This document shows, in pieces, positions 1-54,299 of a DNA stretch of 54,299 bases. The position numbers and the translations under genes are program-made. Numbering within the stretch: position 1 is the stretch's first letter; every line of letters starts with the position of its first letter. The notes beneath the pieces were generated by a model, which saw only the letters and a program-made list of their open reading frames with translations, had not been told where the DNA came from and searched no databases. This stretch comes from a virus (taxonomy: Duplodnaviria > Caudoviricetes): IMG/VR virus record IMGVR_UViG_3300034101_001509, positions 1 to 54,299 of that record, one strand, 5' to 3'.

Positions 1-309
1 ACCACCAACTTTTAGTTTACCATACCAATAATCCATCACATCTACCCAAGGATGTACATGTTCTAAACAGTGCGAAGAGAAGATGTAATCTAAATTTTCG
101 TAAGGGAAATTAAGAGCATCATAATTTCCTTCTAAAATTGGATCCACAAGATTTGCACCAGGAAATGCCCATTCAGGTTTCATACATCCAACATCTACAC
201 CATTTCCTTTACAAACATGTTTAGCAAATGGTATGGCAAATTGAGCAGCATTTCCTTCACTTTGAAATTTTGGATATTTTTTATTATTGAATATTATTAT
301 TTCAAGCAT
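1..309 (-). CDS. Class I SAM-dependent methyltransferase (Methyltransf_11-like), 3' end truncated by the window edge
   Basis: Not in the ORF track. Hand translation from the ATG at 309 gives MLEIIIFNNKKYPKFQSEGNAAQFAIPFAKHVCKGNGVDVGC...LDYIFSSHCLEH...WYGKLKVGG, with motif I (VDVGC), D-x-I-x-S-x-H-x-LEH and LKxGG. Overlaps the stop of the upstream gene. Confidence 0.8.
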   Translation of the reverse strand, partial: MLEIIIFNNKKYPKFQSEGNAAQFAIPFAKHVCKGNGVDVGCMKPEWAFPGANLVDPILEGNYDALNFPYENLDYIFSSHCLEHVHPWVDVMDYWYGKLKVGG

Positions 310-1048
310 GAATATATTTCCACGGAATGTTAAAAAGTTCTTTAATATCTTTTTCTGTATGTGGACTTCTAGTTACACATAGAAAATTTGTTTTATTTTT
401 GAGATTTAATTTTTCTAAAATATACATTAGTGAAGTATCAACTGTTAATGTAGAATGCATATTTTCAAAAACTTTACACCAATCAAACAAAGTAAATCCT
501 TCCACAAATCTCATTTCACAAATATCCATTGATGGAAAATTATTTGCTAGATGTGTTATATTTTTCTTTATATTATGAGGTTGTGTTACATAATTTTGAT
601 TAAGAAACAAATAATCTTGATTATCTTTAAGTCCTAAAACATCATAAAATAATTCATTTTCTTTTTTAAGATTTCTATTAAACTCTAATTCTTTTTTCCA
701 AATTTTCCAATCTAAATTACAAATTCTATATTTAGATTGCATTATTTCAGACTTAATGGGTTGAATCATATGACTAGAATAACCAAGAGGAATAAAACAA
801 TCTTGATTTTCTGTGAATAATATTTTCTTTTTCTCATAAGATGAAAGAAAAAAGTCTTTAAGTGGAAAATCTTGAGTATTGTCATAGAACTCAATATTTT
901 TATCCAGATACTCGGAAACGTGTAATATGCTTGGGGATATTGGCCAAACTACTCTATAATCATTTCTAAGAAATATTTTTGCTATTCCTTGACAAAAAAT
1001 TATATCACCAATTCCTGCTTCTTGTTGTAAAATACAAATTTTCTTCAT
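302..1048 (-). CDS. Putative GT-B fold glycosyltransferase (GT9/heptosyltransferase-like)
   Basis: N-terminal AGIGDIIF and late LTVDTSLMYI resemble the GT9 motifs GxGD and DSG/DTS. Start moved to the ATG at 1048 (ATGA overlap with the upstream stop). Confidence 0.6.
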   Translation of the reverse strand: MKKICILQQEAGIGDIIFCQGIAKIFLRNDYRVVWPISPSILHVSEYLDKNIEFYDNTQDFPLKDFFLSSYEKKKILFTENQDCFIPLGYSSHMIQPIKSEIMQSKYRICNLDWKIWKKELEFNRNLKKENELFYDVLGLKDNQDYLFLNQNYVTQPHNIKKNITHLANNFPSMDICEMRFVEGFTLFDWCKVFENMHSTLTVDTSLMYILEKLNLKNKTNFLCVTRSPHTEKDIKELFNIPWKYIHA

Positions 1049-2559
1049 TGTGTTAATGTTTCTTGTGGCGACCACAGATAATGGTACATGATTTCATCGA
1101 AATTATACTCACTTTGTACTAAACCAGATTCCAACAAACGATCACAATAATCCGCATCTTCCGCATAATTTTTATCAGGGAATCCAATTGCTTTTGCAAT
1201 TTCAGTTCTTACTGGATTTAAATGATTTAGTGGGCGATATTGCTTTCCATCTTTCTTGAAGTGTCCATTATTTATGTTTGCATGATTGAACAACATTGTA
1301 GGTTTTTCTGAAACATAATACATACCCCAAAACCCAATTCCATCATATATTTCTTTATCTAATTTATTAAAAATTTTAGGAATATAATTTGGCGAAACCA
1401 AATCGTCGTCGTCAATAAAACATACATATTCGCCATTTGCTTTGTCTAAAACTTCATTCCTTTTATCACCAACAGTTCTAGTTCCATCATCATTAACAAT
1501 AATTACTTCAATTCTATTTGCAATACTAATTAGAGTCTGATCGTTTAAATTTTTAATTAATCTCAATAACTTATCTTTTCTTTGAGGAACTGTCAATATT
1601 CCTATTGTCCAAAGAATATTAGTCTTAGATATTTTATTATCTCTATACTTTATTATTTCTTCTTTTATTCTTTGAAATAAATCTCTACCATATTCTTTTG
1701 CTTTTTCATAATTAGCATCAATATATGGTTTCATTTCATTATAAGTTTTTTCATTTATAGAATTTATCTTTATTAAAAATTCTTCATATGTTTCAAACAT
1801 TATAATTCCACGATCATCGAAAAAATCACCGATATTAGGACAACCCCAATAAATAGGAACTGTTTTTGTTAACAAACAATCAATTAATTTTTCTGTAAAA
1901 TAGTTCTTTTCGTAACTACTTTCTACAGCAATACTAAACATAGAATTAAACAAATTGATTTTATCATCATTTGGTATCAATCCATCATGTAATGTATTTG
2001 AAAAATTAAAATTATTTGTTGGATATCTTGTGCTAGAATAAAATTTAGTATGTAATTCAATTTTATTTCTTTGATTCCAAATCATACATCTTAAATTATA
2101 TCCTGGTTTTCCTAGATGTGATGTTGTTAAAAAAGATACGTTATATTCTTTATTAAGAATTGGTATTTGTGATTCATCAAATACACCTAAAGAATCTAAA
2201 TGATTTTCTTTCTTTTTATTTAACCAAGTTCCACCATATGGAAAAAATACAGCATTATCACAATTATTGATTATTTCTTCTTCAGAGGTTAATATTAAAT
2301 CATATTGATTAGAATTTGTAATAATATTAACATTTGTTTCTCTATTAGTAGAAGTGGAAGGTTCGTTAGAACAAACAAAAACTTTAAATGAACTATTATT
2401 AGTAAAATTAATAGTTTCATAAACTGGTTCTAATTTATTGTATTTGTTATGTAACGCTATATCGATTTTTCCAAATCGTGTGAAATGTATTTCACATGGA
2501 AAATCTAAATCAATTGGATCAAAACCAAAATAATCAGCATTATAAATTGTAGCATTCAT
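1045..2559 (-). CDS. Bifunctional glycosyltransferase: N-terminal GT10 (fucosyltransferase-like) plus C-terminal GT2
   Basis: GT10 motif FSIAVESSYEKNYFTEKLIDCLLTKTVPIYWG. GT2 motifs EVIIVNDDG, RNEVLDKANGEYVCFIDDDD and AEDADY. Confidence 0.8.
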   Translation of the reverse strand: MNATIYNADYFGFDPIDLDFPCEIHFTRFGKIDIALHNKYNKLEPVYETINFTNNSSFKVFVCSNEPSTSTNRETNVNIITNSNQYDLILTSEEEIINNCDNAVFFPYGGTWLNKKKENHLDSLGVFDESQIPILNKEYNVSFLTTSHLGKPGYNLRCMIWNQRNKIELHTKFYSSTRYPTNNFNFSNTLHDGLIPNDDKINLFNSMFSIAVESSYEKNYFTEKLIDCLLTKTVPIYWGCPNIGDFFDDRGIIMFETYEEFLIKINSINEKTYNEMKPYIDANYEKAKEYGRDLFQRIKEEIIKYRDNKISKTNILWTIGILTVPQRKDKLLRLIKNLNDQTLISIANRIEVIIVNDDGTRTVGDKRNEVLDKANGEYVCFIDDDDLVSPNYIPKIFNKLDKEIYDGIGFWGMYYVSEKPTMLFNHANINNGHFKKDGKQYRPLNHLNPVRTEIAKAIGFPDKNYAEDADYCDRLLESGLVQSEYNFDEIMYHYLWSPQETLTQ

Positions 2560-3221
2560 TTTCTATTTCCCACCAAATTAAATTGTACAGTAGCTTCGTG
2601 TAGTCCCATTTCTCTTAGACTTTTTTCTTTAGATTCACCGTCAGCAATACCCATAGTTATCATTGGTTTTATTCCTTCTGGAATTGGATGAGTTGGCCAA
2701 ATAGCATATGCTTTATTCAACATTCCCATTTTAAGTCTAGAAATAAAATTTGGCAAAACATTAAACATCAATATTTCATGGTCAAATACTTTTCTATCTG
2801 AAGTTTTGATATTTTCTTCACATTGTTCTATCCAATAGTTTAAAAACTCTATAACAATTGGTTTGTATGTTACATAAATTGGAGATGCTTTTGGCAAAGC
2901 AGGATTTACATTTGGAGGAAATCCTTCATAGGCAAATGCCATATCACATTTGTCTTCTAAATCATCAAAGACTTTAAGTTCACCATGTATCAGAGAATCT
3001 ACATCCAACCATATGAATGGTTTCTTTTTCTCCTCAAGAACATCAAGAATAAATTTTGGTTTTGATAAACAATTTAAACGATATTCACCCTTGGAAGGCA
3101 ACTCACGAATATCATGTGGAATATTGTTTTCATTACAATTGATACGTAAGCGTCTTGAATGATCGCTATAATATGTGCGATTGTCTATATCGCAATAGAA
3201 TGAGACTACTTCAGTTTTCAT
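2556..3221 (-). CDS. GT-A nucleotide-diphospho-sugar transferase (GT77/GT34-like)
   Basis: KPKFIL...FIWLDVDS (DxD), FLNYW and FDHEIL resemble the Nucleotid_trans family. Overlaps both neighbouring genes. Confidence 0.65.
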   Translation of the reverse strand: MKTEVVSFYCDIDNRTYYSDHSRRLRINCNENNIPHDIRELPSKGEYRLNCLSKPKFILDVLEEKKKPFIWLDVDSLIHGELKVFDDLEDKCDMAFAYEGFPPNVNPALPKASPIYVTYKPIVIEFLNYWIEQCEENIKTSDRKVFDHEILMFNVLPNFISRLKMGMLNKAYAIWPTHPIPEGIKPMITMGIADGESKEKSLREMGLHEATVQFNLVGNRK

Positions 3222-4044
3222 TGATTAATTCAAATAATTGATCATCAGCAGATTTTAGATCTTTAACACGATTAAAGTTATCTTCTACTGCTTTTATTTT
3301 ACTATGGTATAGATCAGGAGTCAATTGTTTCATATCAAATCCAGGATATAACTCTAAAATACCTTCTGGATTAAAAATTTCATTTATTGTTGGAGTACCC
3401 CAATATATTGGTATAGTTCCAGTAGCAAAGCAATCTGTAATTTTTTCAGTATAGTAAGTTGGATATTTATCATTTTCAATGACTATTTGAAACATGTAAT
3501 CATTCAATGCTTCTGATTTATCCCACGTAGTTTTACCAATACGTTTAGATCCAAGAGCACCACCATATAAATCAATAGTGCCTCTAAGTTGCTCTGCTAC
3601 TGTATGTCTCAGAGCATGACCAAACGAATATCGTTTTGGTGAAGCAACCATTGATACTAATTTTGTTTTATTAAAAACTGATTGTTCTTTTGCCCATGGA
3701 AGATTACTTCCTGCTGGACAGTATCTTACATTTGGATGCTTACCTACCCAATCCATCTCTGACGTAAATACCAAATCATAAGAATTGCATATCTTATCAA
3801 ATTCTTTTTCCCATATATCTCTGGGAAAACTCATAAAATGAAAAATAGCACGGGATTCGCATACCCATGCTATTTTACGTTCTCCTGGTTTTTTCTGATA
3901 TGTCATTCCCACAGGAATGGCAGAGTCAATGAATACTTTTACTGGAAAATCTTCAGTAGTCCAATCAAAATTTTTAGGTTTAAGATCAGAACACGATGAA
4001 TGTTCGATAAGAAAGGGAGCACCGATAGCTTGCATTTTCTTCAT
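3211..4044 (-). CDS. GT10-like (alpha-1,3-fucosyltransferase-like) glycosyltransferase
   Basis: YMFQIVIENDKYPTYYTEKITDCFATGTIPIYWG motif. GGAG RBS and late promoter upstream. Confidence 0.8.
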   Translation of the reverse strand: MKKMQAIGAPFLIEHSSCSDLKPKNFDWTTEDFPVKVFIDSAIPVGMTYQKKPGERKIAWVCESRAIFHFMSFPRDIWEKEFDKICNSYDLVFTSEMDWVGKHPNVRYCPAGSNLPWAKEQSVFNKTKLVSMVASPKRYSFGHALRHTVAEQLRGTIDLYGGALGSKRIGKTTWDKSEALNDYMFQIVIENDKYPTYYTEKITDCFATGTIPIYWGTPTINEIFNPEGILELYPGFDMKQLTPDLYHSKIKAVEDNFNRVKDLKSADDQLFELINEN

Positions 4045-4061
4045 AATATAAACTCCACATG

Positions 4062-4069
4062 TATTTATA
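4062..4069 (-). promoter_or_regulatory. T4-type late promoter TATAAATA upstream of the glycosyltransferase cluster
   Basis: Exact consensus in the short regA-GT intergenic gap, followed by GGAG and ATG. Confidence 0.8.
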
Positions 4070-4468
4070 TTACTTTCCTATATGGTACTTAGGAATTAGA
4101 GTCCATTCTTTCTTTTCTTTATGTGGAATTATCTTAAGACGTGCTAGAGAAAGTTGTGGTTGAGCATACTTAATAGGATCTACCACATCAATCAATCCCC
4201 ACTCAACTAATAATTTGACGATGGTATTTCTTCTTCCCAAGTCGTCTTCAGACATATCTGAATCCAAACCATCAAGAACAAACATTTCCTTAAAATGCAT
4301 AATAGCATATCTACCTCTTTTGTGTAGTATGTGACACGATTGATATAACTTTTTATCATTCTTAGAAGAGACTCCAATACGAGTTAGAGTTTCTTTGACT
4401 TTCAAAAAGTCTTCTTCGTTTTTTAACTTTACTTCTACTCCCAATCCCTCAAAAATATCTTCTGTCAT
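4070..4468 (-). CDS. regA: Translational repressor RegA
   Basis: FLKVKETLTRIGVSS...LYQSCHILHKRGRYAIMHFKEMF...RRNTIVKLL; follows gp62. Confidence 0.97.
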   Translation of the reverse strand: MTEDIFEGLGVEVKLKNEEDFLKVKETLTRIGVSSKNDKKLYQSCHILHKRGRYAIMHFKEMFVLDGLDSDMSEDDLGRRNTIVKLLVEWGLIDVVDPIKYAQPQLSLARLKIIPHKEKKEWTLIPKYHIGK

Positions 4469-4501
4469 AATAAACTCCCATATTGACAGAAAATATTTAT
4501 A
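4453..4501 (-). promoter_or_regulatory. Hairpin covering the regA start, with late promoter TATAAATA (4494-4501) overlapping its 5' arm
   Basis: mRNA reads AAATATTTTCTGTCA-ATATGGGAGTTTATTA-TGACAGAAGATATTT: a 15-bp stem with one G-U pair (arms 4484-4498 and 4453-4467). Confidence 0.75.
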
Positions 4502-4504
4502 TTT

Positions 4505-4876
4505 TTACCGTTTTTGACCACCTTTTTGTATAAATTGTTTAAGATCTTCGACGGAAACTAGATCTAAAACTTCCCTTGCTCTTTGATCTGAATATCCATA
4601 TACTTCTTTAATTACCTCTATATCTTTATTTTCTTCGGGTTTTATCCATTTAGAAAACCTCTTTTTCTTTGAAATCGATGAGAGAAGGTAATCATACTGC
4701 ATTTTCTTGTCCAAACTAGAAACCTGATTCATGCGATTGGCATAAAATATGGTATCTGGAAAATAAGAAAAACACTTATTAATTACGAAAGGAACATATT
4801 CTTTTTCAATCCTTGGGTCGGATGTGAAAAGATTTTCCTTTGTTTGATTTATTGAATTTAGTATATCGGATAACAT
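4505..4876 (-). CDS. 62: Clamp loader small subunit gp62
   Basis: YVPFVINKCFSYFPDTIFYANRMN...MQYDYL...KKRFSKW; synteny 45-44-62-regA. Confidence 0.93.
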   Translation of the reverse strand: MLSDILNSINQTKENLFTSDPRIEKEYVPFVINKCFSYFPDTIFYANRMNQVSSLDKKMQYDYLLSSISKKKRFSKWIKPEENKDIEVIKEVYGYSDQRAREVLDLVSVEDLKQFIQKGGQKR

Positions 4877-4877
4877 A

Positions 4878-5822
4878 TTATTTAAAAGCACATGACATCA
4901 TGAGTTGAACAAGACAAGCAACCATATTGATCTCCTGATCCGCAACAAACGCGCTACGATATTGTGCCTCCGCTAGAATCAAGATTGCTTCCGGAATGCT
5001 TTGGTTCTCAAGAACCTCTCCCAGAGCATCGTAGATTTTTCTATAAACCTCCTGTGGAGAAGTTTCGGCATTCAATGCTGCCCATCTACGAACCCCAGCA
5101 AAGTCTTTATTGCGAAGAGATGTGACAAGATTCTTGATTTCAGAATCGGTCACAGAAGTCAATATACCCACATCAATCGTCCCAGAAACACTATATCTCT
5201 GAAGTTCATTCAGAATACGACGCATGTCTGGGAAGTGCTTAGTGATCAACTGACCAAGAACCTTCTTGTCAAACTTAATACCTTCCGAATTAAGAATGAA
5301 CATACATCGCTCCATCATCTTGGCAGCGATCTGAGGTTTTTCTGAGGTTGGAAGAACAAAATCAATACATGTACATCTAGAGTGAATTGGTTCAATGATT
5401 CGTGACTTATAATTACAAGTCAGAATAAATCGACAGTTATTGGCAAATTCTTCAATAGCACCTCGGAGAGCGGGTTGAATGCTATTCGCATTCGAGTAGT
5501 CAAACTCATCTAGAATTACTACCTTCTTAACATCCCCACTCAAAGATACTGTACTGGCAAACTGGCGAATCTTAGTTCTGAGTGTATCAATATTTCCTTC
5601 TTCAGAGCAATTGACAATTATCCAATTTGATCCCATCTCATTACAGAGTGCCTTGGCAACAGTTGTTTTGCCAACACCCGCACTCCCAGAGAACAGTAAA
5701 TTTTGTGGTTCTCCTTTAGCAACCATGTCGCTAAAGGTTGACTTTAGCGACATGGGAAGAACACATTCTTCAATAGTTTTTGGTCGATACTTTTCGACCC
5801 ATAGAAAGTTTTCAGGTTTCAT
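4878..5822 (-). CDS. 44: Clamp loader AAA+ subunit gp44
   Basis: LWVEKYRP, Walker A GSAGVGKTT, Walker B ILDEFD, SRC motif. Start taken as the ATG at 5822. Confidence 0.97.
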   Translation of the reverse strand: MKPENFLWVEKYRPKTIEECVLPMSLKSTFSDMVAKGEPQNLLFSGSAGVGKTTVAKALCNEMGSNWIIVNCSEEGNIDTLRTKIRQFASTVSLSGDVKKVVILDEFDYSNANSIQPALRGAIEEFANNCRFILTCNYKSRIIEPIHSRCTCIDFVLPTSEKPQIAAKMMERCMFILNSEGIKFDKKVLGQLITKHFPDMRRILNELQRYSVSGTIDVGILTSVTDSEIKNLVTSLRNKDFAGVRRWAALNAETSPQEVYRKIYDALGEVLENQSIPEAILILAEAQYRSAFVADQEINMVACLVQLMMSCAFK

Positions 5823-5823
5823 A

Positions 5824-6504
5824 TTATGAATCATACTTTGATGTATTTGCTTCCATAGCAAACCAATACTTGAGAGAAATATTCTTGTTTACAAATTCAC
5901 CAACAATATTTTTACCAAAATTTACTTGATAATCTCCAGGAAGAATTTTAAGATTATCTAGTTTAAAATTAAAAATAAAATTAGGTCCATTCCAATTTTT
6001 ATGTACTATAACTTTCCACTTATTCGTAGTTGGATCACTAGTATTAGATACCGTTGCCACAATATTATTTTCAATTACCACAAATGAAAGATCTGGAAGT
6101 TGTAATATAGATGCTGCTCTGTGAAGTTCAGTAAACTGTTTCTCTGTAAGATCTATAGTAACATCAATTGCTGGCATTATTACATTTTTTGTTGGAAACT
6201 TTAACATTCTAGGTTCAGAATAAAAATATTCTCCCTCAGAATCTCCAGATTTTATCATTACTTTCTTTTCTCCAAAACTATAAGTTGGAGAATTAGATAT
6301 CGTTCCGGCAGCAAGAAATGAATTTAAATCAAATATACCAAATTCAGTATCAAATGTTTCTTCAACAATTGCTACTGCCATAGCATTTTCAGATGGTGTA
6401 ATTGTCTTAATTACGTTACCTGGTTTTACCAGTAAGTTTGAATTCAGACTTGAAAAGTTTTTAAGAATTGATAATGTATTTTTCGAAAAAGTCACAGTTT
6501 TCAT
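5824..6504 (-). CDS. 45: Sliding clamp gp45
   Basis: TLSILKNFSSLNSNL...FGIFDLNSFL...NLKILPGDY...YWFAME. Confidence 0.95.
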   Translation of the reverse strand: MKTVTFSKNTLSILKNFSSLNSNLLVKPGNVIKTITPSENAMAVAIVEETFDTEFGIFDLNSFLAAGTISNSPTYSFGEKKVMIKSGDSEGEYFYSEPRMLKFPTKNVIMPAIDVTIDLTEKQFTELHRAASILQLPDLSFVVIENNIVATVSNTSDPTTNKWKVIVHKNWNGPNFIFNFKLDNLKILPGDYQVNFGKNIVGEFVNKNISLKYWFAMEANTSKYDS

Positions 6505-6507
6505 AAT

Positions 6508-6684
6508 TTATCTCATAAAGTTGTCTTCGTAATCATCGTCTTCAAAACCGCTCTCAACATAATTTTTAAGTTTTTGTTTTGACCTATTTTTCTCAGAATC
6601 TTTTTCTTTTCTATTTACAGACTTAAGTTGTTTAGGTTTAAACTTATCTTTAAAATTATCCTTTTTGTTTTCTTCACGACTCAT
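6508..6684 (-). CDS. Small hypothetical protein (58 aa, basic N-part, acidic C-part)
   Basis: Not in the ORF track. MSREENKKDNFKDKFKPKQLKSVNRKEKDSEKNRSKQKLKNYVESGFEDDDYEDNFMR; fills the gap directly upstream of gene 45. Confidence 0.7.
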   Translation of the reverse strand: MSREENKKDNFKDKFKPKQLKSVNRKEKDSEKNRSKQKLKNYVESGFEDDDYEDNFMR

Positions 6685-6692
6685 ATCAAAAT

Positions 6693-6721
6693 ATTATACT
6701 CCTTTTTATTTTACAATTCAA
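6693..6721 (-). promoter_or_regulatory. Sigma70-type promoter TTGAAT-N17-TATAAT upstream of the small ORF and genes 45-44-62
   Basis: -35 at 6716-6721 and -10 at 6693-6698. The ATG lies only 8 nt after the -10. Confidence 0.65.
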
Positions 6722-7031
6722 CCCAAAACTGATTTGTTTCTTCTTTTACAAAAGTAAATAAAATACCAGTTGAAGGTTTATACCAACGATCTCCCTTATT
6801 TGTATTTATTGGGACTGTTTCTGAAATATAAAAAGATTGATCGTTTCCCAATAATTTCCAAACAAGATCACCATCCTTAGTATCAGGGACTTTGTTTGTT
6901 GTTGGTTTAACAGCAACATAATTTGCTCCATTCCAATCAACAACATCTCCTATTTTATACAAATAAGGATTTCCGTCAACATCATATTGACGATATTTGC
7001 CACGAAAATTTGCTTTATCTGTAACGTTCAT
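6711..7031 (-). CDS. Hypothetical protein with a CBM5/12 (chitin-binding type 3)-like motif
   Basis: YKIGDVVDWNGANYVA...P.....W pattern. C-terminal GDRWY...LFTF...WVEL resembles phage fibre-associated repeats. Confidence 0.55.
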   Translation of the reverse strand: MNVTDKANFRGKYRQYDVDGNPYLYKIGDVVDWNGANYVAVKPTTNKVPDTKDGDLVWKLLGNDQSFYISETVPINTNKGDRWYKPSTGILFTFVKEETNQFWVEL

Positions 7032-8759
7032 TTAGATATTTATCATTTTACTAAAATTATTCTTCTTTTCAAAAGAAACAACAGTAGAAAACTTATCAAC
7101 TAGTTGATCTGCCTTATGACTTATAACATAAACATTTGCTTTATCACTTATGACTTTTAATAATTTCATAAGTTCATCCATGCCGACAGAATCAAGAGAA
7201 GAATCAAAAACTTCATCTAGAATAAGAAGATTACAATTTATACTATTCTTTAATCTGGCAATCTCTCTCCATGCTAATAGAAGTGCCAGATCAATACGCA
7301 TCTTTTCACCTTCGCTAAAATTCATATAACTAAAATCATCTCTATGCCTAGACTTTATTTGTTCATTAAATTCTTCGTCTAAATTAAACTGTACAAAGAA
7401 ATCCATAGAAGATAAAAACTTATTAATAAATTTATTCATATGTGGAAGATAATATTTGATAATTTTGGTCTTAACTCCACCATCGCGGAGAAGATCATTC
7501 GCAAATTCATGATACATTAAATCTTCAGAATGTTCTTTTCTTTCGCTTTCTAATATTTCTAATCCACCCTGTAATGAAATAAGTTTATTTTTTTCTACTT
7601 CTATATCACCAACCAATGATGATTTATTCATAGAAGATTCTATCCGTTTAATTTCTTTTTCGTGCGCTTGTATTTCACTTTCAATTCGATTTCTTTCTAT
7701 TAATAACCTTCTCGTTTCAGTCAATGCTTTTTCAAGTTGTTCAATAAAATTTTCTTTATCTTGAATTGTTTCTTTTCCCTGAAAAATAGATTCATCTATG
7801 TTTGAAATTTCAAGATTTGTAGAAAGAATTTTTTGTTTTTTTATCTTTTCATCTAACTGCTGAGAACATACAGGGCAGTTTTGATTTTCCTTAAAGAATA
7901 TAATTTCTTTTTCTTTTTGTTTCTTTTGCGATTCGATAGAGGCGAGTTTCTTTTCTATTTCTTTAACTTTATCTCTTTGATCTTTCAATCTACTTATTGA
8001 ATTATCAATATCATCTTGAGAGTATATGGTCAAACCAGAAGCATATAGATTACTTTTTAAATCATTACAAATAGATTGAAGTTCATTTATGCGATCTAAC
8101 TTATCCTGATTATCTTCGTTATTTTTCTTCTCAAGCGTTGAAATAAAACTTATTTGAGTATTGATTTTATTCTTTTCAATTTCTATTTTAGTATTAAATT
8201 CTTTTATATTTTCTCTAAGAGAAAGAATTTTTCCTTTTAATACAGCATTCATAGTACTAAAAATATTAATATCAAGAATATTTTCAATAACAGATCTGCG
8301 ATCAGCGGCAGATAACTGCATAAATGGAATGAAAGATGAACTACCAAGAATTACAACTTGAGTGAATGTCTTGTAATTCATCTTTAAAATTTGTTGTTCT
8401 AGTACTTCTTGGTAATCTAAACTTTTAGCATCTTGATTTAGCAGATCACCATTTTTATAGATTTCAAATAAACGAGGATTAATTCCTCGTCTAACCATAA
8501 ATTTGTCTTGTCCCTTACTGAATTCTATTTCTACTAAACATGCTTTTTCATTAACAGAATTTACAAGTTGAGGAATGTTAATTTTTCTAAATGGTTTTCC
8601 AAATAAAGCAAATGTAATAGAATCAAGAAAGGCAAAAGACTTTCCACTTCCATTGTTTCCACAAATTAACGTTGTATTATTTTGGTCAAGGATAATTTCT
8701 GTAATATTATTTCCAAATGATCCAAAATTCTTAAATCTTACTTTATGAAATTTAATCAT
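7032..8759 (-). CDS. 46: Recombination endonuclease ATPase subunit gp46 (Rad50/SbcC-like)
   Basis: GNNGSGKS, zinc hook CPVC, FSEGEK signature, LILDEVFD, coiled coils. Confidence 0.97.
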   Translation of the reverse strand: MIKFHKVRFKNFGSFGNNITEIILDQNNTTLICGNNGSGKSFAFLDSITFALFGKPFRKINIPQLVNSVNEKACLVEIEFSKGQDKFMVRRGINPRLFEIYKNGDLLNQDAKSLDYQEVLEQQILKMNYKTFTQVVILGSSSFIPFMQLSAADRRSVIENILDINIFSTMNAVLKGKILSLRENIKEFNTKIEIEKNKINTQISFISTLEKKNNEDNQDKLDRINELQSICNDLKSNLYASGLTIYSQDDIDNSISRLKDQRDKVKEIEKKLASIESQKKQKEKEIIFFKENQNCPVCSQQLDEKIKKQKILSTNLEISNIDESIFQGKETIQDKENFIEQLEKALTETRRLLIERNRIESEIQAHEKEIKRIESSMNKSSLVGDIEVEKNKLISLQGGLEILESERKEHSEDLMYHEFANDLLRDGGVKTKIIKYYLPHMNKFINKFLSSMDFFVQFNLDEEFNEQIKSRHRDDFSYMNFSEGEKMRIDLALLLAWREIARLKNSINCNLLILDEVFDSSLDSVGMDELMKLLKVISDKANVYVISHKADQLVDKFSTVVSFEKKNNFSKMINI

Positions 8760-9484
8760 GTTATAGACCGAGTTTTGAATTCTATATTCTCGTTGTTTCC
8801 TTTAATTACTTCAGGAATAGATTCTGTTGGTTTTGATCCACAAGGTTTATTAGATGTAAACGATCCACCATTATGTAATTCAGATATATCATTTCTTTTA
8901 TCTAATTTATTTTGTCTATTTAAAGTTTTTGTATATTCTTGCCCATAATAACAGGTAATTTCTTCATCTTGTTTAATATCCTTTAACGCAATCATTCGAA
9001 CTCGTCGGAATGGTTTTTCCAACATCATATGTGCGTTTGGACTATCCGAATGATTATACATCATGATATAACCAGGAGCAATGAACAAAGTTTTACCATT
9101 TTCTTTACAAATATCACAATCACATTCCCAATTATGTGAAAATTTATTCAATACCCAATCAGATACTGTTGTTTCGGTTGTATCTAATAAAATAACAAAA
9201 GTTTCCTCTATAGTATCTCCAATTCGATAATCTCTAGAAGCAAATACTCCATATCCATAACTTTTAGATTTTTTAAGATAAACACTTGTTGGAGAAAATT
9301 GTTCTGGTAAAGAAAACCTAGAACTAGAACCATTTTGTACAAGATATCCATAATAATGTGAATGTGAATTTCTTTTAATTAAACCATCAGATTGTAATTC
9401 TATTTTTTTATTTTCTTCTAGAATTGTTTCTTCTGTTTTAATATTAAAATTAATATTTTTAGAATTTTCAATTTCAGGAATCAT
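8756..9484 (-). CDS. SET-domain protein-lysine methyltransferase
   Basis: SYGYGVFASRDYRIGD, MMYNHSDSPNA and ALKDIKQDEEITCYYG. ATGA overlaps with gene 47 and gene 46. Confidence 0.88.
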   Translation of the reverse strand: MIPEIENSKNINFNIKTEETILEENKKIELQSDGLIKRNSHSHYYGYLVQNGSSSRFSLPEQFSPTSVYLKKSKSYGYGVFASRDYRIGDTIEETFVILLDTTETTVSDWVLNKFSHNWECDCDICKENGKTLFIAPGYIMMYNHSDSPNAHMMLEKPFRRVRMIALKDIKQDEEITCYYGQEYTKTLNRQNKLDKRNDISELHNGGSFTSNKPCGSKPTESIPEVIKGNNENIEFKTRSIT

Positions 9485-10539
9485 ATAGTTAAACTTTCCA
9501 TATATAAATCTTTGATTAAAGTTTTTAACTTTACTTTATCAATATCTCTTTCAATAGCGTCAATTTCTCTGCCAATAATACTAATTGTATCTTCTGTTTC
9601 ACAAAAATCAACTGTGTTATTTTTTTCAAGATGATCTTCGACTACAGAAAGATCTTGAATACCCTTTCCCCATAAAGCATCGATAAATTTATCAAATACT
9701 TCTTGTTTATTTTTAATACGAATTGTAATGCGTACAAATCCACCCTTTAAATTTGTTTCATTTATAAATTTTGCAATACGTTTAATTTCATCCGCAGAAG
9801 AATCGTCATAAACAAAAATATGAAATATATTGTTATTATTTTGTATAAATTCCATTTCATCGGTTTTTGTGTCATAGACGTGGAATCCTTTTGTGGAATG
9901 AACATCAGAAAAATTCATTTGATATTGTGTTCCAAGATAATGAATATTTCCTTCAGATTGTTTGATATGAAAATGACCAGAGAGCACCCGATCAAATCTA
10001 GAGAATACAGATATGTTAAAACCTCCCTGATGTTTAACTCCAGGGATTACTTGAAACCCTACAATTTCGAAATGTCCACCAATCATTCTACATGAACAAT
10101 TTGTTATAAAGTTTAAAACTTCTTGTTCATTCTCTTTTGTCACCCAAGGTATTAAACCAAAACAAAAATCATCAAACTTTAAGGTTGTTGGATTTTCATA
10201 AATTTTAATCATTTTATACTTATCATCAATTAATTCTTTTAAAGAATTTAAATTATTTGTATTTTTGTAATAAGTATCATGATTTCCAATTGTTATGTGT
10301 AATTGGATTTGATTTTCTTCAAACTTTGATATTACCCTTTTTCTTACTTGAGATAGAGTATTAAAATTAATATATTTTCTTCTATCGAAAAAATCTCCTA
10401 AGTGAATAACATTTTTTATATTATTCTCTAAAAGAAAAGGAATAAATTGATTTTCAATAAAACTTATTGCGTTTTCTAAAAAGAAAGGAGAATCATTACG
10501 ACAACCAAAATGAGTATCACAAAGAAATGCTATTTTCAC
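9481..10539 (-). CDS. 47: Recombination endonuclease nuclease subunit gp47 (Mre11/SbcD-like)
   Basis: Metallophosphoesterase motifs DTHFG, LGDFFD, GNHD, GHFE and SGHFH. Confidence 0.96.
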   Translation of the reverse strand: MKIAFLCDTHFGCRNDSPFFLENAISFIENQFIPFLLENNIKNVIHLGDFFDRRKYINFNTLSQVRKRVISKFEENQIQLHITIGNHDTYYKNTNNLNSLKELIDDKYKMIKIYENPTTLKFDDFCFGLIPWVTKENEQEVLNFITNCSCRMIGGHFEIVGFQVIPGVKHQGGFNISVFSRFDRVLSGHFHIKQSEGNIHYLGTQYQMNFSDVHSTKGFHVYDTKTDEMEFIQNNNNIFHIFVYDDSSADEIKRIAKFINETNLKGGFVRITIRIKNKQEVFDKFIDALWGKGIQDLSVVEDHLEKNNTVDFCETEDTISIIGREIDAIERDIDKVKLKTLIKDLYMESLTI

Positions 10540-11093
10540 TTACGCTTCCTTCTTTTTCTTTTTTTCTTTTTTGGTTCTAATTTATCAACATCAGTTTCCG
10601 TTAATGAAAAATGTTTTTGTAAAAATTCTGTATAAGTTCCAGCATCTGATTCTTTTTTTAACCACTCTATGAATTTTCCATCAACATCTTTCATTTGTAA
10701 ACACTTATATTTAATAAATGCTTGCTTTTTTTCTTTTTCTATTCTGCGTAAAAAAGCATAATAAATTATTTGAGTAAAATATGAAAATGGATTTGTTGAC
10801 TTATTTGGGTCAAAGTTATGAGCATATAGAATACAATTCTCTACACCATCCCCAATCATATCCTCTCGAAATGGATAATTTATAAAGTTTGGACGATGTG
10901 ATAAATGTTCAGCAATTTTTAAAAAAGATTCAGCAATATAATCAGTCACTGGTGGTTTCTTTTCACCACACTCTTCTGCTTCCTTTACTGTCTTTTTCCA
11001 TTCAATCATAGACTTACAAAATTTTTGATTATCGATGTAATGTCTTAAAGATTTTAATTCTTTTTCTATGATCTCATCATCTTCTTTTTTCAT
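10536..11093 (-). CDS. 55: Late-transcription sigma factor gp55
   Basis: HYIDN...KIAEHLSHRPNFINY...DMIGDGVENC...NPFSYFTQIIYYAFLRRIEKEKKQ. GAGGA RBS before the ATG at 11093. Confidence 0.96.
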   Translation of the reverse strand: MKKEDDEIIEKELKSLRHYIDNQKFCKSMIEWKKTVKEAEECGEKKPPVTDYIAESFLKIAEHLSHRPNFINYPFREDMIGDGVENCILYAHNFDPNKSTNPFSYFTQIIYYAFLRRIEKEKKQAFIKYKCLQMKDVDGKFIEWLKKESDAGTYTEFLQKHFSLTETDVDKLEPKKKKRKRRKRK

Positions 11094-11114
11094 ACAATTC
11101 CTCTTCTTTTCCAA

Positions 11115-11142
11115 AGTATAGCATATCTAAACATCTTTTCAA
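11115..11142 (-). promoter_or_regulatory. Sigma70-type promoter for the 55-47-SET-46 operon
   Basis: TTGAAA-N16-TATACT with an extended -10 (TGc). Confidence 0.6.
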
Positions 11143-11181
11143 GTGTTTGTATGCCTTTTTATAAAAATCAGAAATTAGGGC

Positions 11182-11211
11182 TTGACAAGATTTTGTCATG
11201 TTGTGTATAAT
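11182..11211 (+). promoter_or_regulatory. Consensus sigma70 promoter on the non-coding strand, overlapping an inverted repeat
   Basis: TTGACA(11182-11187)-N18-TATAAT(11206-11211). Inverted repeat TGACAA-GATT-TTGTCA at 11183-11198. Confidence 0.6.
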
Positions 11212-11247
11212 TTCTGTGTGGGAAAAAGAAGAGATAGGCTATAATAG

Positions 11248-11943
11248 TTACTTATAGTCTTCTGAATTAGGATCTGGATTCCAATCAGTAAACTTATCTC
11301 CAAAGTCTTTACGTTCCTTTTCATCGCCAGTAAATCTATTGCGTTTTTTAACCTCTTCAATCATATCTAAAAGTACTTGAGGTTTAATTATTCCAGCTGT
11401 TATTAAATTCATAATAGATTCTGCTGGTATATACATTTGCATCATAATCATATGTCGATCAAGTTCATTTTCATCAGTCATGTCTGGTGGTAGTTCTTGT
11501 TTTGATTTTTTCTTTGCTTTTTTAGATTTTTTCTTTGGTGAACGATTTAATTGTTCTTCGAGAGCAGAAGTATTAAAAAGATCTTCTAAAAAACTAGCAA
11601 ATAATTCTGAATTATCTTTTGAATCTGTTAAATCCTTTTTAACAGCAGTTTTCATTTCATCTTTATCAAATTGATAACTTTCCATTTCATATAATTTAAT
11701 TGTGTCTTCATTTGGCACAGATTTAAATGCTACATGATCGCGCGGAATGTTAACATTTTTTTCATCAGAATTAATCAACCAATCTTGAAGAGTTGTAATG
11801 TCATATGGTCTTCCTAAAGTATCCAAACTTGAAATTGTTTTAAAAATCATAGGTTGGAATACTTTAATGTCAGATTCATTTTCTTCCAAAACCTGACATG
11901 CTAGTTCTTCGCCACTTCTAAGTTTAAGGATAGTCAAATTCAT
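11248..11943 (-). CDS. Conserved T4-like hypothetical protein downstream of uvsW (Sm-like N-terminal domain)
   Basis: ILKLRSGEELAC...WL N-terminus is typical of the gene at this position in cyanophage-like T4 phages. Lys-rich linker. Confidence 0.6.
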   Translation of the reverse strand: MNLTILKLRSGEELACQVLEENESDIKVFQPMIFKTISSLDTLGRPYDITTLQDWLINSDEKNVNIPRDHVAFKSVPNEDTIKLYEMESYQFDKDEMKTAVKKDLTDSKDNSELFASFLEDLFNTSALEEQLNRSPKKKSKKAKKKSKQELPPDMTDENELDRHMIMMQMYIPAESIMNLITAGIIKPQVLLDMIEEVKKRNRFTGDEKERKDFGDKFTDWNPDPNSEDYK

Positions 11944-13397
11944 TATAGTTCTCCTAACTTAATTTTTGTCTTCTTGAATGTAAACTCTTCATTAGTATAT
12001 ATGATTGTTCGCTCATCTAGATGTCGCAGAGCATGATTGCGATACTTACCCCAACTTAAATCATCTCCTAAATCAAACACTGTTACTTTTTCCTTTGTTT
12101 CTGATTTTCTTAACCCTCTCCCTATCGACTGTAATACTCTTACAACAGATTTAGAGGGGGAAGCAAAAACTATGGCATGTATGTTTTTAATATTAATACC
12201 TGTACTACACGTTCCATATGATGCCACTAGTACGCTATTATCGTGCTTATCTACTATTTTTCTTATTTGTTCTCTATCTTCTACTTCTGTTTTACCACAT
12301 ATTAAGTATGCTTCTTTTTTTCCTTGTTTTAATATATTTTGATATAAAGGAACACCATGCTTTTCTACAAAATTAAATAATACTAAAACATTGCCTTTAA
12401 TCGTAGTTGCTAAATTTGTTATAAAATTATTTCGAATATCATTCAATACTAACCATTCAATTTCTTGTTGATATTTTGCTCTTTTGATTTCCTGAATTTG
12501 ATTTGTTGGATATTGAAGTATTAAACAGTTGATATCTAATTGTGCCAAAACATCTTTGTCTATTAATTCGCGTGTTGATGTAACTTGAAATATAGAACCA
12601 AATAATCCTTCGAGTACTAGTTTATGTACTTGAGTTCCATCTAAAGTACCTGTAGTTCCTATTCTATAATCGCATTTTTTAAGTTTAGTCATTATTTTTG
12701 TTAATGATTTTGCTTTAAACAAATGTGACTCATCTCCAATTATTGCGTCAAATTGTGAAAAATATTCTTCAGATTGAGTATATAAACTCTGCCACGTTGA
12801 TATTATAACTCTACAGTCACTATTTTTTTCTTGACCACCATACACTAAATGTATATGTGAAGATATTTTTTTAGTGTTTGCGTAATCTTGAAAATCAGAA
12901 TTTAGTTGTGTAACTAGACCAGTTGTAGGAACAACAATTAATATTTTTTTCTTTGTTCTTTTCAAGAGTTCTAGCATTATAAAGTAAATGATGAGACTCT
13001 TTCCACTTCCTGTAGGAGATATTAGTAACGTTCTACGATTTGATATAGCATGTTTGACTGCTTCTATCTGGTAATCATGAGGAATGATCTCCTTGCCTCC
13101 AGAAAATACTTTAGGAAATTCTATAGGTTCTTGTTCTTTAGCAAGCGATTCTTCATATGATATTTTATATCCACGATCCGAAGCAAATGAAAGAACATAA
13201 GGAAGAAGTCCAGCATATATTTTATTTGTTAAAATATTGAAAAGACGAATCTTTCCGTCCCATCTTTTCTTTCTAAATGCTGGATTGTACTCTGAATTTG
13301 GAACTTTGAATGTAAAAAATAAAGACAACTCTTTTGCTATGCCTTTTTCACAGTCTATTTCAATATAGACAGAATCCACTGGTTTGATGTGTATCAT
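11943..13397 (-). CDS. uvsW: SF2 DNA helicase UvsW
   Basis: WDGKIRL, SPTGSGKS, DESH, TGT, LQSIGRGLR. Confidence 0.96.
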   Translation of the reverse strand: MIHIKPVDSVYIEIDCEKGIAKELSLFFTFKVPNSEYNPAFRKKRWDGKIRLFNILTNKIYAGLLPYVLSFASDRGYKISYEESLAKEQEPIEFPKVFSGGKEIIPHDYQIEAVKHAISNRRTLLISPTGSGKSLIIYFIMLELLKRTKKKILIVVPTTGLVTQLNSDFQDYANTKKISSHIHLVYGGQEKNSDCRVIISTWQSLYTQSEEYFSQFDAIIGDESHLFKAKSLTKIMTKLKKCDYRIGTTGTLDGTQVHKLVLEGLFGSIFQVTSTRELIDKDVLAQLDINCLILQYPTNQIQEIKRAKYQQEIEWLVLNDIRNNFITNLATTIKGNVLVLFNFVEKHGVPLYQNILKQGKKEAYLICGKTEVEDREQIRKIVDKHDNSVLVASYGTCSTGINIKNIHAIVFASPSKSVVRVLQSIGRGLRKSETKEKVTVFDLGDDLSWGKYRNHALRHLDERTIIYTNEEFTFKKTKIKLGEL

Positions 13398-13828
13398 AGA
13401 CCTTGTGAAAATTTAATCCACTCTATAGATGAACGAATATTCCAAATTTTATTTGAAATTATCTTTGCTACAGATTCAATATAATTTACTTTTTCTTTTT
13501 GTAAAAATATCTTATTTCTAAGATTGATAATATCAACATCACTATTGATAAAGCGATCAATATCTTGTTTGAGAATGTTAAGATCAAATTGTTCCCATCC
13601 TCTTTGTTTTAATTCTTCGTTTGACATTTTTCCGGAATAATATAACCATTTGTCTCTTTCAAGAATTTTTAATTTAGATTCAAAAGATTCTAAAACAAGT
13701 TTTTCATCCATCAAAATACACAAATATTTATTGTGTATCTGAGGAATTCTTGAAGCTTCATCATCTAGATGATTCGTATCAATTGCTGTGTCAAGTTCTG
13801 CTTGTGCTTTAATTTGTTCTATGTTCAT
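13394..13828 (-). CDS. uvsY: Recombination mediator UvsY
   Basis: IPQIHNKYL...KWLYYSGK...WNIRSSIEW; synteny 3-uvsY-uvsW. Confidence 0.92.
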   Translation of the reverse strand: MNIEQIKAQAELDTAIDTNHLDDEASRIPQIHNKYLCILMDEKLVLESFESKLKILERDKWLYYSGKMSNEELKQRGWEQFDLNILKQDIDRFINSDVDIINLRNKIFLQKEKVNYIESVAKIISNKIWNIRSSIEWIKFSQGL

Positions 13829-13846
13829 AATATAAATTATATAATA

Positions 13847-14437
13847 TTAGGGAGTAGTTTCAAGTACTTCTATCTCATAATGAGTGTATGCGAATGTTGC
13901 TGTAGCAATTACTGGATCAGTATCAGCAGTAGAGGAATCGAATTCAATACTACTAATAAATGTTGGGTAGATATTTTTATATTTAATATTAATTATAGGT
14001 CTATATGAACTATTTAATACTAAAAGATATGCTGATGCCACTTTTTGATTTTCATTATATTTTTCTGTAGTTCCAGTATAAGAAAGACCAAGATCTTTAA
14101 TCCAATTATGAATTTCTAACCAATTTTTCATATTTTCATCAACAGCAAATCCAATTTGAAGATCCTCGTAAACATAAGAAGTTCCAGGTCTTCTTATTGA
14201 AATTCCTGTTGGATTTGATTGAATGGAAGTTCCAAAACTCAAAGATGGTATATTTGCTCGTTGACAAAAATATGTCATTGTTGGGCAGCGAGTCAAAATA
14301 AATCTAAATTTATTATTTGTTAAATTGTTATGAGTTGTTGGTTGAAAGAAATTTTCATATAGAATATCACCCGGAAGATCTCTGAGAATATTATCGGGAA
14401 TATTTTGAATGATTATTTGATCCAAGTTGTTTGGCAT
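13847..14437 (-). CDS. 3: Tail tube terminator / tail completion protein gp3
   Basis: FRF...YFCQRANIP...PG...YEDL...VDENMKNWLEIHNWI...ATFAY. Confidence 0.9.
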   Translation of the reverse strand: MPNNLDQIIIQNIPDNILRDLPGDILYENFFQPTTHNNLTNNKFRFILTRCPTMTYFCQRANIPSLSFGTSIQSNPTGISIRRPGTSYVYEDLQIGFAVDENMKNWLEIHNWIKDLGLSYTGTTEKYNENQKVASAYLLVLNSSYRPIINIKYKNIYPTFISSIEFDSSTADTDPVIATATFAYTHYEIEVLETTP

Positions 14438-14442
14438 ATTAG

Positions 14443-14450
14443 TATTTATA
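14443..14450 (-). promoter_or_regulatory. Late promoter TATAAATA for gene 3
   Basis: Exact consensus just past the gene 23 terminator, 5 nt before the ATG. Confidence 0.8.
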
Positions 14451-14480
14451 AAGAAAAACCCCTGGGTTTCCCCAGGGGTT
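14450..14480 (-). terminator. Intrinsic terminator after the major capsid gene
   Basis: AACCCCTGGG-GAAA-CCCAGGGGTT followed by TTTCTTT. Confidence 0.92.
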
Positions 14481-14508
14481 CTCTAGATTACTCATTCAGT
14501 CTTATCTA

Positions 14509-15996
14509 TCAGACTGTACCACCAGCATTTAATCCGTGAAGATTCTTAACTGCAAAGAGGCGGTAGTAAGAATTGGTATTTTGTTCAAGACCATCTTCTG
14601 GTTTTCCGGAACCGAAGGTGCTTGTACGACCACCAGCGAATGGATTGGCGACTAGACCGTAACGAGTCTTGAATCCGATCTTTGGTTGGAAGGTATCTTG
14701 ACCAACTGCTCTGACCATTTGTAATGGAACGTATGGGCAGTAGAAGAATCCTGCGTCATATGGTGAGGTTCCCTTGTATCCAACAGTAACGAAGTTGACG
14801 TTGTTGGCAACGAATGGATCGATGTAGACCTTGAACTTATTGTTGAGAACACCAGCGAAGACGTTACCAGTATCATCTACTTGCATATCAACATTGAGTG
14901 CTGGTGAGAGGTTGAGGAATCCACCCATTGCGAGTGCTGAAGCAACGTCAGCAGAGCATACGATGAAGTTACCCTTACCTCTACGAGTTTCCTTAGCAAT
15001 TACGTTTGCTTCGCGTTCAATTTGGAACATAAGTCCACGGAAGCGTTCTGCTGACCAACGACCGTCTGAATCGTTCAGGAGGTCATACACACCACCGTTT
15101 GTGGTGTCTGTAGCATAACCAGCGAGGTCGCGTTGACGGCAACCAGTCTTAGCAACATAATACATTGCTCTGAGGATTTCTCTGTTGATTTCGTTCATGA
15201 TTTCAACTGAGAGAATATTTGCGAGTTCTGCTTCAGCATCAAGACCGTGAACAGCGCGAAGGTCTTGTGCGAGTTCTGTGGTGTATTCTGCCTTGAGAGC
15301 GCGTGAACGTGCTTGTACCGCGACTCTTTCAATGCTGAATGCCATTTCACGGAAGTCAGCAGTTGAAGGATCCTTACCAAGAGTTTCAGCAGTTGCTGTT
15401 AACATTCCACGGAATTGTGAGAATGTATCTTGTCTTGTAGCATATGTATCACCAGCTGCTAAAAGACCATTGAGAGCACCGAGTGTGTGACCAGCGAGAA
15501 TTGCTGCGTAATTAGCACCACCAGGACCAGAAGCACCACAAAGACCAGAGAACTTAGCCCATGGTTCATCGAAGAGTGCTTCTTCGCCACCAGTGTAACC
15601 GTTGTTATCATTTCCGTAACGAGCGCGCATTGCAAAGATAAGACCAGTTGGAGCACTCATTGGTTGAACGCCAGCAATGTCGTATGCTACGACGTTAGGC
15701 ATTGCGCGACGAACGAGTGAGATAAGAACTGGATCGTAACCAGCGAAGTTTCCTGCTGCGCCAACTTGACCAGCAGCAAAATTACCACCGATGCCGATTG
15801 GTCCCATGCTATTTTCAAAAAGATTGCCAGCAGCTTTTTCTTCTGCTAATGCTCTAACTTGATTCTCAAGAAGCATCGCAGTGACTCTTCTCTTGTGAAG
15901 GTCATTAATTGATGGCATATCTTGGTGATCAAGAACGGGTGTCCACTTTTCCATAAGTGAATCGTAAGGTGTACTTTGATTAAAATCTAATGACAT
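14509..15996 (-). CDS. 23: Major capsid protein gp23
   Basis: LISLVRRAMP, GVQPMSAPTGLIFAMR, SRALKAEYT, EINRE, YDAGFFYCPYVPL, FQPKIGFKTRYG. Confidence 0.99.
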   Translation of the reverse strand: MSLDFNQSTPYDSLMEKWTPVLDHQDMPSINDLHKRRVTAMLLENQVRALAEEKAAGNLFENSMGPIGIGGNFAAGQVGAAGNFAGYDPVLISLVRRAMPNVVAYDIAGVQPMSAPTGLIFAMRARYGNDNNGYTGGEEALFDEPWAKFSGLCGASGPGGANYAAILAGHTLGALNGLLAAGDTYATRQDTFSQFRGMLTATAETLGKDPSTADFREMAFSIERVAVQARSRALKAEYTTELAQDLRAVHGLDAEAELANILSVEIMNEINREILRAMYYVAKTGCRQRDLAGYATDTTNGGVYDLLNDSDGRWSAERFRGLMFQIEREANVIAKETRRGKGNFIVCSADVASALAMGGFLNLSPALNVDMQVDDTGNVFAGVLNNKFKVYIDPFVANNVNFVTVGYKGTSPYDAGFFYCPYVPLQMVRAVGQDTFQPKIGFKTRYGLVANPFAGGRTSTFGSGKPEDGLEQNTNSYYRLFAVKNLHGLNAGGTV

Positions 15997-16020
15997 GTTT
16001 TTCTCTCCTATATTCCTTTT

Positions 16021-16028
16021 TATTTATT
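16021..16028 (-). promoter_or_regulatory. Late promoter variant AATAAATA for gene 23
   Basis: One mismatch to TATAAATA; intergenic, upstream of an AGGAG RBS. Confidence 0.6.
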
Positions 16029-16040
16029 ATTTTTTATAAT

Positions 16041-17078
16041 TTAAATATTACTGTCCTTGACGATGTTTGGGTTGATGAGGGATGCTAAACGAGCAACTGA
16101 TGAGTTTTCTGGAATTACTCTATCTACTTTTGGTCTATTTTTATTGAGGAATGAAAGTGTATTTACAACATTTTCCATTAAAGGATCATTTGAACCTGTA
16201 GAAACCATAGAACCAGCGTCTTCAGTTAATGGAACTTGACCATATGATTGAGCATATTGATTATTTGTCTTTACGCTAGATCTATTGAAATATGATTCTT
16301 TTAATAGAGCAATTTTCTTTTCATATTGCTCAAGATTCTCAAATTCTACACCTTCTGACAATTTAGCAAGTTTTTCGATTTCGGTGTCAGCAAGACCAGA
16401 TGCTTGTCTCATAAATGCTTCAGCACAAAGATGTGCTGTTACTTCATTCTTAAGTTCAACATTTTCTTTAAGAACTTTATTCAAATTGTTTTGAAGTTCT
16501 TCGTTTGCTTCATAGATGTCATCAAGAATATTGTATTTTTCTTGAGGTACATCAATGAATGAAGTCTCAAAAAGATCCTTTAGACCATTAATAAAGTTTT
16601 CTGCGATTTCTGTACGAAGACCTCTTTCAACAGCGACTTTATTTTCAGTCATCCACTCTTCAACAACATAATTTAAATAACCATCGATTTGTTCAATAAG
16701 ATTATTTGAATTTGCTTGAGTTGCTTCAAGGACTACTTCTTTTGCTGCTTCTGATTGTTCTTGAATAATTTCTTTTGCTGCTTCAAGTATATGTGCTTCA
16801 ATCATAGAAATACGTTCATTGATTGCTGCTTCGAATATTGTTTTTGCTTTGAATTTAAACTCTTCACTGAGTTCTTCACCATCAAAAAGACTAGCAAGAT
16901 AATCAACGTCCTCTTCTTGGACTTCTTTCTTTTTTCCTTTTTTCTTTGGTGAAAGTGTACTCATATTTTCCTGTGGACTTCCCGTTGTGGGAACTGTTCC
17001 AATCATTGCTCCTTTTCCCGAAGCATCTTGGTATAAATTAGTCGATGCGTATTCTGCGTATGGGTTATTTTCTGCCAT
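16041..17078 (-). CDS. 22: Prohead core scaffold protein gp22
   Basis: LFDGEELSEEFKFKAKTIFEAA, YLNYVVEEW, ENKVAVERGLR, LKESYF. Confidence 0.95.
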   Translation of the reverse strand: MAENNPYAEYASTNLYQDASGKGAMIGTVPTTGSPQENMSTLSPKKKGKKKEVQEEDVDYLASLFDGEELSEEFKFKAKTIFEAAINERISMIEAHILEAAKEIIQEQSEAAKEVVLEATQANSNNLIEQIDGYLNYVVEEWMTENKVAVERGLRTEIAENFINGLKDLFETSFIDVPQEKYNILDDIYEANEELQNNLNKVLKENVELKNEVTAHLCAEAFMRQASGLADTEIEKLAKLSEGVEFENLEQYEKKIALLKESYFNRSSVKTNNQYAQSYGQVPLTEDAGSMVSTGSNDPLMENVVNTLSFLNKNRPKVDRVIPENSSVARLASLINPNIVKDSNI

Positions 17079-17104
17079 GTTTATTCTCCACTTTTTCTAA
17101 AAAC

Positions 17105-17128
17105 TATTTAGTTTATTTAATATTTAGA
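17105..17128 (-). promoter_or_regulatory. Tandem late-promoter-like CTAAATA motifs upstream of gene 22
   Basis: TCTAAATA (17121-17128) and ACTAAATA (17105-17112) in the intergenic gap. Confidence 0.45.
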
Positions 17129-17145
17129 CAATTTAAAATGTCACT

Positions 17146-17760
17146 TTAAGGTAAACGTTTTCTTATCGTTCTCAACATGTCTGCTCTTCGTTTATAAGAT
17201 GGTGTATGTGGTAGTAATCGTTCAATGTCCGACGATTCTAAATGTGAAAAATCTGATCCTGCTGGATCTATTAAAGTTGATGATTTTTGTTGATTTCGGG
17301 CAAAATTTCCACGAACATTGGTAACATCTTGTTCTGATCTTCTTAAACCAGGATTAGTTTGTCTTGCTGCTGCTAATTGTCTTTCTAATCCTTGTCTTTG
17401 CCTCCAAAGTTCCATTTGAGCATCATGCTGTTCTCTTTGACTTCGATTAGCATTTCTTGGAAGAACAGGTTGTGTCGTTGGAGCAGTTGCTTGAATATCT
17501 CTAACATTTGGAACGTTAAAACCAGCATTTGAAAGTTGAATATCTGCTATTCTCTGAGCATTTCTAGAATTTTCTAAAGAACTTCCAACTCTTCGTTCCA
17601 TATTTTGTCTTTCCATAGCACCAAGAGTTCTATATCCAAGTTCTCTAGCAAACAATCCTGCTTTTTTGAAAAAATTACCTTCATGTATATTTCTAGCAAT
17701 AGAAGGAATTCTATCTTGAATGTACTTTATTTTTTGTTCTGTTAGGACTTTATTTTTCAT
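17146..17760 (-). CDS. Hypothetical Arg/Gln-rich protein, possibly an internal head protein
   Basis: Sits between genes 21 and 22. N-terminal VLTE and IHE resemble gp21 cleavage sites. Confidence 0.6.
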   Translation of the reverse strand: MKNKVLTEQKIKYIQDRIPSIARNIHEGNFFKKAGLFARELGYRTLGAMERQNMERRVGSSLENSRNAQRIADIQLSNAGFNVPNVRDIQATAPTTQPVLPRNANRSQREQHDAQMELWRQRQGLERQLAAARQTNPGLRRSEQDVTNVRGNFARNQQKSSTLIDPAGSDFSHLESSDIERLLPHTPSYKRRADMLRTIRKRLP

Positions 17761-18404
17761 TATAGTTTCCTTAAGAAATCGGCAAACAATTTAACTGCTT
17801 GTTCTTCCAATTTTCTTTTTGGAATTTTCTTTAATTTCTTTTGATAATCTGAAATTTGCTTTTCAACTAAAATTCCATTATCCCAAATCCATTCTTTTCC
17901 TTCTAAAATACCATCGACAAAGGCATTAGGAGCAGAAGGATCAGCAACTATATCAATTGCTGCCAATGTGAAATCATCTTTTACATAATTTACACCATTG
18001 CGTTTTTCTAAACTTCCCATACCACGGGAAGAAACACCTAATTTTGCTCCAGCATCTATTAAATTTTTAACAATATTTCCCATCGGAGTATCAATAATTT
18101 TTGCTTCTCCAATAATTTGTTTTCCACTCTCATTGAGGTTTGTTATCATATGAGAAACACGATCTAGATTTACAGTTGGTCCTGATGGATGATTCAATTC
18201 TCCAAGAGCACGATTTTTATTTACATATTCGGAAATATATCTATTTGCTTCTTTTTTAAGAATTTTACCCTCGTATATACGACCATTGCGATTCTGGGTG
18301 TCACTTTCCATCATGACACCTTTAATTTTATAGGTTTTTGATCCAGTAGAATTTGATTCTACAAGAGCTTCTACGTCCTCTACTGTTTCTGTTATAAGTT
18401 TCAT
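17760..18404 (-). CDS. 21: Prohead protease gp21
   Basis: MKLITE, NRNGRIY, ALGELNHP, GVSSRGMGS, DIVADPSAP. Confidence 0.97.
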   Translation of the reverse strand: MKLITETVEDVEALVESNSTGSKTYKIKGVMMESDTQNRNGRIYEGKILKKEANRYISEYVNKNRALGELNHPSGPTVNLDRVSHMITNLNESGKQIIGEAKIIDTPMGNIVKNLIDAGAKLGVSSRGMGSLEKRNGVNYVKDDFTLAAIDIVADPSAPNAFVDGILEGKEWIWDNGILVEKQISDYQKKLKKIPKRKLEEQAVKLFADFLRKL

Positions 18405-18414
18405 ATGAAACCCT

Positions 18415-18870
18415 TTACTCTTTTTCTTCTTCTTCTTCTTCTTCCTCATTCATCATTTCTAAAAGATCATTTGCTAACTCGGTGATTTCTTCTTCGCTGA
18501 GTTCTTCACCCAGTTCTTCTTCTATTTCTTCAACTAATGAAGTGAGTTCTTCTTCAAATTGTTCAGCAATTTGTTCTAAATCTGTAGAATCTTCTACAGA
18601 TTCAATTTTTCTGCCTCTGCCTTTAGATCTTAAAACTTTTAAATCCTTAGAATCTATCTTTTCTTTATCTCCAGCAAGTTGTGCTATTCTTGCTTGATTT
18701 GGTGTTAGTTTTTTTTCAGATTCTTCATTAAAGACTGTTGGGGCAAAATTAACTAACTTCTCTTCAAGAGAATTACCAAGTTTTGATAAAAGTGATTCAT
18801 TAATTAATTTTTTTGCTGTAATTAAATCTTCACTGACTAATGCTTTAAAAATATCTTTTGAATTTGACAT
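18415..18870 (-). CDS. Acidic prohead core protein (gp67-like)
   Basis: Position between the portal gene and gene 21; very Glu-rich C-terminus. Confidence 0.6.
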   Translation of the reverse strand: MSNSKDIFKALVSEDLITAKKLINESLLSKLGNSLEEKLVNFAPTVFNEESEKKLTPNQARIAQLAGDKEKIDSKDLKVLRSKGRGRKIESVEDSTDLEQIAEQFEEELTSLVEEIEEELGEELSEEEITELANDLLEMMNEEEEEEEEKE

Positions 18871-18887
18871 ATTTTTCTCCTAATTTA

Positions 18888-18895
18888 TATTTATT
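18888..18895 (-). promoter_or_regulatory. Late promoter variant AATAAATA after the portal gene
   Basis: Upstream of the AGGAG RBS of the gp67-like gene. Confidence 0.5.
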
Positions 18896-20465
18896 ATTTT
18901 TGTTCTTCTTGATCTGCTAGTCCTAATTGTTGAAGTTGTAATTGCTGTTGTAATTGTTTTTGTCGATCTTGTTCAATTTCTTTATCCATTGTAGCAATTT
19001 CTTCATCAGTCTGTTTCAAAATATTTTTTCTAACGTATCTTGTAGAGAAAAATACACCGTTATATTGACCAACAGTATTTAACATATTTATTCTTTCAGC
19101 AAGTATTTCATTTTCTTTAAGATCATTAAAGTAGGAATCTTTGCTATAAGAAACTTTCATGTCCTGATATACTCTTGACCAATCTTCGGTTGTCATAATG
19201 CCTTTTAATAAACATTGCTTTTTAAGTATATCTAAAAACAATATTGAAAATTTATTTTGAAGTCTTTCTATAAACTTATAGAATTTAACTTCATCTCGGG
19301 TAATTTCGGAACTTCTTCCAAGATTAAATCCAGTTTGAACTTCCATTCTTGTTAGAGGAACATTCAGAGATCTATATAATTTTCTTAAAAGATATTCAAC
19401 ATCTTCCATCTGTCCAAGATTTTGACCACCCGCAAGAGTAGTAATTTCTGTTCCTTTGCCACCTTCTCGTCTTGGCAACCAATAATCTTCAAGCATAGAC
19501 ATATGGTTACGTTGATCTTTTATTTCACCAGTAGAAGCGTCATAAGTTAATTTATTTTTATAACGGTTCATTAAGTCTTTGATATACTGTTCTGCTTTTT
19601 GTTTTGGTAAATTACCAACATCAACATAAAATATTCTTCGCTCAGGTGCTCTAGAAATGCGATACACGACCATCGCGTCTTCTGTTTGACGGAGCATATT
19701 TAATGGACGAATTGCTTTGTGTAAATGACCAACTACGCGCTTGCTTGTTTGATCTAAAAATCCAGAATGGCAATATGAGATTGAATCTGGAGATATTTTA
19801 ACTCCAGTTTGAGGAGTACTTGCCATGACTCCACTTTGTTCAAAATCTGTATAAACATAATATTCTTCCACATTTTTGACAAGTGGAATTGAAGTATTAT
19901 TTACTCTTTTAACTTGTTTTTGTACTTTACGAATTTTCTTAATTTTTATTGGATCAATTGCTCTTAATTCCTGAATACCTTTTTCTGGTCTTTCAGTATC
20001 AATTATACATTGGTAAAAAATCTTACCATCAACATACCATCTTCTAAAAATATCATATCCTCTGTTTGAAAAATCTAAAAGTTTATTAACATTATTGAAT
20101 TCTTGCTGTACTTTTGATTTGATGTTATCGGACAAATCAACATTATCTAAAATTAATCTAGTTGCTGTGTTTTGTCCATCAAATACAATTGCTTGTGTAA
20201 CAATATCTTCAATTGCCATGTCAACTTCAGGATATAATGACATGCTTCGATATTGACGAACTAAGGAATTTTCATCTATAAACGATCCAGCAAAGTCATA
20301 AACTGACGACATAAATCCGCCAGTTTCAAGAACTTGTGCTCCATCATAGTTATCAGGAGCAGCAAAAGAAGCATTGGATGGACTGTCTCCCGACAGCCCA
20401 CCCAATGAATTTGGTGCTTCTGTTTTATTTCCAAATACAAAACCAAAAAGATCATTTAATATCAT
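18894..20465 (-). CDS. 20: Portal vertex protein gp20
   Basis: FRRWYVDG, YRISRAPERRIFYVDVGNLPK, EDYWLPRREGGKGTEITTL, RDEVKF. Confidence 0.98.
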   Translation of the reverse strand: MILNDLFGFVFGNKTEAPNSLGGLSGDSPSNASFAAPDNYDGAQVLETGGFMSSVYDFAGSFIDENSLVRQYRSMSLYPEVDMAIEDIVTQAIVFDGQNTATRLILDNVDLSDNIKSKVQQEFNNVNKLLDFSNRGYDIFRRWYVDGKIFYQCIIDTERPEKGIQELRAIDPIKIKKIRKVQKQVKRVNNTSIPLVKNVEEYYVYTDFEQSGVMASTPQTGVKISPDSISYCHSGFLDQTSKRVVGHLHKAIRPLNMLRQTEDAMVVYRISRAPERRIFYVDVGNLPKQKAEQYIKDLMNRYKNKLTYDASTGEIKDQRNHMSMLEDYWLPRREGGKGTEITTLAGGQNLGQMEDVEYLLRKLYRSLNVPLTRMEVQTGFNLGRSSEITRDEVKFYKFIERLQNKFSILFLDILKKQCLLKGIMTTEDWSRVYQDMKVSYSKDSYFNDLKENEILAERINMLNTVGQYNGVFFSTRYVRKNILKQTDEEIATMDKEIEQDRQKQLQQQLQLQQLGLADQEEQK

Positions 20466-20478
20466 ATGTTATCTCAAA

Positions 20479-21054
20479 TTATGGTACTTGTGGTGGACCT
20501 TGTACTGCGTCAACTGGTTCCCAGAAGTCGTAAGCAATTTGTACTGTAAATTCGCTAAAAGAATCTGCCATATCATAATTTAGTGTAACAGGTCCAAGGT
20601 CTACTGGAAAACAATTTTTTAATCTAATTGCTTTGGTAAAACTTGCTGGATCTTGAGTTGGAGTGATACTATTAGTTCCATTAGGTGTAATATCACTATA
20701 GTATACAGTCCAGTCTTGAGCTAAATTGTAATTGATCGCATGAGTATCACGACCGTCGAGAAGTTCCATCCACTCTTCAAAAGCAATTCTAAGATCTTTT
20801 GCTTTAGCATTTGATTCGTAAACGTTAATTGCCCAATCAGCATAAACACGCTCACCGGCAAACTTTACAACTCTTCCTTGCCAAGCAACGTTAATTGTTC
20901 CAATCGTTGCTCCGGGAAGATCTGCTGCTTTGACATAAATTCTAAGATCTTCTGGTGCTATTTGAGTTACATTTGTTGGAAATCCACCAATCACAAGGAA
21001 TCTATTTGGTCTTACACCAAAAAAGTTATTTCTAAAATCTGTTAATGTTGGCAT
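20479..21054 (-). CDS. 19: Tail tube protein gp19
   Basis: RPNRF, AADLPG, GRVVKFAGER...W, FEEWM, EFTVQIAYDFW. Confidence 0.93.
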   Translation of the reverse strand: MPTLTDFRNNFFGVRPNRFLVIGGFPTNVTQIAPEDLRIYVKAADLPGATIGTINVAWQGRVVKFAGERVYADWAINVYESNAKAKDLRIAFEEWMELLDGRDTHAINYNLAQDWTVYYSDITPNGTNSITPTQDPASFTKAIRLKNCFPVDLGPVTLNYDMADSFSEFTVQIAYDFWEPVDAVQGPPQVP

Positions 21055-21064
21055 TGTTACCTCT

Positions 21065-21076
21065 TATTTATTTATT
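21065..21076 (-). promoter_or_regulatory. Late promoter variant(s) AATAAATA for gene 19
   Basis: Overlapping AATAAATAAATA just upstream of the GAGG RBS. Confidence 0.5.
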
Positions 21077-22298
21077 AGAATGTAGATGAAAGATCCTTGT
21101 TTGTAAGGGTGATTGTGACGTAATTAATAGAAGTTGTTGGTTTAATTAAAATATCAGCAACAAAGTAATTTGCTTCAATAATTTCTGGTGTATTGTTTGA
21201 AGTATCACAGACTACACGATATGCTTGAATTCCTCTTTGACCAACTATACGATCTAAGAAACCTTCTGCTGCTAATTTAAATCGTGTTCTTGTTATAGCA
21301 TCATTTTGCTCAAAGAGTATTGAACGAGCAACTGGTGCTAGTGACTTCTTGATATACATGAAAAGTCTTGAAACATTAATTCTGGATAGAGTAGAAGTTT
21401 CAGTTTCACCTGTTTTGTCTCCAAACAGAATTGTTCCAGATCCAGGGAAAGTTACAACTGGATTTGCTCTATTTGTGTTATTATAAACAGTATCTTGTTC
21501 ATCTGGAGTTAAATTTCTCTTCAGTCTAAGAACATTAAGAATTCTACCACGTCTATCGCCAGCGGGTGAGAACCATGGGAAAGCATCTCTATCTGTTCTT
21601 ACTAAGCAACCAGCAACATCTGCTGCTAATGGTGTTTCAATTGTATAAAGTCCAGATGTGTCTAGGTGTAATTTTTCACCATATACACGAATATAATTAT
21701 AACTATTTGATCCGCTGGGGAATGTTAATCCAGCTGGTGCTGAAGTAGACGATGGAGTATATACTACTCCAATTACAGGTTGATCTCCAGTTGATCTAGA
21801 TTCTACTACGGTTGTTACATAATTACCATAAAGATTACCATCAGCACCAGAATTTCCACCTTGAAAGATAACATCAAATCCTAATTGTTTGAAGTCACTT
21901 GTTGGAGTCGTGCCGAATCCAACGAAGCAACCAGCACCATATTGAAGGAAGTTGTTTACAGGCCACCATTCGCCAGAAAATCCTGCTGAAATACCAGTTC
22001 CAGTATATGTTCCGTTCAAATATGAAGCAGCACAGGATCCAACACTATAAAATGTGTTTCCAGACGCATTTGCTATACCACCCTGTAATCCTACGATATA
22101 ATCAGTGAGTCTACCATACCAATCGGAAGCATTTGGTACAAAGAAATAACCTTGATCGCGTTCTGCGGTTGTTCCTGCTAATATCTTTAAAGCAACTGTT
22201 GGATTCCAAACAGCTCCAATTGTTGATGAAAAATCTTCAGTTATAGGAACAACTAACGATTCATCAATTATTTTAAATTTAACATTTGGTCTTGCCAT
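21075..22298 (-). CDS. 18: Contractile tail sheath protein gp18 (compact, 407 aa)
   Basis: PWFSPAG..RG, NPVVTFPG, FGDKT, RINVSRLF, FEQND..TR, VVCDTSNNTP, IKPTTSINY. Confidence 0.95.
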   Translation of the reverse strand: MARPNVKFKIIDESLVVPITEDFSSTIGAVWNPTVALKILAGTTAERDQGYFFVPNASDWYGRLTDYIVGLQGGIANASGNTFYSVGSCAASYLNGTYTGTGISAGFSGEWWPVNNFLQYGAGCFVGFGTTPTSDFKQLGFDVIFQGGNSGADGNLYGNYVTTVVESRSTGDQPVIGVVYTPSSTSAPAGLTFPSGSNSYNYIRVYGEKLHLDTSGLYTIETPLAADVAGCLVRTDRDAFPWFSPAGDRRGRILNVLRLKRNLTPDEQDTVYNNTNRANPVVTFPGSGTILFGDKTGETETSTLSRINVSRLFMYIKKSLAPVARSILFEQNDAITRTRFKLAAEGFLDRIVGQRGIQAYRVVCDTSNNTPEIIEANYFVADILIKPTTSINYVTITLTNKDLSSTF

Positions 22299-22359
22299 GT
22301 TTCTCTCCTTGAAAATAAATTTCTATGTATATGTATTTTTTTATAGATTTGAGAGAATG

Positions 22360-24099
22360 TTAGTTCCTTTTTAATTTTTTCAAATCATCCCAGGGAGAGG
22401 GAACGTTAATTTTATCAAAAATTAACCAATCATCCCCCGATTTTGACCAATTTTTGTCTTCTTTGATATCATCTTCGTCATATATGCCATCTGTATAATA
22501 ACCAAAAGGAAGCATTTGTTCTTCTATTTCATCGATATCTTTTTGATACATTGCCAAACGAACATCCATATCCGTTAAATTTTTAAAGTATTGTTGACGA
22601 GTTGCCCACGCAAAAAGAACAAGACACATCACAAGATCGTCATTATGCCCATCCTCTGCTTCAAAACTTTGTTTCTTTGATATAAAAGTTGTAAATTCTG
22701 ATATTACATCAACATCCTCTACAATTAATTTATCTTCTTCGATCATATTTTTAAGAACTTGACAACCAACCTTTTTTGTCAGAACTGAGGTTTTGACACC
22801 CATTTGAACCTTTTTGACGCTTCCAAACCCTTCAGTTATTATTTGACCTTTTCTTCCCATCATAGCAGTTTTAACAATATTTTCATATTCTAAATCTGTG
22901 TGTAAAATATTCGCTACTTCAAATCCTATACTGTTTATTTCAACCAAAACATAAGCATTATTATATTTTCTAGCAATTGTTTTTAATACAGAAGCAAACA
23001 ATAGAGGAGAAACAGTATTATTACGATATACTGCCACTACTCTATATGGAAATTTTGTAACGTCTATTACTGTTAATGCTGTGTAATCTTTACCCTGACC
23101 TTCCGCAACGTCAGCAGTTATGAAGTAAATATGATCATATGAATTTTCTTTATCTGGATCTTTTCTTATTGGTTCCTCATAGACCGACATTCCATCCTTA
23201 GTTCTCAATATTGGTTTGCTATAAACCAAAGTGTGTAGTTTATCAGCAGATATTAAAGTATTGGAACTACCCAAGAAGTCACATTCAAATTCTTGTTCGA
23301 ATTGCTTTTCGGAAGTTTTGGAAATCATTTCCTTCTTCCATTTTTCATCTCTTAAAGGACCACCTGGATATTTTGGAACTTGACTCCAGTGGACTTCAAA
23401 GGGAACATAACCATTCTGATTGTTAATTGCTCCCTTCCAATAATAGTAAAACATATTCAACCCATTTGGAGTTGAAATAATAAACATCTTTGTTGATTGA
23501 CCCGAAGTAATAGTTGGATATACTGAGGTAAAGAATTCTTCTGCTATCTGAGTTGGAATGTGAGCAAACTCGTCAAGCAGAATACAGTTGAAAGAACCAC
23601 CACGAATCGCAGATGATGATGTTGCTGCTGCTAGAATTCTAGATCCGTTTTCCAATACAATAGATCCTTTATTCCATTCTATAACACCCTGCTGTAACCA
23701 CTTTGGTAAATATTCGTATGCCATCTTAATTCTTCCTAGAATTTCAATAGCAGTTGATTGTTTGTTTGCCAATATAGCAACATTCATGTTCTGATTAAAG
23801 AGAACATAATGTAATAGGTAAGCACCTACAGTTGTAGTCTTTCCTACCTGACGAGGAAGTTTACCTATTACGAATCTATTATGATGTAACTTATCAATAA
23901 GATCTTTCTGAAAGTCATACATCTCAAACGGGACAAGACCTTTATCTACAGCAACAATCTTTACATACTTTTCCACAAAATAAACAGGATCATTCGCACA
24001 TTTAATGTATTCTTGAACTTGTTCTGGTGTAAATTGTTGTTGTACGCCTACGGGTTTTAAATTTGGATTACCAAGATAACCATCTTTTTTAGCTGTCAT
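22360..24099 (-). CDS. 17: Terminase large subunit gp17
   Basis: YLGNPNLK, PRQVGKTT, LDEFAH, STPNG, FEQEFEC, DVAEG, HNDDLVM. Confidence 0.98.
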   Translation of the reverse strand: MTAKKDGYLGNPNLKPVGVQQQFTPEQVQEYIKCANDPVYFVEKYVKIVAVDKGLVPFEMYDFQKDLIDKLHHNRFVIGKLPRQVGKTTTVGAYLLHYVLFNQNMNVAILANKQSTAIEILGRIKMAYEYLPKWLQQGVIEWNKGSIVLENGSRILAAATSSSAIRGGSFNCILLDEFAHIPTQIAEEFFTSVYPTITSGQSTKMFIISTPNGLNMFYYYWKGAINNQNGYVPFEVHWSQVPKYPGGPLRDEKWKKEMISKTSEKQFEQEFECDFLGSSNTLISADKLHTLVYSKPILRTKDGMSVYEEPIRKDPDKENSYDHIYFITADVAEGQGKDYTALTVIDVTKFPYRVVAVYRNNTVSPLLFASVLKTIARKYNNAYVLVEINSIGFEVANILHTDLEYENIVKTAMMGRKGQIITEGFGSVKKVQMGVKTSVLTKKVGCQVLKNMIEEDKLIVEDVDVISEFTTFISKKQSFEAEDGHNDDLVMCLVLFAWATRQQYFKNLTDMDVRLAMYQKDIDEIEEQMLPFGYYTDGIYDEDDIKEDKNWSKSGDDWLIFDKINVPSPWDDLKKLKRN

Positions 24100-24556
24100 T
24101 ATCTACATCTTCCGTTGGTATCGCTTTTAATTGACTACGAGATTGATTAATTAAATTTTGAAGATCTCTTGTAGATCCTACAAATATAGAATTATTTGTT
24201 GTATTCTTGACTACTTTATTAGTTCCCAAAGCATCTGCTGTAGTTTTATGAATATTCATTAAATCTGTATTCACTTCACTTATGGTTTTAATTAATATAG
24301 ACGCTACTTCATACGCGCGAGGAGAATCCCCTGCTTCAGCAACACGCATAATTCCATCAAGAGATTCAAATCCTTTATTAATCAATTCCTTCATATTTTT
24401 ACGAGCAGAATCAAAGTCTTGACGAACTTGATCTTTTCTTTTTATTTTTACTTCTTTTATAGGAAAAGTATCTTCTTTGGGTTTAACTAACTCGGTATTT
24501 TCTGCCAAGTCTAATATTTCTGTAAGTTTTTCTTCTGCTGTTTTCTTTTCAATCAT
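24089..24556 (-). CDS. 16: Terminase small subunit gp16
   Basis: DFDSARKN, SPRAYEVA, NNSIFVGSTRDLQ. AGGAG RBS before the ATG at 24556. Confidence 0.92.
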   Translation of the reverse strand: MIEKKTAEEKLTEILDLAENTELVKPKEDTFPIKEVKIKRKDQVRQDFDSARKNMKELINKGFESLDGIMRVAEAGDSPRAYEVASILIKTISEVNTDLMNIHKTTADALGTNKVVKNTTNNSIFVGSTRDLQNLINQSRSQLKAIPTEDVDNDS

Positions 24557-25305
24557 GGCCAATCTCCTACGACTGGAGTGGTAGAACCTGTAATGTAATC
24601 TCCAGTATATCCAATATCACCAACATAATAATCGACTGCGGTAGATCCTGGATCGGCAAAGAAATTGACATCTGTTCTTTCTATTAGTCCACCTGTTCCA
24701 CCACATATCTTTGGATAAATGTACGTCTTTGCCGTAAAATCAAAAGTACTAATAAGTGCTCTACGATTTTCAAAAGTTCCTTCATAATCCTCGTTTAAAG
24801 AAACATTGTTTAATACAAAAGGAATATCCACAGAATCATGAATATCATTCATTTTTATTGTCACTGTATAATCTGGAGCAAAAAATGGAACAATCTGTTC
24901 AATTATTTGTAACATATCGTCCATATTTCTAGTAAATGCGAATAGAGAAAAATTAATATTATATGGAACTTCTGCGTATACTTTTTTGAGAACTCCGTTT
25001 ACAACTTCTGCTCTTTGCGTTGTTCTATTCAATTTTCTTGCGGGATCATACATCAATGTTGATATTTCAAATCCAAGTTTTGGAAGAACAATTTGTACTC
25101 TACTATTTTTAGATAAACTGCTTTCTTGAGTAAGTCTCCATATAAATTTTTCTTTACTGCCATAACTTAAAGGTACTCTAATTTTTTCAATTTCAGTGCC
25201 ATCTTCTTCAAATCGTGTGACATATATTGATTCAAATAATGAACCAAATGCTATAACTATTTTTCTTATTGATTCATTATAAAAATATTGACTAACTGTA
25301 AACAT
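24553..25305 (-). CDS. 15: Tail sheath stabiliser / completion protein gp15
   Basis: YFYNESIRK..IAFGSLF, VPLSYG.KEKF, VPYN, QIIEQIVPFF, DYEG. Confidence 0.95.
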   Translation of the reverse strand: MFTVSQYFYNESIRKIVIAFGSLFESIYVTRFEEDGTEIEKIRVPLSYGSKEKFIWRLTQESSLSKNSRVQIVLPKLGFEISTLMYDPARKLNRTTQRAEVVNGVLKKVYAEVPYNINFSLFAFTRNMDDMLQIIEQIVPFFAPDYTVTIKMNDIHDSVDIPFVLNNVSLNEDYEGTFENRRALISTFDFTAKTYIYPKICGGTGGLIERTDVNFFADPGSTAVDYYVGDIGYTGDYITGSTTPVVGDWP

Positions 25306-26228
25306 TAAGAGCACTCCTCGGAAAATGGATTATCTCTACTAAAGTTTAGAGTATTATCAGCTTCCTCGGCATATATATCATTTTCAATTTCATCAACACC
25401 AGAAATAGGATCAATTGAAAGATTGACATTTGTTTCATCAACATCTAATAGATAATATTCTACTCCATTAATCTTATTTTTGACAGATTGTGTTCCAGAA
25501 GATCCTGCCACAAATTGTCCGCTTACACCTTTAATATAAGTTGTATTTCCTGTATATTCTATAACAGTTCCTTCAGCGGTAGCGTTTGCGTATACTGCTG
25601 TAGCACCAGTAACGCCATTTACTTGAAACACAACATCACCTCGTTTGAGTGTTGCCGAACCGGAAACGGGAGAACTAGAAAGAGTAAATGTATACATGTT
25701 GTATTTTCTCTTTTCCTCGACATCATCAATTTCAGTAACTCCGGTTTCAATTTTCTCAAATGAATATGTAAAGAGTTCACATGTTAATGTGTAAATGTTT
25801 AATGTTCCAAATTGGAAAAATGGAATTTTATCTTCAACATAATTTATTTCAAATATACTTTTATTAAATGGAAAATATATTAAATCACCTTCTCTTGGTG
25901 TTCTAATTGTAGAATCTTTTGAATATATTTCTTTTTCAAATCTTGTTTTTGATACCTGAAGTGTAACTCTATCTGTAATATTAATTCCAAATTTATTAAT
26001 GATATTCATTTGTCCACCAAAGGCTGTAACATTTTGAATATACATTTCTATGGTGTAAGCATTTTTAAATTGAGATATAGGATCTTCTCCAAAAATTAAA
26101 TCACGATTCAAATACTCACGTGGAATATAAATCATGTCTCTACCCATCGCCTTGATTGTTTCTACAGTCAAGTCGTCAAGTAAAGTTTGTTCTCCAACGT
26201 ATTCTTTGAAATATGGATTTGTTGCCAT
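25305..26228 (-). CDS. 14: Neck protein gp14
   Basis: MATNPYF, YIPRE, IEMY, KFG, PREGDLIYFP, FFQFG, CELF, NPF. Confidence 0.95.
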   Translation of the reverse strand: MATNPYFKEYVGEQTLLDDLTVETIKAMGRDMIYIPREYLNRDLIFGEDPISQFKNAYTIEMYIQNVTAFGGQMNIINKFGINITDRVTLQVSKTRFEKEIYSKDSTIRTPREGDLIYFPFNKSIFEINYVEDKIPFFQFGTLNIYTLTCELFTYSFEKIETGVTEIDDVEEKRKYNMYTFTLSSSPVSGSATLKRGDVVFQVNGVTGATAVYANATAEGTVIEYTGNTTYIKGVSGQFVAGSSGTQSVKNKINGVEYYLLDVDETNVNLSIDPISGVDEIENDIYAEEADNTLNFSRDNPFSEECS

Positions 26229-26231
26229 TTG

Positions 26232-27032
26232 TTATCCCATTATAAAATCTACTGGGAGTTCATGTGTTAAGTAGAATTCTTGTTCTATTGCTGCTATTTC
26301 TGCCATAGCATCCTGAAATATTTGTTGTCCCTTAAATGTAATTCCACCTGGAAGTTGTACACCGTCATACTTTAACATATTTGATCCCCATTGTCTTTTG
26401 ATCAAAGCAGTTAGATATTTTTTCAAAAGACGATCATTATAAATTTCTGTATATTTGTCAGGATCTAATATTGCGTATGATTCTATTACAACATATTGAT
26501 TTGCTGTTATGTCTCCAGCAAGAGCATCAAGATAAATTTTATTTGTTACTTTGCTAAATCTAATTGATTTTTCCGGACTAAAAAATTGTTCAAGTAAACT
26601 AATATACGACATAGTTACATGATAACCAGCAAGTGGAGTTGATTGACTTCCGTTTAATCCTCTATTGATTCCAAAGTAATCTGTTAATGCTAATTGATAA
26701 CGAATATCAAACATATTTACACCAGATAAAGTTCCAAATCTAAAAACTTTAACAACAGAAAGAATATCAGTTCCTGTTGGACCATTTGGATCACCGGAAG
26801 GTGTTTGTATATCTTCAATTTCAATAAATCCACGATCTATATCAGTTTGTGTCATCTGATATTTAAAATATACTTTTTGAACACCATCAAAATGTCTTTC
26901 TTGAAAAAATTGTAGTGCTTCGTCAAGACGATCTTCGCATTGTTGGTGATCTACGTTTATTTGAATAACAGGATGTCCCAATGTACGAAGACAATGTTCT
27001 ATTAGTGTTTGTCTTGAGTCTGGTACTGCCAT
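26232..27032 (-). CDS. 13: Neck protein gp13
   Basis: LRTLGHPVIQINV, ERHFDG, ALIKRQWG.N..KY.GVQLPGG, DFIMG. Confidence 0.96.
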   Translation of the reverse strand: MAVPDSRQTLIEHCLRTLGHPVIQINVDHQQCEDRLDEALQFFQERHFDGVQKVYFKYQMTQTDIDRGFIEIEDIQTPSGDPNGPTGTDILSVVKVFRFGTLSGVNMFDIRYQLALTDYFGINRGLNGSQSTPLAGYHVTMSYISLLEQFFSPEKSIRFSKVTNKIYLDALAGDITANQYVVIESYAILDPDKYTEIYNDRLLKKYLTALIKRQWGSNMLKYDGVQLPGGITFKGQQIFQDAMAEIAAIEQEFYLTHELPVDFIMG

Positions 27033-27068
27033 AGAAAAACTCTCCTTATTTTATTTATAAGGAGAGTT
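27033..27068 (-). promoter_or_regulatory. Hairpin sequestering the gene 13 RBS (terminator-like), with late promoter TATAAATA (27052-27059) at its apex
   Basis: AACTCTCCTTAT-AAATAAA-ATAAGGAGAGTT-TTTCT-ATG: a perfect 12-bp stem. Confidence 0.8.
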
Positions 27069-27075
27069 CTTTTAA

Positions 27076-27636
27076 TTATTTAGGTTCTTCTGCTGGTTTT
27101 TGTTGTATTGGTGGTTCGTGTGTTTTTACTGGAACCTTTTCAATTTCTTTATATGGTAATTGTTCAATATAATATCTTCTGGTAATTGGAGCATTCGCCT
27201 CATCTGGTTTAGATTTTTCGTAGTTTGAAAACCCTGGCATTTGAAGTGGACATGAGAGTCGAGGATAATCTAATTTGCTATATTCTTCATCCTGTGCTAA
27301 TAGCCATGTTCCTTTTCTATCGCCACATCCACAACCACCACAGAAGAATTTACCAGGAGTTGAACTTTGCTTTAAATATTCACATGGCGGCAAAACACCA
27401 CCCTGTTCTTTGTTTCCAAAGCAAGATACTACTCTAAGTTGTTTCATTGGAATTGTAACTTTTTCATTACCAAATCCACGGGAAGCAATTGCTGATGCGA
27501 AACTTTGCATCATAGTCAATTTTTCTTTGACTGCTCCCTCTTTTTTGATTTCTTCTTTTCTAAATTCAGGTTGAGTTGTTTGAGTTGTTTCTTCTGATTT
27601 ATTTTGATTATTTTTATTTTTACAATTACATCCCAT
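27076..27636 (-). CDS. Cys-rich hypothetical protein (C..C...CxxCGC...CP pattern, DUF6171-like)
   Basis: MGCNCK...SCFG...PPCEYL...FCGGCGCG...SCPL. GGAG RBS precedes the ATG at 27636. Confidence 0.6.
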   Translation of the reverse strand: MGCNCKNKNNQNKSEETTQTTQPEFRKEEIKKEGAVKEKLTMMQSFASAIASRGFGNEKVTIPMKQLRVVSCFGNKEQGGVLPPCEYLKQSSTPGKFFCGGCGCGDRKGTWLLAQDEEYSKLDYPRLSCPLQMPGFSNYEKSKPDEANAPITRRYYIEQLPYKEIEKVPVKTHEPPIQQKPAEEPK

Positions 27637-27647
27637 ATAGATCTCCA

Positions 27648-29150
27648 TTAGTATAGAATAATACGTCTAAAGAATAAAGCAGTTTCAACGTTTCTTTTAT
27701 TTATAAGAACAGTTCGATAATTTATAGGAATTATATTTGAAAAAGATTGTCCATAAACAAAAGATTTATTATTTAATTTACTACGATTTGTTTTTGAATT
27801 TAAATATTTTGTATTAAAAATACTAGACGAAATAACGTTAGCATATAGTTCAACATTATTTTCGAAAAGATATTGAGCATAGAAATTTAATTCATAAATT
27901 GAGGGAAGATAATAATCTATGAATCCATTTCTAGGTGTATTTTTAATTGTATTTGTAAGTGCTGTACTAAGTCCAATAAAATTATCAGCATTACCATAAG
28001 TATTATAATAACCATCCCACAAGGATGTTTTATAATCTACATCTAATTCATTTTCTAACAAAAATGGAACTGTATATTTTGTGGTATCGACAATTAATGC
28101 CCATTGACTATGTGTTCCTCCCTCGGGAGTGCCAACAAACCTAGAAGAATTTGGAGTTCCAAAATTTAAACTTCCGCGAATAACACTACTCTTTCCATTA
28201 TTTGGAGAAGGTTTGAATATTCCTATATAAATTCCACCTTGATATTCATCACCAACATTCAATTCTAAATCTTCAAAGGAAGATAAAGACATTTGTTGTG
28301 GTTGATATTTATTATTAATTTTTAATGGATTTGTTGGTTTTAATGAAGAGTTACAATATGGGTCGTCTGAATCTTGTTCTGGAACCCAATATCCATTACA
28401 TATTTCTCTGGGTGATATAGTACATGTATATTCATATGTACCATCAACAAGTTCTAATGTATAGCAAGATCCCATTTCAAAGCCTTGATATAGATTTGTG
28501 GACAATGCCATTCTAGTAACATATTCACTTGAGGCACATGTTATTGGAGATTGTCCAGCAATTAATGGTGGATTTCCACATCTACTATTTTCTGTAAAAA
28601 CAGAAGGATATACATCTGTAGATAAAGCAGCACAATCTGCTGATGTACAAACATCTTCACATTTTACATTTGTTGGCCAACCAGTATCTTCATCAAACTC
28701 TAAGTGACAACATGCTCTGGGTGCTCGAATATCTTGATCGTTTGAAACACAATAAGTTTCCCAATTACCATTTGCTAATTCTGGACAACTTCCTTCTGTC
28801 CACTTTCCACCAATTCTATTACATTCGCATTTTGTAACATTACTTCTTGTTCCCGATGTCAAATATGGATTTGACATTCCTTGAGAATATGTTGGTATTT
28901 GATTTAATTCTCCAGAAGTAACATATGAACATGAACAACAACAACCTCTTCTAGTATCTACATCTGGACATACTACAGAATTAGTATCTTCCCCTTTTGT
29001 TGGTACAAAATGACCACCTTCATTAAAGCACTCTATAAATGATTTTGAACTTCCAGTTCCTCCAGTTATACCACAACATACTCCATAAGCATTTAATAAC
29101 TTTGAGTAATCTATTGCTGGTTTAATTCTGGAACGAAATTGTAGTGTCAT
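27648..29150 (-). CDS. Cys-rich putative virion protein with a C-terminal Lcl/DUF1566-like domain
   Basis: Degenerate GxCC repeats; VGDEYQGGIYIG, DGYYNT, DYYLPSIYEL, terminal FFRRI. Confidence 0.6.
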   Translation of the reverse strand: MTLQFRSRIKPAIDYSKLLNAYGVCCGITGGTGSSKSFIECFNEGGHFVPTKGEDTNSVVCPDVDTRRGCCCSCSYVTSGELNQIPTYSQGMSNPYLTSGTRSNVTKCECNRIGGKWTEGSCPELANGNWETYCVSNDQDIRAPRACCHLEFDEDTGWPTNVKCEDVCTSADCAALSTDVYPSVFTENSRCGNPPLIAGQSPITCASSEYVTRMALSTNLYQGFEMGSCYTLELVDGTYEYTCTISPREICNGYWVPEQDSDDPYCNSSLKPTNPLKINNKYQPQQMSLSSFEDLELNVGDEYQGGIYIGIFKPSPNNGKSSVIRGSLNFGTPNSSRFVGTPEGGTHSQWALIVDTTKYTVPFLLENELDVDYKTSLWDGYYNTYGNADNFIGLSTALTNTIKNTPRNGFIDYYLPSIYELNFYAQYLFENNVELYANVISSSIFNTKYLNSKTNRSKLNNKSFVYGQSFSNIIPINYRTVLINKRNVETALFFRRIILY

Positions 29151-32125
29151 GAATACTCGTTTGGACAGATTTCAAAATCATCACAATCATAATCACAAAC
29201 AATTGGAATACAAATCTCTTCATTATTTATGATAACTTTTACAAATTTAACAAAATCAGCAGAAGAATTAGTATCAGAATTATTAGTGAATGGCGTTGGT
29301 GGTGATGGTTGTTGTTGACCTGGAAATCCACTATTAGCACAATTATAATGTCCAGCAGCATCCGCGGAATTATTACAAGCACAAGTTCCTATCATTTTTC
29401 TTCTTGGAAAATTGCTTAATCCTAGAGCTTTTCCGTAGTGATCCATACATGGATCTTTAATAGAGGCACAAACTTCTTTACATGGATCATATTGTGCTGT
29501 ATCACAGATGCTTGCACCATCAACCATTATACACGATCCATAATTAATATCAAATCCGGATCCTAAAGGTTCTCCGGGTTGTGTTGGATCATCTGTTTCG
29601 GAGGAGCAGTGACCAGGACTTGCTGAAGAAGTATAATCTGCTCCCTGTGTAGTTGAACATGGGGAACTAGTAAGAGTACATAAATTAATTCCTCCACATC
29701 CACATATTGTTCTAATTTTTGAATCAGTTGATGCAGCTCCTGGTGAACTTCCTAAAAGAGTACTTAGACTTTCTATTGGATAACAACCCATTTCTGTAAG
29801 AATGTATTCTAGTATTTCTTGTTCCGATAACTGAGCACATAAATTTAAATCATATTGATCGCAAGCCGATCCGGGATTAGCAGTATTACAATTTGAAATA
29901 GTAGAACATCGATTGTTAGTTCCAAATAAATTTAGTTTTCTCCAAGCACAACACCTAGCAAAAGTATTAAATGCTCCAAAAACACCAGCACATCCAAGAT
30001 TTGTTCCACCTTGACCTGGGGTATCAGTTGGTCCACCTAATTGAAAATCTTGGCACGATAATCCTGGAGGTTTACCTCCTCTAGTTGTTATATTTCTTCT
30101 TACTGTTCGAAGAACTGCTTCTGTTGGTGAACCTGGAGGCGATTGTGCTGGAGCTGGAGATCTAGTACAATAAGAATATTGAATACAACAATCATTTCTA
30201 ACAAATTGACATCCATTAGGTCCAGATCCAGGTCCGGGAGGACCACCACCCGGTGGTGGTGGTGAAGTTTCAGGACCACTTCCTCCGTTATCTGGATCGT
30301 CTGGTCCGCCACCATCACCCGGTGATGGCGATGGAGTTGGTGTTGGTGTTGGAGTTGGAGTTGGTGTTGGAGTTGGTGTTGGAGTTGGTGTTGGTGTTGG
30401 AGTTGGTGTTGGAGTTGGTGATGGAGTTGGTGATGGTGATGGACTTGGTGATGGTCCAGGACTACACGATGGTCCACAAACACAACCACAACTTACTTCA
30501 TTACATTGTTTACCCGGACCCATAAAATTGCCGTTACTATCCACACAATCACTATAACTTTGAACGGAACATGTATATGTTCCGTCTGGGTTACATACAC
30601 AACATGCTCCATTTACTGTAGTGTTATCACAACAATCTACATCAATACATCCTTCATTTTCAGTAATTTGTTTTGATTTACCACCAAGAACTAACTCACA
30701 TTGAACTCTTGTATATTTTCCTAAACATACTCCGTCTTTACAACAAACTGCGTGATCATTCGGATCTGTTGGACATTGATTATAACAAAATCTTCCTAAA
30801 TTTCTTAATACTTGTGGTGGTACACTTTCATCGTCTGGTAGAGGAATATTCAATCCATCTGCGTTATAATCTCTACATTTAACATTTGGCCAATATTGTC
30901 CATTGAAAGTATCACAAAGAGAAACAGAAATATTTTCTATACATTTTCCGTTTGAACAACATACTCCATTTCCAGATCCACATGATTCTTTACAACTTTT
31001 TGCTGGAGTGAAAAATCCATACAATTGATTACATATATCTTTTGTTGTATAATCAACACATTCTAAAGTATTATCATTAATATTTCTATAACAGCAAGAA
31101 CCATATAAAAATCCAGGAACACATTGTCTTCCAGAATCTTCAATCCCATGACCACGATGTGAAACTGTTGCTAACCATGTATTTCCAGCATCATATGACA
31201 TTAATCCAATAATATTTTTACCACATGAAAGATAATTTTGATTTGGTTCAAAATAGATATTATCTGGAAAATTCCACACATTATCAGAATCAATCATTAC
31301 TGTTATTGAAACAATTTCATTTTGTCTAAAATCACCAGTTATACCTTGAATTCCAATTGGAGTTCTAACATTAAATACTCCAGCAGCGCGTGTATCTAAA
31401 AATATTCCTTGTGTAGTTCCCTCTCCTAAACCTTCAATTGATGGCAAACCTGTCAGTCCAACAAAATATTCTTTAGGAACAGGACCAACTTTGAGAATTT
31501 TTGAACCAGCATTTAAATGAGTTGCTGTATCTGAACTAGCACCCTGACTTGCTTCGGTAAACGTAAATCCAAATGCTCCACATATTCCTAGAGATATATC
31601 ATTTGCGTTTAGTGGATGATGTTTTAAATTTGCTCCATAAACAATATATGGAGTGTCTAGATACAACAACTCTCTTCCTGCCATTGTTGATGGATCATAA
31701 TTCCCAGGAAGATCATCTCCCCAATAAATCGTATCAATTGAAATATATTCATTATTTGTTCCTGCGTATGAAGCAACTAATGATCCATAGGCACATATAC
31801 CTTTAAATGTAAATGTTCCACCAGATATTGAATATAATAATCCTTCTCCATCTCCTATATTTTGACCACGAACAATTCCAGTAGTTTTATCCGCAGTTGT
31901 AGCACCCCTAAACGCACCAGTAGCACCAAATGTAGTTCCATCAGATAGAGTTATTATTATAGAATTATTTGAAGCACTAAAAGAAGAATAATAAGGTGCG
32001 ATATTTCCAGTTGCCCCTGTATTTCCAGTTGCCCCTGTATTTCCAGTACTTCCGGTTGCCCCAACAGGACCATCTGGACCAGAACTACCGTAAACTGTAA
32101 AATTAATAATTGCGCTATTGCTCAC
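29147..32125 (-). CDS. Putative tail fibre/appendage protein: collagen-like N-terminus, GxCC repeats, (PT)n linker, Cys-rich C-terminus
   Basis: GTG start; GxT triplets; WNFP...IIGL.SYD.G..W fibre-type module; four GxCC repeats. Confidence 0.6.
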   Translation of the reverse strand: MSNSAIINFTVYGSSGPDGPVGATGSTGNTGATGNTGATGNIAPYYSSFSASNNSIIITLSDGTTFGATGAFRGATTADKTTGIVRGQNIGDGEGLLYSISGGTFTFKGICAYGSLVASYAGTNNEYISIDTIYWGDDLPGNYDPSTMAGRELLYLDTPYIVYGANLKHHPLNANDISLGICGAFGFTFTEASQGASSDTATHLNAGSKILKVGPVPKEYFVGLTGLPSIEGLGEGTTQGIFLDTRAAGVFNVRTPIGIQGITGDFRQNEIVSITVMIDSDNVWNFPDNIYFEPNQNYLSCGKNIIGLMSYDAGNTWLATVSHRGHGIEDSGRQCVPGFLYGSCCYRNINDNTLECVDYTTKDICNQLYGFFTPAKSCKESCGSGNGVCCSNGKCIENISVSLCDTFNGQYWPNVKCRDYNADGLNIPLPDDESVPPQVLRNLGRFCYNQCPTDPNDHAVCCKDGVCLGKYTRVQCELVLGGKSKQITENEGCIDVDCCDNTTVNGACCVCNPDGTYTCSVQSYSDCVDSNGNFMGPGKQCNEVSCGCVCGPSCSPGPSPSPSPSPTPSPTPTPTPTPTPTPTPTPTPTPTPTPTPTPSPSPGDGGGPDDPDNGGSGPETSPPPPGGGPPGPGSGPNGCQFVRNDCCIQYSYCTRSPAPAQSPPGSPTEAVLRTVRRNITTRGGKPPGLSCQDFQLGGPTDTPGQGGTNLGCAGVFGAFNTFARCCAWRKLNLFGTNNRCSTISNCNTANPGSACDQYDLNLCAQLSEQEILEYILTEMGCYPIESLSTLLGSSPGAASTDSKIRTICGCGGINLCTLTSSPCSTTQGADYTSSASPGHCSSETDDPTQPGEPLGSGFDINYGSCIMVDGASICDTAQYDPCKEVCASIKDPCMDHYGKALGLSNFPRRKMIGTCACNNSADAAGHYNCANSGFPGQQQPSPPTPFTNNSDTNSSADFVKFVKVIINNEEICIPIVCDYDCDDFEICPNEYS
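30321..30455. repeat. 6-bp period tandem repeat encoding (PS/PT)n
   Basis: ggtgtt/ggagtt/ggtgat units encoding PSPSPSPTPSPTPTPT...PSPSP. Confidence 0.95.
32002..32047. repeat. 18-bp tandem repeat (about 2.5 copies) in the collagen-like segment
   Basis: TATTTCCAGTTGCCCCTG twice plus a partial copy; encodes GNTGAT. Confidence 0.85.
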
Positions 32126-32129
32126 TTAA

Positions 32130-35100
32130 TTACCCTTCTATTTGTCCGCAACCTGGACATGCTACTGGACCTTCCGTATGTGGATCACACAATCCTTCAA
32201 GGATATCTATACATGATGAACATATTATAGATTGTTCATTTTGTTGAGTGACAGCATAGTATGCTAAAACAGTTTCAGTAAATCTAAAAGTATTACATGT
32301 AACTATAAGTGGAATTCTTCTAACTGGTCGTAAATGAGCAATTCTCGAATCTCTAGATCTAGAAGTCATCATTCCTAATTTATTTTCGTTACCTTCATCG
32401 ACATTAAATGTCTGAGTTAACATTTTTTGACCATTTGAAACTGCCATTGTAAACTTATAAGCATCATCTTCATTTAACCCATATGGATTTGTACTTGTTA
32501 TTCTATTTGTAGATAAATATGGTTCTAAATTAGGATTTATATTTTCTAAATTATAAGAATCTTTATCAAATGGATTTGTATTATCCCATGATATTAAACG
32601 AGAAACACTTGTAGAACTCCAATATTCTTTTCCTGCTAGTATTTGGTCATCGTTTATAGCAAGCGAAGCATTCAAATCTGCTAAATTACTATAAATGTAA
32701 TTCAATTCAATAATACTTGGAATATACCAATCATTATGACCATATGAATTTGTCGCATTTATGTCAGAAATTTGTCGTATTGCTGAATTTAATGGATTTT
32801 TCGCTGCCCATAAATTAGCATATGCTTCTTTAAATGCTTCTTTATTTGTTGTTATTTCTTCTTCAGATACAGATTCTTCCCATGCTGGTCCATTTCCAAA
32901 GCAAAATCTTCTATAAGCATTTGGATCTTCGGTGTCTCCTCTGAACCAATAACTTGTATTTCTTGTTGATGCTTCGTCGTGAAGTCTTGTTGTCAAAAGA
33001 CCATCTACTGGATATGTTGGTATTTCTTCATTTACTACAAATAATGGAACTCCATTATCATCAGCAAGATGAGTTCCCTGATTCATTCCCCAACTTAAAA
33101 GTCTAGAACCTTCAGGACTTTCTCCTTCACCCGAACCGACTTCAACATCTTCTGGTCCAATAATCAATGCCCATAGAATATGAATATCTTTAGACCCATA
33201 AACTTTTGTTGCCAAATATTTGTATAAATTATCAATTTGCCCATTACTACCTTCTTCTAAAAATTCAACAGCAAGACCAGATCCTACTAGTGAATATGAG
33301 AAAGTTCCTCGTTGTGGCGTATATCCAAATCCACCTTCAAACATAAATTCTGATGGCCATGTAATTCCATTTAAAGCATACGCTTGTTGTACAATTGGAA
33401 CTCCTGCCTTTAACATACAACGAGTATTTAATGAATCTACCGGTAAAATATTTGGATATGTTCTAGCAAAATAATCAATATTTCCTGTGTTATCTTGCCC
33501 TGCGGTTCCCTTACATGTTTTATATTTCCAACCAGAAACCGAAGTTTCTCCTCTTGGGAAAATTAAACATTCTAGTGGTTCTCCATTAGCAAGAGCAGGA
33601 TTTACATAACGATCACATGGATTTGGCATTCCAACAAATCCAACAAAATATCCTCCACCGATCTTATCTCCAGGTTGTAAACAAGAGAATGATTGATTTT
33701 CTCCAAATGCTTTACATTGATCATTTGCCACAAAATAATCATCTTGATAAGTGTATCCACAGCAAGAAGTTAAAGCACATTTTGTTCCAGATCCTTGAAA
33801 GATACCATCTTGATCTTGGCATTCTTGTGGGGTTAAATCTGGAGTACAATCTCTTCCTTTACAACAAGCTCCGCGAATATCAAAATGTACACAACAGCAA
33901 ACACTATCTCCTTCCTCTGCTTCACATGTAGATCCTGCTACGAAATGTGAATCGTATATTGAGTTACAATCTGTTTCAGAAAGATTAAAACATCTTCCCT
34001 GAACACAGCATTTTCCTATTTCTCTAGGAGAGCAAAAATTATCTGGACAGGTAAATAGTTGAGATCCTTCCCATACAAGAGAACAGGACTTTCCTCCATA
34101 AAATATTCCACCAAAGTCTAAACATCTTTCTTGTGTAGTATTTAAACATTTTGTTGTTTCTTCTTCTGGATCATATACACAACATGCTCCTTCAGAATAA
34201 CAATCAGAACTAGTAATTCTATTGTCACATGAACTATTGCTAAATCTTCCAGAGATAGAATCGCAATATGTCTGAGAAACATAATCTATACAAATTGTAT
34301 CTTCAAAATTATTTTTACAATAACAACAAGAACCTATTGATTCTCTTGTTAAATTTTGAGGAGCATATACATTTGCCTGAGACAATCCAGATGAAGGATG
34401 GAAAGAAAGTCTTTCCATTGTCGCCCCACTTGTAAATCCAATAATAATAGATTGTGATAATTGTATTCCAGAATCATTAAATGGAACTATAAATTTATTT
34501 GAATTTAAATTATAGGCGAATTGTGGACTAATCGTATTTTCTATAATCGAAGTACCAAATGTGCCACCAGTAATTCCTGCGTAATATGATAATGAAGAAT
34601 TATATGGAGTAAATGTCCAATTTGAAAATTTCCAATTTTTATTTAAATGAATAGTTTCTCTACTCATTAATTGATCTATAATCAATTGTCTCTCTGATGG
34701 AACCCATTTAGTATTTGGAGCAGATGCTGCTTTTAGTGAACCAGCACCAAATCCAGCGTTACTGTTTACATAAAGAATTTCTCCAGTATTTCCGAGTGGA
34801 ACATTTACATCAGCAACTGTAGCACCATACAAAAATACAACAAATGAATTTGAACTAATTCCTACAAATGACCCTGTAGTTATTGGTGTTGGTGTAGACC
34901 CTTCAATTGTTAGTGTTTTAAACGAAGCAGTTTGACCAGCAGAATAGTCTCTATTATTAGAATAAACAAAATCTGAAGATATTGAAACTGATTCTGGAGA
35001 GATGATACCAAGATCATTTAAACTATAATATTCTCCACTATTTGCTGATCCAGCATCACCTTGTAAATTTGAAAATTGAAAAGTTTTTCCATTTCCAATA

Positions 35101-35297
35101 AATGTTATATACGAATTGCCTGTAGAATACGATATTCCTGTAATTCCAAATCCAGTTGGTCCTATATTTCCAGTAATTCCAATCGGACCTGTTGGACCAG
35201 TAGCACCAGTTGGACCAGTAGCACCAGTTGGACCTGGATTTGCACCAGGAACATTTCCGGATATTAATTGAGTGAATCTTGATGAACCGTATATCAT
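32130..35297 (-). CDS. Putative fibre/adhesin: collagen-like, four GxCC repeats, Lcl/DUF1566-like domain
   Basis: GPTGATGPT; GSCC, GACC, GKCC, GACC; PGDKIGGGYFVG; YGHNDWYIPSIIEL; YWSST; LRPVRRI. Confidence 0.65.
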   Translation of the reverse strand: MIYGSSRFTQLISGNVPGANPGPTGATGPTGATGPTGPIGITGNIGPTGFGITGISYSTGNSYITFIGNGKTFQFSNLQGDAGSANSGEYYSLNDLGIISPESVSISSDFVYSNNRDYSAGQTASFKTLTIEGSTPTPITTGSFVGISSNSFVVFLYGATVADVNVPLGNTGEILYVNSNAGFGAGSLKAASAPNTKWVPSERQLIIDQLMSRETIHLNKNWKFSNWTFTPYNSSLSYYAGITGGTFGTSIIENTISPQFAYNLNSNKFIVPFNDSGIQLSQSIIIGFTSGATMERLSFHPSSGLSQANVYAPQNLTRESIGSCCYCKNNFEDTICIDYVSQTYCDSISGRFSNSSCDNRITSSDCYSEGACCVYDPEEETTKCLNTTQERCLDFGGIFYGGKSCSLVWEGSQLFTCPDNFCSPREIGKCCVQGRCFNLSETDCNSIYDSHFVAGSTCEAEEGDSVCCCVHFDIRGACCKGRDCTPDLTPQECQDQDGIFQGSGTKCALTSCCGYTYQDDYFVANDQCKAFGENQSFSCLQPGDKIGGGYFVGFVGMPNPCDRYVNPALANGEPLECLIFPRGETSVSGWKYKTCKGTAGQDNTGNIDYFARTYPNILPVDSLNTRCMLKAGVPIVQQAYALNGITWPSEFMFEGGFGYTPQRGTFSYSLVGSGLAVEFLEEGSNGQIDNLYKYLATKVYGSKDIHILWALIIGPEDVEVGSGEGESPEGSRLLSWGMNQGTHLADDNGVPLFVVNEEIPTYPVDGLLTTRLHDEASTRNTSYWFRGDTEDPNAYRRFCFGNGPAWEESVSEEEITTNKEAFKEAYANLWAAKNPLNSAIRQISDINATNSYGHNDWYIPSIIELNYIYSNLADLNASLAINDDQILAGKEYWSSTSVSRLISWDNTNPFDKDSYNLENINPNLEPYLSTNRITSTNPYGLNEDDAYKFTMAVSNGQKMLTQTFNVDEGNENKLGMMTSRSRDSRIAHLRPVRRIPLIVTCNTFRFTETVLAYYAVTQQNEQSIICSSCIDILEGLCDPHTEGPVACPGCGQIEG

Positions 35298-38200
35298 GGT
35301 GTATTCTTAAATATTGTTGCTGTTTGAGGATCAATATTCCATCGGGAAGAACTATAAGTTGCCCCTGATTGATTATTTAAATCTAATTGAAAAATATTTG
35401 TAACATTTGATCTTGGAAGTAATCCCGTTACAACTGTAGAAATTGTCAATCTTGGCACTTGCCAGAAGGTATTTTTTAATTGAGTGTCCGAATTACTATT
35501 ATAGTATCTTTGATCACATCGAACCATTCGTACTAATCTTAATTCTAAACGATCATCCAAATCATGAAATTTTGAAACTTTATAGTTACTAGTATTTTGA
35601 CTAAGTGTACTTGGATCAAATTTTATCGCCCAAGCATTTGTAAATTGTGATGTTTGATTGATACCAGAATTTAATGGATCTATACTCGCCACTGCACTCT
35701 GTCTTTGAATATATTGAGCAGTAGCTCCATCTTTCCAAGCACCAGTTGATGTCCACACATAAGACTTAGTATATTGAATATTTGCGAGAGGAGAATTGGG
35801 ACTATTAACTCCTGTAGGACCAACACCTGCCGAAGACCAATCTAGACTATTCAGTCTTGGATCTCCAATGACAATTCCACCAGCATTATTAATAGTTTGT
35901 TGTAAATTGTCATCTCTACATGCTTTTGCTATAAATCCAAGTTCATCTATACTTGGAATATACCAATGTGAAAGTGTTGGATATTGATTATTCAGAGCAC
36001 TATATCCAGGAAGAGAAACATTTAATAAACCTGTATGGTTTCCTGTTGGACCATCTACAGGAAAATATAAACGATTCCATACAGAACATCCCTCTGAAAT
36101 TGTGGTCTTATTTAAAGCAGGCCAACCACCATTATCTAATCCATTACTAATATTAACTTTTAATTGTATAATTCCTGTCCATCCAGGTATGGTATTTGTA
36201 GATGTAGGTAAAGAACTTAATCCTGATATTTCACCTGTTGCTCCATAAAATGATTTTAAATTTGATGGAAATAAACCACTTCCACTATACAAATAGTGTT
36301 CAGCAATTTGAGATTTTATTAGAGCAATTGTGTTATATATTCCATGATTCCTTGACCATTTACCACAAGATCCTGCCAATCCTGATTTTAAATATCTTCT
36401 AGATCTTAGTCCTGGATATTCTTCACAATTACTACATGAAGTAGTAATATCACAAAAACACGTTCGAAATAACACATCTAATGAGTTCGTTGCTTGAACA
36501 TTAGTTGCAGCACCTCCACCATAACCAAATGCTCCATCAATTTTTAATTGTTGATTTCCGGATACAGTTTGATATTCGTGAATTATAACAGAACCAGTAT
36601 TTGTAATATTAGTATAACAATCTGTAGTTGTTGATTCTGAAAATGCAGTAATATTAGTTGTTAATAAATCTGAAAATCCTAAAAGATCGCAATGGGATGT
36701 CCCACCATGACTCCACACGAAATTTTTAATATTATAATAAGCATATTGTAAACCTACTCCTCCTATGACACCACAATCAGCGTATCTAGAATTTTCCCAG
36801 TTTAGATTTCCCAGATCATTTACAGGTATCCATAAATTATCATTAATGAAATTTGTTCCATCAATTAATTTAATAAAATGATTTTGATTTGGAGCAGCTG
36901 AACCATTATAATTTGCATATTGTCTAAACATAACAGGATGTTTAGATACAATTAGTAACCATTTATCTTGATCACGATCGTGCTCAATAGTCGATACAAC
37001 ATCATTTAATGTAAATCCATATCCTCTAAGATCATAAAAACTTTGATAAATTCCTGCTGGTCTTTCTACTGCTCCATTTGATAAAGTAGAACCTGTGTAA
37101 AAATTAAATGCTTTTATTCTTGTTGTTCCTATTACTCCTGTCCAGAATGGATTGTTTGGATTAGAAGTGCTACTTCCTGCAAAATAATTACAAGAATTTA
37201 GTTCAACACCAGGATTTACATAACCACCAAATGCTGTATTGCCTAAACATTGAGAACCATTTGGATTGAAAATTCCAACTACAATGCCACCAGCAAACTC
37301 TTGACCTTTGACTATATTTTCATATGTTCCATTTGCTTTGCGAATTTTCCAAGGATAATTAGAAGTTCCATCACCATCACATAAATTAAATGAAGAAGGA
37401 GTACATGGACCATCTCCACAGATTTTTCCACAACCATAAAATAATCCAGATCCACCGTTACAATTTGCTAGTCCATTAACTTCATTTACACAAGATGCGC
37501 TACTGCTTGTAGAAGTACAACATCCACCAGTTCCTGTTGTACAAACATTAAATTGTTGTCCAGAACCATAAATGTATGAACATTTAATTCCAGGGCCTTG
37601 CCAATATTTGTTGAGACAATCCGGTTGAGTAGTCTCTGTACATAATCCAGTACCATCACAGCAAGCACCAATGTCACTGAAATAATCAATACAATCAATA
37701 GCATCAACATTTTTAATACAATCTGTTTTTTTTGTCCATTTATAGCGAGATTTATCATCATTTCCAAGTGCTTGACATTCACAAGCTAGTTTAAATTCAG
37801 ATGATCTTTGTATAAAATTATTTCCATCTTTATAACAGCAAACTCCAACTTCTGTGCTTTCGGCAGAACATGATGACCCATCGGTTATCCATCTGGGAGC
37901 ATCTGAATTACATGGATTAGGATTGGTAGAAGACTCTAGAGAACTAGCAGCATAACTAAATCCAGTACAATCGTTACAACATGTTCCAGGAGTAGTTTCA
38001 TCTACGCAAGTTAAATTGTTTACACATTGAGCACATGTTGTACAAGATTCTATCCGTGAATATCCTTGTGGGCATGATGGATTTGTACCTTGTTGGTCTA
38101 TACATAAAGTTCCATTACAACAAACGATTGTTATTGGAGTGTTGTCTTCACATTCAGAACAATCATTAACTACTGTCCCACCATCATTATTACATGCTTC

Positions 38201-39529
38201 TTGTAAATAATCGTAAACACAGTCAAATGGTTTTTGCTTACAGCAAGTTACCAGTAATGGTGATGGACCAGGTGGTGGACTAGATTCACAAGGATCACTT
38301 GGTCGATCAATTTGTACACCACCTTGACAACCAGTGGTTGTATTTGATTGATATACAATACTGTCTCCACCAGATTCTGGAGTATAACAACAATATATTG
38401 TTGTTGGTTGAGGTCCACCTCCAGGAATTTCATAAACTGGATCAGACAATCTATTTGATCCCGGACAATTGTTATATTCAGCACTCCATTCTACAACATC
38501 AGATTCAGAATTGTATAAACCATAATTTGCATACCAAATATTATCCAAAGATATCATATTGATGACATCATTATTTTCAGTAAAACATGGAGCATATTTT
38601 AAAGGCCATGATATTGAATAATTACCCGATTGAAGTGTTACTCCAGCAGATAAATTATCAGTTGTAGCATACTTGGTTAAAATTTCTCCAGTAATACCAG
38701 AAGGAATAATGATTGTTATTCCTTTAGCGATATCTGCTGCTGGAGGATTTCTAACCAATACAATTTGAGCAATTGGTTGTTCATTTACTTCTATTAAATG
38801 AGTCCATTCACTCAATATGAATGTATTTGCTTTTTCCCAATCTATAGACCAATAAAAATATCTACCAGCTGTACTTGAACCACTATTAGTATATGCTGTT
38901 TTCTTTATTGGTTCGACAAAGTGAACACGTTCTCCATAATTTAGAATTTGCATATCCACAGTCTTCTTTAAAATATCATATTTTGTTCCAGTAAGACCGT
39001 AGAAATAATTTGTAGAAGAATCCCTTACAACTAATTGTCCATCAGATCCTCCAGATATACCAAGATATGGAAGTCCTGCTAAATTATATGAAATATTAAT
39101 TTCTTCAGAATCGTTTAAAGATTCTATGCGAATGAATTGAAGATTATCATTTTTCGATGAAGTAGTAAATCCTCTAAAATTCAGAGTAGATAAGATATTT
39201 CCATCTGGAAAATTTTGATAACAAACTCCATGGAGTATTTCAAACGCATCTGTTGTTTGTGTTGCTCCTCCAGCAAAAATATAATAATTGCCTGGAGCAC
39301 CTTTTATATTTGCCGAAGTTATAGCAGAATTATCAGAAAATGTAGTAACAATATTTCCATCTACAAGTGTCATTCCAATAACACTTGGTCCACTAAAACC
39401 AGTATTTCCGGTATTACCAGTATTACCATTATTACCAGTTGGACCTGTCGAACCAGTATCTCCGGTTGGACCTGTTGTTCCGATAATATTTTTCTTTACA
39501 TAAGGACTGCTACCGTAAATATAACTCAT
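35294..39529 (-). CDS. Large putative fibre/adhesin: collagen-like, Cys-rich repeats, Lcl/DUF1566-like domain
   Basis: GPTGDTGSTGPT; many CC repeats; GQEFAGGIVVG; WYIPSIDEL; VWTST; LRLVR. Confidence 0.65.
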   Translation of the reverse strand: MSYIYGSSPYVKKNIIGTTGPTGDTGSTGPTGNNGNTGNTGNTGFSGPSVIGMTLVDGNIVTTFSDNSAITSANIKGAPGNYYIFAGGATQTTDAFEILHGVCYQNFPDGNILSTLNFRGFTTSSKNDNLQFIRIESLNDSEEINISYNLAGLPYLGISGGSDGQLVVRDSSTNYFYGLTGTKYDILKKTVDMQILNYGERVHFVEPIKKTAYTNSGSSTAGRYFYWSIDWEKANTFILSEWTHLIEVNEQPIAQIVLVRNPPAADIAKGITIIIPSGITGEILTKYATTDNLSAGVTLQSGNYSISWPLKYAPCFTENNDVINMISLDNIWYANYGLYNSESDVVEWSAEYNNCPGSNRLSDPVYEIPGGGPQPTTIYCCYTPESGGDSIVYQSNTTTGCQGGVQIDRPSDPCESSPPPGPSPLLVTCCKQKPFDCVYDYLQEACNNDGGTVVNDCSECEDNTPITIVCCNGTLCIDQQGTNPSCPQGYSRIESCTTCAQCVNNLTCVDETTPGTCCNDCTGFSYAASSLESSTNPNPCNSDAPRWITDGSSCSAESTEVGVCCYKDGNNFIQRSSEFKLACECQALGNDDKSRYKWTKKTDCIKNVDAIDCIDYFSDIGACCDGTGLCTETTQPDCLNKYWQGPGIKCSYIYGSGQQFNVCTTGTGGCCTSTSSSASCVNEVNGLANCNGGSGLFYGCGKICGDGPCTPSSFNLCDGDGTSNYPWKIRKANGTYENIVKGQEFAGGIVVGIFNPNGSQCLGNTAFGGYVNPGVELNSCNYFAGSSTSNPNNPFWTGVIGTTRIKAFNFYTGSTLSNGAVERPAGIYQSFYDLRGYGFTLNDVVSTIEHDRDQDKWLLIVSKHPVMFRQYANYNGSAAPNQNHFIKLIDGTNFINDNLWIPVNDLGNLNWENSRYADCGVIGGVGLQYAYYNIKNFVWSHGGTSHCDLLGFSDLLTTNITAFSESTTTDCYTNITNTGSVIIHEYQTVSGNQQLKIDGAFGYGGGAATNVQATNSLDVLFRTCFCDITTSCSNCEEYPGLRSRRYLKSGLAGSCGKWSRNHGIYNTIALIKSQIAEHYLYSGSGLFPSNLKSFYGATGEISGLSSLPTSTNTIPGWTGIIQLKVNISNGLDNGGWPALNKTTISEGCSVWNRLYFPVDGPTGNHTGLLNVSLPGYSALNNQYPTLSHWYIPSIDELGFIAKACRDDNLQQTINNAGGIVIGDPRLNSLDWSSAGVGPTGVNSPNSPLANIQYTKSYVWTSTGAWKDGATAQYIQRQSAVASIDPLNSGINQTSQFTNAWAIKFDPSTLSQNTSNYKVSKFHDLDDRLELRLVRMVRCDQRYYNSNSDTQLKNTFWQVPRLTISTVVTGLLPRSNVTNIFQLDLNNQSGATYSSSRWNIDPQTATIFKNTP

Positions 39530-39533
39530 ATGA

Positions 39534-40661
39534 TTATAGTCTCAATCTTGTTTCTATCGCTGCTATTCTTGATTCAAAATTATTTAATTTAGTTTCTAAA
39601 TTTTCTTCAGTAGAACCATATTTTAATTCTGTGGCGGTGATTGATGAAGCAGTAACAGTTTCTGGAACTGCGACTTGAACTGTTAGTGGTTTAACTTTAA
39701 TTCCAACTTTTACTCGTTGTGAAACAGTAACGTTTGATCCATCTTTACCATAAACTGCTATAGGTTGTGTTAAATTAATTATAGGAGTATATACTGAATA
39801 TACTTGAGCATTTGTTGGTGTAAGTTTTACAACGGAACTTGTCGTTGTTATTGATATTTGTTTACTAGTTGCTGCTAAATCTGCGTTTGGTCTTCTTAAA
39901 ATGTACACATACTTATTGGCTACATCAACAGAAACAACAGTTCCATTATATGAGGAGTTTATTTGTGTTACTGCTTGATTTCTAGCAATTGATCCTGGTA
40001 TTGATTCACTAACTGTTATTCTTTCAACAAATCCATATTTCTTTCCAAATTTAGAATAAAAATCTGGATATTCTAAGATTGGTAGTTCATGTGAAATAGA
40101 AGCATCTAAAAAACTTTCTTCAAAATCAGTATCTCCTAATAAAGTTTGAAGAGATCCTAAATTATTGATATCATTAAATGCTGCCTGAATATCTCCACCA
40201 ATTTTATATCCAAGATAATTAACCACAACTCCACTATATGATCCATGAGGTGATGCTTGATATACTGGTTTAACTACATGTTCTAAATTTGTTGGTGCTA
40301 AATTTTGAAGAATCCCAGCAGTCTGTCCACTTAAGAAATATATGTCATTTCCTCCAGAACCACCACCACTTCCCATATCAGCAAACTTAGACGAATCTAA
40401 AGAAATTGATCCATAAATTACAGTATTTAGTTTGTTTGAAACCGAATCATATGATTCTATGACTCCAAATACTTCTGAAGTTTCTGCTGTATTTGCTTTT
40501 GAAGCAGTATATCCTGAAGTTGTCACATCGTATCTAACAACTTGTCCAAGTGTTAGTCCTGATACAAAAGGTATCGAAACAATAAGTCTAGAACCTCCTT
40601 GTGTTACTGAGACTGTATTTATTGATGCTTGTATATTTGAACTATTACTACAACTTGGCAT
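39534..40661 (-). CDS. Putative virion structural / fibre protein
   Basis: Shares a domain with the upstream gene (VVR...GYTA..A...EV.GVI...YFLSGQTAG...PT...KPV). C-terminal heptad tail. Confidence 0.55.
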   Translation of the reverse strand: MPSCSNSSNIQASINTVSVTQGGSRLIVSIPFVSGLTLGQVVRYDVTTSGYTASKANTAETSEVFGVIESYDSVSNKLNTVIYGSISLDSSKFADMGSGGGSGGNDIYFLSGQTAGILQNLAPTNLEHVVKPVYQASPHGSYSGVVVNYLGYKIGGDIQAAFNDINNLGSLQTLLGDTDFEESFLDASISHELPILEYPDFYSKFGKKYGFVERITVSESIPGSIARNQAVTQINSSYNGTVVSVDVANKYVYILRRPNADLAATSKQISITTTSSVVKLTPTNAQVYSVYTPIINLTQPIAVYGKDGSNVTVSQRVKVGIKVKPLTVQVAVPETVTASSITATELKYGSTEENLETKLNNFESRIAAIETRLRL

Positions 40662-40672
40662 ATATTACTCCA

Positions 40673-43027
40673 TTAAATCGGATAGCTTGCGTCAGCAACC
40701 ATATGTAGATTGATTACATCATAAGGAACAGCACCTTTATTAATATTTATTTTAACAGAAGTAGTATCTGCTGTCGTACTAACTGTGGCAGTGCCTGGTG
40801 ATCCTGCCGATCTTAATTGATCGTTATAACCTTTAGTTCCAGAAGTGGACTTTAGATCTCTGTATGCTGTGTAATTATACATTTCGTTTACTACACCTTT
40901 TGGAGAATAAATTGTAATAGTTGGTTCTTCTCGCATTTCAGTGGGCAACTTGTAAATTGTATATGGTGTTGTTGGAAGATATGTAAATGAAATTGTATTT
41001 AATACAGGATCTGTAGTATTCAACATTGTCTTTGTACCGATAGTTTGTGTATTAGTATAAGTTGAATAATAAAATCTTCTTGCTTTATTTAATTTACTTT
41101 CATATTTTTCAAATATATGCGGAGGTGAACTATAAGAACTAGAATAGACAACCATAGATGCTAAACTTACATATAGACTTGTTCCAATAGCTACCGCATT
41201 ATCATATGCTTCTTCAATCAATGGAATCAGATCAATACCAATTTCAACATAATCATCAGAATAAGTTCCTGCGGATAAACTAGAAACATCATATGTTAAA
41301 GTGTATTTTGTCCAATTAGTTGTTAAATCTATAGAACCTATTGTTTCTTTGCTAATCTGGGAACCACCAGAGTAACGAGCAAAATATACATTTGCTGAAT
41401 AGTTAATCATGCTACATTTTGCGTATAGACTTACAGTCACATCCCCACCATTAAATGTTTCTATATCTTCTATAACATGACCAACTGAATATTCTCCACC
41501 CGCAGGGTCTGCTCCACCGGGATCTGCTATACATTTAAGATCAATATAATATTGTGGAGTTCCTTCGACCTCTACGCTTGAAACACTAAAGGATTGACGT
41601 TGAATATATTGTGAACTTCCAGACGCAATACCACTCTGTCTTCTTATCCAATTATCAGCAAAATAAACATCTCCGGAAGTAGTATATTGTGAATCTCTAC
41701 CAGTTGATCTCTGCCATATTGAAAAATCACCATTGAATGCGAAATTCATTCCATTTGTTAATAATTCTGAACTTGCTGCTGATTTATATGTGCTAACAGA
41801 TCCAAGATATGAATTTGCTGATGGACGCATAGAAATATGCCAATAGGTTGGAGAAGTATCAAATACTTGACCAACAACTAAAAGACCACCATCAGCATCA
41901 AATCTATAATTATCTTGTAATCTGAGTTGACCAGTAACCCCAGATGCTGGTACGTTATATGTAAGACCAGATAGAACCCAAACGCCTCTTTTTGTTGCTG
42001 CTGTACTTATACTATTAGGAATGACTGTTGTAGATCCGTGTGTTATTATTTTATAAACATTATAACTTCCACCAGATTCATCAACACTTTCAATCATACC
42101 AACAACAAAATCTTCTTCGGGTGTAAAATCAAATACTGATATATTTGAAGGAGTAGATATTACACCATCTAAATTATTAGCAAAGTTTTGACTACCACTT
42201 AAGAACCAACCGTCAATGGCAGTTCTTCCTGTATTTTCTAACCATTGATTGAAGAATGTATTTCCTGCTAAAATATCTGGAGCAAATGAAACAAAGTTTC
42301 CTGCGGAAAATCCATAACTACTTGGATTTGTTATAGATTTAGAAATTTGAACATAAATTTTATTTGTTCCGGAAAGACCTTGTGATCCAGAATCATTTAA
42401 ATAATTTCCTCTATATTGAAGAACTACACCAGAAGTAGCACCAATTCCTAATATTACAGGTTTTGAAACATAACCAATTGTTGTTGGTTCAGTAGTTGTT
42501 AAATATCCAGCAGTTTGTCCAGAAAGAAAATAAACACAACCTGGAGATAAAGTTCCGCCAGATACTGTTTGAAAATTTCCATCAATTCTTCCTAGAACCG
42601 TAACTACAGAATAACTTGAATTTTGAGAAGATATTACTCCCAGAACCTCTGCTGAATCTGGATCATCTGCTCTTGCTGCGGTATATCCTGAAGAATTTAT
42701 TCTTACAACAGATCCAAATGTATATCCAGAAGTTCCTGTTGTTATCCCGGGAACTTTAAACGAACTATTTGGTATTACAACTTCTCCATTAAAACTAACA
42801 GGACCAGAAAATGTTAATCCTGTTTGTATGTTTCCAGAGGTTCCACCGATTGATACTGTAACAAGTCCTGTTGATAAATTTGTGGATGCTAAAACTCCAT
42901 CACCACTTGTAACACCAGATACAGTTATTTGATTCAATTTTGAAATGATTTCATCATTTTCTTTTATGAACCAATCATAAAATGTAGATGAACCAGTTAA
43001 TTGTGATATTGTATCATTAAATGCCAT
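40673..43027 (-). CDS. Putative tail fibre / virion protein with a carbohydrate-binding-like C-terminal half
   Basis: N-terminal TFYDW..KEN; NFAFNGDFSIWQR...YFADNW...LTTNWTKY...RRFYY...MREEPTIT pattern common in phage fibres. Confidence 0.6.
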   Translation of the reverse strand: MAFNDTISQLTGSSTFYDWFIKENDEIISKLNQITVSGVTSGDGVLASTNLSTGLVTVSIGGTSGNIQTGLTFSGPVSFNGEVVIPNSSFKVPGITTGTSGYTFGSVVRINSSGYTAARADDPDSAEVLGVISSQNSSYSVVTVLGRIDGNFQTVSGGTLSPGCVYFLSGQTAGYLTTTEPTTIGYVSKPVILGIGATSGVVLQYRGNYLNDSGSQGLSGTNKIYVQISKSITNPSSYGFSAGNFVSFAPDILAGNTFFNQWLENTGRTAIDGWFLSGSQNFANNLDGVISTPSNISVFDFTPEEDFVVGMIESVDESGGSYNVYKIITHGSTTVIPNSISTAATKRGVWVLSGLTYNVPASGVTGQLRLQDNYRFDADGGLLVVGQVFDTSPTYWHISMRPSANSYLGSVSTYKSAASSELLTNGMNFAFNGDFSIWQRSTGRDSQYTTSGDVYFADNWIRRQSGIASGSSQYIQRQSFSVSSVEVEGTPQYYIDLKCIADPGGADPAGGEYSVGHVIEDIETFNGGDVTVSLYAKCSMINYSANVYFARYSGGSQISKETIGSIDLTTNWTKYTLTYDVSSLSAGTYSDDYVEIGIDLIPLIEEAYDNAVAIGTSLYVSLASMVVYSSSYSSPPHIFEKYESKLNKARRFYYSTYTNTQTIGTKTMLNTTDPVLNTISFTYLPTTPYTIYKLPTEMREEPTITIYSPKGVVNEMYNYTAYRDLKSTSGTKGYNDQLRSAGSPGTATVSTTADTTSVKININKGAVPYDVINLHMVADASYPI

Positions 43028-43034
43028 TTAAACC

Positions 43035-43766
43035 TCAAGTTTCGTCTTGGACTGTTACTGCTTGTTGACCATCAGCATAACTTATTGTGTAATTTGATCC
43101 GCTAATGGTAGCAGTTAAAACTGGAAAATAAGTGTTTGTTATTTGAATAGTAGTTCTTGCTTCTATATCAGTAAATTTAACATTTTTTCTAGAAGCACCA
43201 CATGTGTTATAGGTATTTGTGTCGCCCTGAGAATTATCACGAATTTCAGAATCCTGATTTTCGTCACATAAATTATCGTCTGATGGGCAACAGGTTACAT
43301 TATTTTTTGATCCAATAAATCCAACACTAACAGTTCCAGGTGTGCTTATTGTTTTTGTATACGATGTATCGCTATAAACCCAAAAACTCATTTTTGTTGA
43401 AGGATCTGTCCACATATACCAACCAGCATCAAATGTTACAGTAAATGATAAAGTTCCATTAGTTGCTGAAATTGAAAAAATTGAAATTAAATTAGAATTG
43501 ACCGGAATCATACCTTCCCAGAAAGGTATTCTATATCCCTGAACACTTAACCAATTACTATTCATTCTTTGAGTTAAATTTAAATTAAGGAAGAACAATT
43601 CTTGAATTTCATTTAATTCAGATGCTTGTAAAGCATATCCTGGATTAAATCCTAAAAGATAATAATTTTTAGTATCTTCTCCCGTAGAAGGAGTAAAATT
43701 GTCATTCAATCTACTATAGTAGGGAGCATCTGTTAGAGGTAATGTATTACCAAAAGGTGAAACCAT
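43035..43766 (-). CDS. Virion structural protein, DUF4815-like N-terminal domain (short stand-alone form)
   Basis: APYY...KNYY..GFNPGYALQASELNEIQ resembles the PYYDD...F.PG..VQARELTQ.Q motif of the gene that follows gp8. Confidence 0.65.
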   Translation of the reverse strand: MVSPFGNTLPLTDAPYYSRLNDNFTPSTGEDTKNYYLLGFNPGYALQASELNEIQELFFLNLNLTQRMNSNWLSVQGYRIPFWEGMIPVNSNLISIFSISATNGTLSFTVTFDAGWYMWTDPSTKMSFWVYSDTSYTKTISTPGTVSVGFIGSKNNVTCCPSDDNLCDENQDSEIRDNSQGDTNTYNTCGASRKNVKFTDIEARTTIQITNTYFPVLTATISGSNYTISYADGQQAVTVQDET

Positions 43767-43769
43767 TTA

Positions 43770-45533
43770 TTATAATCCTTTTACGATATTTATACGAACA
43801 ATTACAGAATCTACATCTGCTATTGGAAGATCTGTTTCTAATTTTGTAGTAGATAATACCTTTCCGGTATACTGTACAAATACAGGAGTATCTAATATTG
43901 AAATTATACTAGATCCACCCTTACTTGATCCATTTGTGGGACCAACTAAACTAGATCCAACTAAATCTTGTGCTTTTGTATAATCTAAATTTTTAAACTC
44001 TGTATATGAAATATAGGTTGGTCCTGAACTTACATCAAGAGATCCGCTGACCTTTGTATTTGTGTTTGTAAATGTCTCTCCATCAATACCATAAGAAATA
44101 TCATATTCTTCATCTGCTGCTGGTAGTAGTGAAGAACTACTAATATTTGAAACTTCTGCTTTTACAGTTGTTCTAAAAATATAATCTAATTTCTTATTTA
44201 AATTTGAACCAGTTACTATATCAGAAGATAATGAATTTCCGCGTGGATCTTCTACAAGACCAAACATATTTACTGAAGATGGTAGAATTATTCCTGAACT
44301 GTCTAAACTTGTTTTATCTATTCTAGCATCAATCATTACATGTTGAGCATTTAATATAGAAACAGGATCAAATGCTAGTCCATCGATTACATCAAGATTT
44401 ATTGATATTTTTGATATTAAAGTTAAAGAAGTCAACGAAGCACTTAAAATGGAAGAATCTATACTTAAAGTTACATCCGTATAACCAGATCCACGTTCTA
44501 TAACTTCAATTCCATTTATAACATATGAAGAATTTAAAAGTTTAGTTAACAGACGAATTCTTCCACCTGTTCCTGTATTACTTGTTAATGTTAATTCTGG
44601 ATTTTCTTCAGTTACAATTAAATTAGATTCAGAAAGACTAGAAAGATCTATGAATGCTGAAATAATAGATCCTTCCTCCACCGAATCATTTGTATTGACT
44701 TGATACAAATAGTAATATGGAGAAGCAGTTGAAATTTGATTTTGGTTTATAAGTTGTCCAATTTCAGCATATTCATCAACGATTGTAATTGTATTTGGAA
44801 CAGTTTCGCTGGAAGAATAAAACCTAGAGACAAATTTATCATTATTTTTCATTAAATAATAACAATCACTACACGATATTGAATCTGCTATTGTAAATAA
44901 ATCTCCCTTTTCATATTCAAATGTTCCAGAATCGTCATCGGTATTTAATGACATTTTAGCATATACACCACACTGACCGACTTCAGCAGTATTGTTATCA
45001 CAAAATTCTCTTGTTTGTAATAATTGATTTTTTTGATTTTCAGAATCAAACAATTCAAAAGAAATAACTGGCATCCATTTACTGGTTATAAATCTTTCAA
45101 TTGAAGGTGTGATACGGTATAGCGGTTTCCATGAATATCCATCCGAATATGTTTGTATTCCAGAAGTATGATATGGACGAATATTAGAAACATTTTCGCC
45201 TATTAAATCTTTTCTGTTTAGAGTATTATCAGAAATACACAAATAAATATATTGATTTTGATCATTATATACATAATAATTTCCAGAATTTTCTGTAGTC
45301 CCAGACCATGGAATATATGGTCTTTTTTGAATCCATTTGATATTAGGAACAACTGGATATACACTACTCTGACCAACTCTAATAGAAAAATCAGATTGCT
45401 TCCAAACATCTAATGCTGATTGATTTGAATTTGAAGTTGCTTGACTATTATCAGAACCAACAAAAACAAATAATTGCTTTTTAGTTCCAATATCTTTTAT
45501 AAAATTTTTAATTGTTGTGCTTTTTATGCTCAT
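43770..45533 (-). CDS. 8: Baseplate wedge subunit gp8-like
   Basis: VVPNIKW...YYVYN...IYLCISDN...P.HT...DGYSWKPLY...F.T..WMPV; synteny. Start taken as the ATG at 45533 (ATGA overlap). Confidence 0.85.
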   Translation of the reverse strand: MSIKSTTIKNFIKDIGTKKQLFVFVGSDNSQATSNSNQSALDVWKQSDFSIRVGQSSVYPVVPNIKWIQKRPYIPWSGTTENSGNYYVYNDQNQYIYLCISDNTLNRKDLIGENVSNIRPYHTSGIQTYSDGYSWKPLYRITPSIERFITSKWMPVISFELFDSENQKNQLLQTREFCDNNTAEVGQCGVYAKMSLNTDDDSGTFEYEKGDLFTIADSISCSDCYYLMKNNDKFVSRFYSSSETVPNTITIVDEYAEIGQLINQNQISTASPYYYLYQVNTNDSVEEGSIISAFIDLSSLSESNLIVTEENPELTLTSNTGTGGRIRLLTKLLNSSYVINGIEVIERGSGYTDVTLSIDSSILSASLTSLTLISKISINLDVIDGLAFDPVSILNAQHVMIDARIDKTSLDSSGIILPSSVNMFGLVEDPRGNSLSSDIVTGSNLNKKLDYIFRTTVKAEVSNISSSSLLPAADEEYDISYGIDGETFTNTNTKVSGSLDVSSGPTYISYTEFKNLDYTKAQDLVGSSLVGPTNGSSKGGSSIISILDTPVFVQYTGKVLSTTKLETDLPIADVDSVIVRINIVKGL

Positions 45534-46663
45534 GAACATGCCGATCCTGCGTTTGGAGATCCTATATCTGCCGAATAACATAATTCTAACATTGTGTTGA
45601 TATTTATATCTTTAAAATTAAATACGTCAGTTTGGGTTGTCCAGGAAGGGAATAAGTAAGTTGGTCCAGTAAATCCAGAAAAACTAGCACCACAACAACC
45701 AGTATTTGCTGTCAATCCAACATAAGTTATTCCTGCTACTGGTGTAGTTCCGATATAAATTCCAGCAGTTCTTCCCGAATAATTAAAAGATATACCATAT
45801 GGAGCATAATTTTTTAAGAATGGATATTCGCATACAAATGGTGCTGTTTCATCAAATGTTGGTCCCTGATAATCTGCTAGAGTTTTTTCAAAAACAACTT
45901 TTATTCCAGCAGGATGCATTATATTTAAATAATTTTCTTTATATTTGCTGAATAGTATTCCAACCTTTAATAAATATGACCAATCTTGAATCCAATTACT
46001 GTCTTGTATTCTAGAACCATTTAAATAACTTCCACTTAATGTTCCTATCTCCTCATACCCACCAGTTCCACTTGGAAACTTAAAGTTTTCATCATAAAAA
46101 CGACCACCATTAAGTCTTAATATATTTTTCTTTGGTGTTTCTACATTTATAGATTCTTCATCAATTCCATATAGTCTAGTAAAGAAATATTTAATTCCAT
46201 CTTCTGTTGTTTTCTTTTGATATAAAGAAGTTTTTATATTTTTAAGAAAAAGACGAAGATTTTCTTCTCTTACAACACCGCCATTAGTTTCTAAGGAATT
46301 TACATTAAATCCATCAGCAAATGAAAATGCTAATTTTTCTAAAAATTGAGATTTAGTTTCATCAATATCAATTAGACTTAAAAAATCTTGACTTAATTCA
46401 TATTGCGAACCTAAAGAACTATCGCAATATAACCAATCATAATATTTTTGTATAAAATCAAAAATAGATAAAGTTGATTGATTATTTTCTAATCTTTCTT
46501 GTTTTTCTCTCAAAACCCAATCCGGTATTTGTTCTGTTATATCGTATTGAGTTCCACAACCAATATTAAATGCTATATTTTGTAAATCTAAAATAGCATC
46601 AGAAAGTTTAGATAATCTAAACCTTACTGTTGGTTGTTGACTGTTGAGTGTTGTTGAAAGCAT
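45530..46663 (-). CDS. 7: Baseplate wedge initiator gp7-like (short)
   Basis: QIPDWV...FIQKYYDWL, DIDET, IKTSLY..K.T...FF..LYG, SRIQDS...Q.WSY, HPAG. Confidence 0.8.
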   Translation of the reverse strand: MLSTTLNSQQPTVRFRLSKLSDAILDLQNIAFNIGCGTQYDITEQIPDWVLREKQERLENNQSTLSIFDFIQKYYDWLYCDSSLGSQYELSQDFLSLIDIDETKSQFLEKLAFSFADGFNVNSLETNGGVVREENLRLFLKNIKTSLYQKKTTEDGIKYFFTRLYGIDEESINVETPKKNILRLNGGRFYDENFKFPSGTGGYEEIGTLSGSYLNGSRIQDSNWIQDWSYLLKVGILFSKYKENYLNIMHPAGIKVVFEKTLADYQGPTFDETAPFVCEYPFLKNYAPYGISFNYSGRTAGIYIGTTPVAGITYVGLTANTGCCGASFSGFTGPTYLFPSWTTQTDVFNFKDININTMLELCYSADIGSPNAGSACS

Positions 46664-48414
46664 TAGAGTAGATTTATATTATTTCCTGTAAATGTAGTTA
46701 AATTATTTAAACCAATTTTAAATGTCTTCTTATCAAATTTTACATCAACAATAGCTGTATTTTCTATGATTCCATTTTTAATATAAATTACGCCTTTGTT
46801 TGCTATAAAATAACCAAAGTCTCCAGTTACTTGTGTTTCAGATCCGGTTGTTTCATTTCTAGACCAAAGTTGTAAATTAATTTTACTATTTTTTCCTAGA
46901 ACGGTGGTAGCAAACATTTTCAGTACACCTTTTGTTCCTGAAGGAAATCCACTTACCGAACAATCAAATGGTTCAGTTATATCCACATAAGTGTATAGCG
47001 GAAGACTTAATTCAGTATCTAAATTAAAGGCATAATCTTTTCCTGAAGTGATTTGCTGACGCATATAAAGAGTAAAATTATCTGTTGATATATCTAACTG
47101 ATTATTATATTCGCCTTGAATATATTCAATAAAGTCAGTAGCACTAAATGAAACATTATATTGATTATATTTGGCATAATTTTGAGCAAATTTACTTTTA
47201 ACTCCAGATAAAACTACAGAACGATTTAATCCAGATCCAACATTTAATCTAAAGAAAAAATCAGCATAAACATTCAACGAATTTGAAACAACATATTCTG
47301 GATAAACTGTAATTACACTTTTATCTTTAAGATAATTTAAAAATTCACTTATGCTTGTAGCATTTGGGGAAACATTTGAAGTTATGAACACTCGACCATA
47401 CTTCGGTGGAGTTAAATCTTGTCCACCAAAAACATTAAATTCATTTTCATTTTCAAAAAACCCTGCTTCTATCAACAATGCCTTGTAATCGTTTACTGTG
47501 ACTGCTCTTTCTTGTGAAGCAAACCATTTTGGTGCTAAAAATCTAATTGTATTTAAATCTGGTTTTGACTTTCCACCAGAAGATTGACTAATTGTTAATA
47601 CGCTATAGTTTCCCTGAAAACCAGGCATCGTAAACGAGAGAAGACCATTCGCATCCGCTCCCGATGTTGTTAGATAACGAATTATGATCTTGCTAACATT
47701 TTCTTCTGTTATAGATTTTCCCAATGAATTATTAGAACCAAATGCTATGATAAATCCATTGCTTGTTCGTTCGACAAAATATATTCTTTCATCGGTTTGA
47801 GATACATATCCAACATTATTAATTTTTGTCCAAATGTAATTAGAACCGTCTTCGGTTATTGTTACTTTTAATGTATTTAAATCAAAATTATCAGAAACTA
47901 TTACTATTTTTTGAGAATCAAAATCAAAAGTAGGAAAGGCATCAAAACCTTCTATAAAATTTGTTGCTTCGTAAATATCAAATTCATCAGTGTTACCGTC
48001 TGCGTCAATCGCAACTTCATTTAAATTATAAAATGAATATTGAATTCCATCAGCATTGGCAGTAAAGAATTTAGTCCCAGCAGGTATTGATGATGCGTTA
48101 GATATTCCCGCAACCTTCACTCTTGCTTTTGCGGAAGTAGATGAGGGTACTGTAAAACCCAAAGGTTTACATAAAGATATTAATGATTCTTCTCTTTGTG
48201 CGCTATCTAGAAATGCTTCTGCGTTTATTAAATTAGCATAGTAAGCATAATAAAATGTATTATATGCCATTAAATCTATGATTGTTTGTAAAGCACTTCC
48301 TTCAAAATTATAACCACTAAAAACTGATTGTGATCTCAAATAGTTTGTTAAACTATTTTTAATTTGAGTAAATTCTAAACTTCCAAGTTTTGTTGGATTC
48401 AAATTGGTTGCCAT
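46663..48414 (-). CDS. 6: Baseplate wedge subunit gp6
   Basis: LEFTQIK, YNFEGS, AYNT, EAFLDSA, LG..P.S, AP..F.SQERAVT..DY, PPKYGRVFI. Confidence 0.95.
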   Translation of the reverse strand: MATNLNPTKLGSLEFTQIKNSLTNYLRSQSVFSGYNFEGSALQTIIDLMAYNTFYYAYYANLINAEAFLDSAQREESLISLCKPLGFTVPSSTSAKARVKVAGISNASSIPAGTKFFTANADGIQYSFYNLNEVAIDADGNTDEFDIYEATNFIEGFDAFPTFDFDSQKIVIVSDNFDLNTLKVTITEDGSNYIWTKINNVGYVSQTDERIYFVERTSNGFIIAFGSNNSLGKSITEENVSKIIIRYLTTSGADANGLLSFTMPGFQGNYSVLTISQSSGGKSKPDLNTIRFLAPKWFASQERAVTVNDYKALLIEAGFFENENEFNVFGGQDLTPPKYGRVFITSNVSPNATSISEFLNYLKDKSVITVYPEYVVSNSLNVYADFFFRLNVGSGLNRSVVLSGVKSKFAQNYAKYNQYNVSFSATDFIEYIQGEYNNQLDISTDNFTLYMRQQITSGKDYAFNLDTELSLPLYTYVDITEPFDCSVSGFPSGTKGVLKMFATTVLGKNSKINLQLWSRNETTGSETQVTGDFGYFIANKGVIYIKNGIIENTAIVDVKFDKKTFKIGLNNLTTFTGNNINLL

Positions 48415-48809
48415 TATCTGTTCCTTGAGATTCCTATTTCAATATTGTCATTTATTCCTAGATCTGGAATAAAATAATATATTTTTATATTTAAAGTATA
48501 ATCATCCGTTTTTGATTCAGTAACAACAACATCAATTACATCTACTCGATTTTCATATTTTTTAAGATTTGTAACTATTTTAGTTTGTACATCTAAAATT
48601 AATTCTACTGTTAAATTTTCAAAAATATTTTGAAATAAACTTGGTCCAAAATAATAATCAAACGGTCGCTCTCCTTGATTCGTCAGAATTATATTTTGTA
48701 CAGATTGACGAATGGCAGAGACATCCTTTACTAGATTTAAATCCCCAGTAAAGGAATTTTTACTTATAAAGAAAGGTATATCACTATATTGTTGTTTCTT
48801 TATAATCAT
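48414..48809 (-). CDS. 25: Baseplate wedge subunit gp25
   Basis: YSDI, AIRQSVQNIILT..GERPF...FG, YENRV. Confidence 0.93.
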   Translation of the reverse strand: MIIKKQQYSDIPFFISKNSFTGDLNLVKDVSAIRQSVQNIILTNQGERPFDYYFGPSLFQNIFENLTVELILDVQTKIVTNLKKYENRVDVIDVVVTESKTDDYTLNIKIYYFIPDLGINDNIEIGISRNR

Positions 48810-48815
48810 TTATAT

Positions 48816-48823
48816 TATTTATG
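48816..48823 (-). promoter_or_regulatory. Late promoter variant CATAAATA for the gene 25-6-7-8 operon
   Basis: One mismatch to consensus, 6 nt upstream of the ATG. Confidence 0.55.
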
Positions 48824-48846
48824 TCCTAAAATAAATTATTTTTAAA

Positions 48847-51800
48847 TTATTGACCACCCAATACTCCTATAGGCGTTTGCGATTTATTTGGATCATAATG
48901 TAAACCGTTTCTAGTTAAAGTTAATATAAAGAATGAACTCTTTACTCCGTAAATCATTTGTACAATTTCAGCAACCAACCAACGACCTGAAATTTTCTTG
49001 TATTCATTTGCTGTTTCTTCTGAAACATCATTTGCGTTTATTACTTCTACAATATCACCAATTTTGACATTTTCATTTGGTGGAATTGTAATTTTAATTT
49101 GTTGAGCATTTATTTGATTTGTCTGTGCTAATCTTCGAAGAGGAAGATCTAATGGTGTTTCCCAGAAAGTAGCATATGTACGGTCATATGCTAAATAATC
49201 TTTGAATTTAGATCCTTGTTCTGGACAATTACAACTACATGGAGAAGTCGGATCTATAAAATTACAACCCAAATAGTCTTTTCCTAACACTTCCTCTATT
49301 AGTTTACATTCATTTAGATCATTATATAACTTATAAAGTTCAAGATAAGTTGGTTCGGGTTCTGATGGAATCAAATATTGTGCCGGACAATTACAGTAGG
49401 GTTCAGCAGTACATCCATATCCTGACGGAATGGATCCACTAACTAAAGCATTTGGATTGGCACACTTAAGACCAATACTTTCACATGTTATATTCTTTGA
49501 TCTCGAAACGACTGTAAACTGTAAAGCAAAATTTCGATCAAAGAATTCATATTCCGTATCAACTGGTGGTGTAATTAATCCATACTCAGTTTCTCCGCTC
49601 AAATCATACTTCCAAATGTCTGTACTTACTATAGATGGACGATATAAAACATAATTAGCAGCAAGATAATTCATCAAAGAATCATTAAAATATTGATTCA
49701 TTGAATTATTAAGTGGATTTATGTGAGTAGAATCATCAGAATCGATATAGAATGATACTGACTGATCATTATTATTAAATAATGATTTAGCATTTGGAGT
49801 TAAACTCATCCAGTGCTCAAATTCACTTCCGTACCAATTCTTCCAATAATTTGGAGAAATTGTAAATATTGCTTTTCCTCCAAACATATCTCTTGCTTTT
49901 GTATTTGGAGATTTGAACATATTAGCAAATCTAACAGGAATGAAAAGATTTCTTGGCACAAATAAAGACCACCAAGATCTATGTGGTTTTAGTTTTCTAT
50001 AACTGTTTGGTAAAATATAAGAACCAACTACCGAAGTTCTATACAATGGATCAAATTGTTTTCCAGAACTTACACCGTAGTGATATAAAGATTCCATCCA
50101 ATCTTGAGAGTCATTTTCAAAATAATAACCACCACCATTGTGGAAATCTAAATCATAACCTCCACCATGTAAGTCTTCTTGTGTCGGATCATATGAATAA
50201 TATGGGAACTCGGTTTCAAATCCGGGTTCAGGCCATAGATCCATTCCATTATAATCTGTGCTCAGATAATCTGTTTTAGAAAGAACCGATCCAGTATCGT
50301 GATTCCACCATCTATAATAATTTCCTTTATCAATTCCTTGTAATTTTCTATTTACTGGAATATCATCTTTTATTTTCTTAACGGCAACATCAAATCCATA
50401 AGGATCCATCCCTATGACCGAAACATTATATTTTACACCTTGTCTACCGAAAGGTCCGGGAGTTAATTGTACAAGATATGGTAAGAAATATTCAACACCA
50501 GCATCTCTTATAAATCCATTTGGGAAATCTTGTATTCTGTCGAGTCCTATTGGATTTTTAAATTCAATACGAACATAAGAAGAAATTTCTTCTTTCTTTA
50601 TATTCGGTGGTTTTTTACCATCAGTGTCATAGAAATTAAATGTATTTCTAAAATTTTGTGTATTTACGGCATCTAAATCTGATTGAGCATTGCCATATGA
50701 AGAAATATTAAATTTTCCTACACTGTTTATATCTGCTAAACTATTTAAATTAATATGTAAAGAAGCATCCTCGACATATTCATTTGATCTAAATGAGGGT
50801 CCAGTTTCAGTAAACGGTGTATTGTCTATAAATGACGTAGGATCATCTGTCCCATCAGCATCTTTGAAACTAAACCAACTGTGTGCTTCTCTAGAACTTA
50901 TAAATCCTGTTTCATTATAACCTTGATCATAATATGGGTGTTTCGTACTACCCTGATCATTAGCAAAGAAAATATCATATAACCATTGACCAGTTAAATT
51001 TCCAGTTAAACCAATCTTATTTGCTAAAAGTTCATATCTACTTCCACGAATTTCTTTTCTAGTAATTTTCTTTATGTTTTGTAAAGATAGTGGAGAATTT
51101 ACACCACCAGAATCTCCATTTCTAAAAATATTTTCTCCTGGTGTTTTAGAGAAGAAAAACGCATTTCTATTATACCATTCGGTGTACGATAATGTCCATT
51201 TTTGATTGAATTCTTGAACTACTTTATCTCGTAATTGAATATACAATTCTTTCTCAACTTCGAGGACTTGTATTTCTGCAAGGCAAGTTCTTCTCAAAAC
51301 TTCCAAAGCAGTTGAACTCAAACAAGTAGTATTGTAGCAACCATCGGCGTTTAAACACTCTCTAGTAGTTGAAACTGTATTTCTATTCGTTATTGCTGGA
51401 ATTAAACCACTTTCACTGCCGTAATCAAAAAATGACCAATCTTTTATATCCTCATCCCAAAGATATGGAGCAGCATAAAGATATATTGGAGAATATGTTC
51501 TGGCAGCGAGTTCTGTCGTATATTTAATGAATCCACGAATTATTGGATCGTTAGAACAATCATGAAATGCTTCTGGTAAAACATATTTTATGTCTTCTAA
51601 TGTTGGAAGACTAGAAGGTCCAGTTGGGCCTGTCGGACCTGTTGGTCCCGGTGGTCCCGGTGGTCCGGGTGGTCCCGGTGGTCCGGGTGGACTAATGATT
51701 ACTGTACCACCGGGACCAACACAGGCCTCACAACTAATAACTTGGCTTTGAGGAGAACAAGCTGATGCTGGTACTCTTGTACAAAATTTTGTAACACCAT

Positions 51801-54258
51801 TTGGATGGGTTGTACAACAGAATACACAATTTTGTGAGAATTCGTCACAGAAAAAACCACTACCAGGACCACCACCAGGACTACCACCAGGAGGACCAGG
51901 AGGACCGGGTGGTGAACCTCCACAATCATCAAAACATCCCAACTGAGCGACAGCAGCGTTAACTTCTGCTTGATTAAAGCAACTACTTACTTCCTTCTCT
52001 CCAACACCACATTGTGGTAAGGGTATGCCGGGTATATTTTCAAATACAGTCAGTGAACACGAATAACAAGGATCTCCTGGAGCTCCAGATCCACTAGTGC
52101 AAACAACACAAGAAACAGTATCTTGTGCCACTGCTCTAAATGTTACAGTATCTCCAATAGATCTATTTAAGAATTGATTTGTTTGTGGTTGTGTACCAAA
52201 TACAACTTGACCTATACCTTTACCAGCAGGTATTGTAGTCGAAGGTAACATACCAAATTCACATTGATTAATTGGCCAATCTGTTATCACTTCACCAACA
52301 ATAGCATCTCCGACATATCTAAATCCTTGAGTCAAATCTATTGGTCGTTCACCATTCGATTGTTTATCAATCAAAACGCTATTAAAAATAGCATCAGCGT
52401 TTTGCTTATATGATATAACTCTTGAATTTACAAATAAATTTAAATCAGAAATTCTTTGATTTATTTTGTTTATGACAATATCATAAAGTCTAGTTGCTCT
52501 ATTCAACACAAACTCAGAATAAGCGGTTGGAACTTCTGGTCCTGTTATGTTAAAAAACTGACCTATGCTTTGATTATATGGTTCTTTAGTTAAATCATAC
52601 GAATATGTTAAACCATACTGATTTAAAGTATTTCCGGAATCATAATTTAAAAGATCAGTAAATGAACCAGCGGCAACTATTTTATAGTCTTCTTTATATT
52701 CTGAAAAAATTCCAGTTGGACCAAATAGTGCGTTATATGTAAACCCACCAACTGGACCTGGATTATTAAACAATGCGATATCAGCAGTTGATCCTAATGC
52801 TCCATTTTCGTGACAGCAAACTGTACATCTATATGTTTCCCATTTTCGTTTGATGTTCTTTTTTCTGGCATATTCTTGTCTTTTACTTTTTAAAGGTTTT
52901 CTAATTTGTTTTTCTATTCTTTCAAATGTAGAAAATTCAAGATCTGTCAGATCAAATTGTGGTTGCCATGATTGTTTTGACCAAGGAACACTCGCTGTCT
53001 TTCCATAAACTTCCCATTCTTGTGGAGTTGGTGTATTTAAAAAATTCTTATTATAATATCCATAGATTTGATCATCAACTCTAGCAGATTGTTTTGGTTT
53101 TCCATTAGGAAGAATGGGATTAGTATCAAATGTATCTGGCACTAATTTATAATCATCAATTTGAACAATATCATTGTATCTTTCACTATAGTTGTAAGTA
53201 ATATCCTTTGATTTCATAGACTCTAAAGAATCTGTAAAATCAATATATGGATTATCGTAGTTGGGATCAAATCTTCTATAAAAAGAAAATAATGAACCAC
53301 TATTTAATAAATTTTGAATATTATATTCTCTAAAAACTTTAATTTCAAATATCTGCTTTGGATTTGTTTCATCAAGTGTTACTAAAAATCCATCAACAGG
53401 ATCTTTAGGTTTATCAGTAAAACCATTTCTTAACATTTTACTAATAGATCTAAAGTTCCACCCGTTTCTATCTTCCCACCAAAAATAATCAGAAGAATAT
53501 TTTGAAAAAGTACCATCCCATGCGTAATTTGTTAAATATTTAAATAATTGAGAAAGTTTTACTTGACCCTTTCTCTTCATCCAAGGATATGAAACGTGAT
53601 CATGCTTTAACCAAATTCCAGTCCTGGATTCATCAATTTTATTTACTGGTAAATTAAATTTCTCAAATATTAAATTAACTAGACCTTTTTCTTCAGAATC
53701 AGTATCTGTAGAAAGTTTTCCAATAAAGTCTTGTTCTTCTTGTAAAATTGTTTGATTATAATCTGGAAGAAATAGTTCAGAACTTATTAATTCTAGTTTC
53801 CAAACAGAAATTCTTTCATTAATTGTAGATATTTGACTTTTTGTGCTGTCGTTTGATACTAATCTAGCATCATATATGTGAAAATTATATGTTGTTGGTA
53901 ATATACTTTTACCTAATTTAATTTTAATTTCTACTTTTTCGTTTCCATTAAATTGAAATTCATCAACCCAATTTCTAACATCTAAAACAATCATAGTTCC
54001 AAACATACAACCATCATATAAAGACTCTTTGATTGTTAGTGTTCGAAGAGGAGAATTGGCAGAAACTATTGGAGTCCAAGGAATTAAGTTAAAAGTTATT
54101 TTTTCTCCATTAGAATCTAATTTGCTCAAAATAACAGATTCTAATCCAGTTTCAAATGGAGTATTGAATTGATTAATATTATCAATATCAGAACCAGATT
54201 CTGGAACTGATAAACTAGCATTTATTATTTTATTTAATGTTTTAAATTCGCTGCTCAT
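48847..54258 (-). CDS. Giant baseplate hub protein (gp27-like termini) with a large Cys/Pro/collagen-containing insertion
   Basis: N-part I.ESL....MFG...VLD...NGNEKV.I and YFWWEDRNGWNFRSISKM. C-part IKITIP.N..VKIGD.V...ISGRWLV..I...LTLTR. Confidence 0.6.
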   Translation of the reverse strand: MSSEFKTLNKIINASLSVPESGSDIDNINQFNTPFETGLESVILSKLDSNGEKITFNLIPWTPIVSANSPLRTLTIKESLYDGCMFGTMIVLDVRNWVDEFQFNGNEKVEIKIKLGKSILPTTYNFHIYDARLVSNDSTKSQISTINERISVWKLELISSELFLPDYNQTILQEEQDFIGKLSTDTDSEEKGLVNLIFEKFNLPVNKIDESRTGIWLKHDHVSYPWMKRKGQVKLSQLFKYLTNYAWDGTFSKYSSDYFWWEDRNGWNFRSISKMLRNGFTDKPKDPVDGFLVTLDETNPKQIFEIKVFREYNIQNLLNSGSLFSFYRRFDPNYDNPYIDFTDSLESMKSKDITYNYSERYNDIVQIDDYKLVPDTFDTNPILPNGKPKQSARVDDQIYGYYNKNFLNTPTPQEWEVYGKTASVPWSKQSWQPQFDLTDLEFSTFERIEKQIRKPLKSKRQEYARKKNIKRKWETYRCTVCCHENGALGSTADIALFNNPGPVGGFTYNALFGPTGIFSEYKEDYKIVAAGSFTDLLNYDSGNTLNQYGLTYSYDLTKEPYNQSIGQFFNITGPEVPTAYSEFVLNRATRLYDIVINKINQRISDLNLFVNSRVISYKQNADAIFNSVLIDKQSNGERPIDLTQGFRYVGDAIVGEVITDWPINQCEFGMLPSTTIPAGKGIGQVVFGTQPQTNQFLNRSIGDTVTFRAVAQDTVSCVVCTSGSGAPGDPCYSCSLTVFENIPGIPLPQCGVGEKEVSSCFNQAEVNAAVAQLGCFDDCGGSPPGPPGPPGGSPGGGPGSGFFCDEFSQNCVFCCTTHPNGVTKFCTRVPASACSPQSQVISCEACVGPGGTVIISPPGPPGPPGPPGPPGPTGPTGPTGPSSLPTLEDIKYVLPEAFHDCSNDPIIRGFIKYTTELAARTYSPIYLYAAPYLWDEDIKDWSFFDYGSESGLIPAITNRNTVSTTRECLNADGCYNTTCLSSTALEVLRRTCLAEIQVLEVEKELYIQLRDKVVQEFNQKWTLSYTEWYNRNAFFFSKTPGENIFRNGDSGGVNSPLSLQNIKKITRKEIRGSRYELLANKIGLTGNLTGQWLYDIFFANDQGSTKHPYYDQGYNETGFISSREAHSWFSFKDADGTDDPTSFIDNTPFTETGPSFRSNEYVEDASLHINLNSLADINSVGKFNISSYGNAQSDLDAVNTQNFRNTFNFYDTDGKKPPNIKKEEISSYVRIEFKNPIGLDRIQDFPNGFIRDAGVEYFLPYLVQLTPGPFGRQGVKYNVSVIGMDPYGFDVAVKKIKDDIPVNRKLQGIDKGNYYRWWNHDTGSVLSKTDYLSTDYNGMDLWPEPGFETEFPYYSYDPTQEDLHGGGYDLDFHNGGGYYFENDSQDWMESLYHYGVSSGKQFDPLYRTSVVGSYILPNSYRKLKPHRSWWSLFVPRNLFIPVRFANMFKSPNTKARDMFGGKAIFTISPNYWKNWYGSEFEHWMSLTPNAKSLFNNNDQSVSFYIDSDDSTHINPLNNSMNQYFNDSLMNYLAANYVLYRPSIVSTDIWKYDLSGETEYGLITPPVDTEYEFFDRNFALQFTVVSRSKNITCESIGLKCANPNALVSGSIPSGYGCTAEPYCNCPAQYLIPSEPEPTYLELYKLYNDLNECKLIEEVLGKDYLGCNFIDPTSPCSCNCPEQGSKFKDYLAYDRTYATFWETPLDLPLRRLAQTNQINAQQIKITIPPNENVKIGDIVEVINANDVSEETANEYKKISGRWLVAEIVQMIYGVKSSFFILTLTRNGLHYDPNKSQTPIGVLGGQ
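51617..51690. repeat. 9-bp period repeat encoding collagen-like (GPP)n(GPT)n
   Basis: ggtggtccc/ggtggtccg units; PPGPPGPPGPPGPPGPTGPTGPTGP. Confidence 0.9.
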
Positions 54259-54299
54259 TATATTATTATCTTAAAGACTTTTCCTATTTCATTAGATTC

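What the first reader, a model, noticed from the sequence alone, without database searches (positions are those of the whole stretch)
14509..54258. Pervasive G-x-T (also G-x-S/G-x-C) motif in virion proteins: possible modification sequon
Seen: outside the collagen tracts, virion proteins carry many isolated G-x-T units. 784-aa protein: SGVT, GGT, TGLT, PGIT, SGYT twice, SGGT, SGQT, IGAT, AGNT, SGLT. gp7 tail: SGRT, AGIT, VGLT, SGFTGPT. gp18: AGTT, SGNT, AGLT. gp14: NGVTGAT, TGNT. gp15 tail: GGT, GYT, GST. gp23 variable segment: SGLCGAS, AGHT, AGDT, and terminal AGGT. Hub: GGFT, FGPT, SGNT, YGLT, IGLT. Cys replaces Thr in GICA, GICG, GVCY and GLCG. By eye the motif is sparse in gp44-47, gp55, portal and scaffold. 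Inference: a short motif ending in a nucleophile, shared by unrelated outer virion proteins and placed in variable loops or tails, looks like an O/S-glycosylation sequon for the phage's own GTs.
Basis: partly seen in the sequence, partly recalled or inferred. Interest (0 to 1): 0.85.

Follow-up and report, generated by a model that had tools for sequence, protein, structure and literature searches.

The report
Thr-specific G-x-T motif on virion surface
The outer virion proteins of this uncultured marine T4-like phage and its relatives carry far more Gly-x-Thr units than chance or other T4-like phages do, which may be a fibre building block or an attachment site for sugars added by the phage's own enzymes.

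Summary
With collagen tracts masked, the 26 structural proteins carry 116 G-x-T against about 80 expected (z 4.4). It is the top pair of 375 at that spacing.

- **Thr-specific:** G-x-S (86 vs 89) and G-x-C (31 vs 26) are not enriched.
- **Protein-level:** codon usage at the sites matches background.
- **Virion-specific:** in four clade genomes the structural modules give 498 vs 370. The 205 non-structural proteins give 186 vs 211.
- **Clade-specific:** all 19 IMG/VR relatives show O/E 1.26-1.88. Ten other T4-like phages show 0.81-1.19.
- **Longer motif:** the excess sits in [S/A/T]-G-x-T-[A/G/F], which echoes the Thr-rich collagen unit T-G-x-T-G.

The glycosylation reading is neither shown nor refuted. 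All 13 clade records tested, each covering or likely covering the locus, carry the glycosyltransferase operon, so no operon-less relative exists to test. In favour:
- the operon's T4-late-promoter-like motif;
- the turnover of sites in the capsid insert;
- the conserved capsid C-terminal G-x-T.

Against:
- the positional conservation in the 784-aa family;
- the repeat-like spacing of the units;
- the lack of enrichment in cyanophages that carry a homologous GT10.

I rate a structural building block at about 0.45 and a sequon at about 0.35.

The parts
14509..15996 (-). Major capsid protein (gp23-like, 495 aa), 5 G-x-T
   Evidence: phrog_138 E 5e-152. T4 gp23 structures match at E 7e-82. 5 G-x-T vs 2.5-3.2 expected.
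15409..15621 (-). Capsid hypervariable insert (aa 126-196) holding G-x-T at shifting positions
   Evidence: In 33 clade capsid proteins the insert has 87 G-x-T vs 34.5 expected. The rest of the protein has 33 vs 66.4. Residues 155-195 do not align to T4 gp23.
14512..14538 (-). Capsid C-terminal extension HGLNAGGTV, absent from T4, Melnitz and S-RIM50 capsids
   Evidence: Alignment A2. 46 of 56 distinct clade capsid proteins have G-x-T in this tail, 3 have G-x-S only and 7 have neither.
21075..22298 (-). Short tail sheath (407 aa), 5 G-x-T
   Evidence: phrog_23. Pooled over 4 clade genomes: 24 vs 14.4.
24553..27032 (-). Neck and sheath-stabiliser proteins gp15, gp14 and gp13-like
   Evidence: phrog_227, phrog_460 and phrog_211. 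Pooled gp14: 21 vs 11.7, z 3.1.
29147..39529 (-). Three large fibre proteins (992, 1055 and 1411 aa), each starting with a Thr-rich collagen-like tract
   Evidence: Collagen tracts found. They lie at nt 32000-32089, 35145-35234 and 39383-39481 by my own conversion from residue positions. G-x-T outside the tracts is 9/8.9, 15/6.6 and 19/11.1. Thr fills 62% of the third position of collagen triplets.
39534..40661 (-). 375-aa protein sharing a domain with the 784-aa protein
   Evidence: BLASTP of residues 34-151 against residues 100-207 of the 784-aa family. 5 G-x-T vs 1.8-2.1.
40673..43027 (-). 784-aa baseplate-attached protein: all 14 G-x-T lie in residues 38-365, and the C-terminal half is CBM-like
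   Evidence: 14 vs 8.1. 163 unnamed metagenomic homologues. AF2 model pLDDT 84.5. CBM4/CBM22-like matches. Conserved G-x-T columns at 38, 61, 70, 94, 101 and 114.
45530..46663 (-).
   Evidence: 7 vs 2.4-3.0. Pooled over 3 genomes: 19 vs 8.3, z 4.0.
48847..54258 (-). 1803-aa hub or tail protein with a GPP/GPT collagen tract
   Evidence: phrog_350 at the C-terminus. 14 vs 7.5. Tract at aa 859-882, nt 51613-51684 by my conversion.
1045..4044 (-). Glycosyltransferase operon: GT10-like (3211-4044), GT-A-like 221 aa (2556-3221) and a GT10+GT2 fusion (1045-2559)
   Evidence: Pfam PF00852 and PF00535. The Atlas places the 221-aa protein with PF03407 and GT34-like clusters, score 0.98, which is a lead only. 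The GT10 and 221-aa pair is conserved beside gp44/gp62 in the relatives.
4062..4069 (-). TATAAATA (T4 late-promoter consensus, recalled) 18 nt upstream of the GT10 start codon
   Evidence: 7 matches, all on the coding strand. Chance gives 10.3 on both strands, so the number itself is not enriched.

Best explanation
The G-x-T excess is real. It reflects a longer, Thr-specific unit, [S/A/T]-G-x-T-[A/G/F](-G). This unit is a recurrent building block of the outer virion proteins in this clade of uncultured marine T4-like phages.

Most copies sit at fixed positions, just after a beta-strand or in short Gly-flanked segments. They come with repeat-like spacing: G-x-T-x-G-x-V/I in the N-terminal part of the 784-aa protein, and N-G-x-T-G-x-V in the relatives' second fibre module. 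The unit has the same local sequence as the clade's Thr-rich collagen triplets (T-G-x-T-G).

On this reading its main job is structural. Gly makes the turn and Thr starts or caps a short exposed strand in trimeric fibre, baseplate and surface-loop segments. No modification is needed.

Shown: the statistics, the specificity, the conservation and the sequence context. Inferred: the structural role.
For: - **Context carries the excess.** G-x-T followed by A/G/F is 46 vs 15.4, and G-x-T followed by anything else is 70 vs 64.9. In 8 relatives [SAT]GxT[AGF] is 65 vs 13.1. The [AGF] and [SAT] classes were chosen.
- **Positional conservation.** In 60 members of the 784-aa family, 9 columns with at least 50% occupancy hold 7.3 of 12.5 sites per protein. 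The remaining sites are at or below chance, 5.2 vs 6.0.
- **The middle residue is often hydrophobic in relatives.** I is 56 vs 31, Y 39 vs 22 and L 45 vs 29, while D and K are depleted.
- **Plain repeats.** The 1152-aa fibre of relative G001 carries N-G-x-T-G-x-V repeats and 35 G-x-T vs 19.2.
- **A weak form occurs in GT10-less phages.** [SAT]GxT[AGF] is 10 vs 3.9 in Vibrio phage D484 and 8 vs 3.0 in Salmonella phage SFP10.
- **GT10 presence does not predict the excess outside the clade.** Cyanophages S-T4 and S-SM2 carry a 35-37% identical GT10, yet show O/E 1.08 and 1.19, not specific to structural proteins.
Against: - General protein chemistry does not produce the excess. Structural proteins of ten other T4-like phages have O/E 0.81-1.19.
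- The excess occurs in unrelated folds: capsid, sheath, neck gp14, baseplate, fibres and hub. One domain family cannot explain that.
- In the capsid the sites lie in a hypervariable insert and change position between lineages while their density is kept, 87 vs 34.5. That looks like selection for the motif rather than for a fixed turn.
- No structure shows what the unit does.
Confidence: 0.45

Rival explanations
1. Sequon. The Thr of [S/A/T]-G-x-T-[A/G/F] is the acceptor for O-glycosylation by the phage's late-expressed glycosyltransferase operon. This would apply both in the Thr-rich collagen tracts and in isolated copies on outer virion proteins. The precedent is the Thr of GPT repeats in BclA-type spore proteins, glycosylated by a neighbouring GT.
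For: - **Right proteins only.** Outer virion classes give 377 vs 277.6 (z 6.8) and inner or non-surface classes 36 vs 39.4. Non-structural proteins of the same four genomes give 186 vs 210.7.
- **Clade-specific alongside the operon.** All 13 clade records tested have GT10. T4, Melnitz, S-RIM50 and five further controls have neither a GT10 match nor the excess. No GT2 (PF00535) match over the cut-off was found in T4, Melnitz or S-RIM50, the only three of these searched for it.
- **Late-promoter motif.** TATAAATA lies directly upstream of the operon.
- **Variable operon next to fibres.** Gene content between its conserved ends differs among relatives, and in relatives it abuts a second fibre module with strong excess.
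- **Capsid pattern.** The insert keeps G-x-T at shifting positions. The clade-specific C-terminal tail has G-x-T in 46 of 56 capsid proteins. Mycobacteriophage glycans are reported at capsid and tail-tube C-termini (passage in PMC12619734; the primary paper is not held).
- **Collagen mimicry.** The context mimics T-G-x-T-G of the collagen tracts, which have Thr in 50-73% of third positions. SgtA adds GlcNAc to Thr of GPT peptides of BclA3 (passages of PMC7157674).
Against: - No glycan is shown.
- G-x-S is not enriched, whereas SgtA also accepted Ser in vitro.
- In the 784-aa family the excess is positionally conserved and the sporadic sites are not enriched.
- Hydrophobic middle residues and repeat spacing fit a structural unit.
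- GT10 and GT11 are, from recall, enzymes that usually extend glycans. No initiating protein O-transferase is identified.
- Cyanophages with a homologous GT10 lack the excess.
- With no operon-less relative, co-occurrence within the clade carries no weight.
Confidence: 0.35
2. Relics of collagen. The isolated units would be decayed or slipped remnants of (G-x-T)n collagen-like tracts, with no function of their own.
For: The context T/S/A-G-x-T-G/A equals the tract unit. 30 of the 116 sites lie in two-triplet units.
Against: - Most sites are in proteins with no collagen tract at all: capsid, sheath, gp14 and the 784-aa and 377-aa proteins.
- The excess remains after masking all two-triplet units, 86 vs 62.5.
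- Sites are conserved between orthologues of 37-41% identity.
- Codon usage at the sites equals background, so there is no sign of recent repeat DNA.
Confidence: 0.05
3. Artefact. The excess would come from composition, local Gly/Thr-rich patches, paralogues or multiple testing.
For: - In the window alone z is 4.4, close to TP (4.3) and LN (4.1).
- The 375-aa and 784-aa proteins share a domain.
- Relatives are not independent samples.
Against: - Local shuffles in windows of 10, 20 and 40 residues give the same result.
- In 8 relatives G-x-T is first of 393 pairs with z 8.9. In pooled controls it ranks 125 of 393.
- Ten control phages run through the same pipeline are flat.
Confidence: 0.03
4. 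Another function of exposed Thr-bearing loops, such as binding of host or environmental glycans, or a modification other than glycosylation.
For: The motif is restricted to the surface and specific for Thr. Lectin-like and CBM-like domains occur in the same proteins.
Against: Nothing specific points to this, and the motif lies outside the CBM-like half of the 784-aa protein.
Confidence: 0.1

Closest known systems
BclA / BclA3 collagen-like spore glycoproteins with their neighbouring glycosyltransferase (SgtA)
   Same: Both have collagen-like tracts built of G-x-T triplets (GPT, GAT and GNT here). Both come with a dedicated GT gene set in the same genome. In BclA3 the Thr of GPT peptides is O-GlcNAcylated by SgtA (passages of PMC7157674).
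   Different: - Here the question concerns isolated units in non-collagen proteins.
- The GTs are GT10/GT2/GT-A-like. Homology to SgtA was not tested.
- The system is a phage virion, not a spore.
- SgtA also accepts Ser, whereas G-x-S is not enriched here.
Mycobacteriophage virion glycosylation (Freeman et al. 2023; known to me only through a citing passage in PMC12619734 and recall)
   Same: Phage-encoded GTs, with glycans reported at the C-termini of capsid and tail-tube subunits. This clade's capsid has a C-terminal extension with a conserved G-x-T.
   Different: The phage lineage and host type differ. I know of no G-x-T sequon reported there. The primary paper could not be read.
Structural-motif O-glycosylation of autotransporter beta-helix repeats by AAH/TibC heptosyltransferases (recalled, no call)
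   Same: It would be a precedent for a repeated structural unit (short strand, loop, short strand) serving as the recognition site of a cytoplasmic protein O-glycosyltransferase.
   Different: No GT9-like or heptosyltransferase match was found in the window. The resemblance rests on recall only.
Fibre and beta-solenoid sequence repeats of phage tail proteins
   Same: Short Gly-delimited units with a hydrophobic residue at fixed spacing.
   Different: There is no Pfam, PHROG or PDB sequence match for these repeats. T4 fibre contexts of G-x-T differ.

Membership tests
BclA-type glycosylated collagen-like region | Contiguous G-x-y tracts with Thr in the third position | tested here: met
   The window has four tracts of 5 or more triplets, with Thr in 62% of third positions. 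The three relatives have 50-73%. This holds for the tracts, not for the isolated units.
BclA-type glycosylated collagen-like region | Dedicated glycosyltransferase encoded next to the substrate gene | tested here: inconclusive
   The GT operon lies at 1045-4044, 25-50 kb from the window's fibres. In relatives it directly abuts a second fibre module. Homology to SgtA was not tested.
BclA-type glycosylated collagen-like region | Glycan attached to Thr | not testable with these tools
   This needs mass spectrometry or NMR of the protein.
Phage virion glycosylation (mycobacteriophage type) | Phage-encoded GT genes expressed with the virion genes | tested here: inconclusive
   GT10 and GT2 domains are found. 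TATAAATA lies 18 nt upstream of the operon. Expression timing is inferred from the motif and was not measured.
Phage virion glycosylation (mycobacteriophage type) | Acceptor residues on a C-terminal extension of the capsid subunit | tested here: inconclusive
   The extension exists and carries G-x-T in 46 of 56 clade capsid proteins. Whether it is modified is unknown. The tail-tube C-terminus was not examined.
N-glycosylation sequon N-x-S/T | Excess of N-x-T or N-x-S on the target proteins | tested here: not met
   N-x-T is 61 vs 69.2 and N-x-S is 91 vs 83.7.
Collagen triple helix (PF01391) for the isolated units | Uninterrupted run of G-x-y triplets | tested here: not met
   The 116 sites were counted after masking runs of 3 or more triplets, and 86 remain after masking runs of 2 or more. 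PF01391 hits only the N-terminal tracts, and below its cut-off.

The most novel reading that the evidence does not exclude
An abundant clade of uncultured marine T4-like phages O-glycosylates the surface of its virion (capsid insert and C-terminal tail, sheath, neck, baseplate and fibres). The acceptor would be a Thr-specific mini-collagen sequon, [S/A/T]-G-x-T-[A/G/F]. The enzymes would come from a late operon with two conserved genes (GT10-like and GT-A-like) and a hypervariable set of further transferases and methyltransferases. Close relatives would then wear different glycans on the same attachment points.
Probability: 0.35. Interest if true: 0.8.

Novelty: new variant of a known kind. 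Interest (0 to 1): 0.6.

Why it matters
If the units are attachment sites, this would be, as far as I know, the first sequence-defined sequon for virion glycosylation in a tailed phage of Gram-negative marine hosts. It would also explain why T4-like marine phages carry late, hypervariable glycosyltransferase clusters. The predictions are concrete: named Thr residues on named proteins, testable by co-expression and mass spectrometry without culturing the phage.

If the units are purely structural, the result still defines a clade-specific fibre and baseplate repeat vocabulary. It also gives a simple sequence marker, [SAT]GxT[AGF] density, for virion proteins of this uncultured group.

I found no description of this motif. 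This rests on four full-text searches, none of which searched for the motif itself.

Tried and rejected
- **DNA-level cause rejected.** Gly and Thr codon usage at the sites equals background. GGNNNNAC is frame-specific, 146 in frame against 13 and 2 out of frame.
- **Generic beta-protein effect rejected.** Ten control phages are flat.
- **Sequon in variable loops only, rejected for the 784-aa family**. Masking by occupancy biases the observed count downward, so I rely only on the 50% threshold.
- **GT-less relative sought and not found.** G007 (123 kb) has no GT10 match. Its contig starts inside the portal gene and ends in the second fibre module, so it lacks the locus. It was dropped from the 13-record count. 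For G008, G009 and G010 I know only that a GT10 match exists, not where it lies. G011 and G016 gave identical hit values and may be the same phage.
- **Second structure job failed.** The capsid model from alignment A3 had mean pLDDT 35.2 and was not used. No tool returns coordinates, so exposure could not be computed.
- **No family found.** Pfam, PHROGs and NCBIfam gave no family for the G-x-T-rich regions. They gave no GT9-like or SAM-methyltransferase match for 1-1075. The PDB sequence search of the relative's repeat fibre found nothing relevant.
- **Caveat.** The PF00852 search of five controls carried the warning that the family rang in no control genome. The same search did ring in the clade records.
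- **Literature.** Searches gave nothing specific. I saw passages only of PMC7157674 and PMC12619734. I did not ask for supplements. They may bear on the site data of the mycobacteriophage work, which I could not read.
Full report
**What the window is.** All genes lie on the minus strand. PHROGs and Pfam identify a T4-like structural module in 14509-54258:
- major capsid protein, scaffold, protease, portal, tube and a short sheath;
- both terminase subunits, and neck proteins gp15, gp14 and gp13;
- three large fibres, gp6- and gp25-like wedge proteins, and an 1803-aa hub or tail protein.

Upstream lie replication and recombination genes. At 1045-4044 there are glycosyltransferase genes: GT10, and a GT10+GT2 fusion. 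The contig is the whole record held. The nearest named phage, Methylophilales phage Melnitz, matches only about 400 nt of the capsid gene at 72%.

Four collagen-like tracts rich in GPT, GAT and GNT exist and were masked.
- The 26 structural proteins then hold 116 G-x-T. Whole-protein shuffles give 76.1 and local 20-residue shuffles give 80.1.
- The 18 non-structural proteins hold 11 against 11.0.
- Among all residue pairs at gaps 0-3, G-x-T is first of 375 at gap 1 (z 4.4). In the window alone TP and LN at gap 0 reach z 4.3 and 4.1.
- G-x-S (86 vs 89.4) and G-x-C (31 vs 26.1) are not enriched, and G-x-A is depleted (28 vs 49.1).
- Stricter masks keep the excess: runs of 2 or more triplets give 86 vs 62.5, and with 3-residue padding 80 vs 59.8.
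- Codon usage at the sites equals background, so the signal is at protein level.

**Is it generic?** It is not. The same pipeline on other T4-like phages gives:

| Phage | Observed vs expected, or O/E |
|---|---|
| T4, 31 structural proteins | 85 vs 83.9 |
| Melnitz | 55 vs 49.1 and 112 vs 119.1 |
| Cyanophage S-RIM50 | 79 vs 71.3 and 101 vs 102.6 |
| Vibrio D484, Rhizobium N34, Acinetobacter AB-Navy71, P-SSM3, Salmonella SFP10 | O/E 0.81-1.19 |

Under the filter used the window gives 1.55. Pooled T4, Melnitz and S-RIM50 rank G-x-T 125 of 393.

By contrast, all 20 IMG/VR loci found with the gp6-like protein show O/E 1.26-1.88. One of these is the window itself, and the other 19 are relatives of 35-84% identity. 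In 8 non-redundant relatives G-x-T is first of 393 pairs: 402 vs 269, z 8.9. Relatives share ancestry, so these are not independent events. The contrast with the controls is the point.

**Where is it?** Three long syntenic relatives were fetched: G001 (108 kb), G006 (157 kb) and G007 (123 kb). Pooled with the window, the results by protein class are:
- outer virion classes: 377 vs 277.6 (z 6.8);
- inner or non-surface classes (scaffold, core, protease, portal, tube, terminases, gp25, gp6): 36 vs 39.4;
- enriched classes: capsid 1.71, sheath 1.66, gp14 1.80, the 1055-aa fibre 1.80, the 1411-aa fibre 1.74 (window copy only, n=1), the 784-aa protein 1.51, the 377-aa protein 2.28 and the hub 1.81;
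- classes not enriched: the 992-aa fibre, the 500-aa, 603-aa and 243-aa proteins, and gp6.

By genome region:
- structural modules: 498 vs 369.8;
- a second fibre module in the relatives: 154 vs 105.2;
- 205 non-structural proteins: 186 vs 210.7.

**What the motif really is.** The residue before Gly is enriched for S and A. After Thr come A, G or F, then G or P.
- In the window the whole excess sits in these contexts:

| Pattern | Observed | Expected |
|---|---|---|
| [SAT]GxT | 45 | 19.4 |
| GxT[AGF] | 46 | 15.4 |
| GxT followed by anything else | 70 | 64.9 |
| TxG | 79 | 80.1 |
| NxT | 61 | 69.2 |

- In the 8 relatives [SAT]GxT[AGF] is 65 vs 13.1. The Ser version is 24 vs 13.9, no more than in controls (38 vs 21.7).
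- The residue classes were chosen from the data, so the z values are inflated. The controls, however, are flat for GxT[AGF] (93 vs 90.5).
- Two GT10-less controls show a weak form of the five-residue motif, 10 vs 3.9 and 8 vs 3.0. Some general structural preference therefore exists.
- The context equals that of the clade's collagen unit, T-G-x-T-G. Thr fills 50-73% of third positions in the clade's tracts. The controls have no such tracts.

**Conserved or variable?** Both occur.
- *The 784-aa family.* It has 163 metagenomic homologues, none named. Members carry 7-18 G-x-T, mean 12.5 vs 8.0 expected. Nearly invariant sites lie at 38, 61, 70, 94, 101 and 114, and Thr is replaced mostly by Ser. 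After masking the 9 columns with at least 50% occupancy, the remaining sites are not enriched, 5.2 vs 6.0 per protein. All 14 sites lie in residues 38-365. The C-terminal half matches CBM4/CBM22-like jelly rolls. In the model (pLDDT 84.5), 10 of 14 Thr are in coil, often directly after a strand.
- *Repeat spacing.* The N-terminal units read G-x-T-x-G-x-V/I. The relatives' second fibre module has plain N-G-x-T-G-x-V repeats.
- *The capsid.* The sites lie in a hypervariable insert and move between lineages while their density is kept. In 33 capsid proteins the insert has 87 vs 34.5 and the rest has 33 vs 66.4. A clade-specific C-terminal tail, H-G-[N/Q]-T in most members, carries G-x-T in 46 of 56 distinct capsid proteins.

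**The glycosyltransferase link.**
- TATAAATA lies 18 nt upstream of the GT10 gene. All 7 copies of this motif in the window are on the coding strand.
- The GT10-like gene and the following 221-aa gene are conserved next to gp44, gp62 and a regA-like gene in G001, G006 and seven further records. The 221-aa protein is GT-A-like by the Atlas, which is a lead only.
- G008, G009 and G010 also have GT10 matches. That makes 13 of 13 clade records tested. G007 lacks the locus and is uninformative.
- Between the conserved ends the gene content differs among relatives. G001 has GT11, two FkbM-type methyltransferases and an RXYLT1-like gene.
- In relatives the operon abuts the second fibre module.
- Outside the clade, 22 phage records have a homologous GT10, mostly cyanophages, set among sugar-nucleotide genes. 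Of these, S-T4 shows O/E 1.08. S-SM2 shows 1.19, spread over all protein classes.

Much of the excess nevertheless behaves like a structural repeat unit. Ser is not tolerated statistically. No initiating protein transferase is identified. The co-occurrence test has no power within the clade and fails outside it.

I therefore put a structural building block first (0.45) and the sequon second (0.35). Collagen relics, artefact and other functions are minor. The first two are not exclusive, because a structural unit can also be the recognition site.

**Limits.** The capsid model failed. No coordinates are available for exposure. The primary mycobacteriophage paper is not held.

Noticed in passing
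window 1-4044; relatives G001 83212-93927, G006 71302-81605, L226, L228, L229: The glycosyltransferase cluster has conserved ends: a GT10-like and a 221-aa GT-A-like gene next to the regA-like gene, and a roughly 400-aa gene at the far end. The 8-12 kb in between differs between close relatives, like an O-antigen locus.
   Followed up: partly
G001 94157-103692 (L032/L033); G006 81631-90891; L229 11495-19999: In relatives a second fibre module directly follows the GT cluster. One fibre is built of N-G-x-T-G-x-V repeats (35 G-x-T vs 19.2) and matches no Pfam or PDB sequence. The window ends before this region.
   Followed up: partly
window 40673-41930 (C-terminal half of the 784-aa protein): The predicted fold matches CBM4/CBM22-type carbohydrate-binding jelly rolls (Foldseek E about 1e-6). 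This suggests a receptor-binding baseplate protein.
   Followed up: partly
window 8756-9484: A SET-domain protein (PF00856, E 1e-12) lies between the Rad50-like and Mre11-like genes. G006 has a homologue of 35% identity, while G001 shows none at that position.
   Followed up: no
window 32130-35297, residues 827-899: There is an Lcl C-terminal (C-type-lectin-like) match at E 3e-6, below the Pfam cut-off, in the 1055-aa fibre.
   Followed up: no
window 21075-22298: The tail sheath has only 407 aa, against 659 in T4. Only its C-terminal half matches sheath families.
   Followed up: no
G015:C1:5691-6662 and G019:C1:21625-22578: The clamp-loader gp44 homologues in two relatives contain one in-frame stop each, TGA and TAA. 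These may be sequencing errors or broken genes and were not examined.
   Followed up: no
G007 8178-16061: A 2628-aa homologue of the window's 500-aa protein is depleted in G-x-T (10 vs 21.0), unlike its neighbours.
   Followed up: no
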